64,000 nucleotides of DNA, taken from contig CM075982.1 of assembly GCA_038087875.1 (NCBI GenBank), forward strand, positions 19,592,001-19,656,000, in the 5' to 3' direction. How positions within the stretch are numbered: the first letter of the stretch is position 1; each line of letters opens with the position of its first letter. Below are positions 1-64,000 of the stretch, one piece after another. This DNA comes from Malacoraja senta. Its lineage: Eukaryota. The translations under genes were made by a program, and so were the position numbers. Under the pieces are notes generated by a model. That model searched no databases, had not been told where the DNA came from, and saw nothing but the letters and a program-made list of their open reading frames with translations.

Positions 1-900
1 TTACTATTTCCTTTCAACCGAACAGGGACATAAAGATTCTGTACTCTTAAAATTTCACCCTTAAATGTCCTCCATTTTTCTTCTACATCCTTCCCATAAA
101 ACAACATGTCCCAATTCACTCCTTTTAAATCCTGTCGCATCTCCTCAAAGTTAGCCTTTCTCCAAACAAAAATCTCAACCCTAGGTCCAGTTCTGACCCT
201 CTCCATAATTATATTGAAACTAATGGTATTGTGATCACTGGACCCGAAGTGCTCCCCGACGCATACCTCCGCCACCTGCCCTGTCTCATTTCCTAACAGG
301 AGGTCCAGCACTGCCCCTTCTCTAGTAGGTACCTCTATGTATTGCTGCAAAAAACTATCTTGCACACATTTTACAAACTCCAAACCATCCAGCCCTTTTA
401 CAGAATGCGTTTCCCAGTCTATGTGTGGAAAATTGAAATCTCGCACAATCACTACCTTGTGCTTACTACTAATATCTGCTATCTCCTTACATATTTGCTC
501 TTCCAATTCTCGCTCCCCATTTGGCGGTCTATAATTCACCCCTGTAAGTGTTGCTACACCTTTCCCATTTCTCAGTTCCACCCAAATAGCCTCCCTAGAC
601 GAGCCCTCTAATCTATCCTGCCAAAGCACTGCTGTAATATCTTCCTTGACAAGCAATGCAACACCCCCACCTCTTGCCCCTCCAATTCTATCACCCTGAA
701 GCAACGAAATCCTGGAATATTTATTTGCCAATCACAGCCCTCCTGCAACCATGTTTTCACTGATCGCCACAACATCATACTTCCAGGTGTCAATCCAGGC
801 TCTAAGCTCATCCACCTTTCTTACAATGCTCCTAGCATTAAAATATACACATTTAAGAAACCCACCACCACTTATTCTCTGTTTATTATCTTTTTCTTCT
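1..900 (-). mobile_element. CR1-type LINE fragment, ORF2 APE endonuclease region (frameshifted)
   Basis: Minus-strand ORF pieces LKCVYFNARSIVRKVDELRAWIDTWKYDVVAISE / TWLQEGCDWQINIPGFRCFR match the N-terminal APE motifs of CR1 ORF2; the frame is broken. Confidence 0.85.
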
Positions 901-1149
901 TTCTCCCCTACATTTATGGGTCCGAGTGCTTCCCTTCTCTGCCTCCTGCCTCCCACATTTTTCACTAGCTTTCTCTATTTGAGTTCCTATTGTGATGCTG
1001 TGTGAAATGTCTATACCAAGTGACCTCCAAGCTTCTGTAGAGTAACTTCATTATTATGTTGAGTGGGGAATTCATGCTCAGGATCTGTCTGCAGGTGCTT
1101 TTTAAATTTAATGCCTTAATCAGCATTGCTGCCCTGCTGGTTATTTTGA

Positions 1150-1363
1150 GAAAGAAAGATACAAAATGCTGGAGTAATCAGAGGGTCAGGCAGTATTTCT
1201 GGAGAACATGGACAGGTGACATTTCGGTTCGGGACTCGACGGACTGAAGAAAGGTCCTGACCCAAATTGTCTCTTATCTTTGTTCTCCACAGATGCTGCT
1301 TGACCTGCTGAGTTACGCTAGCACTTTGTCATTTTTTTGTAAACCAACTGCAGTTCCTTGTTT
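1150..1363. mobile_element. Palindromic Penelope-pLTR-derived mini-element with decayed hammerhead core
   Basis: Two inverted pLTR arms; 13-bp TSD CTGGTTATTTTGA at 1137-1149 and 1364-1376. Confidence 0.75.
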
Positions 1364-1778
1364 CTGGTTATTTTGACAGTTCATCTTTGTCTCCATCATT
1401 CTACAACGTTGTTTGCACCATCTTAACATGATTTAGAAAAAACAATTTTGTTTACTGACTTGTGTTTATCTCAAAATTCAAAAGTGAACAGTACAAAATT
1501 CCCTGATAATGTAAGTCAAAGCAAGTATCTTCCAATACCCTAGTTTGAAATACTGATGCAGTTTTCTTGCACAGATTTTATGACAAAATGGTCTCAATGT
1601 TTGAGAATTGGAAAAGCCATCCTAACGTGTCTACAATGCATAAACAAGCTTTATTTTTTATGGAGAAGGCGAAACGTTAAGATGGAATGATTCAATATTT
1701 TACAAAATAAATGAGAATGTGGAGGAGTCTCCGGTCAGTTATACCTTTGCTACAACATAGTTTCTCTTTAATTGCCAG

Positions 1779-1935
1779 CGGGTGTGATACAAACAGTCCC
1801 AGGCGACCAGGGCCCAATGGTGAAGGTGATGAGGAGGCACATGATGCTCAGACACCGTTGCACATGGCAGCAAGCTGGGGCCTTGAGGAAGTGGTGCAGT
1901 GCCTGCTGGAGTTCGGTGCCAACGTGAATACTCAG
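1779..1935 (+). CDS. ANKFY1: ANKFY1 exon (SGCDTNSPRRPG...GANVNTQ)
   Basis: ccag| acceptor, CAG|gtcagt donor, ankyrin repeat. Confidence 0.93.
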
Positions 1936-4900
1936 GTCAGTAGCGGAGTGCACGATTCAATCTAAGAACACCCTCATGTTATATTTTCATAGAACTTTAG
2001 ATTTAAATATTATAGGACTTTGCCATCCCTTTCCTTGCATTCTTATAGTGTTCACTGGTTTTAGTAGTGGAAGAATCATCTGAAGTGGACTATGAAAATG
2101 GACAGAGCCATGGACAGGGAGAAAAATGGGTCAGTGGTGGGAAGAGAGAAAAAGGAGGAAACAAACTGAAGCTCATAAGAACTCTTTATCCAATTTTATC
2201 TGTTCACACAGTAAACTTGATGTAACATTTATCCATTAATTTCACCCTGGGTTATATTGCTACAGAATATCAGATGCGAATAGAAACATAGAAAATAGGT
2301 GCAGGAGTATAATCATCCTGAACATCCAAAATCAGTACCCTATTCCTGCTTTCTCCCCATATCCCTTGATTCCATTAGCTCTGAGAGCTATATCTAAGTC
2401 TCTCTTGAATACATCCAGTGAAATGGCCTCCACTGCCTACTGTGGTAGAGAATTCCACAGATTCGCAACTCTGGGTGAAAAAGATATTCCTCATCTCATT
2501 CTGAAATGGTCTACCCCTTATTCTAAACTGTGACCCTTGGTTCTGGACTCTCCCAACAACAGGAGCATTTTTCCTGCATCTAGCCTGTCCAATCCCTTAA
2601 GAATTTTATGCTTCTATAAAATCCCCTCTCATCCTTCTAAATTCCAGTGAATATAAGCCCAGTCGATCCATTATTTCATCATATGTCAGTCCCGCCATCC
2701 CGGGAATTAACCTGGTGAACTTACGCTGCACTCCCTCAATAGCAAGAATAATAACGTAGAGTGAAGAAAGTTCACATTTTCTGGTTTGTATGTCAGTAAG
2801 ACCTGAGTTTTGAATGCTGGTCTGACTGGGCTGTCTTTACAGCTTCTTGGAAAAAAGGATGTTTTTTGGTCCTTTACGCAGCAGCCTCTGCTGGACAGAA
2901 AGAAGCTTTTCACTGTTCTTCAGCACATGTGACAATAATAAAACTAAACAGAATGCCTCTGAATAATCAAATAAAGACCGAGCTGAACTCTGATCTGAAA
3001 TGTTAACTTTTGTTTCCTCTCCCAACATGCTCCTTGGCCCTGCTGAACATTATGCAAATTTACTGCTTTGTTTGGAGCTCTGAATTATTTGGTAATGGTA
3101 GTTTAGAGAAGTGTGACAATTTAAATAGGAACCTTTTTGTTGGCTTTTTGTTTTCTTGTTAAGACATGGCATTTATTTGCAGTATGTAGTCATTACAGAC
3201 CAAGCTGGTATTTAATGCCTATCCCTAATTGCACCCATGACTTCAGAGATTTTTAGTTGACCATGTTGCTGTGTTTGGAGCTGCCCCCTGTGGTCAGAAC
3301 GTCCAAGGATGGTAGATTATTTGCTAAGGCACAAGGAACAAAGTCATGATTTCACATGATCTCACTTGGGTCTCCTCAAAATTCTATCCCCTACTTCCAA
3401 TTCCTCCATCTACGTGTATCTGCGCCCAGGATGAGGTGTTCCTTACCAGAGCATCGGAGATGTCCTCATTCTTTAGGGAACGGGGTTCTCCTCTTCCATG
3501 ATAGATGAGGCTCTCACTGGGGTCTCCTCGATATCCCGCAGCTCTTCTCTTATTCCCCCTCCCCTCATTCATAACAAGGACAGAGTCCCCCTTGTCCTCA
3601 CCTTCCACCCCTTCAGCCGTCATATACAGCATATAATCCTCCAACATTTTGTCCAACTCCAACGGGATCCCAGTACTGGCCACATCTTCCCATCTCCACC
3701 CCTTTCTGCTTTCTGCAGAGACCGTTCCCTCTGTAACTCCCTGGTCAACTTGTCCCTTCCCACAAAACCACCCGTTTCCCAGGTACTTTCCCCTGCAACC
3801 GCAGGAGATGCAACACCTGTCCCTTTACCTCCCCCCTCAACTCCATACAAAGACTTAAACAGTCTTTCCAGGTGAGGCAGAGGTTCACTTGCACCTCCTC
3901 CAACCTCATCTACTGTATCCGCTGTTCCAGGTGTCAACTTCTCTACATCGACGAGAACAAGCACAGGCTCGGCGATCGTTTCGCTGAACACCTCCGCTCA
4001 GTCCGTCTTAACCTATCTGATCTCCCGGTGGCCCAGCACTTCAACTCCCACTCCATTCCCAATCTAACCTTTCTGTCCTGGGCCTCCTCCATTGTCAGAG
4101 TGAGGCCCAGCACAAATTGGAGGAACAGCACCTCATATTTCGCTTGGGTAGTTTACACCCCTGCGGTATGAACATTGACTTCTCTAACTTCAGATAGCCC
4201 CTGCTTTCTCTCTCCTTCCCCTTCCCAGTTCTCCCACTTGTCCTACTGTCTCGGCCTACATTCTATCTTTGTTCCGCCCACTCCCCTTACATCAGTCTGA
4301 AGAAGGGTCTCGACTCGAAACGCCACCCATTCCTTCTCTCCAGAGATGCTGCCTCACCCGCTGAGTTACTCCAGCATTTTGTGACTACTGTGATTTCACA
4401 GTCACTGATGCCAACTTTTCCTTTAAACTGTGTTTAATTACATGCATTTGAATGGAGTAGATGGTGTGATGCAGTAACTTGTCCTCTGGATCAAAAGACA
4501 AAGATGCTGGATAGTAGTCGAGTAATTTAATCACAATGGTACAACTCCTCGGCCACTTTAAAAAGTGGGAATGAACGATCATTTGGACATTGTATTAACT
4601 GGTCGGCACTTGGCCAAATAATTCCCCAGGTGAAAGTCAGTGTTGGAGTCTTAACACACTTGAACTTAATATTTGCAAATCATTTTAATCATGCCTTTAA
4701 TTCATCATTAATTATTTATGTGAACTTATTAAAAGGAATTTCTTGTAGTTGATGTAGACACCTTGTGACCCGGTAGTCGTTTGTGAAATTAGCAGGGTAC
4801 TGTTGTAAATGAACTTTCTATTGTTGTTGTGTTGTTGGCGAGTCAAATTGAAATGTTTCTCTTATCTTTACAAGGATGCAGAGGGAAGAACTCCAATCCA

Positions 4901-7900
4901 CGTTGCCATTAGCAATCAGCACAGCATTATAATTCAGCTTCTGATCTCGCATCCTGATATCCGGTTAAACGTGCGGGATCGCCAGGGTCTGACGCCCTTT
5001 GCCTGCGCAATGACGTACAAGAACAACAAGGCTGCAGAGTCAATCCTCAAACGAGAGGCAGGAGCAGCTGAGCAGGCAAGAGCGCAAAATCAACATTACA
5101 CAACTGCCTTTATACAGGCTATGTATTTTTGAGAAAGAAATGGGTTTGGAATTGTTCAGTGTGGTTCATGCTCGGGTGTAAAACCTGAACTCTAACAGTT
5201 AGATCCAAAATCGGTGAAGTAATATCCAACTACTATCTGGTGAACCTGCTTACTGCTCAGGCTAACTGAGTAATTATTGTACGTCGTGCATTGTGTTTCT
5301 TAGGCCTAATAATAGTGTGACTGTATTGAGTTGTTTCTTTCCACCTGGTAATTATATTTGAATCTGAAGCCTCTTAAGATGTATGCAACAAATAAAAATT
5401 ACGACGTCACATTCCAATGCACACATTCCTGGACCACCCATATTGAAGTAACGACCAAGAGAGCACACCAATACTTCTACTTCCTTAGAGGCTTAGGATG
5501 TTTGGCATGTCCCCTACAACTCTCACCAACTTCTACAGAGGCGCTGTAGAAAGCATTTTATTAGAATGCATTACAGCTTGGTTTGGGAACAGCTCCATCT
5601 AAGACCGTAAGAAATTGCAGCAAGTTGCCGTTTCCACATCCAGTTATCATTAAATCATCTCTGCCATGTAAAATTGACCTTGTCCCAGTTCAAAACATTT
5701 CCTCAAGTCTATCTGTCCTTTACCATACCCTGACTATTGGTGAGCCTGTGACAAACACCAGAAATGTAATTGACTCTTTCTGTTCCTCAGTTCAATTCCT
5801 GTGGGCTAATTACTTCCTTAACCCACATTGGGATACTACCTTGGATTCCTTCCCACACCAAACTCTCTCTGTTATCTATGAGCCCAGTAACCAGGAATGT
5901 CAGCTGCTATTCTTGCTTGCCTTTTAGCTGTCTTCCAGAAAATAACACTGTTTTGTTCTCAGATGTTTATCTATGCCCTCAGTTCCTTGAACTCAGAACT
6001 GAGGACACAGATAAACATCTGAGAGCAAAACAGAACAATCTTTATTACCATATTAAAATGCAAACAATTAAACCTTGCTAAAATAAAGTTTCCCCTCCAA
6101 GCCTTTGTATTCTCAAATCCATGGCTCTGATTTGCAGTCTTTATTACATCCATTTTTTTGTCTTCTGAAACTGATGCCAATTCCTATCATCCTGCCGACC
6201 TATTATAAACCTTCCCACAGCACTAGCCAACGTCCATGTGAGAATGCTGGTCGGAGATGCAGCATGTCTCATTTTTTCAGATCCCACCATCACAGAACAT
6301 TGGAACATTTGCTAATATCCTTGGAATCTAAAGCCCTCCTTCCTGCACTATTTTCCTAATTCTGTATCAGGATGCACGGTACAAGTTGTAATCTGGACAT
6401 GACAACTTTTTTGAGGTTGTGTTTTTAATCTCTCTGATCCTGAAATAATATCTGTGGCCATAGAAACTCCCCCACATCCCTTAAATCCTGTTTGGTCTCC
6501 CTTTCTATGCAGTTGAATTAACCACAGTTCCATGGAATAGACTTATTACTCCCAAGGACCCACTATCTCTAGGTTTGGAGGTAATGCCCATTAGTGAGGT
6601 GATTTCACTCTTGAATGTGTCCTCTCTGCCATTTTTCCTTTGTTGTATTTTACTTCTCTCCCATATCTGCTTATTTCTGAATGATGGATTAAAATAATTA
6701 TTTTCATTTGACCTCTCTTGTTTTAAATACCAAGCAACACCTATCCTTGATTTACTAAATTCCCATCTTTCATATTCTATGGAAGCTGCACTCTGCTCTA
6801 AATTAAATACATGTCATTTCGAATGAACATAAATTGGTGATGCCAAAATCTAACTCTGCTTATAATAATTAACCAAGCACAATAGTCTATGCTAACGTTC
6901 CAATGTGATATTGAGAGGGGTAGGGGTGGAGATATGGGCGGAGGGGTAGAGCTGGGGTGCATGTGATGAGACGTCACACCGAAGTTAAACTGAAGCTTCT
7001 CATGCCCCCTCTGGTGGATATTAAAAATACCATGGAACTTTTTTTTTTAAAGAACTGCAGCATTATCCTTCACAACAATAATGGTATTTGCAAAGTTCTT
7101 AAATGGCTATAAAACACTTTAAAATGTCTACAGTTGTGGTTTAATTTGGTTTCCGGTTCTGCTATCAGTGAAGCATCGATTTTGTCCAGGTAAATACTTG
7201 GCTTAACATAGAATAAAATTATTTGGGAGTCGAGTACTTTTTACACACTTGCTGCTTACGTGTATACACACAAGTACTTTGGCAAAAGATTTAGTCAAAG
7301 CAATATTGTAATTTAAAAACATTTTGGTCATCCAAGGACTCGGAGTATTGCATTGGTGGGCAATCTACCCAGTATCACAGAAAATGTATGGCAACAACAG
7401 GAGGCTATGGAGACTGTGCCACCCCAGGTTTATCCTGCCTTCCATTGTTAACCTACAGGTTATAGCTGCACAAGTGTATATCCAAGCGCAACACTGTGGT
7501 GAAAATTGCTGCCACACCTACCATTTCAGGCAGCAAATTCTGGACCACCATTGGGGGAAAAGCAACTCAAGCAATGGTGTAACTTGCACTCCTAGGTTTA
7601 ATCAGATTAGATATTTTGTGTTAAAACAATCTGACATTATCTTGTTAAAGCATAGAACAGTACAGCACATGAACAGACCCTTCGGTCCACAAGGTCTGAG
7701 CTGATCATGATGTTAAGACCATCACTTATCTATCTGCACATAATCCATGAGACCAAGCGCAGGCTCGCCGATCGTTTCACTGAACATCTCCGCTCAGTCC
7801 GCCTAAACCTGACTGATCTCCCGGTTGCTAATCACTTTAACTCCCCCTCCCATTCCCACACTGACCTTACTATCCTGGGTTGACAAAAATGCTGGAGAAA

Positions 7901-10900
7901 CTCAGCGGGTGAGGCAGCATCTATGGAGCGAAGGAAATAGGCGACGTTTCGGGTCGAGACCCTTCTTCAGACAGCATCTGCAGTTCCTTCTTAAACTAAC
8001 TGTCCTGGGTCTCCATTATCAGTGAGGCCCAGATGAATAACACCTCATATTTTGCTTGGGCAGCTTACACCCCCAGCGATATGAATATTGACTGCTCTAA
8101 TTTCAAGTAATCTTTGCCTTCCCTCTCCCTCCATCCCTCCCCCCTTCCCAGTTATCTGACTAGTCTGACTGTCCTCATTTATATTTTATAGCTGTTTGCT
8201 TTGGTTACCTTCTCTTAGCTAGCAATGATAGAAGGAAATTCTACATTTTCCTTCATCTGCATCCCCTTTGTCTCATTTTCAGACTTTACTTTTCCTTATC
8301 TCTATATCTCCCTCTCCCCTGATTTCGTCTGAAGAAGGATCTCGACCCGAAACGTTGAACATTCCTCCTATCCAGAGATGCTTCCTGAGTTACTCCAGCA
8401 TTTTGTGTCTTCCTCCATTCACTGTATATCCATATGCCCATCAAAAAGTATTTTAAATGCCACTAATGTATCTGCTTCAACCACCACCCCCAGCAGTACA
8501 TTCCAGGCAATCACCACCCTCTGTAGAAAACATGTCCCCACATCTCTCTTAAACTTTGCCCTACTCACCTTAAAGCCATGTCCACTAGTATTTGATTTTT
8601 CCATCCTGAGATAAGGATTCTATTTGCCTACCCTACCGATGTCTCTTATTTTGATATGCTTCTAACAGGTCTCCCTACAATCTCTGCCATTCCAAAGAAA
8701 ACAACCCAAATCTGTCCAACCTCTCCCTGTAGCTAATTCCCACTCATCCAGGCATCATCGTGGCAAACCACCTATGCACTCCTTCCAAAGCCTCCACATG
8801 CTTCTTGTAATGGGGTAATCAGAACTGCGCGCAATGCTCCAAATAAATGTTCTAGTTTAGTTTCTGTTGTAAACCTAATGGCAGTCTTGCTGCTATACAG
8901 TGAGATGTTCGCTGGGTTATATGCTATGGTAAGCCTTTTCCCTGTTGTACTTCAACAGATTGATAACAAGGGGAGGAACTTTCTTCATATTGCTGTGCAG
9001 AACTCTGACATCGAGAGTGTTCTATTCCTGATTAGTGTGCAGGCCAATGTGAACTCGCGAGTCCAGGATTCATCCAAGCTTACACCATTACACCTGGCAG
9101 TGCAAGCAGGATCTGAGATAATAGTCCGGAATCTGGTAAGAACAAGGCGATTAATGTAAAGGCAATGGGATTCCCAGTTATCCTTGTCCTCCTTATGGCA
9201 TTGTTCTTGGCTTACTGTTCCATTAACCCTTGAAGCATGGACATAACAATTTCTTAACAAAGATGTGCTTTTGCAAAAATATATATCTTGGTAAGGAGGT
9301 CAAATTCTCGTGGAAAAACTCTGTTTGTCTTCTATTGGATCTTGGACCATGCTGCAAAAATGCAATGCCACTTCAGAGAAAAGATTGGAAAGCTAGAGGA
9401 TTTTTTTTATGTCGAGCAATTGGAAACTTGTTTAGCTGGAGCTACTGTCCTTGTACTTAAATCACTGAAAGAAAATGTGCAGGTTCAATAACAATTCGGA
9501 AGGCAAAAGATATTTTAACCTTTACTGTATGAAGATTACTGAATGCCAGAATTGAGGAAACGTATGCTACCTGCTGCTGCTGTGTGGGGAACTTATGCTT
9601 ATGTCCTGATCAAAATATATTTATCTGCTTCTGCAAAATTAAAGTTAACTGCTTATTACTATGCTGAGTATGGGACCTTGCTGAGTGTAAACTAGTTGCT
9701 GTGTTTGCTATACTACAGCAGCTATTGCACTTCAAACCATCAGTGATTAAGTATTCTGGAGCACCCAGAGTTCTTGAAAAGTGAAAAGGAAATGTGTAAG
9801 CCATGGTTAGCTTATTCATGGTCCTAATGTGTTATATTTTAACTCATTTGAATTTAAATGTTAATATACTCGCTGTTGCACATGAATAGAAACTTCAAAA
9901 TTAAACAGATCCCAGATTCAAATCCTGTACAGCTGATTTATGCTGGAAGTTTTACTTAGCAGCTAGAAATGGGATTTTACTTTTTATTTAAACTGGTGGC
10001 GTAATTTCAAATATGCTGCACAATGAGTCTAGGAAATCTGTTCTATGGTAATCTGGTTTGCTTGCTTTGTTTTCCTTCTTCCATATACCCCCCCCCCCCT
10101 CTCCCCCTCTCGATCTGCATCCTGTCATTCCCTAAGCTTTAATATCACTTATTTCAATTTGCAGTTTGTGGTCCCAACCCGTAGGACACCTTCCCACGGC
10201 CTCCCAGAATTTGTGTGTTCTCATTGCAAAGCCTTTTATTATTCAGTCAGATATGTCAGTTTACTGTTGGTACTGAGGAGTCTATATTCATTACTTGCCT
10301 ATTTCAGCTGCAACCAAGCTAAATGCAGTCAGGACTTGATTGTCATTTGCAGTCTCTTATTCCCAATGTCCTCTTTCCTGTGTCCCAGCTGCTTGCAGGG
10401 GCCAAAGTGAACGAGCTGACAAAACACCGTCAGACAGCCCTCCATCTTGCGGCTCAGCAGGACCTGCCAACTATTTGCTCTGTGCTGCTGGAGAACGGTG
10501 TGGAGTTTGCTGCTGTCGATGAGAATGGGAACAACGGTAATGAACGATTTGAAAGACAGTATTGAGCTTACATTTATAAACACATTTTAACCTGCTTCCT
10601 CATCTCGAACGCAGGAAGTAACAATAAAAATGCAAAGCCTTGACATGGTAATAATTTCCCCAGGAATTTCACAGAAATGAAATCACTGCAACCGTGTCAT
10701 CAGAGGCTTGGTCAGAGTCATCCTAAAGGAAGAGGATGGGATTTGGAGTATTCCAGAGCATGGTGCCTCAGCAGCTGATGGCAAAAGCCATTGACAGAAT
10801 TATGTACAGAATGCCAGGGGAGGGAATATTGTGTGTATAATGGCTCTCGCAGTAACATGTATTCTGCATAAATACTGTTCACAATTTGGCCACATTTCTA

Positions 10901-13900
10901 AATTATTTGAGATTTATCCATAACCCGTGTCAAAGACTTAAAGATGTACTTGAAAACAAGTGGTCGATCATTCTGAAAACGGTGGTTATGTTACAGATCA
11001 GAAGCCAGAGCTCCGGGCCATTGATCTGGAAATGCCGTCATGGATGCTGGCAGATTCAAGTGGTTAAATAAATCTGAATATGTTTTTTTTTTTTAAAGCA
11101 AACAACATAATTATGAAACTCTAATCATGAAAGCAGTGGACTACAGCTGACAACACATCAGGTTGTTTTTCAGTGGGGAGAATCCAGCCCATCTGAGTCC
11201 ACATTCACCAGTGTAGTTGCCTCCCAGGTGGAAAATAATCTGCAGCCTTGCCAGCAATCCTCATCCAGTGGATAAATAAAAGGATTGTGGTACTTTCATC
11301 CTTGTTCAACGAGACTTTCAGCAGTTTTGTCCTTGGATTCAAGATGACATTTTATAGCATTTTAGGGCTTGTGGTCGATGAATGGTCAGTGTCGTGAATG
11401 AAACTTCAGAAAGAAGTTGCAGAGTGAAGCTCCCCCCATTACAGATCAATGGCGGTTTAATCATTAATGCAATAAATGCCATTGCCCTCTACTGTTTCTT
11501 TCAATAAATTATTACTGATCACTTCAATGATCTTGGGAGTTGAGGCACTTTGGGTAACTGTGTGCATTACAGTCCAGCTTCTTGATAGTGAGAGGGCTCA
11601 GTAATTCACCACTCTTTTGACGAGGGAAAGTTCAAGTGGACAATTTTTTAACATCATCCTGATGATGCACTTCACTGTAGGGAATTTATATTAGCTGGAA
11701 CCTCAATGGAACTATTGCTTTATTTTCTTGGTGTGTTTGCTTTCTGTTAGCACCACTGATCACCTTTTAAAACTTTTTTTTACAGCCCTTCACCTGGCGG
11801 TTATGCATGGACGCCTCAACGTAGTGCGTGTTCTCTTAACTGAGTGTAGTGTCGATGCTGAAGTTTTCAATTTGAGGTATGATCATTTGGGGAAAATTTA
11901 GCACATCAGTCTCCCTTATAAATTGACACAATACCATCAAATGCTATACATTTTCAGACATCCCTGACGGTCTTGTTGGATTCTGAAAGACGACAAATCA
12001 ATTGAAAAAGGAAGTTACTGCTGTTTTATATCGAGGTGGCAATTAATTTAAATTGAATTGAATAAGTTTATTGGCCAAAGTATTCACATACAAGGAATTT
12101 GCCTTGGTGCACCGCCCGCAAGTGACAACATGACATACAGTGACAGTTAGGAATGATACATAAAACATTAAACATTAATAATAAAACATTATTGATTAAA
12201 CATGTGAATTAAATAAAATACAGAGCAAAAGGAGGCTACAGTTTTTTATTTATTGAGTAGAGCTACTACTCATGGGGAAAAAGGCTGTTTTTAAGGCTGT
12301 TTTTATGTCTGGCTGTGGCAGAGGGAAGTGATTCAAAAAGTTTGTGGCCAGGGTGAGAGGGGTCAGAGATGATCTTACCAGCTCACTTCCTGGCCCTTGC
12401 ACTGTACAGTTCGTAAATGGAGGGAATGTTGCAGCAAATAATCTTCTCAGCTGATCGGACGATTTGCTGCCGCCTCCGGATGTCGTGCTTGGTGGCTGAG
12501 CCAAATCAGACCATGATGGAGAAGGCGAGGACAGACTACGATGGCCATATAGAATTGGACCATCATTGCCTGTGGCAGATTGTGCTTCCTCAGCTGCCGC
12601 AAGAAGTACATCCTCTGTTGTGCCTTTTTGACTGTGGAGTCGATGATAGCCCCCCCCACTTAAGGTTCTTGAAGATGATGGTTTCCAGGAACTTAAAAGA
12701 CTCCACAGATGTGACTGTGGTGTTGTTAATGGTGAGGGGAGGGGGAGCTCTCCTAAAGTCTGCTATCAATTCCACTGTCTTAAGAGCATTGAGCTCCAGG
12801 TTGTTGCAATGGCACCAGGACGCCAGCTGTGTCACTTCCTGTCTGTAGGCAGATTCCTCCCCATCCTGGATCAGTCCAATCAGGGTTGTGTCGTCCGTAA
12901 ACTTGAGAAGCTTGACAGAGGTGTCTGTGGAGGTGCAGACTTAAAGAGTGTAAAGTGAAATTATACCAAATCATTAACCTGCTTCTATTGCCAACAATAT
13001 TTCAGCCTCAAATCTCCTGGCTCATGTACTCATCAGTTAATTTCAGTTAATTGTTGATATTTGCATTCTGACTTATTTTTCCTCTCACTCTGCAGGGGGC
13101 AGTCACCTATGCATGTCCTGGGACATTATGGGAAGGAAAATGCAGCAACCATCTTTGAGCTCTTCTTAGAATGCATGCCTGACTACCCACTCGATAAGCC
13201 AGATGCTGAAGGGAACACAGGTAGGTGTTAAATTGGTGAAAGCAGCTCCTGGAAAAATGGCAGATTTCCAGGACTATTGGGTGTACCCAACTCACTTTTA
13301 CTTTAGATGGTAAGGAGTGATATAATTTTCCAGTGAGCCCCATGAGAGTGACGAGGCAGAAAGGATGCAGTTGGGAACGGTCACATAGCACCAGTAGCAT
13401 CTTGGTTTTACGCAATGCGGGAATATGAATCGGAGGGTAATATTTTAAAGTCAACATTCGGGAGAAGTCTATTCAGTAATTTTGGTGCTTGTTGCCTGAC
13501 TACTGGTAAAGGAGCTGTTATGACATGCTGTATAATTTATAAATATCCTGTGCACTTGTGAGCAGGTTGTCTACCCAACTCCAAGTATACAATCCTCCGC
13601 ACCACCTAACCCAGTGCCTCCCAAACGTTTTTAACTGCAGCCAAAAATTGATCAAATAATTGGATTCGTGAACCATCTTTGGAAATGCATGATAAATAAA
13701 TCGATAATTCTTTCAGAATGATGAAAGTTTTCAAATACATTTTATTTGGGCGATGCAACTTATGAATCACCAAATTAAAACATTAAATACAAATCAAATT
13801 AAATAATTGAAAATTAAGTTAAAACATGAATTAAACAATTTTGGAGCCCTTCATAGCCCAGTTTCAATTCTCTGCGGCAGCCTGAGATTGGGAACCAACG

Positions 13901-16900
13901 GCCTAACCCATGATTGCTCACAATAGTAGGACTGTGTTTGCTACATATAGATTCTTTTGGATAGGTGTGGTTTTAAAATCAGTAATCATTGATCATTATT
14001 CTTATTTTTTAATCAGCCAATAACAGAGCTGACCACCATCTTTTGCAGTACTTGGTCTTTGAGCTGCATTTGTAAAGCAGTCAGAGAAGTGATTTGGTGT
14101 ATGCCTTTAAATGGGTGCTTGAGGTTTCCGTGGGATGAAGGGTCTGTTGAATCGATCCTGTCTGATGTGTCCGTGTTGCTTAATGCAGTTTGGTATAATT
14201 GGTTTAAATGGCAGGCACCAGCTGACATAGTCTTGGCTTCTTACTAATTTGTGGATAAAGTACTCTTAAGGAGCATGTTTTTTTTCCCCTGTTCATAAAA
14301 CCCTGGATAAAACTGTTATAGTAGGATCAGATGTTGCACTGTATAATTGTCAGTATTTTTTCTTTAACCTGTGGCCATTTCTTTGGCAGTCTTGCTGCTG
14401 GCTTACATGAAGGGAAATGCCAATCTGTGTCGAGCCATTGTGCGGGCTGGAGCCCGTCTGGGTGTCAATAACAACCAGGGGATCAACATATTTAATTACC
14501 AGGTGGCCACAAAGCAACTGCTCTTCCGGCTTCTAGGTAACATCACTGATTACAAAGCTGAATTTGATTATTGTAATTTGTGTATAGAAAAATAGTTTAA
14601 TTTTGAATAAAATTATCAATGGATTGAGAGAAAGTTGGTTACCTGGTTTTCTTTCAATTTGTTAGCATTTCTATTATAAACTGGTGTAATAACTCCACAT
14701 TCAGATATTATAAAGGCTCACTTGGTCATTCTTACTGACATGTAATTCATAGCAAATTAGGTAGACACAAAATGCTGGAGTAACTCAGTGGGACAGGCAG
14801 CATCTCTGGAGAGAAGGAATGGGTGATGTTTCGGGTCATGTCAAATTAGAGTTGCCTAATGAAGCAGCAAACAGAGGTCAGAGCTGTGCCAGATTGGTGA
14901 TGCTATCAATCAGTGTGGAAACACCCACCAAAGACAGCTGTGGCATTTTCCGGAAAGATTGGCACCATGCATCCTCGACATTGACTCCACATGTAGCTTG
15001 TGAATTTTCATCATGTTGGTTCAAAGATGAGCTGGGAAGATTCATCCTGATTATTATTCAATGCCATAGAGGGCATTTGGCCCATTGGGTCCATGCTGGC
15101 TGCTAACACAGCAGTCACATTTGCTCTCCATTTTCCTCTAACCTTGTAACTTATTTTCTCACCATAGCCATCAGTTCCTCTTTGGTTCTTTTGCCATCTA
15201 CCAACACCCAGGAGTAATTTTCACACCTTAGGGTGTGGATGTCTAATTCCTTCTCGGTTCTGACAAAAGCTCCAAGACCTAAAATGTTAACTTTTTTTCC
15301 AAAAATGCTGTTTGACCTGAGTTATTCGAGCATTTTCTTTTTACTTCAGTTTAACAAATGTCTACTTTATTTTTGATTTTCAGCAGTTTATAATGTTCAT
15401 TAGGTCTGAAATGCTCGGGTGTCAACAAAAGGTGTTGAGAAAAATTGTTCAAATATGGGGGAATTCTGCAAAGTAACCTTGGATACCATCTGGTTTGTGA
15501 TGTTGTTTCAGACATGCTGTCAAAGGAGCCCCCTTGGTGTGATGGTTCCAACTGCTTTGAATGCATCTCCAAGTTTGGCGTCACTATGCGCAAGCACCAT
15601 TGGTGAGTTGGGTTTGTGAGCTCGAATACATTTCACTCGTGTGAAGAGTTTGCCAGTATTATTTGAAGCTGACACTAATGTTACTTTATCTTTTAAAATT
15701 CTACACAATGTGAATGGATCCTCTCCCAGTCTGGTAGCTCTTCATTTAGAGCTGCATTAGCAGCAGGAATTGGCCATAGGGCGTGCAAGTTGTTCACCAT
15801 TCAGTGATCTAATTGTTGCCTGCCTGATCCTCAGAATTTTGTGACACGTACAAAGTAGCAAACCTTGGATGCAAATTTATTTCAAGAACATCCACAGCAT
15901 TGTCAGGTAAAGAATTCCAAAGATTCATAACTCCTTTGGAGAATGAATTCCATCTTCTCCACTCAGCCTTTATCCTGAGATTGTGCCTCCTTGCTATAGG
16001 TTTCCTACTGGAGAAATGTCCTTGTGGCATTTACCTTGGCAAGCTCAGGGAGTAAATCACCTCTTCACTGCCTTGAATGCAAAACATCTTTCCTTAAAAT
16101 GGAAACTATATATTGTAGTCTGTGTGAACTCTGAACAAATGTAGTAAAACCTCCCTTCTTTTGTAACCCATCCGTCTTGCATTAATAACATGCTAACTTT
16201 CCCTAGAACAAGGACAGCCAGCTTTCTGAATACAGCATTCATTAGTCTCACACCATTTAAGTCTGCTTTTCTATTCATCCCACCCCAGTGAATATGTTTG
16301 CATCTTTCAACATTGTGCTCCATTTGCTAACTTTTGGCTCTTTTGCCGAACCTACCTGTGGGCCTTTGCAGAATTTTTCATCTTTTAGTGTATTGGTATA
16401 CCATCCACTGATCTCACTGTCCTCCATGCCCTTCTTGGTGAATCCTATTGCGAAGTACTCTTTTAATAGCTTGCCTACATCCTCTGAACCAAGCACAAAT
16501 TTCCTCCTCTGTCAGTGAGTGATCTGACCTTATCCTGAATTACCCTCTTGTTTTTCTATGTATAAACGACCTTGCTCGACTTGCCAGTGACATTTCATGG
16601 CCCCTTTTTTCAGGCATTCTGTTGGTCTTTACTCCCTTTACCTTACCTTGTACACTTTTATTCTTTTTTGTGTGTGAAAGAAGCGGAGATATATCCCACT
16701 ACCCTTCCCTACGCCCGCTCACCCGACCCTAGCGTCGGTTTTGAATTTGTGTTCAACCATGTACACTTTTATTCTTGTGATTTAAATTCTTCGCCCCTTT
16801 GTTTTCTAATTCCCTACCATCTTTGATATATTCTGCACTTTGTCTCCTTTCTCTTTGTGCACCACCTGTTGTACTCGTATATGGTATGATTTGCCTGGAT

Positions 16901-19332
16901 TGTATGCAAACAGTTTTTCACTATCTCCATATATGTGATAATAATAAACCAATACCATTATTTTTAGTGCCTCCTGCATTCCAGGGGAAATTTGACCCAG
17001 TCTCTTCTTATAGTTCAAACCCTCCAGACTCAGTAACATCCTTATAAATCGTTTTTGTACCCTTTCCAGTTTAATAGCATCCTGTCTGTGGGTGACTAGA
17101 ACTGTACACAGTACTCCAAATATGGGAGAGTTTGGGCAGAAGGAAAGTTGAGGCGTACATTTTAAAACGTGATGGCAAGTGCGGTGTGATACTGAGGGAG
17201 AGTGCATATATTGTTAACAGAGCCACAGTAAACAGGTCAAAGCAGGGAAACAACGTAAAATATAAAAATTAAAGACTTTAGATGAGGAAAATGAATTGGC
17301 AGATGCGAAAAATCTGAAACAAAAGACAAAATACCAAACCATATATCAGATAGCAACTATGTAAATTAACATAACATGTCCGCCAAATCTGTGAAGAACT
17401 CGATGGAGAAAACATGTGCATTTTAAATTGCAATGGAGAAGCAAAGGAAATGTCTGATAGGATGGAGACCAGGGTTGCCCAGGTACAATCGTTGTATTCA
17501 GCGCTACTTAAGGGCCTGTCCCACGGGCAGGCGATTCCAGGCGGCAAGTGCGACCTAGCAGGAAGCGGAGGCCGCGCGGGGACCGCGGGGTCGGTCCCAC
17601 GTAGATCGCCGGAACCGTATGTAGTTGGTCCCGACACTGCGCGGGCTCAGAAAAACTGACACTGTCCAAAAATCCCGTGCGGCAACAGCCTGCCGCCTCG
17701 ACGCCGCACTCACAGCCTCGACGCCGCGAGCACCGCCTGGACCCCGCACACCTTCTCGACGGAGTACGCTAGCGCGTTGCGTTGCGCGATGACGTCATCA
17801 CTCGACGCCGCGCTCACCGCATGCATTCGCATGCTCGTGGGACATGCCGTACGGTAATCACTCGGCCTCCGCGCGGCAACCGCTTCCGGTTAGGTTGCGC
17901 TTGCCGCATGCATTTGCATGCTCGTGCGACAGGCCGTATGGTGGCACCCGCACGGCAGCCGCGCGGCTCCTGCTTCCGGGGAAGTCACGCTTGCCGCCTG
18001 GAATCGCCTGCCCGTGGGACAGGCCCTTTAGTTACAGCTGCGCCAGTATCTGTTCCCATATCTGGTTACATAATTATCCGATTAGCTTAACTGACAGATC
18101 GCTTGTTTTCTGTAGATGAATAGTGTAACAATCCAAAAAAAACAACTAGTTTAATATTGCTTTTAGAACTTAAAAACTTTAGAATGATGACCAAATTCCT
18201 GACATTTATACTCTGGTACACCCATTTAAACTGCTTTTAAACCTGGTTAGTTTTGATGCCAACTTCTCAAAGCTTAAATGTTTGTGGCTTGGTTTGGTAA
18301 CACACCACCCTCTGAGTGAGAAAGATGAGGATTCCAGCCACCTGATCACAGAAACTGGGCTCTTGGGGTCTAACCAAAGGGTATTACAGCACCAGGAGTG
18401 CTGCCTTTTAGGTGAGACAGTGCTTGGTAAGTGGAAAAGGAAAAACCTTTACTGTTATTTGAAGAACAGAGTTGTTCTTCCAGAGCACAGTCCAATAACA
18501 ATCCACAACTTATGTTATTAGAAGACATTATCTGTTTGCTCACACTATGTTTTCGCTCTTGTGCAAACTAGCTGCAATGTTACCCAATATTACAATGATT
18601 CTTTAACGGAACCATTAATGATAAGTGCTTGGAGTGACATGGAATTGGGAAATTGAATTTTATTCATGCAAAGTTTGAACAGCTAATTAAATAGTTGTCT
18701 GTCTCCTGTCTGTCTTGACCATATTTTGAAACTATTTTACTTCGTCAAGTTTATTCGTCACATGCACATACGAGATGTGCAGTGAAATGAAAAGTGGCAA
18801 TGCTTGCGGATTATGCAAAAAAACTACAAAACGGAATGGAACAGAATCACATATTCACATATTCCATATTTGTGGGAGGAAAAAAAAGAAAAAACAGCAA
18901 TTTTAAAAAGACACCACACAACAGTAAATTGGTACAGTAAGTTAGTCCCTGGTGAGATAGGAGTTTGCAGTCCTAATGGCCTCTGGGAAGAAACTCCTTC
19001 TCATCCTCCTTTTTATTTCACTCCAGAAAAATCATGGTTTAATTGTAATAGTCTATTGTGTCACAAGCCGCCAGCAAAGAAGATGGTACTGTTTAATAAC
19101 ACTTATAAAGATATGTAACTGATGAAAAGATGGTGTGGGGAAGGTTGTGCTGCTTCCAGGGCTGCTCATTGTTGACCTGATTACCCTTTGTCTTCACAGC
19201 CGCCATTGTGGACGATTGCTGTGCCACAAGTGTTCAATGAAGGAAATTCCCATCATCAAGTTTGATTTGAACAAGCCTGTGCGAGTGTGCGACATATGCT
19301 TCGATGTCCTGACACTGGGTGGAGTCTCTTAG
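1779..19332 (+). CDS. ANKFY1: ANKFY1 (rabankyrin-5), 3' part; coding exons join(1779..1935,4875..5075,8959..9135,10389..10536,11786..11876,13096..13220,14390..14536,15512..15602,19200..19332); 5' exons upstream of window
   Basis: Spliced translation is continuous with consistent phases and recognisably ANKFY1: ankyrin repeats (TPLHMAASWG, TPIHVAI, TPLHLAVQAG, TALHLAAQQ) then FYVE (WCDG...RKHHCRHCG...RVCDICF) ending LTLGGVS*. Confidence 0.97.
2281..2746 (-). mobile_element. CR1 LINE 3' end fragment
   Basis: Reverse of the (TTTCTATG)n tail and CR1 C-terminal region; same family as 26904-27312 and 36244-36713. Confidence 0.85.
3378..4383 (+). mobile_element. Penelope-like retroelement, 5'-truncated: GIY-YIG endonuclease region plus pLTR with hammerhead core (4297-4324)
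   Basis: FTCTSSNLIYCIRCSRCQLLYIDENKHRLGDRFAEH is the PLE GIY-YIG signature; it is followed by CTGAAGAAGGGTCTCGACTCGAAACGCC. Confidence 0.88.
4875..5075 (+). CDS. ANKFY1: ANKFY1 exon (DAEGRTPIH...GAAEQ), GC donor
   Basis: caag| acceptor; ends CAG|gcaaga; 67 codons, phase 0/0. Confidence 0.92.
5419..5625 (+). mobile_element. Rex/L2-type LINE RT C-terminal fragment
   Basis: SWTTHIEVTTKRAHQYFYFLR resembles the post-RT region of the 12050-12940 element. Confidence 0.55.
7749..8410 (+). mobile_element. Penelope-like fragment with nested antisense pLTR mini-element (about 7881-7997)
   Basis: ETKRRLADRFTEHLRSV-like GIY-YIG tail; hammerhead cores at 7943-7970 (-) and 8329-8356 (+). Confidence 0.8.
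8415..8845 (-). mobile_element. CR1 LINE C-terminal fragment
   Basis: SGHGFKVSRAKFKRDVGTCFLQRVVIAWNVL is the CR1 ORF2 C-terminus. Confidence 0.8.
8959..9135 (+). CDS. ANKFY1: ANKFY1 exon (IDNKGRNFLH...IIVRNL)
   Basis: acag| acceptor, CTG|gtaaga donor. Confidence 0.95.
10389..10536 (+). CDS. ANKFY1: ANKFY1 exon (LLAGAKVNELTKH...ENGNN)
   Basis: ccag| acceptor, G|gtaatg donor. Confidence 0.95.
11786..11876 (+). CDS. ANKFY1: ANKFY1 exon (ALHLAVMHGRLN...EVFNLR)
   Basis: poly-T tacag| acceptor, AG|gtatga donor; translated by hand (not in ORF track). Confidence 0.94.
12050..12940 (-). mobile_element. Rex/Babar-like LINE, 5'-truncated RT plus 3' tail
   Basis: KFTDDTTLIGLI...RQEVTQLASWCHCNNLELNALKTVEL and KKAQQRMYFLRQLRK pieces; CCAATAAA and (ATTCA)n-like tail. 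Confidence 0.8.
13096..13220 (+). CDS. ANKFY1: ANKFY1 exon (GQSPMHVLGHYGKEN...DAEGNT)
   Basis: tgcag| acceptor, CAG|gtaggt donor; phase-compatible with neighbours. Confidence 0.94.
14390..14536 (+). CDS. ANKFY1: ANKFY1 exon (VLLLAYMKGN...LLFRLL)
   Basis: ggcag| acceptor, AG|gtaaca donor. Confidence 0.95.
15512..15602 (+). CDS. ANKFY1: ANKFY1 exon, FYVE N-half (DMLSKEPPWCDG...RKHHC)
   Basis: ttcag| acceptor, TG|gtgagt donor; WxxD and RKHHC motifs. Confidence 0.95.
15740..16340 (-). mobile_element. Old degraded CR1 fragment
   Basis: MEHNVERCKHIHWG and GVMNLWNSLP remnants. Confidence 0.6.
17511..18027. mobile_element. PIF/Harbinger-type MITE (non-autonomous), 517 bp
   Basis: About 38-bp perfect TIR AGGGCCTGTCCCACGGGCAGGCGATTCCAGGCGGCAAG; TTA TSD at 17508-17510 and 18028-18030; CpG-rich. 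Confidence 0.88.
19200..19332 (+). CDS. ANKFY1: ANKFY1 last coding exon, FYVE C-half
   Basis: cacag| acceptor; RHCGRLLCHKC...PVRVCDICFDVLTLGGVS then TAG. Confidence 0.96.
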
Positions 19333-22300
19333 TACTTGTTAGAGTTGCTCTCTTGTTTGTGTTTTACCAGCACTACACAATGCCTTTTCCAGCAGCTGGA
19401 AGGTCGAATTGGACTAGCACCTTTAAAGAAAAGTCTAAACACTTGAAGATTGCATTGTATTACTCAGATTGAAATTATGCTGTTTGATTGTAATAAGGGA
19501 CTTGATGGCATTAATGAATGAGCAAATGCATAGCCACGTGAATCACTCAGAGTTGAGTGCAGGTGCTTCTGGCTGGGATTGGTATGAGCCTATTCTTACA
19601 GGGTTGTATGGTAGAAATATTCAGGACCTGGGGGTGTTTCAAATGAGCACACTCCAGTTCTGTTCTACTTTGTATTTTTTTAAATCCTTTCTCATTAATC
19701 ATAGGTAATGCTTTTTTCCCTTCTCCAGATCCATTCAAAATATAATCTTCAATATCATTGGGAAGTCACACTTGTGACAGTGTAGACTAACTCAACAATC
19801 CCTTGAGGGTATTGACTATCCACTTCTCACATGGACTATGTATGGCAAATGCTTCAATTTAGAATGATCATTCTTCATCTATACATGACAGCAATTGACT
19901 TGCTGATTAGCTCTCTCTGGGAAGAAATTGGTAACACTAATTTATTTTACCAGTACAGTGGCTGTGCATTTAAAAAGGGAAATGGCATATATTTGAACTA
20001 AATGCATAGCCTACTCTGTGGTAGAATATAGTTTCTTTTAAACTGGAAAAACATAACTTTTAAAATATATCTGCTTAGTACAGTAACAAACTAATCTTTA
20101 GGAAGCTAATTCTGTAGTCTATAGTATTTGAACAGAATGTTTCGCCTTTTCATTAATTTCAGTTTTAGTTCATTAGGGTCTGTTTGCTGGATTCCCCTTG
20201 TAAGGAGCAGTGCAGACTTGGCATGCGGCTTGTTCTAGGATCACCTCACTGGGTAATGGATGTGCTCCAACTAGAATAGGGGAGATTAGTTTGCTGGAAA
20301 CCCTGCCATGGGAGTCATTAATCCATCGGGTGCTGGGCGCACACATTAAGCTTTGGTCATAAGTCACAAAGAAGCCACTTTTGTTATGTGTGAATGATAC
20401 TCGGGCATCCCTGAACAAGAGAATGTTACATTTTGAAAATTATTCCACTTTGTCAAGATTTGCTGCATGACATGCAGTGAAAATTGTATAAAATATTTCA
20501 GAACAAAATGTATTTTAAGCAGTTTGTGCAGTGCTAAACAATGCTTTAATGTGTTTTGGCAAAATTTCCCATTGCATTATAACTTAATCCATTGGAATAT
20601 AAACCCTGCTGCTTTGAGCCTGAATAGTTGATATCTTACGTTGACATCCCATGTATAATTCTGTTATACTCTGTAATATTGCTTGCTCTGCACTTATTGA
20701 CGGGATGAAGGGTAAACTAGACCTTTGGAAAGGTTTACATTCATTTCTTTGTTGAAGTCACCAACTTGTTGAATAACATTCCATGTGTAATACGATGTTG
20801 GTGCATTTGTAATGCAGCTTGTGTGCCTTGTGAAGCTGCTTATATAATTAAACTCTATTGGAGGCTTCTGGCTAACAACAATTGCTTTGAACTAATGTGG
20901 TAGTATTAAATTCCCTTTAAAGTTTAATGATGGGGTAGATTCAAGACACTATTTACTTGGCATGATTATGTTCTTCTTTCATGGTCTTGTTTGCTAAACA
21001 TCCTAGGGTAGCTATGTTATTTCACTAATTTGCCCAATTATATTCATGCTAAAGCTTGCCAGAAACAAAGCCAAGCTCGCTGATTCTTCAGAGCCAAGAC
21101 ACAATCAATCCGTTCTAGTATAAGGAGGAGCATTAGATTTTAGTAACCGTTTTTCCAGATACTCAGTGCTTTCAGGTGTTGGCCTGTGACATTGAAAGCA
21201 ATAAGTAATGGGTGTAACAAAAATCAGGGATCCTTCAATCCTACGATGTTTCAAGGACTGATTTAATGGTTCAGTTTGATGATGGCTGTTCATTGAGATC
21301 AATCAATAGAAGCACTGCCTTTGTGATTTCTGTATCAGTTCAGCATGTGGATAGGTTGAGCAATAATTGGCCAACGTTGCTTATTGTTTGCTCATTAAAC
21401 TAGATTTCCAGTTAATTCCTGCAACCACAGTCAGAGGCTGTTGTCCTGGTAGGAACAAACTACCCATTAGGTCAGCAATTGCTTGTGGCGGTCAAATTGC
21501 AGCAAAAGCACCAACATCTTATTCCATCTACTCCCTACTCCTTCCAGTGCCTATGTTCTTTTAGTCTGCTGAGTAATGAGTAACCTCAATCCATTGAGGA
21601 CTGCATCATGTCAAACACCAATGCTCCACGTTCATCCAAACCTTCTATAATGAGAAGTGCTTTATGAATAAATCCACAGAATATTACAAAAGAACAAATG
21701 AATTTATAGAGATCTGTTTGAGTAGCTAGTGCTCAATGGGTTAAAACTTTTATTTTGGACTTTATCTCCACTTCATTTTTCAGTGTTAGAAGAGATCTGT
21801 TTTGCACTTGCATTTAAACCTGTTGCACAATTGTCCTATAATAATGTATGTTTACTTATGTTTACAGTGTGTAGGCAAATAAGTCAGTGCAGCAACATTG
21901 ATTATCCAGGATGTTGCTAACACTGGTGCTTGCGGATGTAGAGATCAATATTGCCACCTTTGGTAACAGAAGCCTGACTGTAATTCTCGGTCATAGTGAT
22001 GAAAGGTGGTCATAGACCAGAATCATGTGTAGATGTGGCTTGAGCTATGGATCAGTATTACTTTAATGGGTATTCCTGTGAAATGTCAGAACACTAATAC
22101 ATGTCAGTGTGATTTGGAAGCCACCATAACTACTTTGATGTATTTTTAAATATACACAGACACATCATACAGTAAACAGTAAATTTAATTTGCATCTGGT
22201 TGCCTACATTATGAAAAATATAAAATTTGCATATTTACAGTGCCTATTCGTTTGAACAGCAAACACCAGTACTTAACATCCCACAGTGCTGAGTATCATG

Positions 22301-23414
22301 TCATAATGCCATTACTTTAGGTCATGGTCAGTACAATCTCTCACAGGAATGGAGTACAAGTAGCCTTAAGCCTGATTGTTCACAGATGGAACAGGTGTAC
22401 ATATCCAGGAAGAAGCAATGCATACTTCAATTCTTCCTTTTTGTCTCATGGTATTATATACCATCACCTGGCCAAGGTAATGGTATATAATACCATGAGA
22501 TGAAAAGGAAGGTGCATTTATTTCTGTTTCAGGGATAAAGCCACCTTAAGAAGATTGATGCTTATCTTTAGGGTGGGGGAGAGAATCCAAAGATTACAAC
22601 TAGAATCGGGACTAGCTCCAAGTAGCTCAGAATTGCAGGCTCTAGCCTCCTTGAGTAAATTTATCACACGGTCAACTTGCAGGCTTTCAAGAGCAGAGAT
22701 GCAGTGCCATGTGCACAGCAGCAGTTTCATTCAGCTGCACTCTGTGCAGTAATATATTAATAAACCAACAGCAGCACAGCAGCAGCTGGAAATCCAACAA
22801 AAACGAAAGCAATGAAAAAGCACAAGCAGCTACGTAATTTGGCACTTGTGCACCATTGTCCCCAGAACGTTAAGTCAAACGATAAAGTACAAGTGGTCAC
22901 CTGAGTCAAGTATAAAGTGAAATGCACAATTTGGCTTCATCTTGCCCTTGAAAGAAAAGTACAGCCATTTCTATTAAGCACACAGAAGAAGAAAAACTGT
23001 GTTGAGGAGAGTGACTCAACTACAAAATGTGAATAACAGGGTGAGGCCTCAGTAGTACGTTTGATTTATGATGAACAATGGTGAATCATGGAGTTCAGAA
23101 ACTCTCATGACTATTGATGACATCGCTGCCCACTCTTCTACATTTTGTTTTGCAAGAATTTGTTTTACATCAGACAGTTTAGGAACTCAAGGCTGCAGGG
23201 GAAAGGATATTTCGAGGAATCAACTTCATTGGAAACAAAACTACACGTTCCCCTCCAAACCCTCAATACTATCTTGACACTATTATTCAGTCAAGCATCA
23301 AGAACAATACCCCTAAAGGAATAGTCTCTTTGACTGATTTATCTCCCCCCCTCCCCCCCCATTTATATAAAAGTTTAAATATTGATGGCCTCTATGCTGG
23401 CCTACAAGAGAACA
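19333..23414. other. Convergent 3' UTR region of ANKFY1 (+) and CYB5D2 (-)
   Basis: Lies between the two stop codons with no recognisable TE; AATAAA on + at 21667 and 22759, on - at 22517 and 21749; actual poly(A) sites unknown. Confidence 0.6.
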
Positions 23415-23625
23415 CTATTCATCCACAATGGCACAAAAGTGTGAAAGGCTGTGGCATCCTGGATATTCTCGCAGGGCAGGGTTGTCCAGGTCTCCTCTGG
23501 AGTGAGCTGAATCGGGTTGATTCAATGCTGGTCCATCTGTACGCACACAGGCACAGCGATGGTTCTTTGATCCAGCCGTGTACAATTTGCGTGGGACTCC
23601 AACCCAATTCCTTTCTACTCCTCCA
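23415..23625 (-). CDS. CYB5D2: CYB5D2 last coding exon (SGGVERNWVGVPRKL...CAIVDE*)
   Basis: tttccag| acceptor, TAG at 23415-23417. Confidence 0.95.
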
Positions 23626-26600
23626 CTGGAAAGAGAAAGATTACTATTCAGTGTTGGGATTCTATAGTGGTGTAACTTGTCCTGTTCATAAGCAACCACT
23701 CACTCTTATCTCTGAGCCAGCTTGTTTGTCCATACCTCTCGCCCCCTTGCTTTTCCACTGGCTTTGTACTGAAAGGGCAACTGTGTGTGTTGCAAAATCC
23801 TTGTTACTGCAGGATGCTTTGGGGAAAATTTTAATGCATGTTTGCTTGAAGTGGATTGGCTGCAATGATGTGCAAGAGAGGCCAGATCCATCTCCAAAGT
23901 GAATCTGGTTATGGTCACTCCTATCAGAGTGAACAATACAACAAAGGCCGAGCACACAGTATGATCCAATAAAGTTGCCCAACTTTACTGAGAGCAACAC
24001 AGTGGCGCAGCAGTTAGCACTGCTGCCTCAACTTGTGACCCAAATTCGTTCCTGACCTTGGCTACCGTCTGTGTGGAGTTTACACATTTTCTCCCTGTGA
24101 TCTTGTAGTTTCCCCCCCCTGATGCTCCAATTTTTTTCCCCACACCCAATGATGTTCATATGGGTTACATGGCTGCTGTGAAGTTAGTGAGGAGGTTAGG
24201 TAGAAAAAGGATGAAAAGGGACTTGGGTGTTTGAGAAAATGGGTTACATGGGGAATGGGACTGATATGTTGGAAGGTTGGATGAATCAGATAGGCCAAAT
24301 GATCTGTTCATAATGTGCAAATTCTTGAGGAAGACGTTTTAAATCCTGATCTCCATGCAGTAGAAGACAAAATCCAACCAGCTCCACCAATAGGTTCATC
24401 ATCATTAGTCAACACACAACAGACTATAGATTAGTGGAAAGAACAAATGTCTGACCTGTAAGTCGAGCACCAAACTCTGCCGCCTTTGGTGGAAATCCAT
24501 TCCGAATTGCAGGGAGGAAACTGTTTGTTTTCCAAATCAGACTCTGCCTTCAGTTTCCTTCCTTGCTCTGTGACCTGCTCTGCATGGATGAGGGCTTGGG
24601 TTGGTTCACCATTATGGTCATAATATGTTCCAGCTAATCTGCCTTGGAGGAGGTTAAAGAAAATTGCTTTTGTTATGTGGCTTGATAAATACTCAGTAAA
24701 AAGGTCCAATAAACTAATTGGAAAACTGGAATCTGAGCAACAGATCAGCTGACAACTGAAAGCCTAACTGATAAAAAAGAAATGACTACTACTAAATAGT
24801 CAAGTTCAATACAGTAAGTATACTTTAGGAGGAAGTATGTTGAATTGTTTCAACCCAACCGGAAACATTTTTAACATACAACTACAGTGGTGGTTATGTT
24901 GCCAGACAAGTTATCAGAGATCAGAGTTCAAATTCCACCTATAACTCTGGAATTTGAGATCATTTCATAATCTGGATGCTGGAGGTCAACCGTAATGAGT
25001 AACAATGACAATAACTACATTACTGTTTTAAAAACTACCTGGTTCACTATTGGGTGTGTTTCTGAAACTACCCTACAGGGTTGACTTTATACCCGGCATA
25101 TATCCTTGTTCAAAAGGAAATTAGGGATGGGTAATTAATGCTGGCAGCACCAAAGGTGCCCCCACTGGAAAATTAATAAACAGAAATGATAGAATGTGCC
25201 CAAGATATTAAATAAAACTTAACTTGACTTTGTGTTCTTATTGATTCCCACAGTATCCAAAATCTATCAATCACAGCCTTGAATACACTGACAATCATTC
25301 ACCTCTGGTGTGAAGCAAATTGTAAAGATTCACATGTTAAATGAAGAGTTCTCATCTCAGTTCACAAATGTTAAATCCTTAACCCAAGACTTCTCACTAA
25401 TTCCCGACCAAGCAGAGAACACATTCCTCTTAGCATATCTTCAGTCAGATGCAATCATGTTTGAATGAGAGGGCAAGGGAACATAAAGATTGGAAAATAG
25501 GAATGACAGTGTCTGTGCCAAACACGCAGCTCTTATCTGGCTACATATTATCTATATCCATCCATTCACTGCATGTGTTGATCCATGAATCCTTACATCC
25601 TTGCTACTGGACATGAGAATACAGAGGGCCAGTAAGATCATATGCAAAGGGACCATGAGGCCAGTTAATTTAGTGGGCCCAGTCTGGCACCATCCATCGC
25701 AATGTTTAGGCTGGAAGGTTGCAATGTGGTCAGAAGAGGAAGTGGTGTTCCTTCAGCTTGCACTGTGTTGTAACAGGGTGGTAGGGCAAGAACAGAGAGT
25801 GGGAGAGATGGAGAGATAAACTGATGTGCAACTGGAAGGTCGGGATCATTGCTGCAGACTGAACGCAGGTCCTCTGCAAAGCCATACTCAAATCTGAGGT
25901 TAGTTTCTCCAATGTAAAGCAGGCTGCATCAGGAGCGACAATTACAATACATTAACTCCGAGATAGTTCAATGGCTGCTTCACGTGGGCCTTGAAGAGTG
26001 GGAAGGGGGGAAGGTGCAGAAACGGTGTAGGGAGAGATGCAGAGAGACCTACAGCATCCCAGAAGAAATAGTTCCTTCGGAATGCTACAAAAGGGAGAAG
26101 CGGGATTGGTTCTTCTGGAAATTGATACATTTTCACTAACTCGCCGAGCAAAATTGGTAACAAATAAGTTTGTTCCGTTAATGTCTGCTCAAAACAAAAA
26201 TAACTTCAGACCGAGATGATTCAATGCAATTCACCTGTCTCTTAAAAATCAAACGGCTTCTCTGGCAATTGCTCTCAGTTAGAAGAAGACAAGATGGAGG
26301 ATCACTGGTGGAGTTTGCCCATGAGCGAGTTTGGTTCTGACCCGAACCTATGCTCAAGTGTTCTGGTGGGTAGACCACAGAACGTCTGATAGATCAGTGT
26401 TGGATATGACGAGAGGCGGTCACACCAAGTGGTGATTTCACATCCGAGGTCGAGCTTGCAGACTTAACATCTTCCTAACTGACATAACTATTTCACCCAG
26501 ATTTGTTTTTTGTCAACCTTTCTCTCAATAGACTTACCTTTATAAATGTACTCTCTCTTATAGAAGGTGAGCCAGTCCTGGAGAGAGAGCATTTCAGTGG

Positions 26601-28253
26601 GGGAGAGTCCTGATACGTCATCCACTAGACCACTGTCAGTGAAATCACCGCTCACAAAAGCTCTACTGGCATCTCGACCTGTTCATTAGCAACAGAACCC
26701 CAGTTTAGTTTCACAGATGGCCTTTTGCACAGATTAGTCAGCAATATTGCGATAAACAAGCCATTTGGCCTATTGAGCAACCAAAATAATGAAAGACTTG
26801 TCCCACTGCGGCTTTCTTTCTGCTCCCTACTCCTGTTCGGCAGGAGGTACAAGTAGCATGAAAAAGCACACCGCCTGACCAATGGAACAACTTCTTCCCA
26901 TCTTGGAATTCAGAAGACTGAGGGGGGATCTTATAGAAACTTACAAAATTCTTAAGGGGTTGGACAGGCTAGATGCAGGAAGATTATTCCCGATGTTGGG
27001 GAAGTCTAGAACTAGGGGTCACAGTTTAAGGATAAGAGGGAAGACTTTTAGGACCGAGATGAGGAAATCATTTTTTACACAGAGAGTGGTGAATCTGTGG
27101 AATTCTCTGCCACAGAAGGTAGTTGAGGCCAGTTCATTGGCTATATTTAAGAGGGAGTTAGATGTGGCCCTTGTGGCTAAAGGGATCAGGGGGTATGGAG
27201 AGAAGGCAGGGATGGGATACTGAGTTGGATGATCAGCCATGATCATATCAAATGGCGGTGCAGGCTCGAAGGGCCGAATGGCCTACTCCTGCACCTATTT
27301 TCTATGTTTCTATCTGTTATCGGGCTTCTGAACGTCCTTGCTTCCATAAGCGATGGTACTTTCCGTTCCATCTCGATCCCATTGACGATGTTGGACTTTA
27401 TCAATGAAACTGTTGCGCGACAATGCTGAGAATTATATTCTACACTATATCTTCTCCTTTGTTCTTTCTATTGTGCTTGAATTTGACGTGATTATATTTA
27501 TGCATGGTGTATCTGATCTGTTTGGATAGCATGCAAAACAAACTTTTACAACTGACATTAATAAACCTAAACAAATCTAAACCTAATTGAAGGCGGGGAC
27601 GGGCGGAGTGAGACCCAGCCTGATGCAGACACTAGCCTTTTTTTTTACAAACGAAGGGTTTTAAAACCACGCGAATGGGGTTTGGAAAGGCAATCAGAAG
27701 CTGCAGCATTTCAGCACGGCTAGTTGTTGGTGACCAGGGCAGGCTGCTACGCTACCGGTCCAGGGAGACGTCAAACTCCCGGGCAACAGCCTGCTCAATG
27801 GGGAAGAGCAAGTGGCAGCGCCAGGTGTTTGAGGCGAAGCTGCAGGGCCAACAAACCAAGTCAAAGCACTCTGGCTAGTCGTCGGCAGAGTGGTGGTTTC
27901 GATTCCCCGCTCCCATGCCCTCTCCCGGCGCTGGTCCTCTCCTAGACCCCCGCCCCTCTCGCTGCCCCCTCCGCACCTGCGAAGAAGCGATAGGCGCCGC
28001 TCGGCCCGTAGTGTTTGTTGCCTTTCCTCACGTCGAACACCTGGCCCAGCACGGCCAAGTACAGCCCGGGGCTGCCCTTCCCGCCGCTGTAGCGGTTCAG
28101 CTCGGCCTTGCTGAAGAGGTGGCCGTGCGGGGAAGCCGCCTCCGGCCCCGACCACCGCGCCAGGCCGCGGCTCAGCAGCAGCCACACGCCGGAGGGTAGT
28201 AGCAGCGCGGCGGCGGCAACGCAGGCGGCGCCCAGCACCAGGGAGCGCAGCAT
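23415..28253 (-). CDS. CYB5D2: CYB5D2 (neuferricin), complete; complement(join(23415..23625,24456..24642,26538..26678,27977..28253)); 816 nt, 271 aa
   Basis: Hydrophobic N-terminus; cytochrome b5-like heme/steroid-binding domain ([42 protein letters not shown]); FPPCNSEW...WC, WVGVPRKL, RCACV, GDLDNP motifs; all introns GT-AG and phase-consistent. Confidence 0.96.
23996..24310 (+). mobile_element. Degraded tRNA-derived SINE (HE1/V-SINE-like)
   Basis: CACAGTGGCGCAGCAGTTAGCACTGCTGCCTCA head; GTCTGTGTGGAGTTT core. Confidence 0.65.
24456..24642 (-). CDS. CYB5D2: CYB5D2 coding exon 3 (GRLAGTYYD...RVWCSTY)
   Basis: ccaag| acceptor, AG|gtcaga donor. Confidence 0.94.
26538..26678 (-). CDS. CYB5D2: CYB5D2 coding exon 2 (GRDASRAF...WLTFYKREYIYK)
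   Basis: acag| acceptor, AAG|gtaagt donor; translated by hand. Confidence 0.95.
26904..27312 (+). mobile_element. CR1 LINE 3' end (young-looking)
   Basis: [30 protein letters not shown]...TRGHSLRI...FFTQRVVNLWNSLP; ends TTTTCTATGTTTCTA. Confidence 0.9.
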
Positions 28254-28560
28254 CTCCGCCGCTCGGCCGCCACTCAAGCCGGGTCCCGGAAGCTACAGTA
28301 GAGCCTCAGTAACCTGCACGCAAGTGCACAGTCATCGATGCAGATTGACAAGAGAGTAACTCCGCTTCAGTCTGAAGTGACAGAAAATACACTCTCCTGA
28401 AGGAACAACGCTACAGTTTCCTCCTAGGTTGCAAGTTCAGTAACTTGACGTTCCATTGAAGTGTTAGTTCTAAAAGACAGCTCTTCTTAAAGTGACCGCG
28501 CCGGCAGCACCTTCCCTTAAAGTGACAGTCCGCTCTTGCTGTCACCCTGTAAAATTACCA
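27700..28560 (-). promoter_or_regulatory. CYB5D2 CpG island and probable promoter
   Basis: High GC/CpG around exon 1; ETS core CCGGAAG at 28286-28292; repeated AAGTGAC(AG) motifs at 28375-28545. Confidence 0.7.
27977..28253 (-). CDS. CYB5D2: CYB5D2 coding exon 1
   Basis: ggcggagATG in CpG island; ends GCAG|gtgcgg. Confidence 0.92.
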
Positions 28561-28839
28561 CCTTGGGTTCGTAGAACAACGGCAGCAGATGCAAGATGGA
28601 GAGGGTTCTGAGGATAGCCAAATATGAGAAAGCTTATCCACAAACTACCTCTTTGGAAATGGAGATAGAGATGTCAAGAAAAGTGAAAAATCAGATACAT
28701 GGACCGTGTGAAATTGACAGCAGGGTGGGAATTGGCACCAATGATAATGACATTTTTAAGTTCTTTGTAAATGTGGAAAGCAGCACCAATACAATCCAGG
28801 CACAATGGAAACAACACCAGACAACAAGTACACAGACAA

Positions 28840-29700
28840 GGATAGACACAAAAAGCTGGTGTAACTCAGTGGGACAAGCAGCATCTCTGGAGAGAAGGAA
28901 GGGTGACGTTTCGGGTCGAGACACTTCTTCAGACTGGTTAGGGATAAGGGAAACGAGAGATATAGACGATGATGGAGAGAGATAAAGAACAATGAATAAA
29001 GGATATGCAAAAACAACGATGATAAAGAAAACAGGCCATTGTTAGCTGTTTGTTGGTTACAAATGAGATGCTAGTGCGACTTGGGTGTGGGAGGGATAGA
29101 AAGAGAGGGAATGCCAGGGCTCCCTGAAGTGAGAGTATTCATCCCACTGGGCTGTAAGTTGCCCAAGCAAAATATGAGATGCTGTTCCTCCAATTTGCAT
29201 TTAGCCTCATTCTGACACTGGAGGACACCTAGGACAGAAAGGTCTATGTGGGAATGGGATTAATGTGTTTAGCAACTGGGAGATCAGGTAGCTTCAGGCG
29301 GGCTGAGTGAAGGTGTTCAGCAAAATGATCGCCCAGTCTACGCTTGGTCTTGCCGATGTATAAGAGTCCACATCTTGAACAACGGCTGCAGTAGATGAGG
29401 TTGGAGGAGATGCATATGCCTAACCTGAAAGGTCTGTCAGAGTCAAGGGGGGAGGTAAAGGGACAGGTGTTGCATCTTCTGCAGTTGCAGGGGAAGGCAA
29501 CTGGGGAGGGGGTGGTTTGGGTAGGAAGGGGTGAGTTAACCAGGGAGTTGTGGAGGGAACGGTCTCTGCGGAAGGCGGAAAGGGGTGAAGATGGGGAAAA
29601 TGTGGCTAGTTGGGAGTCCGTTCGAGCTGGTGTAAATTTTGGAAGACCATGTGTTGTATACGACGGCTAATGGGGTGGAAGGTAAGGACTAGAGGGTAAG
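28840..29700 (-). mobile_element. Penelope-like element fragment (GIY-YIG region plus pLTR; hammerhead core 28905-28932)
   Basis: Reverse-complement similarity to 3378-4383. Confidence 0.85.
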
Positions 29701-29803
29701 GACTAAGGAAGATAAGCAAAGATAGACACAAAATGCTGGAGTAACTCAGTGGCACAGGCAGCATCTGAAGAAGGGTCTCAACCTGAAATGTCATTTGTCC
29801 TGG

Positions 29804-30445
29804 GCATTTGTTGGTTCATCAAGATACCATCAAATTGAAAAATTGATGTTGGACTTTTCCCCATGACTTAACAGCATGCAGATTTTCCATTGGTATATAA
29901 TACAGCGTAGAACAATATGCATGGTAATTGTGTGTCATATGCAACAGCCTTAATGTTGATAATGCTTTATATATTTCTGGTGCAGAATAAGAAATTATCT
30001 ATTTAAAAGAGAAACCCAGAAGAAAGCTATTCATCCACCATGCCACATCCTAAAAGTTCACCCAACCGTTCCCCAAAGTCCTGGAAAGTTTATTTTAAAG
30101 AAGGCAATAAGATACTCGAGTTATGATGAAAATGTAAAGCTTCACATAAGTTGCAGAACAGACCACATCCATTCTACATTTGTAGAACAAAAGGCTGCAT
30201 AGCACAGTAGTTAAACACAGAGGCTCGCTGCAAGGTATAACAGCTCCACAAACTTAAGTACTCCTGGTACAGTGTGTGACGTTTGCCCATTCTCCTCTAT
30301 CCACGAGGACTCTCCCAAGGTAGACACAAAAAACTGGAGTAACTCAGCGGGACAGGCAGTGTCTCTGGAGAGAAGGAATGGGTGACGTTTCGGGTCGAGA
30401 CCCTTCTTCAGACCCATTCCTTCTCTCCAGAGATGCTGCCTGTCC
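29804..30445 (-). repeat. Inverted duplication, copy A (partner 59786-60427)
   Basis: 642 bp; coordinates sum to 90231 at both ends; about 4 substitutions seen; the same 68-aa spurious ORF appears in both copies. Confidence 0.93.
30384..30411 (-). ncRNA. Minimal type I hammerhead ribozyme motif with extended stem I
   Basis: Reverse complement CTGAAGAAGGGTCTCGACCCGAAACGTC flanked by complementary arms. Confidence 0.65.
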
Positions 30446-31259
30446 AGCTAAGTTACTCCAGCATTTTGTGTCCATCTTTGGTTTAAACTAGCATCTGCAG
30501 TTACTTCCTACACACAACTACAAAAACAATGCTGGTAGCAGCATCAACGACTTGCTTTAATCTCAGGATGGAGTATCCACCTCCATCAATTCTCTTCACT
30601 TGGCGCTTTCCCTTACAATCATGGTAAAAGCAACATTTGTCATTTCACCTCTTCCCTTCCCATCATCCAGAGATCCAGACAATGTTTACAGTGAAGCAGC
30701 GATTCACTTACATTATTTCCAGCTGTTGTAAGGGAGCAGGTTCAAGGATCTGACTAGTCGAACAGAAAATAGGCACACCCGTCCATTAACCTCGTTGCAC
30801 TTATGTGCAATGACAATAAAAGATATTATTATTATTATTATTAAGTTACAAATCAGATTTATTGGCAAGAGGGAGAACAAAAACAATACATACCTCGGTA
30901 TGCGTGGGGTCCGCCTTACAGCACACCTCCTTCTCTGTCTCCGTCCACGGCGCTGATCTCGACCCAGCCCGTCGGTGAAACCTTCTCATCAAAGAACTAA
31001 CTAACAGCTTACCGGCACCTGACTTTATACCGGCAAAAATCAGCCGTTGAAATAACCGCCGTGAAGTCCTGGCCAATAGCGCCGATTCCAAATTCAAACT
31101 GTAACCAATGGCAAAATAACCTGACTCAAAGAAATCCAAAGGAGATTATTTTTAAAGTATTTCATCCACGATAGTCTTATTAGGATGAGACAAAATTTAT
31201 ACAAAGGTTTTCTTCCAGAATTTCTATCGTTCAATGTCTTTCCAAGTTAGTGGTGTGAC

Positions 31260-31473
31260 TGTGTAAGAAGGAACTGTAGATGCTGGTTTAAACCGAAGAT
31301 AGATACAAAATGCTGGAGTAACTCAGTGGGACAGGCAGCATCTCTGGAGAGAATGAATGGGTGACTGAAGGAGTCTGAAGAAAGGTCTTGACCTGAAATG
31401 TCACCCTTTCCTTCTCTCCAGAGATGCTGTTATCACTCTCCAGAGTTACTCCAGCTTTTTTTTGTCTATCTTT
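31260..31473. mobile_element. Palindromic pLTR mini-element with CpG-decayed hammerhead core
   Basis: Inverted arms around CTGAAGAAAGGTCTTGACCTGAAATGTC. Confidence 0.75.
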
Positions 31474-32302
31474 AGAGGTGTGAATCATCCTCGATGGGAT
31501 GGTGCTGTGGTAGAGCTGCTGACTCAGAGCACAGGAATCTGGGATCAACCTCAGTTGCTGCCTACGTGTAGTTTGTCTGATCTCTCTGTGACAGCATGAG
31601 TTACTTTGGTTTCCTCCCATCTCCCAAAGAGGTTGAGGCAGGTTAACGGGCTATATTGCCCCTAGGTAAATGGCAAAAAGAATCAATGGTGAATTGATGG
31701 TATTATGAGGGAATATAAATTGCAGGTCTATAGGGAAATTAAGGGAGAAGGAGGGATGCGATTGCGGTATTGAGAGGTGGGGGGAACCCATACGGTGAAT
31801 GGACTATGTTAAAGTAAGTAAGATTGGAAATGGAAATTATTGTGTGCAATGCCAAGCATTTTGGTTTTTAATAAGTTGATATTATTTTGAGCATATCTAT
31901 CATTTAAATTATTTTCATGAGCCCTCTATATTGACAATTCTGGATTATTGGAACTGTCCATGTGTCCCTTCCAAGCTAATGTGATATTTGTTTAAATAAT
32001 TTTATTGACATAAACATCAGAATTGTACAAAAGCAATTTTACTTTTGCACTTTCACAATCACAATGTCTTCGTTTTTAACAGGAAGAGTTATATTCATGC
32101 AGACAACTTGCAAATTGCGAGGGTGATCTCCCTCTGCCTTTATAATCCCAGCTGTAAATGAAGAGACGTGGGGGCAGTGGCTGCAGAACAAGTTCCCATA
32201 AACAACAAGGAGGTGCAAGTTTATGGGACGGGAAATATTACTATTGATTTATAATTGGATAAGCTTCTGCCTAAGACTCATTCAAAAGAGATTTGGATAA
32301 AT

Positions 32303-32590
32303 GTTTTAGTTTTAGAGATAGAGCGTAGAAACAGGCCCTTCGGCCCATCGGTGCCACGCCATCCAGCGATCCCCGCATATTAACACTTTCCTACACACAC
32401 GTGGGACAATTTTTACATTTACCAAGCCAATTTACCTACAAACCTGTACGCCTTTGGAGTGCGGGTGGAAACCGAAGATCTTGGCGAAAACCCAGGGGGG
32501 CCACGGGGAGAATGAACAAACTGAACAGACAGCACCTGTAGTCGGGATTGAACCAGGCAGCAACTCTACTGCTGCGCCACCGTGCTGCCC
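32303..32590 (-). mobile_element. tRNA-derived SINE (HE1/V-SINE-like) with CR1-type 3' tail
   Basis: A box TGGCGCAGCAGTAG, B box GGTTCAATCCC, tail GGGCCGAAGGGCCTGTTTC...CTAAACTAAAA. Confidence 0.8.
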
Positions 32591-32834
32591 AATGCATGAA
32601 GGAAAATAATTCACATGGGTTGGGAACACATCTGGAAGTGGGACTAATTGGAGGTGCTAAACACAGAGCAATGGGACGAATGGCCTCTCACCGTCAAGAT
32701 CTGATTCGTAATAGCGATGTCCCTCCAATGCTCAGAGCTCTCACCCAGGTCCATCGTGTTCCAAAGTGACAGCGACAGGGCTAACGTGAAGCGAGCTGGA
32801 AGCTGGCAGAGTGGCACGGGAGGAGACAAAATGT

Positions 32835-34190
32835 GTAGGAAGGAACTACAGATGTTGGTGTACAGCAAAGATAGACACAAAATGCTGCAGTAACAGTGGG
32901 ACAGGCAACATCTCTGAATAGAAGGAATGGATGATGTTTCGGGCCAAGACACTTCTTCCGACTGAGAGTCAGGGGAGAGGGAAACACAGTGATGAAGAAG
33001 GGGAAGGTGTCAAAATGGGACATCAAAAGAGATGGGGATCAAGCAAAATGTAGAATAGATCATTGTTAGCTAGGAGAAGATAACAACAAAACAAACAGAT
33101 TAAATGTAATCAGGGAGACAGTCAGACTGGTTGGAGAACTAGGAAGGGGAAGGCATGGAGAGAGAGAGAGGGGGAAAGCAAGGGTTACTTGAATGTTAGA
33201 GAAGTCAATGTTCATAACGTTGGGGTGTAAGTTGCCCAAACAAAATATTTGGTGCTGTTCCTCCAATTTGCGCTGGGCCTCACTCTGACAATGGAGGTGG
33301 CCCAGGACAGAAAGGTCAGTGTGGGAATGGGAGGGGGAGTTAAAGTGTTTAGCAACCAGAAATCAGGTAGGCTTAGGCGGACAGAGCGGAGGTGTTCAGC
33401 GAAATGATCGCCAAGCCTGTGCTTGGTCTCGCCGATATATAGGAGTCCACACCTGGAACAACGGATACAGTAGATGAAGTTGGAGGAGGTGCAAGTGAAC
33501 CTCTGCCTCACCTGAAAAGACTGTCAGGGTCCTTGGGGTGGAGTCAAGGGGGGAGGTAAAGGGACAGGTGTTGCATCTCCTGCGGTTGCAAGAGAAGGTA
33601 CCTGGGGGGGATGGGGGTTGGGTGGTAAGGGACAAGATAACCAGGGAGTTGTGGATGGAACGGTCTCTGTGGAAGGTGGAAAGGGGTGGAGATGGGAGAA
33701 GAGAGGAAGTCTGAAGAAGGATTTCGGCCCGAAACGTTGCCTATTTCCTTCGCTCCATAGATGCTGCTGCACCCGCTGAGTTTCTCCAGCATTTTTGTGT
33801 ACCTTGGAGATGGGAGATGTGGCTAGTGCTGGGATCCCGTTGGAGGTGGTGAAAATGTCAGAGGATTAAGGGCTGGATGCGACTGCTGATGTGGTGAAAG
33901 GTGAGGCCAAGGGGGACTCTGTCCCTGTTGCGATTGGGGGGAGGGGGAGCAAGAGAGATAGTTTGGGAATAGGGCCAGTGTACGCATGGAACAGGCATTG
34001 CTCGACGTAGCCCATTAGAGAGGCAGGCATATCTGGGGCCCATGTCTGTGACCATGGTTACGCCTTGAATCTGGAGGAAGTGGGAGCAGTCAAAGGTGTT
34101 AAGAGTAAGGACCAGCTCTGCTAGGTGGAGGGGAAATTGGCAGGTTCTGCGATCGGAAAAGAAACGGAGGGCTTTAAGACATTCCTGGTG
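32835..34190 (-). mobile_element. Penelope-like element (RT remnant, GIY-YIG, pLTR) with nested pLTR mini-element (33700-33804)
   Basis: ELVLTLNTF...FLQIQGVTMVTDMGPRYACL (PLE RT motif); FTCTSSNFIYCIRCSRCGLLYIGETKHRLGDHFAEH (GIY-YIG); nested copy bounded by 13-bp TGGAGATGGGAGA repeats. Confidence 0.88.
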
Positions 34191-34231
34191 GTGGCCGCTG
34201 GAGTGAGAGCTGCTCAAGCGAAATTCCGTCA

Positions 34232-34414
34232 TGAAGCGAGCCGGAAGCCGGCAGTGAGGCAAGGGGCCGTCGTGAAGCGAGCCGGAAGCCGGCAGTGAGG
34301 CAAGGGGCCGTCGTGAAGCGAGCCGGAAGCCGGCAGTGAGGCAAGGGGCCGTCGTGAAGCGAGCCGGAAGCCGGCAGTGAGGCAAGGGGCCGTCGTGGAG
34401 GAGCCGGAAGCGGG
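34232..34414 (+). repeat. 41-bp GC-rich tandem repeat (4 perfect copies plus 1 diverged partial) with ETS/GABP cores, ZZEF1 promoter/5' UTR
   Basis: Unit TGAAGCGAGCCGGAAGCCGGCAGTGAGGCAAGGGGCCGTCG at 34232, 34273, 34314, 34355; partial copy at 34396. Confidence 0.93.
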
Positions 34415-34536
34415 TAGCGGACTGCAGCTGCAGGGGGACCTGTGGGTGGGTGGGCGGCAGTCTCGGCGCCGCGGATTCAGGGGGGGACCCGGCTCAGTGA
34501 TCGGTGAAAGGCCGGGGGAAGAGAGGCCAGGCCGGG

Positions 34537-34947
34537 ATGGGCAACGTCGACAGCGTCGGGGCGGAGCAGCCCGACTGCGCCGAGGAGGAGGACGAGGAGG
34601 AAGAGGACGAGCTGGGCCCGGACACTGAACGTGGCCCCGCCAAGGCCGGCTTCCCGGCACCGGGCGGGGGCCCGGAGGCAGCGGATGGAGGCCACGTCCC
34701 GGGCCCCAGCCCCGGGTTGAGCCTGCGGTGCGGGCCCAGCCCCGACGCCCTGTTCCAGCACCAGCGGCTGCGGGAGGCGGCGGCCAAGGTGCGGGACGAG
34801 GTGGCGGAGAACGTGGTGCAACAACACCACAGCCACTTGATCCGCTGGCTGGAGGAGCGCCTGGCCCGCGGCGACGAGACCGTCCGGCTGGCGCAGTTCT
34901 GCGACCTGCTCGCCACCCGTTTCGCCGTCAAGGAGGAATGCGAGGAG
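34537..34947 (+). CDS. ZZEF1: ZZEF1 exon 1 (MGNVDS...EECEE)
   Basis: gccgggATGG Kozak context; GAG|gtgaga donor. Confidence 0.92.
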
Positions 34948-37900
34948 GTGAGAGAGGCGGTGGATGTGGTCGGGCGGGCGGGCGGAGATCCGGGATCGGA
35001 GGGAGTTTCGATGTGGGATGCAGAGGGATGATGGTTCCGGGGGGGGGGGGGGGGGCAGCGATCAGGATTGAAACTGGGGAGTGGAGGGGTGCGGGGAGCC
35101 AGGAGTGGAGACCAGGCGGGGGAGAGTGGAGGGGATGGGGACCCTGGGGGTGGGGGTGTTTTCTGAGGGTCGGCGTTAGGGGACGAGGTGGAATGGAGGG
35201 GGTCTGGAGTGAGTCAGGCGGGTTGAGTGGAGGAGACATGGGGTCCGGGTGAGGGCTGGGATGGAGTGGAGGGAGGTACACAAAAATGCTGGAGAAACTC
35301 AGCGGGTGCAGCAGCATCTATGGAGAGTCCGGTGAGTCAGGAGTGGGTAGGTCAGGCGTGTTAAACCGAGGAGGGGGAGGGGGGATGATTCCACTGACAG
35401 TGGTCTAGGTGTTATCCTCCCGGTACTGACACCCGCCGCATGGGTGAATCGCGGGCAGCGGAGCCGCTCCCCCGTGAGTGGTTTAAGGAACTCTACGGAG
35501 TAAATTTGGAAAACACTCTTGTTTCAATGCGCGGTTATCGTTCGAAGAAAAGATTAGTTAAATATATTGGACAGTTGGAAGGTTATTTCAAAATTTAGAA
35601 GAGCAGATTTAATAATTTATACTTGGTAGGATGTAATCGAATGCCATCAAAATCTGTTTTAACCTAGTTTGTCAGAATGATTAATAGTAAACTGCACGCC
35701 GAGTTTTGGGAATGTATTTACACTAGCTCTTTTGGGATAATTGAGCAGGTCTACAGGGACATCTCTAACCCACACTGTCCCAAGCTGCCCAAACCTATTG
35801 CCCCCGCCTGAGTACAAGCCAGTCTCTGACAGCAGGTGTCAATAGCAATAATAGCCTTTGATAGGCTACTGAGACCTTGTTTACTAAGCTGCGGTTAAAG
35901 GAATGCTGTTGAAGGAATACAACGATTATTGCATTTGTTGGTCTGGAAAGGGAAAACCAAAGTCTGTTTTATTTAATTGGCAAAACACTGTAAAGACTGG
36001 ATTAAGATTTCCCTTCCTAATGTGAATTTTGAAATACATGCCACCTCTGGTAATAGTGTAGAACACAAAGTGCTGGAGCAACTCAGAGGACATGGATCGG
36101 TGATGTGAATAGCTCTCTGGTACTAGCTCTTAGTCACCTCTGCTAATATCTGACTCATTTTGTTTGCCAGCACTCTTCTGTGGCATCACAGATGACTTGT
36201 CATACCAAAGGAGCTACATGATATAACTAAATTCTTGCTATTGAGAATTCCTGGGGATGGCGGGACTGACATATGATGAAAGAGTGGGTCGACTGGGCTT
36301 GTATTCACTGGAATTTAGGAGAGAGGGGATCTTATAGAAACATATACATTCTTAAGGGATTGGACAGGCTAGATGCAGGAAAAATGTTCCAGATGTTGTG
36401 GGATTCCAGAACCAGGAGTCACAGTTTAAGAATAAGGGGTAGGCCATTTAGGACTGAGATGAGGAAAAACTTTTTCACCCAGAGAGTTTTGAATCTGTGG
36501 AATTATCTGCCACAGAGGGAAGTGGAGGCCAATTCACTGGATGTTTCAAGAGAGAGTTAGACATAGCTCTCAGGGCTAGTGGAATCAAGGGATATGGGGA
36601 AAAAGCAGGAACAGGGTACTGATTTTGGATGATCAGCCATGATCATATTGATTGGTGGTGCTGGCTCAAAGGGCCTAATGGCCTACTCCTGCACCTATTT
36701 TCTATGTTTCTATGAAATGCCAAATGCTGCAATTTTATTTTGCATTGTACACATTAAATTTCTTAGCCTGCAATTAATTAAACGAAATAGTTAAGATGTT
36801 ATGGTAATCTGGAAATGTCTAAATGGTTTTGTGAAAGGTAACTTATGTTTGATTAATTTACTGCAGATTATCTGTTTTGTGGTAATGGGGAACTGGAGGA
36901 TTCCTGTATTTGATCTCCAGAAGGCATTTGATAGCTCCTTGTCAATCAGATGGCAGATGGAGATTATTGTTGATGGGTTGCCAGGCTAACTGTTGATGAT
37001 AAACACATTGCAAATGTAATGCTTGGGCCTTCGATTTTCGTAATTTATGCAAAATAACTTGGACAAAGGTATCGAAGACGGTTGCTAAATTTGCTGATGG
37101 CACGACTCAGTAGGGAAATAAGTTGCAGTGGACGTAAAGAGGCTACCAAAGAGAGAGAGAGAGGGTAAATGTGTGGGCAGCAATCTAGCAAATGGGTCCC
37201 CAAGTGGGAAGGTATGAAATTGCCCTTTTTGACATTTTAATTAAAAAAATGTTATCTAAATAGTGAGAGATTGCAGAGGGACTTGTCCCGGAATACGATT
37301 TGCAAAAACAAACAATGAGTTACTTGGTGCTTCTGAGTAATGTGGCAAGTAATTGGGAAATTTTAACAATAACGTTACTAAAGGAATAGAAGCTAGGTTA
37401 TACACCAGTTGTTTAAAGACATTAAAGAAACCATATATGGAGGATTATACAGACTGTACAGTAATGGTCACCTTATGTAAGGAAGGTTGTTAGTGGGTTG
37501 GAAGCACATCAGAGAAGTTTCTCAGACAAATGTCTGAAATTGGAAGGCAGTCTGATAAGGAAAGGTTGGACGGGCTAGGCTTGTATCAACTGAGAATAGC
37601 CACACAAAGTTGGAGTAGCTCGGGGTCAGGCGACATCTCTGGAGAAAAGGAATAGGTGACGTTTTGGGTCGAGGCCCCTCTTCAGACTGAGAGACTGGTG
37701 AAAGGGAAACGAGAGATATAGAAAGTAAATAGAATAAATGAATGAAAGATATGCAAAAGGCAATGATGATCAAGCGAAGGTGAACAATGGTCCATTGTTG
37801 GCTGTAGGGTAGGTGATAACGAGTTAAACAGACAGTGAAACTCAACAGGACAACAGTGAAACTAGCACGACGACAAGGGTGGAGGTTTAGAAGCGTGAAA

Positions 37901-40900
37901 AAGGAACAATTGAAACAGAAGTTCCTGACCGGTCATTTTGAGAATATTTATTTTTATGGGTAAATCTAAAGCGAGTGATCGCTGTTTTATAAAATAAATA
38001 AGGCATTGCCTGTTTAAAGCAGATGAGACAAGAAAAATCTCTTCTAGCTTTGAGTCTAGAAAGTTCTCTTCCTCAAAGGGAAGTGGAAGCAGAGTGTTCT
38101 AATATTTTTAAGGCCAAAGTGTACTTGGTAAGCAAGAGGGTGAGAGTCGAGGTTACAAGTAGAACCGCCATGATCTCAAACTGTCAGAGCAGGTCCATGG
38201 AACTGAAGAACCACTACAGTTTCAATTTTATTGTCAAGACTGCTCATATTTAATTCTGTAATGTGTATTGTCTGAGGGAACAATTCGTGTGGCAGACACA
38301 CATAAATGAAAGTGCAGGACAGCTGCAACAGGTTGGGGACATCTGTGGAAAAGCCCAGTCAACAAATTAGGACCAGAATGGGCCACTCTGGCCCTTGAGT
38401 CTGCTCTGTCCTTTAATAAGATCGTGGCCGTTCTAATACTATATTCAACTCTGCATTTCAGTCCTTTAATCCCTTGCTTACCAAGTATCCATTTACCTTA
38501 GCTTGAAAGAGCTTTGCTACCTCTGCTCTTTGGGGAAGATAGTTCCAAAGACTAACAGGAGGAATCAACTCATCTCTGTCTTAAAAGGGCCACCTGTTAT
38601 TTATAAACAGGGACCCCTATTTTTAGGTTTTTCCTGAAGGGGAAAATACCCTCCCCACATCCACCCGGTCAAAATCTCTTGCGTTATTGAGTCTGCAGCA
38701 TTAACTTCTTGGTTCATGTGATTCACTTACTCCCGTTGATCCATAAATCTTGTTGCCGTTTTCTTTCTCACTTTTACTTATGAAAACTTGCTGACATCAA
38801 GAGGTGTAAATGAGCTGTGGGTAGAAATATAGAAGTGCAAGGGTGAAATGCCTTCTGACAAGTTTTGGATGTCTTAAGGTGATGACGAACAGAGCTTGTG
38901 TTTGGAGTAAAGTTCATGAGGCACTGATCTCATCTCAGAGTGACTGACCAGGGATTGCACCAGGCTGTTCTGTTGTGCTGATGAAGCCAATGCATCTGGA
39001 TGAGTCATTCATTCACTCTAACCAGATTGAAGTTTTGCTTGAAGTTCTGCGGGACTTTGATCAGGCCCTTTGCAGTTGATCACAATGAGAAAGATTAAAA
39101 GTTCGCAGCTTTTGTGATAATAGCGAACTCCTGAAATTGTCAGTGATCGATGGACTGTAAATGGAATTTCCTACCAATACAGACTCAAAGTGCTGTAGTA
39201 ACTCAGCAGCTCAGACAGCATCTCTGGAGTCTCTACCAGTATGTTTTCATTTATCCTGGTGACAACTCATTGATCAGCCTTGGTTGTCCTCTGATAGGAA
39301 CTTGCCTCAGGCCTGTGGAAACTGAGTTCTGTTCTTTGCTTTCGGAAGGTATTGAAAATTAACCGTAAAGTGAATCCATTTTTTATTGGAGCTTGCAAAA
39401 GCTAAGAATCAAGCTCATTGGGGAAAAAAATTAAAATGATCAATACCTTTCTTTTGACCTGCATATATCTATCACTTTTTTTACCAGGCTAATGTAATGT
39501 GTCAACACCAGGCACTGCTCCCTAAATTAATCAGATCGTCCCATCCTGCCAATATTTAACTTCCTTGTGTTGCTATAAAATATTACTCAGTACTATATAC
39601 AATCTACTCCGGTGTGTACTCTGGAATGGTACGATGTGGATTTGGGATTTGACCTTTGGGTTTCCAAATCTGGCTGTGCTCTTAAATAGAGTTGTGAGGA
39701 AAGGAGCATGATCTCTGCCACGTATTGCGAGACAAAAGACTTGATCTGTCAGACTTGCAAATCAGACAGAAAGGAAACAAAAGTTTGTTTAAAAAAAATG
39801 CTCAAACAAATGTTTTTATTCCCTAATTCAAGTGCAGCACTTGAGCATTAAACACTCTCTAATTCAGCTAGGAGCTGTGACTAGAAAGTTCCTGTAATTT
39901 AAGATGCTAGTGGATCAATAGTGATTGTACAACAGCTTTTGTCTTGCAGACGCACTATGAATCACATAGAAATATTTGGTGAAACATAGCTGAAAGCTCT
40001 ACCAAGAAATCAAAGAACCGTTCATGGGATTTTGTACAATCTTGACATTAGTCTTCATCTTTTCTGTACCTGAAATTGCTCAGGTTAAGTCTGCATTGTA
40101 CAGGAATTCAATGATAGCTTGACTTAATGTGGGAATCCAGCCAACGAGTGTTGCCAAACAGATTCCCATGGGAGGTAAACCTTGCACAAATTGCTGGTGT
40201 TGTTGTCTTGCCCAATGATGACAACCATTTTTCAATGCCAATTTTTAATAAATGGAAAAAAAAAGTAAAAGGGCTTGGTAGCTATTCAACAGTCTTCAGG
40301 AAAAGCTAACCAACCATCGTGGTGCAGAAGGACAGTTCAGCTGCAGTAATCCTCCATCTGCCCTTGATTCGTTTAAGAAAGGACTGCAGATGCTGGAAAA
40401 ATCGAAGGTAGACAAAAATGCTGGAGAAACTCAGTGGGTGAGGCAACTCCATAGATGCTGCCTCACCCGCTGAGTTTCTCCAGCATTTTTGTCTGCCCTT
40501 GATTCAACAGTTTATCTTTCCCCTACAGACGTCGTCTTTCAGTTTGAGCTCTGTGCTAAAACATTTCTCCCAGTTCTGAATCTGTGTAAGAAATGTATTC
40601 TGACAGCCGGTCCTCATGCACTCTCATCATTCTCCAACCGGAAAGGCCTTTCCTCATTCATCCCATTATTGGACAGCATAGCACAGTGGTACTGCTGCTC
40701 CTCCAGACACTCAGGTTCGATCCTGACATCGGGTGCTGTCTGTGTGGGATGTATCTGCTTGGGTTTCTTCCGGGTGCTCAGCTTTCTCCCATGACCCAAA
40801 GAGGTGCGGGTTGGTGGGTGCATTGGCTGCTGTAAATTGCTCCAGTGCGAAGATGAGGATAGGATCTGCAGGGTATTTAGAATGTGGGGAGAACAAATAG

Positions 40901-43900
40901 AATAGTATTAGTGTGAATGGACTGTTGATTGTCAGTGCAAACATGCAGATGCAGGGCCTGCTTCCTGCTGTGACTCTCTGCCTCAATCTTTATGCATAAC
41001 AAATACCTGTAATAAATTCTCTCCTCAACTCCATTCCTCCACGGAAGCAGTCTCAGTAACCTGAATCTCTAAGATGTGTGATTTTTACATCTTTGTGGGA
41101 CTAAATTTTGTACCTCTATAACTTTTATACGATGTCTAAAGCTGCCAGCTCCGCCTCTGACTTTAGTGCTCTTATTTGTTAAAGCAACATTGTTATTTGC
41201 CTCTACTTGCTTTCAAACTGTGTTTGAACTCTTAAACGTTTTTTCCTCTGTGTTCTTCCATTGGCCATAATACTTTGGAGGCGAGACTGCAGATGCTGGA
41301 AACTGGAGCAAAATCAGTGCTGGAGGAACTCAACTGCTCAGGTAGCACCTGTGGAGGGAAATTGACACTTCTTTAGAAGGATTTCGACCCAAAATATTGT
41401 CCCTCAACAGATAATGACTTGATTTGCTGAGTTCCCCATGCAGATCATTGTTTAGCCCTGATACTTTGTTTTCTCATTGCATCCTTTCACTTCTCCATTA
41501 TACCGTTGGCTTTGACCCTTGTGATAAACTGCTGCCCAGTATCTCTAGCTCACCCACTGCTTCTCTGCATTTCCTCTTGAAATTTTATGGCAAGCCTTGT
41601 ACAGGGCACCATTGAAGACTACTCTTGTTATTGCATCTATCGTCTCCAAGAGATTAAACTTGTCAAATACAACTTGTTGTTAATGGACATTGATACTTGC
41701 CTTGTGCAGTTGCAAATGTTCACGACCTTGACTGAGAATTATGGAATTAAAGACGGTGAATAGTTGCATGTTTTATCTTGAAACAACTTTTGTGGCAAAA
41801 GTCTTTGATGTTTCAGCAGTGCAGTCAGTTCTTCCCCTGTTGCTTCTTATTCGAATGAAAATGTTCACACCATATGTATGGCTTTATAGGAGCTCTTGGT
41901 AAGGATCAGTTCCAGTATGTGTATTTGCTGCTGTTACCACCTGTACATGTCATTTCTGGTCAGAAGTAGGCGGATTGGTGAGTACCTCAGCAATTTTCCA
42001 GTGATTTTCCCACTGAGAATTTGAACCTACAAATTGCTGCAGGAAGAATTTCATCCATGGTGAGATGCCTAGGGGTTTCAATGATTCAATTGAATTATAC
42101 TTTATTGTCACATGTACCTGGGTGAGGTCTGTTGTACAATTTTACCGGGTTGTATTCAAAACAAAGCATTTCACTGTACCACGGTACAAGTGACAATAAA
42201 GTATAATTGAATCATTGAAATTGAGTTGGAATCCAGTTGTAGAAACAAAGATGGGCCATTTAAAAGATTCATTTTAAAGATATTTATTTTCTTTAGCATA
42301 AAATTGCACAAGTCTCATGTACAACTGCATAATGGGATAGGAGTTACTGCGTCTGGCACCGTTCTCACCGTGGGATGTTTGCCGCAGCATTGGAAATGCA
42401 GTCCCTCTTACTACAAGGTGCTGTGGGGAACGGCAAACATTTCTGGCAGGAAATAATTTTCATAGATTATTATTAAAAAAATGTGCTTTAAGGTTGGCGG
42501 TCTATGTAATTTTGCATTTATTAACTATCTTTCACACCTTTGAAGAATGAAGAAAGATAAAACGTAACAAAGTTTAATCTGTGGCTTTTTTAAACTTTAA
42601 TGTCACACCAGCTTTTACTGCCTTTCCAAATTGACTTTTAGACAGTGGTAATGAGCTGTTCGCTTGAATTAGAGCAGTTCTTCTGAAATAGCTAATCTTG
42701 TCTCCTCATAGTGATGGATACAGGTCTGGTACTGTCAGAGCAGTTTGGGTCAGTAACTGCAATGCATTTAGCATGTCTGATGTCTTTCAGGTGGTGAATG
42801 GGGAACCAGTCAAGTGGACTAGTATCCCTGATGCTGTTGAACTGAGTCCATATGCAAGAGTCGCCATTTTACGGTCCCAGCTGCAGCCGGCGTTCTCATT
42901 CTGGTCATCCCACGAACTGTCGTCCCTCTCCTTGCATGGCCCACTTCAGCCCTTGTTCCCCGGGGGACACCTCCCGCAGCCAAGCTTAAGGATGTGGAAG
43001 GAAAGACCCCCCCCCTCCCCCGGGTTTCTCTTACCGGCCCTTTGTCCAGCATCTCTCGCCATCCTCCCCTCCATGGCATCCCTCTCCAGGCGGTTCACCG
43101 GCGGGCGAGCCATTTTTGCCTCATCTGTGGAACGGAGCATCTTGGCTTGTGTTGGGACCAAGTCTTTGGTGAGGTGTGCACTGGGTGGTCCTGGAAAGTG
43201 ATGAACTAACCATTGGTCACACTATTGATGAAACCTTCTTCCACTGAGCCGTGAAGAGCTAGATTGGATTTAGCCTCCTCCTTCAGGATACGTAATAACC
43301 TAGGCAATTTTCCAATTGTCAGGTAAATGGTAGTCTTGTAACTGTAATGGGATAGCTTGTGTACAGGCATGACTAATTCTGGATAGCACATCGTCCCCGC
43401 TGGCTGGGATGTTGACTGCTTCCACAGCCTTTGCCTTGCTGCATTGCTCAATACCACGTGGAGTGAACCGAATCAAACCAAGGTTGGATTATCCATTCAG
43501 TACTTCTGGCTGAACATGGTTGCGATTTGTTTCAGCGTTTCCTTTGGCACTTCCATGGTGGGCTTTGCCAAGGTTAGGGATTTTCATTGAGCTTGCTCCT
43601 TCCTGTTGGTTGTTTCACCGTCACTACCTTTCACCACAGGTAGGGGAGGTTGGCAGAGGTTTGGTGCGATCTGTCGCTTGTAACGTCTTTTCACCATGTC
43701 TATTTCACAGATACGACAGTTGCACTAGGGTTGTGCAAGAGTTCTCTCTGCCCTGCCTTAATGAGATTACGCTGGTTGTGGTTATGACTCTGCTGGCTAC
43801 ACGTAGCAATCGTCAGATTTGAAAATTAGAAATTTCATACTGTCACAGCCCCAGACTTCTAAGGGCCAAGACACACAATTTTCCTTTGCTTCCTCACACT

Positions 43901-46900
43901 GGCCATCTGAGTGTCCTTGCTTTTCAGTGTAAGGTTGGCTAATCTCGCCACATTCATGCTATTGGAAGTATCAGCAAGCAGAGAGGCAATCTTCCCCGTT
44001 GGAACTGAGCTGGTTTCAAGGGGTTAAATTCAACTGACTGCTTTCAACCTGACGTTATACGTTTCAGGAAGCTTGAGGCATTTGCTTGTGCTTGTTGCTC
44101 TTTTGAATCTGAAATTGTATATGACGGGAAAAAGAAAACTCGGATAATTATCATTTGATTTCCCTCTTCTCCCTTCTGTGTACTCAAGCAGGGAGTAATA
44201 AATTGTATTATAAATTGCAGTAGGATAAAGCGCTGGAGCTGCTGATCCACAACATCACATGAATGCCGAGTTTGGAGCTATTAGCTCTGTCGCCAGCCTG
44301 TTTCACTTATCACGGTGGCAGAGCCACTCAATGCATTGCTGCATGTGCTGTCAGTAAATGGCTGGTAAGGGCTGCGAGATGGTCACTCTTCAAAATATTA
44401 CATACATCTGCTGTTAGAAACATGACCACTATTCTGTAAACAGCAGAGATTCAAGAAACATACTGTGATAATCACCCACGCTTAGACATTGCTTGAGGGA
44501 TTAATATATTGTCTAAGACTCTTATGGTGGCAAAAGATTCAATGGCAATTTAACCTCGTACAAAGCAGCACCCCTAACCGGGCTGCAATCCCTCAGGATT
44601 ACATAGCTAGTCCTAAATGCAATGCTAATTTTTCTTGGGAAGTTCTTGAGGGCATACCTTGCTGACAGTCATGCCACTGGATCAGGGATATCCAAAAGGT
44701 AAAACAGGCATTTTTACATGATATATACAGTTTCAGTTTTAGGTCAACTCTCAAGTGTTTGTGTGTGCTGTAATGCCTATTATTTTCATTATTTGATTCC
44801 CCAAATCACTGCTTTTGGCTGGAGGAGTGATTCTCTGTGGGGTCTGTCCACCTGTGAGAGAGAGAGAGAGAGAAAGAGCGTTCAGGATGAGCATGGTAAC
44901 ATTTTACCTGTGGTACATACAGCCCGTGTGCCTCATCTGCCCCCAGCTTGCCTGTTCTTGTCCCTCTGCAGTATTTGCCTTTGTCCGTCATGGTGTATGC
45001 TGCTTGACGTCCTAATACTGTTTTTGAATGATTTAATGATAAGTAGTTTCCATTGGAGCAATTGATTTGGAAGAGGTTCCAGGACTGTGAAACGTTTCAA
45101 CCTCGGACGGCTTTCACAGCAGCTCCACAGACTTAGTCTAGATTTTTGATTAGGCTGTTCAAATACAGAGCCTTTCTGAACAGCCAGAGGTTGACGAATG
45201 CTTTAAAAAGAGTGTTGAAGATTTTGTGGTCATTGGTAGGTAGGTAGGAGCATTGAACAAACAGTGCTGGGCAGGTACAGAACTTGCATTAAAAGCTGAG
45301 TGAGTGACAGAGTGGAGCTTTGCAGTTCCAGCAACTCGTGTTCAGTTCTGACCTCTGGTGTCGTCTGTGTGGAGATTGCACATTCTCCCTGTAACCATAT
45401 GAGTTTCCTCTGGGTGCTTCGGTTTCCTCTTTTGGGAAAATTGTGGGTTGGTGAAATAATTGGCCACTAAATTGAGCGGTAGAATCCTGAGGGATTGATG
45501 GGAATGGGGGAGAATAGACACATGGGATTCATGTAATTGGGTGTTTGATATGTGATTTGAAGCTTTGTTTCCATGTTGTGGTTAACCCTAATGCGTTATG
45601 TACCCAAATATTTTAATTCTTACAAAACTGCCATTTAACAAGCTGGCATTTATGCCAATACAGTTGTGACAAAGAATATCTGTATCTGGTTATTAATGGT
45701 TAAAATAAAATGTTTCATGTGAGAGACCGAAGCAATATTTCAAATCGGCTCTAGATAGTAGATTGAAGTGTGGGGTGGCGGGGATTTGGGTGTCGATGGA
45801 GATTTGGATGTTGGATTAAATGCAGTGAAAGTGAAACTAGAACTTGTTGCAGAACACAAATAGAGATGGATAATGAAGTGGGATGTATGGAGTTCTGGTT
45901 TCATACCGTAACAATCAAGCAGCACATTTTCCCAGGCTTTCCTCAGTCAAGTAACCCTTTAACAATCAGACCATATCTTTTTAATAAAATGTAGAAGCAA
46001 ATTTGGAGTAAACTATTTACTCTTAATTTCCCCCTACATTTTATTAAAAAGATGTTCTGATTGCTAAAGGGTTACTTGACGTTATGAAATGTTAACATTT
46101 TGTCTGTATTCTATTTTGCCAGCTAGTTCGTTTATCTAAATATCTTTACCAGGCTGATTGTAGTAATTTTTGAATGTGGTGTTATTGTACATTCTTTAAA
46201 TCTAGTTGCATAATGGGCCTGTCCCACTTAGGCGATTTTTCAGGAGACTGCCGGCGACTGTCAAGTTGCCGGCAGTCGCCTGAAAAACCGGCGACTGTCA
46301 GAGTGGAGCACACACAAACACATCGCTTCCTTCACCAGCCCGTTATGCAGGCGGGGGGCAGGGCAAGCGGGGGAGCGCTGTCTGAGTGAAATTCCCATGG
46401 TGCAAAGCCAAGGTGATACAGACACACACTGTGATGAACAGGAAGGTTGGCACTGTAATTAAAATGGCTAAAGCACAGTGTTTGGTAAGTCCTTTAAAAG
46501 AGGAGGGGGGGGGGAGAAGGAGGGAGAAGGAGTGGAGACAACTTTTAAAAAGCCAGAGATACACGGCTGTGAAGCTCGGTGGACATTTAACATTACCAGT
46601 CGGTTATCCTTGGTTCTGAAAACTACTGCTTACGTTTTTTTCCCCAATGAGCCAATGAAATTCACCGGTCAGCACCGGCTACAACCTACGAGAACCTACG
46701 AGAACCATCGACCTCCTGGCAACCCACTAGGACCTCCTGGCGACCCACCTATGCCACGAGAATTCTCGCATTCTCCACAGCGGCTTCATTCTAGTCGCGG
46801 CGACTATAATGAGGCTGTGACTAGTTTCCAGAATGCGGGAACTCCTCACGACCATGACGGCGACTCCCTGGCAACCACCCGCGAACATGAGGCGACTGCA

Positions 46901-49900
46901 TAGTCTCCCGCCTAAAAAGTCGCCTAAGTGAGACAGGCCCATAACTCTACTTCGTCTTTGTTCAGTGTGTTGCTTCTTGGCACCGAGTTAGGGAAGAATT
47001 CATCTCTGAAAGATGAGTATAAATTCAGGCTGACACTCTCCTGCAGAGTGGATGCGATGCTACACTGTAGAAGATGCTGTGTTGTGGATAAGACATTGAA
47101 TAGCCATTTCTAATGTGTGCGTATATAAGACAATCCAGAGAATACTTCATTGAAGAAGAGTTGTCACAGATGTCCTGGTTGACTTATCCTTCAGTTGACA
47201 TTGGCAAAGCAGAATATCTGGTTGTGAACTACAGCCTTGCACTTAGTCAATGTAAAATGCGGGAATACATTATAAAGGAAGTGATGGCGGAGTGCCAAAA
47301 GCAATACTTTATTTATTTACATCACTAAGGCTATACAATAGGGAACATTTTTATATAGAATTCTTTATAATGTTCTTTAGAATGTTAATAATGTGATGAA
47401 TGAGATTTCTTAGAGTGATGTATTTGGATTTCAGAAGTTATTTGATGAAGTGCCATTTAAAATAATTAATGCTTCAGAGCTCATGAAGTTGAGGGGTAGA
47501 TAAGTCTGCCCAGAAGATTGGTTAACATGTAGAAAACAGCGGGTCATTTTCATGTTGACGCGCCTCAGTAACCAGAGCTAAGTTTGCAACTATTTACAAT
47601 CTGCTATAACTATTTGGAAAAAGAGACTAAGAGAAATATATACATGTAGAAACAAGGAACTGCAAATGCTGGTTTACACAAAAGATCAAGTGCTGGAGTA
47701 ACTCACCGGCTAAGGCAGCATCTCTGGGCAATGTGGATAGGTGACATTTTGAGTCAGGACCCTTCTTCAGACAGTGTATTTTCCCAGGCTTTCCTCAGTC
47801 AAGTAACCCTTTAACAATCAGTCCATGTCTTTTTAATAAAATGTAGGAGGAAATTACATTCATGTCTGCTGACAATGCTAATATAGATGGTAAAGGAAAA
47901 TGTTGGGAGGCCCGAGTGTTTGCAGAGTAATACAAGTGATGGGCATAAAGGTGATACATTGAGTATGTGACCAAATGATAGGAAAAACAGAAGAGTGGTG
48001 GCGTGAAACTTTTATGTATTGATATTCAAAGTAATCGGCATGCTCTAATGCAAAAATGCTCAAGTTAGGGAGTTAAAAATAAAGCAAAATATTGACTCAT
48101 CTTTTTCATCCAAATTAAAAATAAATCAACCTTCTGAGTGTTTTTTGCACATAAATATAGAACATAGTTATAAAATAAGTAAGCAGTCACTTAATGGTGC
48201 TCTAATATTTTATAATGTATTAACTATGTTCTATATTTATGTGCAAAAAACACTCAGAAGGTGGATATGTATTAATCTTAGTTTGGCACAAAATTAGGCT
48301 TCATGCTTTGTGCATTCAGATAATCCATTGCCTGTCTGGGTTGATGTATGAAATGTGACAACTTGGCTGAGGTATAGGAACCTGGTCCACTGAGTTCCTC
48401 CAGCACTTGGTGTTTTGCACAAGTTTCCAACATCTGCGAGTTCCTTGTATCTCTGCTTGATTGAATTGCTGGACATTTCTGAATGCATAATTATAAATAT
48501 GCTTTTGTTTTCTTTATAAACACAAACTAAACAGGAAAACTGTCATATATCTGATACCAATAGGCGTTACTTGCAAGATATTCTTCATCAGATGAATAAA
48601 ATTGAATTATTCAAAATTTTTGAATTATTTGAAATATTCAAATTGAGTTAAACTGCTCTATTAGAAATATTTTGTGAGGAACATTTTAAAATTGAATGTG
48701 TGAGATAGCAAGCATTCTTTTTATACCAAACAAAATACAGTAAAATGCCACTGATTGTTCAGAAATCTTAGAAACAACGAACTGCAGATGCTGGTTTACA
48801 CCGGTCAAGCAGCATCTCCGGAGAACATGGATAGGTGCCGTTTCGGGTCGGTACTTCCTAAGCCAAAACATCACCTATCGAGTCTAAAGAAGGGTCCTGA
48901 CCTGAAACGTCACCCATCATTGTTTTCCAGAGATGCTACCTGACCCGCTGAGTTACTCTAGCACTTTGTGTCCTTTTGTTCAGAAATCTTTATGGTGCAT
49001 CTATCGCACTGGGGCCCTGCTAAACATTAAATTAACCAAGATTAATTAATGCTCGAGTAGTCTGTACTTGCATTTCTTGTTTGCATATACCCTCCGCCCC
49101 CTCGCCTTGCTTCAAAATGGGTGGGGGGTATTTAGATTCAGTGGCCGGAGCAGGTGGGTGGCACTGGTACATTAACAACATTGCCTGTACCCAGTTGAAA
49201 AGCCCCTGCCTCTGGGGGTTTGGAGAGACCATTGGAAGAGAGATCTGCCTCTGGGACAATTTGTGGTCAACAGTTTAATTCCCATGAGGAGCAGGCAGAA
49301 CATTGGGGATTCGAGTCCAACCCCTGGGGCCCCTGTGTCACATTTAGTTCAGAGATACAGTGCCCTTCGGCCCACCGAGTCCGCACCAACCAGCGATCCC
49401 CCGCACACACTAGGGACAATTTATACTTATACCAAGCCTATCAACCTAGAGTTAGAGTTAGGGTTAGGGTTTCCTCCCGCACTCCAAAGGCGCACAGGCG
49501 CGGGGGATCGCTGGTTGCAGGCTGGGTCCATATATGGGGAACGTCAGGGAAAGTGGGGGGGAGGTTGGAGAATGGAAGAAGGGAGGGAGTGGGGGGAGAA
49601 GGGGATGTGAGGGGCGGGGGAGTGGAGAAGGGGGAGAAGAGTGGAGCGGGGAGAAGGGAGGAAGAGGGGGGAAGGGAAGAAGAGGGGAGAGAGGGGAAGG
49701 GTAGGGGGGTGCAGAAGGAGGGATGGGGAAGAGGGGGGTGGAGGGGAGAAGGGAGTTCAGTCTACAATCACTGAATCCATCCCTATGAAAAGTTAGAGAC
49801 GGTGATTGGATCTGGAAGCGGACCAGTACAGTAAATAAAGGACAGCATATGTCAGCGTGTATGTCGTACAACTTGACGGTTTTGCGGGCGTCAATCGCAA

Positions 49901-52900
49901 AGTGGGACGGGCCCTTTAAGCTTCACATTCCAGCATTCTCGTGTGTCTCCAGTAATTTAAACAATGCAGCGACCCCTCACTGCTGTATGGGAGTAGTATT
50001 TGGTTTGCCCTCAAGTCTTTGGAGCGAGACTCATTAAAGCAGGACTAACGTCTCAGTACTACATTTCTGCTTTTCTGTATCTGGCTTTAACACTAATGTA
50101 TTAGATATTGTGTGAAGAAGATGCCACCTTTTGTAAAACGAGGTGTATTGTTGAGTGAATATTTATCTCTATCCTGATAGTAATTGAAACATGATGCTTT
50201 CTTCAATCTTTTCATATGCAACCTTGGGAATACCTTGCTGTAATTGCCTTTTTTCTTTCTCGCAGGCATTTGCTCAGTTTGATGCGGAAGGAGATGGTAC
50301 AGTTGCTGTGGAAAACATGTTGGAGTCATTGAAAACCTCTGGTGGAGCTAATCTGCGGGGAGAATTGAGTCACGTGATTCGACAACTCCAGGGATGCTCC
50401 CTTACTCCAGGTAGCAGGAGCCTGATTAATGTATTGCAAAAAATATAAACTGCTGGATTTTCTGATAATTATTAATTTAGAACTAACATTTTCTTAACAT
50501 TGTTGGCTCTGTATCATAAAGTTAGTAGCCCTTCTGTTTCTTGAACTAATAATTGTGTTATATCTTTACCCCTGTTCCTGAGGGATTGGTCTCTGAATGT
50601 TGGATCAAGGCCAAAGCTGATCCATCCTCAGTTACCTGCATGCCATCAAAGATGATGTGAAAACCTTGGCTGGTATATGTCCTCTAGTCCCAGCTAAGTT
50701 AAATAAATCCAGACATACTTGCAAACCAACCTGAAGTGGGAGTGGATCTGAAATTAGACACTGTCATCTTTAAATATGAAGAAGAATATGAACCCCTGGG
50801 TGTCAGGAGTTATGGGGAGAAGGCAGGGGAATTGGGTTGAGAGGGAACGATAGACCAACTATGATTGAATGGTGGTGTAGACTTGATGGGCCAAATGGCC
50901 TAATTCTGCTCCTATCACTTATGAACATGAAATATGTGCCATGGTTTTCCACATTGCGTCACCGTCTTTTACTACTGCTACAAGCAGGCTGCGAAAGGTC
51001 ATCGACCTGAAATGTTAACTCTTTTCTTTCTTCATAGATGCAACTATATCTCTTGAGTTCTCTGGCATTTAGTATTTTTATTTTGTGCTCCCATGTCTTT
51101 GAGCTGCTGTATTGTTTAAAGATTGGTCTCTGGAGAATTCTTCCCTTTTGAACTAATCACAAAGCTGTGGGTCTACATAGAGTATCTTCTCGAGTAGTTT
51201 AGTGTTGGGCATTTAAGCTCAGTTACTAGTTCAACTTGGCTGCACCCTGACGTGTCTTTTGTGCTTATCACATGTGCTTTACGTGGAGTCTCAGCATATG
51301 CAAGCATGAACATTTCTTGATCATTTTGGGGCACCCTGGGAAGGATTGGTTTTCCGAGGTGATAACATCAGTGTTCTGACTAATGGTCACATTGGGTAAG
51401 GATGTTAAATCTTGCTGCATGTTCAATGAATACCATTTATTCTACCCTATTTGGTCTTCAGGTTCCATCAGTAAGACAATGTTGTGTTATAGATACCAAT
51501 TTTAAATAGCAAATGTGTGCTATCTGGCCTGCATGCAATTAATGCTGCAACAACACAATACATGTTTGAGCTGCTATCTAAACTGAATAACAAGGCAGCT
51601 GAGAGATGGTACATATTTGTTTGCATAGTCACTGGACTCCAATTATTATATTTTGTAATTGTAAACAAAGAGCTGACTGGAAAGTTGATTGACTAAATTG
51701 AGAGGATCAAATGGCATTTAAAAGAATCCAAACCGATTCAGTCTATCTACCAGGTTGATTCTTCTGAGCAGTTCAGGCATGGGGATTATATACAAGGAAA
51801 GATTGAGTAGAATTGGTCTACTCTCATTCGGTTTTTCCAGGCATATGAGAAATTGGATACTGAAAATACATTCTCCCAGGTCTAGATTAGAAGTGGAATT
51901 AGAACTTTTTGGGGGTAGAGTTTGTTAGATCTTTGAAATTCTCTACTTTGAATTGTTCAATTGCTAAATGTACTTGCATCTGTAAGGAAGGATGGCCCTG
52001 CATTGGAGAGAGAGCAGAGAGATTCACTTGTGTGAGAAAGAACTACAGATGCTGGTTTAAATCAAAGGTAAATTCGCAAGAGAGATTCACTTGATGGATT
52101 TCTAGAATAAACGGGTAAACATATGGGAAAAAAACAGAAACCCATTTTCATTGAACTGTGGAACAATGATGGGTGATCTTATTGAAACATAAAATTGTAA
52201 GGGTGATTCATAGAGTGGACGCCGAGAGAATATTTACCTTTCCGGGAAGTAGGGGGATTAGTTTGAGAATAAAAGGCCATCAAGGAAGAATTGGAGGACT
52301 TCCATCTCTTAGAAGGTCGTGCCTTTGCAATTCCCTACCCAGAAAGCTGTGGAGGTGGAATAATTGAGTATATACAAGACAAAAATTGACAAGTATTTAA
52401 TGAGAATTAATTGAGGGATATGGGGAGACCGTGGGAAAGTGGTGTTGCTGCCAAGTTTGGGTCAGCATAATCTTGTTGAATGGTGGAGCAGGTTCGAGGG
52501 GTCAACTGGTTTACACTTGCTCCTGTTATAAGTTGGAGACAATATTTTGAGCCATAAGGAAATCCAGAGATATGGGGTTGGCCAGGAAGGTGTATTCCAG
52601 TACATTCAAATCTTGAATGACAAAGATGGGTGGAGTTACTATTACCTGTTCTTGTTTCTTTGTTCTTAATCGTGCAAACCTTTTAAAAAAAAATATTTTT
52701 GCTGCTGGGAATTGTGCCACACTTGTTCTAAAACCCTCTCTGTTGAATAATTGATGCAGCTAATTTTATTTGCGCATCACTATGTACTTTTTTGCCAAAT
52801 TAAAAGTTGGTATTAGCATGTATTCATTTTTCCCCTTTTCTCCTAGGATTTGTTGACATCTTTTCAAAAAATAAGGAACGCATGGGTGTTCACGCTGCCA

Positions 52901-55900
52901 AAATCTTGCGTTTCCTCCACAGGAACAGAATTCCAAGCAATGCTATCCCTTTCCCCATGATGGACAGTTATAATAACATTTGTGCCATGCGTTCCTCCGT
53001 TTTGAAGGATAGCCTGAAGCAGTTGTTAGAGCAAAAGAATGGTAAGATGTTGGATCTTCAAGTGGAAATGTATAATATACAGTGGCTTGCAAAAGTTTTC
53101 ATACCCCTTGAACTTTTCCACATTTTGTCACGTTACAACCACAAATGTAAATGTATTTTATTGGGATTTTATGTGAAAGACCAACACAAAGTGGTGCATA
53201 ATTGTGAAGTGGAAGGAAAATGATACATGGTTTTCAAATTTTTTTACAAATAAAAAACTGAAAAGTGTCGTGTGCAAAAGTATTCAGCCCCCCTGAGTCA
53301 ATACTTTGTAGAACCACCTTTCGCTGCAATTACAGCTGCAAGTCTTTTGGGGTATGTCTCTACCAGCTTTGCACATCTAGAGACTGAAATTTTTGCCCAT
53401 TCTTCTTTGCAAAATAGCTCAAGCTCAGTCAGATTGGATGGAGAGCGTCTGTGAACAGCAATTTTCAAGTCTTGCCAGAGATTCTCAATTGGATTTAGGT
53501 CTGGACTTTGACTGGGCCATTTTAACACGTGAATATGCTTTGATCTAAACCATTCCATTGTAGCTCTGGCTGTATGTTTAGGGTCGTTGTCCTGCTGGAA
53601 GGTGAACCTCCGCCCCAGTCTCGTCTTTTGCAGACTCCAACAGGTTTTCTTCCAAGATTGCCCTGTATTTGGCTCCATCCATCTTCCGATCAACTCTGAC
53701 CAGCTTCCCTGTCCCTGCTGAAGAAAAGCATCCCCACAGCATGATGCTGCCACCACCATGTTTCACAGTGGGGATGGTGTGTTCATGGTGATGTGCAGTG
53801 TTAGGTTTCCGCCACACATAGCGTTTTGCATTTAGGCCAAAAACTTCAATTTTGGTCTCATCTGACCAGAGCACCTTACTCCACATGTTTGCTGTGTCCC
53901 CCACATGGCTTGTGGCAAACTGCAAACGGGACTTCTTATGGCTTTTTTTCAACAATGGCTTTCTTCTTGCCACTCTTCCATAAAGGCCCGATTTGTGGAG
54001 TGCACGACTAATAGTTGTCCTGTGGACAGATTCTCCCACCTGAGCTGTGGATCTCTGCAGCTCCTCCAGAGTTACCATGGGCCTCTTGGCTGCTTCTCTG
54101 ATCAATGCTCTCCTTGCCCGGCCTGTCAGTTTAGGTGGACGGCCATGTCTTGGTAGGTTTGCAGTTGTGCCATACTCTTTCCATTTTCGGATGATGGATT
54201 GAACAGTGCTCCGTGAGATGTTCAAAGCTTGGGATATTTGTTTATAACCTAACCCTGCTTTAAACTTCTCCACAACTTTATCCCTGACCTGTCTGGTGTG
54301 TTCCTTGGGCTTCATGATGCTGTTTGTTCACTAATGTTCTCTAACAAACCTCTGAGGCCTTCACAGAACAGCTGTATTTATATTGAGATTAGATTACACA
54401 CAAGTGGACTCTATTTACTAATTAGGTGACTTTTGAAGTCAATTGGTTGCACTGGATTTTATTTAGGGGTATCAGAATAAAGGGGGCTGAATACTTTTGC
54501 ACGCGACACTTTTTTCAGTTTTTTATTTGTAAAAAAAATTGAAAACCATGTATCATTTTCCTTCCACTTCACAATTATGCGCCACTTTGTGTGGGTCTAT
54601 CACTTAAAATCCCAATAAAATACATTTACGTTTGTGGTTGTAACGTGACAAAATGTGGAAAAGTTCAAGGGGTATGAATACTTTTGCAAGCCACTGTAAA
54701 TATCCATATATCTCTAAGATGATGTTGAAATGCACAGTTATCTTGATTTTAAAAAAAAGAAGCAATTGTGATGTTTTGAATTTAATGAAGAAACTCATAG
54801 GGATAAAATATGTCTTGAGCATTTCCATGCTTTAGTGTACTTTAGAGAATACCAGGGTTCTGGTTCTATGATTATTGGAAATTCACCGCTTTCCTTAGTT
54901 TACATTAACTCTATTGACTGCACATTTGTGTGCTGATCATGTTCAGTCTCACAAAAGAAGAGCTCAACACTCCAGTTTTATCTATACAGAAAAGTCTAGA
55001 TTCCAAGTAAATCTGTCAGAGTTCTGAACCTGACCATTTTCTTCTGGATGCAGCGAATATGCCGATGGTTTGGCACCACTTTTAACCCTTACTGGATCAA
55101 GTTTGTATTTTTTTTAATCCATTCGTACGATATTGAACTTACTTACATGACCAAAATTTATTCCCGTACCAGATTTTTCTTAAAGATGATGCAGAACATC
55201 AACCATGATCTACTGTAGCGAGCTTGTTAAAAGCAATACAACAGCAGAGCACTATGGGCTGGGCAGCTTCAGGACGTTGCTCCAGCGATGATGAGAAAGG
55301 AATGCTAGCATTTGTCAGGGTTATATGTGACTTCCAGGAAGGTGTTGGTGTCTCCCAGACCCTGCTGCATCCTCCTAGTTGACAGAAGTTGCCGTTTGAA
55401 AGGTGTTGGCTTAGTTGCTGTAGTGAATCTTGCAAGTGATTCATATTGCACTGGAGGAAGATAGGTTGTTTTGATGGTTATGTTTAGGTAATGACGCCGT
55501 CAGCTTTGCCACCATTTACAGAGCAGCATTTGGATCATCGCTTTATCCACATAATATTCTCTGAAATTTAGAATAAGAATATGCAGCCGTTCAGATGCTT
55601 ATTCTGGACAAAATTAATCCTAAACAAATTGCTTGATTCAAATGGGAAAACTGCATGTTCTAATTAATACCAGGCATTCCAAAACATTGTGAATAACCAT
55701 TTTCAATAATTGTGATATAGTAACAGAACGTGAAAAATTATGCCTTTTCCAATAGAAAATGTTTGCAATGTGTTTGAGGTTTTTTTCTTTTCCAAACCAT
55801 GCGATCGCCTTTAACAGCTGAAGCCAAATCACTGACAAGAAATTGAGGATTTAGTCAGATTTGAGAGTCTTGTGGTTAGTTGATTACAGAAAATGGTTGT

Positions 55901-58900
55901 TTCTCTACAATTTATTGACAACCAATTAGTATTGTTTTTGTATTTTTTCCACATGAAATTGATTACAGAACAATTAATGTTAGATAGGAATAATGTAGTA
56001 AACAGACAAGTTAAAAATCTTCATGGTCCAATGAAAACTGGTGATATTAAATTAAATCAATGTAGAGAAAGAATAGCCTGCATTTATATTGCAACAGAAA
56101 TGTACTTGAAAATGTTGTAGAGAAAATTCACCTGAATGTACTGTGGTTTAATGAATTAATTTGCATGGATTGTATGCAAAATTGGCTTGCTTATCCTTAA
56201 GATTGGAAGTTTGAACGGTTGAAGGCTCTTCTTCTGTGCAACATAATCTGAGCAACATAATCTAGAAACACGCTCTTTCTGAAAATTGGGACCGTTTGAC
56301 TTGCTGAGGGTAGTATACATTGGAAAATCTCTTCTATGCAGTTGGTTATATATTTAATTTTAATTGATTACATTTTGCAAACGGTGGGTATTTAGGGGGA
56401 AAGCTGGTGTGTGGTTATATCACTGATTAGCCATATAATGTTTTTGATGTTTTTGTCGCTAGGATGGGGGACTTGAGGACCTAGTATGTCTGGGTTTATT
56501 TAACTTCAAAAAGAGAACTCAACCATTTGAAGGGTAACAGAAGTGTAGAATTTTGTTTTTAATAGCTATGAATGAAAGGAGTCTTGAAGACCAGTTTGGT
56601 AGATCTTTGTTTTGCAAAGATGTCGTTAGCTGAGAAAGTATGGTTGAGTGGAGCTAACCTGTAGATCACTGATGATCTAATTAAAAAACAATGCATTTGC
56701 AGACTGAATGGCTTATTGTGTTCATTTATTGTATAAATTAACATGTAATTGCTAACAGTGTCATGTGGTAGCTCAGTTTAGTCATCTTGGTCATCTCAGC
56801 TCCTTTTCTAGTTGGATAGCAACCTTTTCTTACTAGGTGAAAGTGATGCATTGCTCTGAAGGCTGTAGACACACCGTCTGGTATGAGTCTGGTATGAAAA
56901 GGGAAGGTTGGTAACTGTTTTGCATCTTGAACAGTATAGTTAGCCAATCTATTCATCTAAATCATGTTTAAATTGAATGACTTGGCTAGCTATGTAGCGA
57001 AACATTTACCAACCTTAATGTTCCATGTAAGAGAGTATATCTGGACCCTTTGCTAATTCTATTTATAAAATTAGTTGTATTTAAATTGACAACTTGGCAC
57101 TCTGCATAGGACATCTGGCTCAGAAAAGAGAAACAGCTGGCGGTTGCAACAATTCATTCCAAATGCACCATGAAATACTTGCTGTGAGTCATTTAAAAAA
57201 AATGTCATGCTATGCTGGAATTCAAGGGAAAGCCAAGCCAAATCTTGAATGAAAATGTCATAAGCAGTATTTAATTGGCTGGTTGTTTAATTGGTGTGGT
57301 ATCATCATTTTATTATCGTATTTCTTAATTTCTCACAGAACAAACAATTCAATGTCCCACAGATATGACTGGTGTAAGAGAGTTGGATAAGCTGAAAGTA
57401 GTAAACAAATGCTACATCACCTTGGATGCTTCTTCAAACTCAACTGATGTTGACAAGATGACCAATGGAAAAACTACTTCCTACTGGCAGTCAGATGGCA
57501 GTTCATGCTCGCACTGGATCAGGTGAATGGACTGATGGTGACAAACATGTTTGTAGAAAAGAAAAGTTAATTCTAAAAATGGGTGTAGTTCAAACCACTG
57601 ACAATAGATTGTACCATTTGACAATAGATAATGATTTATAAAGATAAAGTATTATTTTAAGCAAAACATAAATTAATCACCCAGCTTAATTATGGACAAA
57701 GTGCTGGAACATATCACAGGTGGACAGGGCAGTGAAGGCTTTTGACATCGAAGGAAGACACAAAATGCTAGAGTAACTCAGTGAGACATTAACCTGTTAG
57801 AGGTCAGGCTACATCTCTGGAGAGAAGGAATGGGTGATGTTTTGGGTCGAGACCCTTGTTCAGACTGATTCAGGTGGAATCACGGAGGGGGATCAGTGAG
57901 AGAGGATGTTGCTGAACTCTCGTCGGAGAGAGGTGGAGAATCTTCAAAGTAATACCTTGAGGAGATTTCGCAGTAGAGCAGACAAAATGTGCAGGAAAGA
58001 ACTGCAGATGCTGGTTTAAAATCGAAGGTAGACACAAAATGCTAGAGTAACTCAGCAGGACAGGCAGCATCTCTGGAGAGAAGGAATGGGTGACATTTTG
58101 GGTCAAGACCCTCTTGGTATGCTGGCCTATATCAGTAAGGGCATTATAGAAGTTGGGATGTTATGTTGCAGTTGCACATGACATTGGTGAGGTCACACTT
58201 GGGAGTATTGGGTTCAGTTTCGGTCACCCATCTATAGGAAAGATGCCATTAAGCTGGAAAAAGTGCAGAAAAGATTTATCATGATGTTGCAAGGACTTGG
58301 ATTAAGTTGTGGGGAGGGATTGGCCTAGCTTGAACTTTATTATTTGGGGTATACAGAAGTATATAAAATCATGAGGGGCATTGATAGGAGGAAGGAAGTA
58401 TCCTTTTTCCAGGATTGGTGAATGGTATTGATTTAAGATGAAATGGGAAAGATTTAATAGGAACCTGAGGTGCAACGTTTTCTACACAGTGGTGGCTATA
58501 CGGAACGAGCTGCCAGTGGAAGTGATTGAGGCAGCTACAATAATAGGACATTAGGACAGGTCCATGGATAGGAAAGGTTTAGAAGGATGTGGGTCAGACA
58601 CAGGTTAATGGGATTAGAGTAAATGGGCATCTTAGTCAGCATAGATTAGTTGAGCCAAAGGGCCCTTTTCCATGCTGTTTGACTCTATGACTCTGGGTGC
58701 TCATTCGGTCAGGCACCATCTGTGGAAACAAAGTCAATGGTTTAAATTGAAGATCCTATGACAGGTAGTTTACCTCCATCTTTACTGCATCACCTTTCAG
58801 ATTTTTCTTGCCCACGTTGAGCTTTGAAGTTAAGGGGTTTTGTTTATTTTAGAGATACGGCGTGGAAGGCCCTTTGGCACACCAAGTCCACGTGCACGTG

Positions 58901-61900
58901 CACTACTGTAAATGTTTTTTTATTGTCTGTCCTTTGAAAGAAATGCATATGGACGAGTGAAATGTTCTTTTCTTTTGCAGGTTACGTTTAAAACCTGATG
59001 TTGTGCTGAAGCACGTTTCAATAGCAGTGTCAGCTAGTGATCAAAGTTACATGCCACAGCAGGTGACTGTGTCGTTGGGGAGGAATTCTGGTAACATGCA
59101 TGAAGTCCGTGATATTCGTATTCCCAGTAATATGACTGGATACATTACACTGCTGGAAAACGCAAGCATCATCCACCCATGTAATTGTACAGTTTTTTGT
59201 TTCTTGTCAGATATTATCTACTATCTGTTTATTCTTACCTTACATCAAATAAGCACTTAATTGATCTGAGATTGCTCCAGGTCACGTTTCTCATATTGTT
59301 GTGAAATCTAAGTATTAGTATCAATACAATAAATAGAAACTACATTAAAGCCTTAATCCCCATGATTAACATGAGAATATATGATTTTCTTTTTAAACAA
59401 TGAAAATCTTAACTCCTTTAGTTTGACTGTGTTATTTCAAACACAGTTATTTTGCAGGAAAAAGGAATATTTTGGAATTGATTAAGTAATACATTAATTT
59501 TCATATTTCCGTATAACACAGGACAATAAATTCTTGGCGTCCATGCTGGCACTAAAAGCAGTCCCTCCAATCTTAACGCCCCACTTATTTTTCCGTTCCT
59601 GCTCTCTAAATACCAGCCTGGGATTCTCCTGTCAGACACATGGGGAAACTTACAGATAACCAAACTGCCAGGGTCTGTGGGATATGGGAAGAAACTAGAC
59701 TGTCCAGGGAGAGCCCTGTGTAAGAAGGAACTGCAGATGCTGGTTTAAACCGAAGATAGACACAAAAAGCTGGAGTAACTCAACGGGACAGGCAGCATCT
59801 CTGGAGAGAAGGAATGGGTCTGAAGAAGGGTCTCGACCCGAAACGTCACCCATTCCTTCTCTCCAGAGACACTGCCTGTCCCGCTGAGTTACTCCAGTTT
59901 TTTGTGTCTACCTTGGGAGAGTCCTCGTGGATAGAGGAGAATGGGCAAACGTCACACACTGTACCAGGTGTACTTAAGTTTGTGGAGCTGTTATACCTTG
60001 CAGCGAGCCTCTGTGTTTAACTACTGTGCTATGCAGCCTTTTGTTCTACAAATGTAGAATGGATGTGGTCTGTTCTGCAACTTATGTGAAGCTTTACATT
60101 TTCATCATAACTCGAGTATCTTATTGCCTTCTTTAAAAAAAACTTTCCAGGACTTTGGGGAACGGTTGGGTGAACTTTTAGGATGTGGCATGGTGGTTGA
60201 ATAGCTTTCTTCTGGGTTTCTCTTTTAAATAGATAATTTCTTATTCTGCACCAGAAATATATAAAGCATTATCAACATTAAGGCTGTTGCATATGACACA
60301 CAATTACCATGCATATTGTTCTCCGCTGTATTATATACCAATGGAAAATCTGCATGCTGTTAAGTCATGGGGAAAAGTCCAACATCAATTTTTCAATTTG
60401 ATGGTATCTTGATGAACCAACAAATGCACTTTTATAAAACATTTTGGCTGCTTTTTTTGTAGCAACTTAAAATTCTGTTTTTATATAGATGCTTTATACC
60501 TGTGCCTTTTAGCTCAAAGCTCAAGATACATTTCAGTGACATCTTGACTTTGTGAATGTTTGCATTTATAGGATCTTAGCGAGCTATCTACATCAAAGAC
60601 TTGACATTATATCCTGTATCTTTAAGATGCAAGGTTTTTATTACATGTTCTACTTAACCATAACAATAAGTGGATTCTGGGCATCTAGCTATTGAAAGAA
60701 TGTCATTAAGCTGGAAAGAATGCAGGAAAGGTTCACTAGGATGATACTGGATTAGAGGGTTTCAATTATATGGAGAAACTGAGGCAGTTTTCCCTGGAAT
60801 GTAGGGCATTGAGGGATGACCATATAAATCATGAAGGGCTTAGATAAGGTCAGTGGTCATAGGATAGGAGATTCTAAAACTAGAGAGTATAGATTTAAAA
60901 TGGGAGGAAAAAGATTTAGAGGATCTGAGTGCAACCTTTTCCACATGGTGATGTGTATATGGAACGAGCTGCTAGAGGAAATAGTAGAGGCGGGTACAAT
61001 TACAATGTTTAAAAGACATTTGGATAGATAAATGGAAAGAAAAGGCTTTGAGCATGTCGGGCCAAATGCGAGCAAAGGGAATTAGTTGAGCTTTCGGGTC
61101 AGCGTGGACAAATGAGGCCAAAAGGCCTAGTTCTGTTCTAGATAACTCTGACTGTAGTGACTGCTCAGGAAGATTAGTAAAGCTCATGATCTGCTCAGGA
61201 AGATTAGGAAACTTCTATATGTGCAGTTGTTTGAATGGTAAGAAAACTAATTTGTTTTCAGCAATTTGCTTTTATTAAAACAAGTTATTGTCTCCCCGTT
61301 GAAACTTCAAGTGTGTTTTCATGAAACTTGGGACTAAGCTTATCAAAGGACATTTTTAAGTAATTTTTTTATTTATAGAAATGTGATTATTGATAATGTA
61401 TTGGTCCTTTGCATATGTACTCATTAATATGAATCACCGTGTTGAATGACAGGGCTTAGATTTTGTAAGCTGTCTTCGGATAACTAAATATTTAAGTAGA
61501 ATTATGATCAAATATTGTTAACTTTCGGCTGAAAATTCCAATGTTTCAGTTCTGAGCTCAGAGTATAGGTTAATCAAATCTTCGTGTTCCAAAACATTTG
61601 TTCCAATTTCTGCCTCGGTGCACTATCCATACTCCTTCGGTGGCAATTTGAATTTTCCAAAATTGTACTTTATAGTTATGTCACTGATTCACATGGGTAA
61701 AGTCCTTTTGCATTCATGCATCCCAAATTATCCAACTTTCCTAGCTTTCCTTGCTCCTAGAATCACACTCCTTAACCTTTCAGGATTTAGCTTTTGACCT
61801 TTCTCAAACCTGTTAGATACCTGTTAGATTTCTGTCTTCGAATGATTGAACAAAGCTTGCGTTTCTGCCTTTAGCAGTGCTTCTAAAGTCATCAATCCTT

Positions 61901-63879
61901 TGTTACTTATGACTTCAAACTTTGTGTATACTGTTTATTACTTTAAAGAATTACAGTTTTGTGATTATATTTCCCTTAATAATAAATAAAGACAAGCAGT
62001 TAACATCACAGTAAGAAAGCACAATAATATCAATGCGCTGTAAATCAAACTGATTACCATGTTCCCCACTGTATAAATCAGCACACTCTGCACTAAAGAT
62101 ACCATCTGTTTCCATAAACACTGATACATTGTGAAATGCACACCTCCAGCATGAGTTTCAGCTCACTAATTTTAAGAAGAAAAGATTATGTTTGAGTGCT
62201 TTTGGAGCAACGTGAGACAGAGTATGAGAACAGGGAAAGAGTCTGCATTGTATTTAATGCAATACTGGCTGTAGAAGATGATGAGGAAGTTGATAGGCAT
62301 AAATGTAGGGAAATGCAACTGAAAGATCACATATACATCGCATTGGTAGACACAAAAACCGAAGAAGTCTGAAGAAGGATCTCGACCCGAAACATCGCCC
62401 ATTCCTTCTCTCCAGAAATGCTGCCTGTCCCGCTGAGTTACTCCAACATTTTGTGTCTACCTTCGATTTAAACCAGCATCTGCAGTTCTTTCCTATACAT
62501 CGCATATATGCCAAATCCCATATAATGTTTATTTGCGACAAATGTTTCCCAAGGTCAGTTTTGGTTCACACTGAATGATGTACAGGACAGTTGACATGAA
62601 ATAATTTCCTAATTGTCATTGGTACTTCTTTATTAGTGCCCAATTAGTGAATGTAAAGATTTCTTGGTAACTCAAGAATTTTCATAAAGTCAAGTGTTTG
62701 GTAACATTTTCAAGATGCTGATGTAAAATAGGAGGAAAAGGGCAAGGATGCAATGTAATTAATATTTAATTTTTTTATAAGTGGTACAGATAAATATTAA
62801 ACGTTGTCATGGTGATGGCTGCGACACAAGGATTCGCGGGCTCAAGACTATGGGATACCAGGTTATGAAGAAACCCGGAGTATCTGTTTCTGATGCATCT
62901 GCGATTTGGTACTTAACCTTATTAACAACGTTGGTGACTGCTTCCGTGGAAAGAAATCCAGATCTGGCACAATATGTTCTACAAGTTACGCAGTAAGTAG
63001 TTGTTTAGAATTTTATAACCAAGCAATAATCTCCATTTACATGTTCTATGTATTACTGCCGAGTATTCTTTTTGCTTGGTGCAGTTCATTTTTAGCTCCA
63101 TGAGTATTGATTAATAATAACCAACATCTCTCTCTTCCTCAGAAAAGCCCTGCAGCACATGCCGCCCCTTTCCCTCACGGCTGGGTCCACAGTATTGCCG
63201 AGCTTCATGTCAACAAATGTTCTGGAGAAAGTGGACAGTTTTCTCATCAGGATTGCAGGGTAATTATTATTTAGACAATTAGAGGTCTTGCTTTTGGAAT
63301 CAGAGTGAAGAATAGATTAAGGCAGCATATCTGGCACCCATTGAGAAAGTTGGGAGGGGGTAGTGGATGTGAATGCCTGAGACAGCAGTCCCCTTATATC
63401 GCAGAATGGCATTTTTATCGCCAAATTTTAAGTTTTGTACTATAGAAATAGGTCTATCATTGTCAGGACATAAATTAGACTGTTTATCTGTGCACATGTT
63501 TTAAAAGTATATCTCTAGCACTTGTACACCTCGATTTTGCTAGTGTATATTGCACACGTGCCAAGCTTGTTGAATATTTGTGCAATTTTATTATCAATGT
63601 AGAAATGATTGATCAGATTGAGCAAGTTGAAGAGGAAACATGCCTGATATCCCTGTACTTTGGCTACGAGCATTACTGAAAGCTATGTTTCCCACTGCAG
63701 CTGCTGTGATAGTCCTGAAGCAGAGCTGACCCTTTTGGCTTTTGCTTTGGCTAGAGGAAGTGTTGCTAAAGTGATGACATCGCTTTTGACCATCAGTGAT
63801 CACCTGGATACAGAATATCAGGCATCACCGCTCCTCACAGCCATGGCATCTGTGCGGCAAAACCAGCTCCATAAATATG
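34537..63879 (+). CDS. ZZEF1: ZZEF1 5' part; join(34537..34947,50266..50410,52847..53041,57339..57522,58981..59180,62782..62992,63143..63259,63701..63879); continues beyond window
   Basis: Spliced translation matches ZZEF1: [16 protein letters not shown]-hand [19 protein letters not shown]10 domain (SYWQSDG...HWIRL...DQSYMPQQV...[19 protein letters not shown]), [17 protein letters not shown]. Confidence 0.96.
36244..36713 (+). mobile_element. CR1 LINE 3' end
   Basis: [14 protein letters not shown]...[19 protein letters not shown]; (TTTCTATG)n tail. Confidence 0.88.
36820..38230 (+). mobile_element. Old CR1 RT remnants interrupted by a Penelope pLTR/3' fragment (about 37598-37885, -)
   Basis: [21 protein letters not shown] and KFAD remnants; pLTR with decayed hammerhead core at about 37658-37685. 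Confidence 0.65.
40371..40491. mobile_element. Palindromic pLTR mini-element (core deleted)
   Basis: About 42-bp inverted arms; 14-bp TSD TCTGCCCTTGATTC at 40357-40370 and 40492-40505. Confidence 0.8.
40672..40980 (+). mobile_element. tRNA-derived SINE (HE1/V-SINE-like), degraded
   Basis: B box GGTTCGATCC, GCTGTCTGTGTGG core, GGGCCTG tail. Confidence 0.7.
46214..46941. mobile_element. PIF/Harbinger-type MITE, 728 bp
   Basis: TIR TGGGCCTGTCCCACTTAGGCGA...; TAA TSD at 46211-46213 and 46942-46944; shares the terminal GGGCCTGTCCCAC with 17511-18027. Confidence 0.87.
48129..48262. repeat. 42-bp perfect inverted repeat with 50-bp spacer
   Basis: 48129-48170 is the exact reverse complement of 48221-48262. 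Confidence 0.9.
48770..48975. mobile_element. Palindromic pLTR mini-element with decayed hammerhead core
   Basis: 15-bp TSD TTGTTCAGAAATCTT at 48755-48769 and 48976-48990. Confidence 0.8.
49472..49915. mobile_element. Left-truncated Harbinger-type MITE with purine-rich low-complexity interior
   Basis: Right end GTGGGACGGGCCCT|TTA matches the terminus of the other two MITEs; no left TIR found. Confidence 0.55.
50266..50410 (+). CDS. ZZEF1: ZZEF1 exon 2 (EF-hand)
   Basis: cgcag| acceptor, CAG|gtagca donor. Confidence 0.95.
52847..53041 (+). CDS. ZZEF1: ZZEF1 exon 3
   Basis: cctag| acceptor, G|gtaaga donor; GFVDIFS...ILRFLHRNR...MRSSVLK. Confidence 0.95.
53080..54696 (-). mobile_element. Tc1 DNA transposon, Passport-like (IR/DR type), 1617 bp
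   Basis: TA TSD at both ends; about 215-bp TIRs starting CAGTGGCTTGCAAAAG with inner and outer direct repeats. Confidence 0.95.
53298..54315 (-). pseudogene. Tc1 DD34E transposase with a single frameshift
   Basis: [18 protein letters not shown]...GRPPKL...WSDETK...QQDND-(34)-NPIE...AAKGGSTKY; 1018 nt, 2 nt short of a 339-aa ORF; frameshift at about 53622. Confidence 0.93.
57339..57522 (+). CDS. ZZEF1: ZZEF1 exon 4 (start of DOC domain)
   Basis: cacag| acceptor, AG|gtgaat donor; [24 protein letters not shown] translated by hand. Confidence 0.94.
57745..58112 (-). mobile_element. Two tandem pLTR mini-element fragments
   Basis: GACACAAAATGCTAGAGTAACTCAG...TTTGGGTCGAGACCC repeated. Confidence 0.7.
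58113..58690 (+). mobile_element. Degraded CR1 3' fragment
   Basis: [26 protein letters not shown] remnants; GGGCC...GACTCTATGACTCT tail. Confidence 0.7.
58981..59180 (+). CDS. ZZEF1: ZZEF1 exon 5
   Basis: ttgcag| acceptor; weak donor CAT|gtaatt inferred from phase. Confidence 0.88.
59718..59914 (+). mobile_element. Palindromic pLTR mini-element inserted into an older SINE
   Basis: Inverted arms; 11-bp TSD GGGAGAG(C/T)CCT at 59707-59717 and 59915-59925. Confidence 0.8.
59786..60427 (+). repeat. Inverted duplication, copy B (probable donor)
   Basis: Reverse complement of 29804-30445. Confidence 0.93.
59820..59847 (+). ncRNA. Minimal type I hammerhead ribozyme motif with extended stem I (sense to ZZEF1 intron 5)
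   Basis: CUGAAGA, stem II GGGU-CUCG-ACCC, GAAACGUC; 59798-59819 pairs perfectly with 59848-59869. Confidence 0.68.
60690..61150 (+). mobile_element. Degraded CR1 3' fragment
   Basis: MKGLDKV...[16 protein letters not shown]...[24 protein letters not shown]. Confidence 0.75.
62344..62493 (+). mobile_element. pLTR mini-element with hammerhead core (62369-62396)
   Basis: 12-bp TSD TATACATCGCAT at 62332-62343 and 62494-62505. Confidence 0.8.
62782..62992 (+). CDS. ZZEF1: ZZEF1 exon 6
   Basis: ataag| acceptor, CA|gtaagt donor; VQINIKRC... Confidence 0.88.
63143..63259 (+). CDS. ZZEF1: ZZEF1 exon 7 ([11 protein letters not shown]...FLIRIAG)
   Basis: ctcag| acceptor, GG|gtaatt donor. Confidence 0.93.
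63701..63879 (+). CDS. ZZEF1: ZZEF1 exon 8 ([12 protein letters not shown]...LHKY)
   Basis: ctgcag| acceptor, G|gtaagc donor. Confidence 0.93.
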
Positions 63880-64000
63880 GTAAGCATTTTGCAATATAGT
63901 CAACAATCTTTATCGAGTGCAGAAGTATGAACAGTAATCTATTGAACATGTTGTCTCAGTTGATCAACAAAGCTGCCATACCTCTTGCTCACTATCACAT

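What the first reader, a model, noticed from the sequence alone, without database searches (positions are those of the whole stretch)
29804..60427. 642-bp, about 99% identical inverted duplication 29 kb apart, with readable donor and acceptor
Seen: 29804-30445 is the reverse complement of 59786-60427 with about 4 substitutions and no net indel; about 510 bp is ordinary non-pLTR sequence. At copy B the pLTR element has its own TSD and interrupts a continuous older SINE, so B looks original. At copy A the segment sits between the left arm and core (about 29718-29792) and a more diverged right arm (30446-30513) of a resident pLTR element, and high identity stops inside the shared arm. Inference: a recent homology-primed templated insertion (gene conversion, SDSA or an RT template switch on ZZEF1 pre-mRNA). 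The pair brackets the ZZEF1 promoter and exons 1-5, so recombination between the copies would invert and disrupt the gene.
Basis: partly seen in the sequence, partly recalled or inferred. Interest (0 to 1): 0.72.

Follow-up and report, generated by a model that had tools for sequence, protein, structure and literature searches.

The report
Inverted patch copied between Penelope repeats
A 642-base piece of ZZEF1 intron 5 in a skate genome has recently been copied, flipped, into a related repeat 29 kb away just upstream of the gene; this looks like an ordinary DNA-repair accident, it is unusually easy to read, and independent reads do not yet confirm the new copy.

Summary
29804-30514 is the reverse complement of 59717-60427, with no indel. 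The first 642 nt have 4 mismatches and the last 69 nt have 9 (Fisher p = 2e-7).

The "pLTR element" is a fold-back tail fragment of a Penelope-like retroelement with a minimal hammerhead core. The 510 bp beside it is non-repeat DNA at single-copy depth.

Copy B lies in ZZEF1 intron 5 and is the donor. Its hairpin arms match each other better than A's do. Copy A lies between a CYB5D2-like first exon and ZZEF1 exon 1. It splits a resident Penelope fold-back whose two halves flank the insert. A shares B's derived bases up to 30445 and none after.

Best reading (0.58): a break in the resident fold-back was repaired from the inverted homologous repeat at B. About 610-640 nt were copied, and the other end was joined without homology.

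An RNA/reverse-transcriptase route fits less well.

Caveat: short-read contigs confirm B in two samples. No listed contig bridges A's junction, and depth over the 510 bp in the 30x sample is single-copy. Copy A may therefore be private, polymorphic or misassembled.

The kind of event is known, and interest is modest.

The parts
29719..29803 (+). Left half of the resident (acceptor) Penelope-type fold-back. It comprises the outer arm (29719-29763), a minimal hammerhead-type core (29765-29792) and about 11 nt that look like the degenerate start of the right arm (29793-29803).
   Evidence: blastn to family copies. Core pattern match at 29765-29792. A 66-nt contig from another species matches 29725-29790 with 1 mismatch, so the arm-core fusion is a family form.
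29804..30313 (-). Copy A of 510 bp of non-repeat DNA, the reverse complement of 59918-60427 in ZZEF1 intron 5.
   Evidence: 99.2% identical to B with 4 transversions. No third copy in the window. Word depth about 33 in run X20 against 25-34 in unique flanks. Only runs of one organism hold its 31-mers.
30314..30445 (+). Donor-derived part of the fold-back in copy A: left arm (30321-30383), core in reverse orientation (30384-30411) and inner right arm (30412-30445). The last 34 nt equal the family consensus, so the crossover lies anywhere between 30411 and 30446.
   Evidence: 0 mismatches to B. It shares 4 derived states of B's left arm against the consensus of 12 other copies.
30446..30514 (+). 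Right half of the resident fold-back: outer right arm (30446-30476) and a 38-nt Penelope 'tail' (30477-30514). It is not derived from B.
   Evidence: 9 of 69 mismatches to B against 4 of 642 before it, Fisher p = 2.4e-7. 6 states are private to A and 3 to B, and none of B's are shared.
59717..59917 (-). Donor fold-back at copy B: tail (59717-59754), right arm, hammerhead-type core (59820-59847 on +) and left arm. It forms a near-perfect 66-bp hairpin.
   Evidence: DNA fold -75.1 kcal/mol, z = -16, against -67 kcal/mol for A's chimeric version. Core pattern match.
59918..60427 (+). Donor copy of the 510 bp in ZZEF1 intron 5, between coding exon 5 (58973-59179) and exon 6 (62784 onward).
   Evidence: tblastn of a 3023-aa ZZEF1 homologue. 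Contigs of runs X20 and X21 run from this segment for 586-589 nt into sequence that is not A's flank.
34000..59179 (+). ZZEF1 CpG-island promoter (about 34.0-35.5 kb) and coding exons 1-5, enclosed by the inverted pair.
   Evidence: CpG o/e 0.84-0.92 at GC 63-74%. Exon hits at 34735-34947, 50263-50412, 52846-53061, 57347-57523 and 58973-59179. A named ZZEF1 cluster is among the homologues. EF-hand and APC10/DOC Pfam hits.

Best explanation
Copy A is a recent DNA-templated patch. I infer that a break arose inside a resident Penelope-type fold-back about 4 kb upstream of ZZEF1 exon 1. The right-hand broken end lay in the fold-back's right arm. It paired with the homologous arm of another fold-back lying inverted 29 kb away in ZZEF1 intron 5.

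DNA synthesis then copied the donor's loop, its left arm and 510 nt of its unique flank. The new strand left the donor and was joined to the other broken end with no homology (0-1 nt). This is one-sided invasion or synthesis-dependent strand annealing finished by end joining. Equivalently, it is a two-step replicative template switch. The donor is unchanged.

Shown here: the chimeric ancestry, the B-to-A direction, the split resident repeat and the blunt left junction. Inferred: the break, its cause (possibly the hairpin itself) and the enzymes involved.

The result is a 642-nt inverted repeat, 99.4% identical, around the ZZEF1 promoter and exons 1-5. Such a pair could in principle mediate an inversion that would break the gene.
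For: Ancestry switch. There are 4/642 against 9/69 mismatches, p = 2.4e-7. A carries all 4 derived states of B's left arm and none of B's 3 derived states in the last 69 nt, which instead hold 6 private states.

Direction. B's hairpin is the better matched one (-75.1 against -67 kcal/mol; by eye 2 against 5 mismatches in the outer 31 bp). B's far flank is unique DNA reached by contigs in two samples. A's left neighbour is a family repeat cut at a non-canonical point, and the missing remainder (arm end plus tail) sits on the other side of the insert in the right order and orientation.

Not a transposable element. The 510 bp is at single-copy word depth and is held only by runs of one organism.

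Left junction. It is blunt, and the sequences outside it are unrelated.

Precedent. Inverted-repeat-initiated template switching resolved by MMBIR or NHEJ, also between inverted Alu elements (PMC11293582). Templated insertions by MMBIR (PMC8421209). One-sided invasion and SDSA (PMC4888836).
Against: No independent read evidence for copy A. No listed contig bridges 29803/29804. In the 30x sample X20 the contig covering the 510 bp has depth 26.4, the same as single-copy flanks, where two copies predict about 40.

That contig carries three of A's letters and one of B's. This can be read as a mosaic of two copies, or as a B haplotype from which A was copied.

The empty acceptor allele was not seen. 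All four A/B differences are transversions, which is unexplained. The sequence alone cannot separate a DNA template from an RNA template.
Confidence: 0.58

Rival explanations
1. Copy A is an assembly artefact. In this reading, sequence of the B locus (perhaps its other haplotype) was wrongly placed into a repeat-rich site through shared Penelope repeats.
For: Depth over the 510 bp in X20 equals single-copy flanks. No listed contig bridges A's left junction. X20's B-locus contig differs from copy A at only one of 508 positions, which lies inside a T run.
Against: The left junction lies in non-homologous sequence, so a repeat-guided misjoin is not expected there. An artefact would need two junctions inside an otherwise continuous contig. 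There are no N runs in the window. Logan contigs drop variants and break at repeats, so absence proves little, as the tool's own caveat says.
Confidence: 0.15
2. The patch was RNA-templated. A reverse transcriptase (Penelope-like or other) copied a transcript of the B region (ZZEF1 pre-mRNA or an antisense read-through). One junction was made by annealing or template switching in the shared arm.
For: B lies in a transcribed intron. The repeats are Penelope-derived, and Penelope enzymes extend both target strands and insert into their own sequences (PMC11167929). Earlier notes of this scan (s1-140793, s1-187622; unchecked) report other inverted flank duplications at such repeats.
Against: There is no target-site duplication around 29804-30514. 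The 3' 69 nt with the tail are not donor-derived, so at least one extra template switch is needed. On the pre-mRNA, synthesis would have to begin 510 nt downstream of the repeat. That is not near the tail, where the Penelope enzyme is reported to initiate (PMC11167929). The tract includes the core and the arm upstream of the putative hammerhead cleavage site, so a self-cleaved RNA was not the template.
Confidence: 0.12
3. The 510 bp plus fold-back is a low-copy composite mobile unit (an unrecognised TE, or a 5' transduction by the Penelope fragment) that landed at A by ordinary transposition.
For: The segment ends in a retroelement tail, and such tails are very abundant here.
Against: Depth is at single-copy level. 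Only one organism's runs hold the 510 bp. There is no target duplication. The tail end has a different ancestry from the rest.
Confidence: 0.05
4. The pair is the footprint of an inversion made by staggered breaks, or A is the older copy and B the derived one.
For: Inverted duplications at the two ends of a segment are the classical footprint of staggered-break inversions (established knowledge).
Against: ZZEF1 exons 1-5 inside the pair have the same orientation and order as exons 6-7 outside it, so the segment is not inverted. B's hairpin arms are the better-matched pair, and A's outer arm is foreign to its fold-back.
Confidence: 0.03

Closest known systems
One-sided invasion / SDSA with end-joining resolution (ectopic gene conversion that captures donor flank)
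   Same: One junction lies inside pre-existing homology between donor and acceptor. The other junction has no homology. The donor is left intact. The copied tract of a few hundred nt runs from the homology into the donor's unique flank.
   Different: This is a natural germline event in a cartilaginous fish, anchored on about 100-nt Penelope-tail repeats with at most 34 nt of perfect match. It is not an induced break with engineered homology. The break itself and the empty site were not observed.
Inverted-repeat-initiated two-template-switch rearrangements (DUP-TRP/INV-DUP; BIR then MMBIR/NHEJ; PMC11293582)
   Same: The first switch uses intrachromosomal inverted repeats, including short interspersed ones. 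Synthesis proceeds in the reverse direction. The second junction is made by microhomology or end joining.
   Different: The scale differs: a 0.64-kb patch returned to within about 35 nt of the break, with no large duplication or triplication. Homology is tens of nt rather than kilobases.
Penelope-like element tail insertions (minimal hammerhead pLTR, optional 30-40-nt tail, inverted partner copy; PMC4209133, PMC11167929)
   Same: Both the donor and the acceptor repeats are of this kind. They have a CUGANGA...GAAA core, a long stem I, and a 38-nt tail present in some copies only. Weak GIY-YIG remnants occur in longer copies.
   Different: The duplication itself does not look like a Penelope insertion. 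It has no target duplication, its 3' end is chimeric, and it contains 510 nt of host intron.
L1/SVA-type flank transduction
   Same: Unique flank travels together with a retroelement fragment.
   Different: The retroelement end of copy A is not the donor's, and there are no insertion hallmarks.

Membership tests
Homology-anchored templated insertion (SDSA / one-sided invasion / template switch) | Near-identical donor and acceptor tracts, with the donor locus intact | tested here: met
   638 of 642 positions are identical with no indel. B with its own flank is seen in contigs of two samples.
Homology-anchored templated insertion (SDSA / one-sided invasion / template switch) | One junction inside a sequence shared beforehand by donor and acceptor, seen as a switch of ancestry | tested here: met
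   4/642 against 9/69 mismatches, p = 2.4e-7. Derived states are shared before 30446 and none after.
Homology-anchored templated insertion (SDSA / one-sided invasion / template switch) | Second junction with no or minimal homology | tested here: met
   At 29803/29804 against 60428/60427 the flanks are unrelated, with 0-1 nt of shared sequence.
Homology-anchored templated insertion (SDSA / one-sided invasion / template switch) | An empty acceptor allele (intact resident repeat) exists in other individuals or species | tested here: inconclusive
   Repeats break the short-read contigs. Depth in X20 suggests one copy, but no empty-site contig is listed.
Penelope-like element pLTR/tail repeat | Minimal hammerhead core (CUGANGA, helix II, GAAA, cleavage triplet) next to a long stem I | tested here: met
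   12 cores in the window match the pattern, with 0 expected by chance. The stem of the fold-back folds at z = -16. The motif class is described in PMC4209133.
Penelope-like element pLTR/tail repeat | Match to curated hammerhead RNA families | tested here: not met
   No Rfam hit at gathering score in the window. Only hairpin-driven miRNA noise appears at E up to 10. Minimal Penelope hammerheads lack helix III, so this does not bear on membership.
Penelope-like element pLTR/tail repeat | Optional 30-40-nt tail at one end of copies | tested here: met
   A conserved 38-nt extension is present in 6-8 copies and absent in others. The feature is described in PMC11167929.
Penelope-like element pLTR/tail repeat | Association with RT/GIY-YIG coding sequence | tested here: inconclusive
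   An ORF in a longer copy gives GIY-YIG at E = 0.003, below Pfam's cut-off.
Retrotransposition with flank transduction | Target-site duplication and a donor-derived 3' end | tested here: not met
   The flanks of 29804-30514 are unrelated. The last 69 nt are not from B.
Multi-copy transposable element | Many genomic copies of the 510 bp | tested here: not met
   Word depth is 33-35 against 25-34 in unique flanks, while the repeats reach 10^5-10^7. Only two runs of one organism hold the words. A whole-genome BLAST was not possible.
Staggered-break inversion footprint | Enclosed segment inverted relative to the rest of the gene | tested here: not met
   Exons 1-5 and exons 6-7 are collinear on the + strand.

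The most novel reading that the evidence does not exclude
Penelope fold-back palindromes in this skate genome may be recurrent break sites. Repair from other, inverted copies tens of kb away would then repeatedly drag unique host flank into new places. That would be a repeat-driven flank-shuffling process able to seed inversion-prone repeat pairs around genes. The hint comes from two unchecked notes of similar events elsewhere in the genome (s1-187622, s1-140793).
Probability: 0.15. Interest if true: 0.55.

Novelty: new member of a known kind. Interest (0 to 1): 0.3.

Why it matters
If copy A is real, both junctions, the donor and the split acceptor of a natural vertebrate germline repair event can be read to the base. 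The event shows that about 100-nt Penelope-tail repeats, present in enormous numbers in skates, suffice to anchor ectopic copying over 29 kb. It also leaves a young inverted repeat pair around the ZZEF1 promoter and first five exons, which is a possible substrate for a gene-breaking inversion. If such events recur at these hairpins, the repeats would be a measurable source of small structural variation in cartilaginous-fish genomes. As a single event it is an instance of known repair biology.

Tried and rejected
- Rfam at gathering score on the window and at E up to 10 on 29600-30600 gave no hammerhead family, only hairpin-driven miRNA noise.
- SINE continuity across B's fold-back was tested against the one clear SINE copy in the window (32310-32600). 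The left part is significant and the right part is not, so this argument for B as the original is weak. I replaced it with hairpin matching and the split-resident argument.
- I searched for homology between the outer flanks of A and B, to see whether a later insertion at A had interrupted a longer duplication. There was none.
- I looked for other young long repeats in the window. Only the terminal repeats of a Tc1-like transposon turned up.
- The look-up of encoding contigs on three small ORFs (A junction side, shared part, B flank), tried as a way to fetch other assemblies, found nothing on record.
- Staggered-break inversion was rejected on exon collinearity.
- Template from a self-cleaved hammerhead RNA was rejected because the tract includes the core and the upstream arm.
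- The read tools are exhausted (one read-laying run and two run searches), so A's junctions could not be re-examined.
Full report
**Observation**

The repeat finder reports one long inverted pair: 29804-30514 against 59717-60427, 711 nt, 98% complementary, 29202 nt apart. The alignment has no gap inside the pair and loses all similarity outside it on both sides. There are 13 mismatches. Four fall in the first 642 nt (29908, 30034, 30092, 30262; all transversions). Nine fall in the last 69 nt (30446-30514). The contrast is significant (Fisher p = 2.4e-7).

**What the repeat part is**

30314-30514, and its partner 59717-59917, belong to a family with about 20 copies in the window. The fold-back form consists of:
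- a 63-nt left arm;
- a 28-nt core;
- a 65-nt right arm complementary to the left one;
- a 38-nt tail.

Many copies are single-armed: core, arm and tail only. On one strand the core reads as a minimal hammerhead (CTGAAGA, a GGGTC..GACCC hairpin, GAAAYGTC). Twelve such cores occur in the window against none expected by chance.

Minimal hammerheads with a vestigial helix III in the terminal repeats of Penelope-like elements are described in PMC4209133. They are mostly found as dispersed truncated copies, sometimes in pairs on opposite strands. The optional 30-40-nt tail is described as a Penelope signature in PMC11167929. Longer copies in the window (28832-29700, 32862-33696, 3587-4218) carry ORFs with a weak GIY-YIG match (E = 0.003, below Pfam's cut-off).

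Rfam's hammerhead models do not match. That is expected for this stripped-down form. Earlier notes of this scan on other parts of the genome say the same (s1-187587, s1-200023, s1-200024). Here they served only as leads.

**What the other 510 bp is**

29804-30313 has no third copy in the window. Among indexed public runs, only two runs of one organism (X20 with 0.92 of the sampled words, X21 with 0.73) hold it. Runs of eight other organisms hold only the repeat words of the wider stretch. In X20, whose unique flanks have word depth 25-34, the two bins inside the 510 bp have depth 34.5 and 32.6. The repeats reach 10^5 to 10^7.

**Gene context**

- A 71-aa ORF at 62781-62996 finds 39 homologues. 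These include a 3023-aa protein (76% identical) and a snail protein named ZZEF1 by its source.
- tblastn of the first 700 residues of the 3023-aa protein places coding exons on the + strand at 34735-34947, 50263-50412, 52846-53061, 57347-57523 and 58973-59179. After copy B come 62784-63257 and 63705-63896.
- Pfam gives weak EF-hand hits for exon 2 and an APC10/DOC hit for exon 5.
- A CpG island covers 34.0-35.5 kb.
- Copy B therefore lies in intron 5.
- Copy A lies about 4 kb upstream of exon 1. On its other side is a minus-strand first exon with a cytochrome-b5 domain (27942-28277; E = 1.4e-4). From my knowledge of the human locus this looks like CYB5D2 arranged head to head with ZZEF1.
- The pair does bracket the promoter and exons 1-5.

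**Which copy is the original**

The direct repeat around B's fold-back is about 10-11 of 14 identical, read by eye. Against the one clear SINE in the window, B's left flank is significantly similar (z = 4.4). The right flank is not (z = 1.5), although the best alignment does run collinearly across the insertion point.

Three other arguments are stronger:

1. **Ancestry.** I compared both copies with the majority state of the other copies in the window. A shares all four derived states of B's left arm and has no difference from B up to 30445. In the last 69 nt A has none of B's three derived states and six private ones. A's fold-back is therefore chimeric.
2. **Hairpin matching.** B's arms fit each other better than A's do: -75.1 against -67 kcal/mol as single-stranded DNA. 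By eye the outer 31 bp has two mismatches in B and five in A.
3. **A split resident repeat.** Immediately left of the insert lies an outer arm plus a hammerhead-sense core plus about 11 nt (29719-29803). Immediately right of the donor-derived tract lies the rest of a right arm plus its tail (30446-30514). The two pieces are in the order and orientation of one resident fold-back. The arm-core fusion on the left is a genuine family form: a 66-nt contig from another species matches 29725-29790 with one mismatch.

Together these show that a resident repeat at A was split by sequence copied from B.

**Junctions**

The left junction (29803/29804 against 60428/60427) is blunt, and the neighbouring bases are unrelated. 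A heptamer, CATTTGT, occurs 8 nt before the junction and again at bases 2-8 of the insert. The junction does not lie in it.

The right junction is hidden in homology. 30412-30445 equals the family consensus. The crossover can therefore lie anywhere from the end of the core (30411) to 30446, which gives up to 34 nt of perfect match within 103 nt at 91% identity.

**Mechanism**

The simplest route involves a break in the resident fold-back within about 12 nt of its core.
1. The right-hand end invades, or anneals to, the homologous arm at B.
2. Synthesis runs through B's core and left arm and 510 nt of B's flank.
3. The new strand is released.
4. It is joined to the left-hand end without homology.

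This is one-sided invasion or SDSA with end joining (reviewed in PMC4888836). It is also a miniature of the two-template-switch events that start in intrachromosomal inverted repeats, including inverted Alus, and are closed by MMBIR or NHEJ (PMC11293582; templated insertions in PMC8421209). The break, and any role of the hairpin in causing it, are inferred and not shown.

An RNA-templated route is possible but needs more steps:
- There is no target duplication.
- The tail end is not the donor's.
- On the pre-mRNA the start of synthesis would lie 510 nt beyond the repeat. The Penelope enzyme is reported to initiate at fixed sites near the tail (PMC11167929).
- The tract includes sequence upstream of the putative ribozyme cleavage site.

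A staggered-break inversion is excluded because the enclosed exons are collinear with the exons outside.

**Is copy A real?**

This is the weak point. Only assembler contigs of short-read runs were available, and only one laying call was allowed.

- **X20 (about 30x).** A 1098-nt contig covers 29804-30311 and continues for 586 nt into sequence unlike A's left flank, so it comes from the B locus. Its depth is 26.4, the same as unique flanks, whereas two copies would give about 40. At the four variable sites it has three of A's letters and one of B's.
- **X21 (low coverage).** A 1132-nt contig of the same shape carries all four of B's letters.
- **Position 30092.** A short extra contig with A's letter at 30092 occurs in both samples. 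A contig covering about 30035-30133 also occurs in another species' run.
- **A's left junction.** No listed contig bridges it. It abuts a high-copy repeat where contigs break, and the tool warns that contigs show presence, not absence.

Two readings remain:
- X20 lacks copy A and carries a B haplotype almost identical to A. A would then be a very recent, polymorphic copy, or an artefact.
- X20 has both copies, and the contig is a mosaic left by bubble popping. The measured depth does not fit this reading.

A misassembly would need two junctions inside a gap-free contig, one of them in non-homologous DNA. I rate it at about 0.15.

**Novelty and verdict**

The kind of event is known. What is new is the instance and its anchor, a pair of Penelope-tail repeats in a skate. 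Two unchecked notes of this scan (s1-187622, s1-140793) report other inverted flank duplications at such hairpins. If these hold, a recurrent process would be more interesting than this single case.

The mechanism is narrowed to a DNA-templated patch at about 0.58. Independent confirmation of copy A is missing.

Noticed in passing
window 53075-54701: A Tc1/mariner-type DNA transposon sits in ZZEF1 intron 3. It has 190-nt terminal inverted repeats, 96% complementary (53075-53264 / 54512-54701). Two minus-strand ORFs (53578-54315 and 53298-53759) match the Sleeping-Beauty-type HTH, Tc3 transposase and DDE_3 domains. The reading frame is split in two.
   Followed up: partly
window 27942-28277 (-), with later exon-like ORFs at 24431-24709 and 23415-23699 (-): A first exon with a cytochrome-b5 domain (weak Pfam hit) lies in its own CpG island (27.5-28.5 kb), head to head with ZZEF1. 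It looks like CYB5D2, as at the human locus (from memory). Copy A lies in the roughly 6-kb spacer between the two divergent promoters.
   Followed up: partly
window 28832-29700, 32862-33696, 3587-4218: Three old copies (72-75% alike) of a longer Penelope-like 3' part carry remnants of a GIY-YIG endonuclease ORF. The copy at 32862-33810 has a single-armed hammerhead unit (33709-33807) that appears inserted into its body between a short direct repeat (GGAGATGGGAGA).
   Followed up: partly
window 29908, 30034, 30092, 30262: All four differences between copies A and B in the 642-nt tract are transversions, whereas five of the nine differences in the adjoining 69 nt are transitions. In run X20 the B-locus contig carries A's letter at three of the four sites.
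   Followed up: partly
window about 30035-30133: A run of a different organism (X1) lays roughly 100 nt here at its own single-copy depth and at 95% identity or more, although it holds almost none of the rest of the 510 bp. Runs X20 and X21 also have an extra short contig here. This may be a conserved or paralogous piece inside the otherwise unique segment.
   Followed up: no
window 4809-5132 and 8878-9159 (+): ORFs with ankyrin-repeat-like translations lie upstream of the CYB5D2-like gene. They would fit ANKFY1 by synteny with human (from memory). This was not tested.
   Followed up: no
window 17250-18250: A third CpG island (GC up to 66%, CpG o/e 1.1-1.3) has no gene assigned here.
   Followed up: no

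What the first reader, a model, noticed from the sequence alone, without database searches (positions are those of the whole stretch)
59755..59912. Hammerhead core framed exactly by a long stem I, in sense within ZZEF1 intron 5
Seen: in ordinary pLTR copies (e.g. 4297) only about 2 bp of stem I is apparent. Here the inverted arm ends ...TCTCTGGAGAGAAGGAATGGGT directly before CTGAAGA, and ACCCATTCCTTCTCTCCAGAGA begins directly after GTC. That gives 22 perfect bp in exact catalytic register, extending to about 65 bp with few mismatches. Inference: head-to-head pLTR fusion has built a much more stable type I hammerhead, predicted to cut after C59847, on the transcribed strand of ZZEF1. It could affect nascent RNA or release a hairpin RNA. 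Caveats: stem III remains minimal and no loop-loop tertiary contact is evident.
Basis: partly seen in the sequence, partly recalled or inferred. Interest (0 to 1): 0.8.

Follow-up and report, generated by a model that had tools for sequence, protein, structure and literature searches.

The report
Retrotransposon foldback framing a minimal hammerhead
The hairpin is real, but it is one of thousands of head-to-head insertion scars left by a Penelope-like jumping gene in this skate genome, and nothing suggests its long stem turns the enclosed mini-hammerhead into a working self-cutting RNA.

Summary
A 28-nt hammerhead core (59820-59847) sits between inverted arms with 22 perfect base pairs flush against the core. 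The arms are 70 nt long and 91% complementary.

The unit 59718-59914 is a single insertion flanked by an 11-bp target-site duplication. It consists of two inverted, 5'-truncated copies of a Penelope-like element (PLE) 3' end, one with the 33-nt "tail" and one without. This is the published hallmark of PLE insertions.

The exact junction recurs 54 times in the genome (549 with up to 2 mismatches). That compares with about 130,000 ordinary junctions and at least 15,000 foldbacks whose junctions fall all over the hammerhead. The flush register is therefore one outcome of a continuum, most simply set by the 2-nt GT/AC overlap.

The ribozyme is the known PLE "min-HHR". It has no helix III (ACGU with no loop), and the literature reports it as inactive as a monomer and weak as a dimer. 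Energy modelling does not favour the active dimer fold for the hairpin. No Rfam hammerhead model matches. Sister copies decay neutrally. No RNA data were usable.

The hairpin does lie in sense 537 nt downstream of a DOC-domain exon. The gene name ZZEF1 was not tested.

Verdict: an ordinary transposon scar of low interest.

The parts
59707..59717 (.). Left copy of the 11-bp target-site duplication, GGGAGAGCCCT. The last T could equally belong to the element.
   Evidence: it matches 59915-59925 with one mismatch. Sister foldbacks have duplications of 7-17 bp.
59718..59819 (-). Inverted PLE copy. It is the complement of the roughly 103 nt that follow the hammerhead cut site, out to the element's tail-bearing 3' end. 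It forms the 5' strand of the long stem I.
   Evidence: the arm reaches position +103 of the repeat, which is the canonical end (...CCTTCTTACACA in sense).
59820..59847 (+). Hammerhead core of the PLE min-HHR type. It comprises CUGAAGA, an extra A, stem II (GGGU-CUCG-ACCC), GAA, and ACGU in place of helix III. C17 is at 59847, so the predicted cut lies between 59847 and 59848.
   Evidence: At least 18,728 exact copies of this 28-mer occur in the genome. The features match the min-HHR definition in PMC4209133.
59848..59914 (+). Sense PLE copy downstream of the cut site, ending at about +67/70, which is the tail-less 3' end. It forms the 3' strand of stem I.
59915..59925 (.). Right copy of the target-site duplication, GGGAGAGTCCT.
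58981..59180 (+). Context: a host exon encoding part of a DOC/APC10-like domain, with an AG acceptor and a GT donor. The hairpin starts 537 nt into the following intron on the same strand.
   Evidence: Pfam ANAPC10, 24.4 bits, above the cut-off. PDB matches to the DOC domains of HERC2 and HECTD3, and an Atlas ANAPC10 cluster at 0.94.
29804..30443 (-). Secondary, inverted 640-bp copy of 59788-60427 (99.2% identical). It carries the same hairpin centre (core 30384-30411, arms 30314-30383 and 30412-30481). Its outer left arm comes from a different repeat copy, and it lacks the target-site duplication.

Best explanation
Window 59718-59914 is a single, fairly young insertion of a Penelope-like retroelement (PLE). 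It took the well-known 'inverted 5'-truncated twin' form.

Structure. One copy is the complement of the 103 nt between the hammerhead cut site and the tail-bearing 3' end. The other copy is the 28-nt hammerhead plus about 67 nt, ending at the tail-less 3' end. The two copies meet at a 2-nt GT/AC overlap, which is the base of stem I. That overlap is the simplest reason the core ends up exactly 'in register'.

How it most likely arose (inferred, not shown). Reverse transcription starts at both of the two adjacent PLE start sites, near +70 and +103. The outer cDNA then switches onto the other cDNA wherever the hammerhead's own self-complementary segments let two antisense strands pair. Those segments are stem II, the ACGT palindrome and stem I. 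The result is one strand that bridges both ends of the cut target.

RNA consequence. In the host pre-mRNA it is an intronic 70-bp double-stranded hairpin with the hammerhead core in its 28-nt apical loop. The core cannot form helix III on its own, so it is not expected to self-cleave. It has no demonstrated function.
For: PLE identity:
- The core has every min-HHR feature, including the extra nucleotide after A9, the G10.1-C11.1 pair and palindromic 15.2-16.2 with no loop 3.
- Decayed GIY-YIG endonuclease-like frames lie 200-330 nt upstream, on the same strand, of ordinary copies. Pfam GIY-YIG scores 24.5 bits in L020.
- Ordinary copies end either near +60-70 or at +100-103, which is the PLE 'tail' signature (PMC11167929).

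Insertion form:
- Target-site duplications flank the whole hairpin here and in sister loci.
- In 14 of the 15 foldbacks picked without regard to junction type (L031-L045), and in most flush-junction ones, one arm reaches about +97-103 and the other about +61-75.
- The literature describes an adjacent inverted 5'-truncated copy, and a 30-40-bp tail that is often present at only one end (PMC8557442).
- A PLE protein cleaves and extends both DNA strands and starts at two adjacent sites.
- The two arms of a locus share private variants: 27 observed against 10.3 expected, with a maximum of 26 in 500 permutations. L024 has the same 4-nt insertion in both arms.

Not special:
- 549 flush junctions against 130,018 ordinary junctions.
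- 4,531 plus 10,501 foldback loci were counted with exact anchors.
- Junctions are spread across the core with a cluster at the stem II loop.

No gain in activity:
- No Rfam hammerhead hit.
- The double-hammerhead dimer scores -92.8 kcal/mol, against -95.2 for two hairpins and about -105 for an extended duplex.
- Single min-HHRs are inactive and dimers weak (PMC6765202).
- The unselected part of the core diverges by 0.08-0.12 per site in sister copies, including changes to G12.
Against: - The two-start-site template-switch mechanism is inferred from genomic scars and one in vitro study of a lizard PLE. It was not observed in this species.
- Neither the RT domain nor a full-length autonomous partner of this repeat family was found. 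The one intact PLE I fetched (L061) is unrelated in sequence.
- Nearest-neighbour energies ignore tertiary contacts and proteins, so modelling cannot exclude assisted cleavage.
- The core at this locus is fully intact.
- No raw RNA reads exist for this locus, so cleavage in vivo is untested.
Confidence: 0.8

Rival explanations
1. The long stem I creates a monomeric, self-sufficient type I hammerhead that cuts host pre-mRNA after C59847.
For: All catalytic boxes are intact and stem I is flush with the core on the sense strand of the host gene. From my own memory, and not checked here, extended stem I helps newt satellite hammerheads with a weak helix III.
Against: Helix III cannot form, because ACGU has no loop. 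The first irregularity in stem I is 22 bp from the core, too far to touch loop II, so no tertiary contact is possible. Single min-HHRs gave no detectable cleavage. No Rfam hammerhead match was found. Sister copies decay neutrally.
Confidence: 0.04
2. The core cuts only with help, either as a strand-swapped dimer with another copy's RNA or when bound by a PLE protein. This would nick the hairpin in cells where PLEs are expressed.
For: PLE hammerheads are thought to act as dimers. The lizard PLE hammerhead cleaved only with its protein. This genome holds intact RT plus GIY-YIG reading frames.
Against: The intramolecular 70-bp stem competes with strand swapping. The modelled active dimer is no better than two hairpins and about 12 kcal/mol worse than a plain extended duplex. 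RNA-seq ends at the cut site were not found even for the active lizard element. The known protein-binding region lies downstream of the cut site, and here it is locked in double-stranded RNA.
Confidence: 0.1
3. The foldback matters as double-stranded RNA rather than as a ribozyme. The intronic 70-bp hairpin would be edited or diced into small RNAs that target the hundreds of thousands of related copies.
For: The hairpin is very stable. It shows weak, sub-threshold resemblance to microRNA precursor models. The family has enormous copy number.
Against: All Rfam microRNA scores are far below the gathering thresholds (40 against 73 bits at best). No small-RNA or editing data were available. The arms drift apart in sister copies. 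At least 15,000 similar hairpins exist, so this locus is not special.
Confidence: 0.1
4. The palindrome arose at the DNA level, through two independent neighbouring insertions joined by deletion, or through replication slippage. It was not formed during one retrotransposition event.
For: The repeat is extremely dense (about 25 copies in 64 kb). The second copy in the window shows that DNA-level rearrangement does occur here.
Against: One target-site duplication flanks the whole unit. The long-arm/short-arm rule holds across junction types. The arms share private variants.
Confidence: 0.04

Closest known systems
Complex tandem/inverted insertions of Penelope-like elements with an optional 30-40-bp tail (Evgen'ev and Arkhipova 2005; Craig et al. 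2021, PMC8557442; Frangieh et al. 2024, PMC11167929)
   Same: An inverted 5'-truncated copy abuts a sense copy. The tail is at one end only. Target-site duplications are of variable length. A hammerhead lies in the repeat. Endonuclease-coding remnants lie upstream of ordinary copies.
   Different: Both copies here are truncated to 100-130 nt, so they meet inside or at the hammerhead and the whole insertion is a 200-bp hairpin. No reading frame is present.
Minimal hammerheads (min-HHR) of metazoan PLEs (Cervera and de la Pena 2014, PMC4209133; Lunse et al. 2017, cited through PMC6765202)
   Same: [quoted passage not shown]
   Different: Published min-HHRs have a short (2-5 bp), open helix I. 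Here helix I is a closed 70-bp hairpin made by the insertion itself.
5' inversions of LINE-1 formed by twin priming
   Same: Both DNA ends of the target prime reverse transcription, and the two cDNAs are joined at microhomology.
   Different: LINE-1 inversions join adjacent, non-overlapping parts of the RNA, so they do not form hairpins. Here both cDNAs copy the same 3' segment.
Double hammerheads of newt satellite 2 and avocado sunblotch viroid (Forster et al. 1988, cited in PMC4209133 and PMC6765202)
   Same: Helix III is too weak for monomeric cleavage, and activity is expected only when two motifs pair.
   Different: Those motifs sit in tandem direct repeats that allow strand swapping. This one is locked in an intramolecular hairpin.

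Membership tests
Penelope-like element insertion (pLTR region) | A hammerhead motif lies in the repeat | tested here: met
Penelope-like element insertion (pLTR region) | Physical linkage to an RT plus GIY-YIG reading frame | tested here: inconclusive
   Endonuclease-like frames lie 200-330 nt upstream of ordinary copies on the same strand (tblastn E = 1e-13; Pfam GIY-YIG 24.5 bits in L020). No RT part or full-length partner of this family was recovered. L061 is a different PLE.
Penelope-like element insertion (pLTR region) | An optional 30-40-bp tail, giving two alternative 3' ends | tested here: met
   Ordinary copies end near +60-70 (12 of 20) or at +100-103 (6 of 20). The two arms of the hairpin end at +103 and about +67.
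Penelope-like element insertion (pLTR region) | An adjacent inverted 5'-truncated copy, with the whole unit flanked by a target-site duplication | tested here: met
   The feature is described in PMC8557442.
min-HHR of metazoan PLEs | Core boxes, a nucleotide between 9 and 10.1, a G10.1-C11.1 pair, and palindromic 15.2-16.2 without loop 3 | tested here: met
   Read directly from 59820-59847 against the criteria.
min-HHR of metazoan PLEs | Self-cleavage at C17, as a dimer | not testable with these tools
   Only assembled contigs of public runs were available. None covers the unique flanks as RNA.
Canonical type I hammerhead (Rfam hammerhead models) | Covariance-model score at or above the gathering threshold | tested here: not met
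   No hammerhead family was reported at gathering score over the whole window, nor at E up to 10 over 59600-60050.
Canonical type I hammerhead (Rfam hammerhead models) | A closed helix III and a loop I to loop II tertiary contact | tested here: not met
   ACGU has no loop nucleotides. Stem I is perfect for 22 bp, so nothing can face loop II.
microRNA precursor | A match to a curated family at its gathering score | tested here: not met
   The best match is 40.4 bits against a threshold of 73. All such hits reflect only the hairpin shape.
Miniature inverted-repeat DNA transposon | Symmetric terminal inverted repeats and a target duplication of fixed length | tested here: not met
   The arms are systematically unequal (103 against about 67 nt), and duplications range from 7 to 17 bp.

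The most novel reading that the evidence does not exclude
The foldbacks may be a readable record of how Penelope-like elements build their long-unexplained inverted structures. In this reading, two cDNAs start at the two neighbouring start sites. The outer cDNA jumps onto the inner one at the hammerhead's own helices. The flush class seen here (arm ending exactly at the cut site) would mark templates that the hammerhead had already cleaved in vivo. That would be the first genomic footprint of PLE ribozyme cleavage during retrotransposition.
Probability: 0.15. Interest if true: 0.5.

Novelty: new member of a known kind. Interest (0 to 1): 0.2.

Why it matters
For the original claim it matters little. 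This is not a newly built, stronger ribozyme acting on a host gene. It is one of thousands of insertion scars.

The modest value lies elsewhere. This skate genome holds a very large natural collection of PLE foldback insertions, at least 15,000 by exact anchors. They follow a strict long-arm/short-arm rule, and their junctions sit on the hammerhead's self-complementary segments. That collection could help explain the 'complex tandem/inverted structures' of PLEs, which the literature still calls mechanistically undefined (PMC8557442).

Tried and rejected
- Rfam was run at gathering score on the whole window, and at E up to 10 on 59600-60050. It gave no hammerhead and only sub-threshold microRNA-shaped hits.
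- RNA evidence: no listed run holds the locus as RNA, and all runs are assembled contigs. Laying four runs showed only the repeat family at huge multiplicity. Contigs break at the hairpin, so nothing can be said about ends at 59847/59848.
- Autonomous partner: a GIY-YIG search found intact PLE frames. The one I fetched (L061) is an unrelated, telomere-repeat-associated PLE. After the tool cut no further loci for that search.
- A simple snap-back of a single cDNA was considered and set aside as the sole mechanism. It cannot give the majority orientation, in which the hammerhead is in sense next to the short arm. It also does not explain why the second arm stops near +70.
- A junction hot spot at the cut site was considered. 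In two listings of 50 foldback loci each, the flush type was 1 of 50 and 0 of 50, so no enrichment is claimed.
- Two ViennaRNA dimer scripts with constraints crashed. I replaced them with a 4-nt-linker approximation.
- Gene name: only a DOC-domain exon was shown. 'ZZEF1' and 'intron 5' were left untested, because the protein search tool cannot match a 66-residue piece to a roughly 3,000-residue protein.
- Earlier-findings look-ups gave no note on this stretch other than the finding itself.

Full report
**What is there.** A 28-nt stretch at 59820-59847 carries the hammerhead boxes. It reads CUGAAGA, one extra A, stem II (GGGU-CUCG-ACCC), GAA, and then ACGU-C. It is flanked by inverted arms of 70 nt, 91% complementary. 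The innermost 22 bp are perfect and abut C3 on one side and C17 on the other. As RNA the region folds into one long hairpin at -128.9 kcal/mol, z = -16.7, with no shuffle folding as well. The left copy extends beyond the paired part, to 59717/59718. The whole unit is bracketed by an 11-bp target-site duplication at 59707-59717 and 59915-59925.

**What the repeat is.** The genome is a skate of 1.94 Gb (earlier notes of this scan; size).

- The exact 28-mer core occurs at least 18,728 times.
- The ordinary arm-to-core junction occurs 130,018 times with up to 2 mismatches.
- The core has every feature that Cervera and de la Pena used to define the minimal hammerhead of Penelope-like elements. [quoted passage not shown]
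- Decayed frames resembling the GIY-YIG endonuclease end of an intact skate PLE reading frame lie 200-330 nt upstream of ordinary copies on the same strand. Examples are window 3794-4093 before the copy at 4297, and 29259-29609 before the copy at 28905. One such frame, in L020, passes the Pfam GIY-YIG cut-off.
- Ordinary copies end either about 60-70 nt or 100-103 nt after the cut site. This 33-nt difference is the 'tail' signature of PLEs, explained in vitro by two adjacent reverse-transcription start sites (PMC11167929).

The RT part and a full-length partner of this family were not recovered.

**The hairpin is an insertion form, not a unique accident.**

- The exact 25-nt junction occurs 54 times, and 549 times with up to 2 mismatches. 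That is about 0.4% of ordinary junctions.
- In 30 such loci the homology stops at the ends of the roughly 200-bp unit, and target-site duplications of 7-17 bp flank it.
- Foldbacks of this family in general are very common. With exact 10-mer anchors in both arms there are 4,531 loci with an inner distance of 62-92 nt and 10,501 with 93-123 nt.
- Their junctions lie all over the hammerhead. Some are perfect palindromes centred on ACGT. Many are centred on the stem II loop. Others use short overlaps such as GGGTC or TCAG.
- In two listings of 50 foldback loci each, the flush type was 1 of 50 and 0 of 50. It is one outcome among many.
- Four foldbacks lie in this window alone.

**A strict asymmetry.** In 14 of the 15 foldbacks picked without regard to junction type (L031-L045), one arm reaches about +97-103 (with tail) and the other about +61-75 (without tail). 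Most flush-junction loci follow the same rule. This is what the literature describes for PLEs: an inverted 5'-truncated copy next to the element, and a 30-40-bp tail often present at only one end (PMC8557442). The two arms of a locus also share private variants more often than arms paired at random. The count is 27 against a mean of 10.3, with a maximum of 26 in 500 permutations. L024 has the same 4-nt insertion in both arms. This fits both arms being copied from one template during one event.

**How it most likely arose (inference).** A lizard PLE protein cleaves and extends both DNA strands and starts reverse transcription at two neighbouring internal sites. The scars here fit the following sequence:

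1. One cDNA starts at the inner site (about +70) and one at the outer site (+103).
2. Both cDNAs are antisense, so they can pair only where the sequence is self-complementary. In this stretch that means the hammerhead's own helices.
3. The outer cDNA switches onto the other one there and copies it back to the opposite target end.

Pairing at the base of stem I (GT with AC) gives the flush junction. That is the simplest reason the core is 'in exact catalytic register'. A single-cDNA snap-back cannot give the majority orientation seen here, in which the hammerhead is in sense next to the short arm. Whether the arm ending exactly at the cut site reflects a template already cleaved by the ribozyme cannot be decided from these data.

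**Would it cut?** Nothing supports a gain in activity.

- Helix III is the missing part. ACGU has no loop and can pair only with a second molecule.
- Single min-HHRs showed no detectable cleavage, and dimers cut weakly (review PMC6765202).
- The lizard PLE hammerhead cleaved only with its protein, and no RNA-seq ends were found at its cut site.
- The active dimer needs strand-swapped stem I, and a 70-bp intramolecular stem competes with that. In a nearest-neighbour model, the double hammerhead scores -92.8 kcal/mol, two separate hairpins score -95.2, and a plain extended duplex scores about -105.
- Stem I is uninterrupted for 22 bp, so no loop can contact loop II.
- No Rfam hammerhead model matches, even at E up to 10.
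- In sister copies chosen only by the junction, the 15 core positions that were not part of the search pattern differ at 0.08-0.12 per site. The changes include G12-to-A. This is similar to the arms, and only about a third of the copies keep the whole core.

The core at this locus is intact, and its arms differ at 6 of 70 pairs. This indicates a fairly young insertion, not conservation.

**Host context.** A Pfam search of the whole genome places an ANAPC10/DOC-domain match at window 58982-59149 on the + strand. The exon runs from 58981 to 59180, with an AG acceptor and a GT donor. Its peptide matches the DOC domains of HERC2 and HECTD3 in the PDB, and an ANAPC10 cluster in the Atlas. The hammerhead strand is therefore the sense strand of a DOC-domain gene, 537 nt into an intron. 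The name ZZEF1 is plausible but untested. Public runs gave only contigs of the repeat family and no RNA over the unique flanks.

**The second copy.** Window 30443-29804 is a 99.2% identical inverted copy of 59788-60427. It contains the hairpin centre plus 510 bp of unique flank. Its outer left arm belongs to a different repeat copy (86% identical), and it has no matching target-site duplication. It is a later DNA-level or template-switch duplication, not an independent origin of the junction.

**Verdict.** The 'improved ribozyme' reading is not supported. The feature is a new instance of a known kind: a PLE inverted twin insertion enclosing a min-HHR. The side result, a very large and regular set of foldback scars, may interest transposon specialists.

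Noticed in passing
L061 = G000:C5550:27500-32000; also C14:18.24-18.41 Mb and many unplaced contigs: [quoted passage not shown] GAAAC). It is arranged in tandem units of about 7.4 kb. This looks like an endonuclease-bearing PLE that carries telomere repeats and appears recently active.
   Followed up: partly
G000:C14:18,285,551-18,312,652: GIY-YIG matches in open frames of 274 aa recur every 1,561 bp. This is a satellite-like array of a truncated PLE segment.
   Followed up: no
window 29804-30443 versus 59788-60427: A 640-bp inverted duplicate, 99.2% identical and 29 kb away within the same gene region. One boundary lies inside a repeat arm and the other abuts a further rearranged hammerhead copy at 29719-29804.
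   Followed up: partly
window 31259-31472, 40400-40504 and 29719-29804: Three more foldbacks of the same repeat with other junctions. One has a partial duplication of the CUGAAG box. One has no hammerhead core and a 13-nt spacer. One joins the arm at GGCAGCAT directly to CTGAAGA.
   Followed up: partly
window 3794-4093 (+), 29259-29609 (-), 33380-33514 (-), 25698-25928 (-): Decayed frames similar to the endonuclease end of a PLE reading frame. At least the first two lie just upstream of ordinary hammerhead copies.
   Followed up: partly
window 58981-59180 (+): A clean exon encoding part of a DOC/APC10-like domain. It differs from the genome's APC10 gene itself, which lies on C1 in two copies about 44 kb apart (265.58 and 265.63 Mb).
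   Followed up: partly
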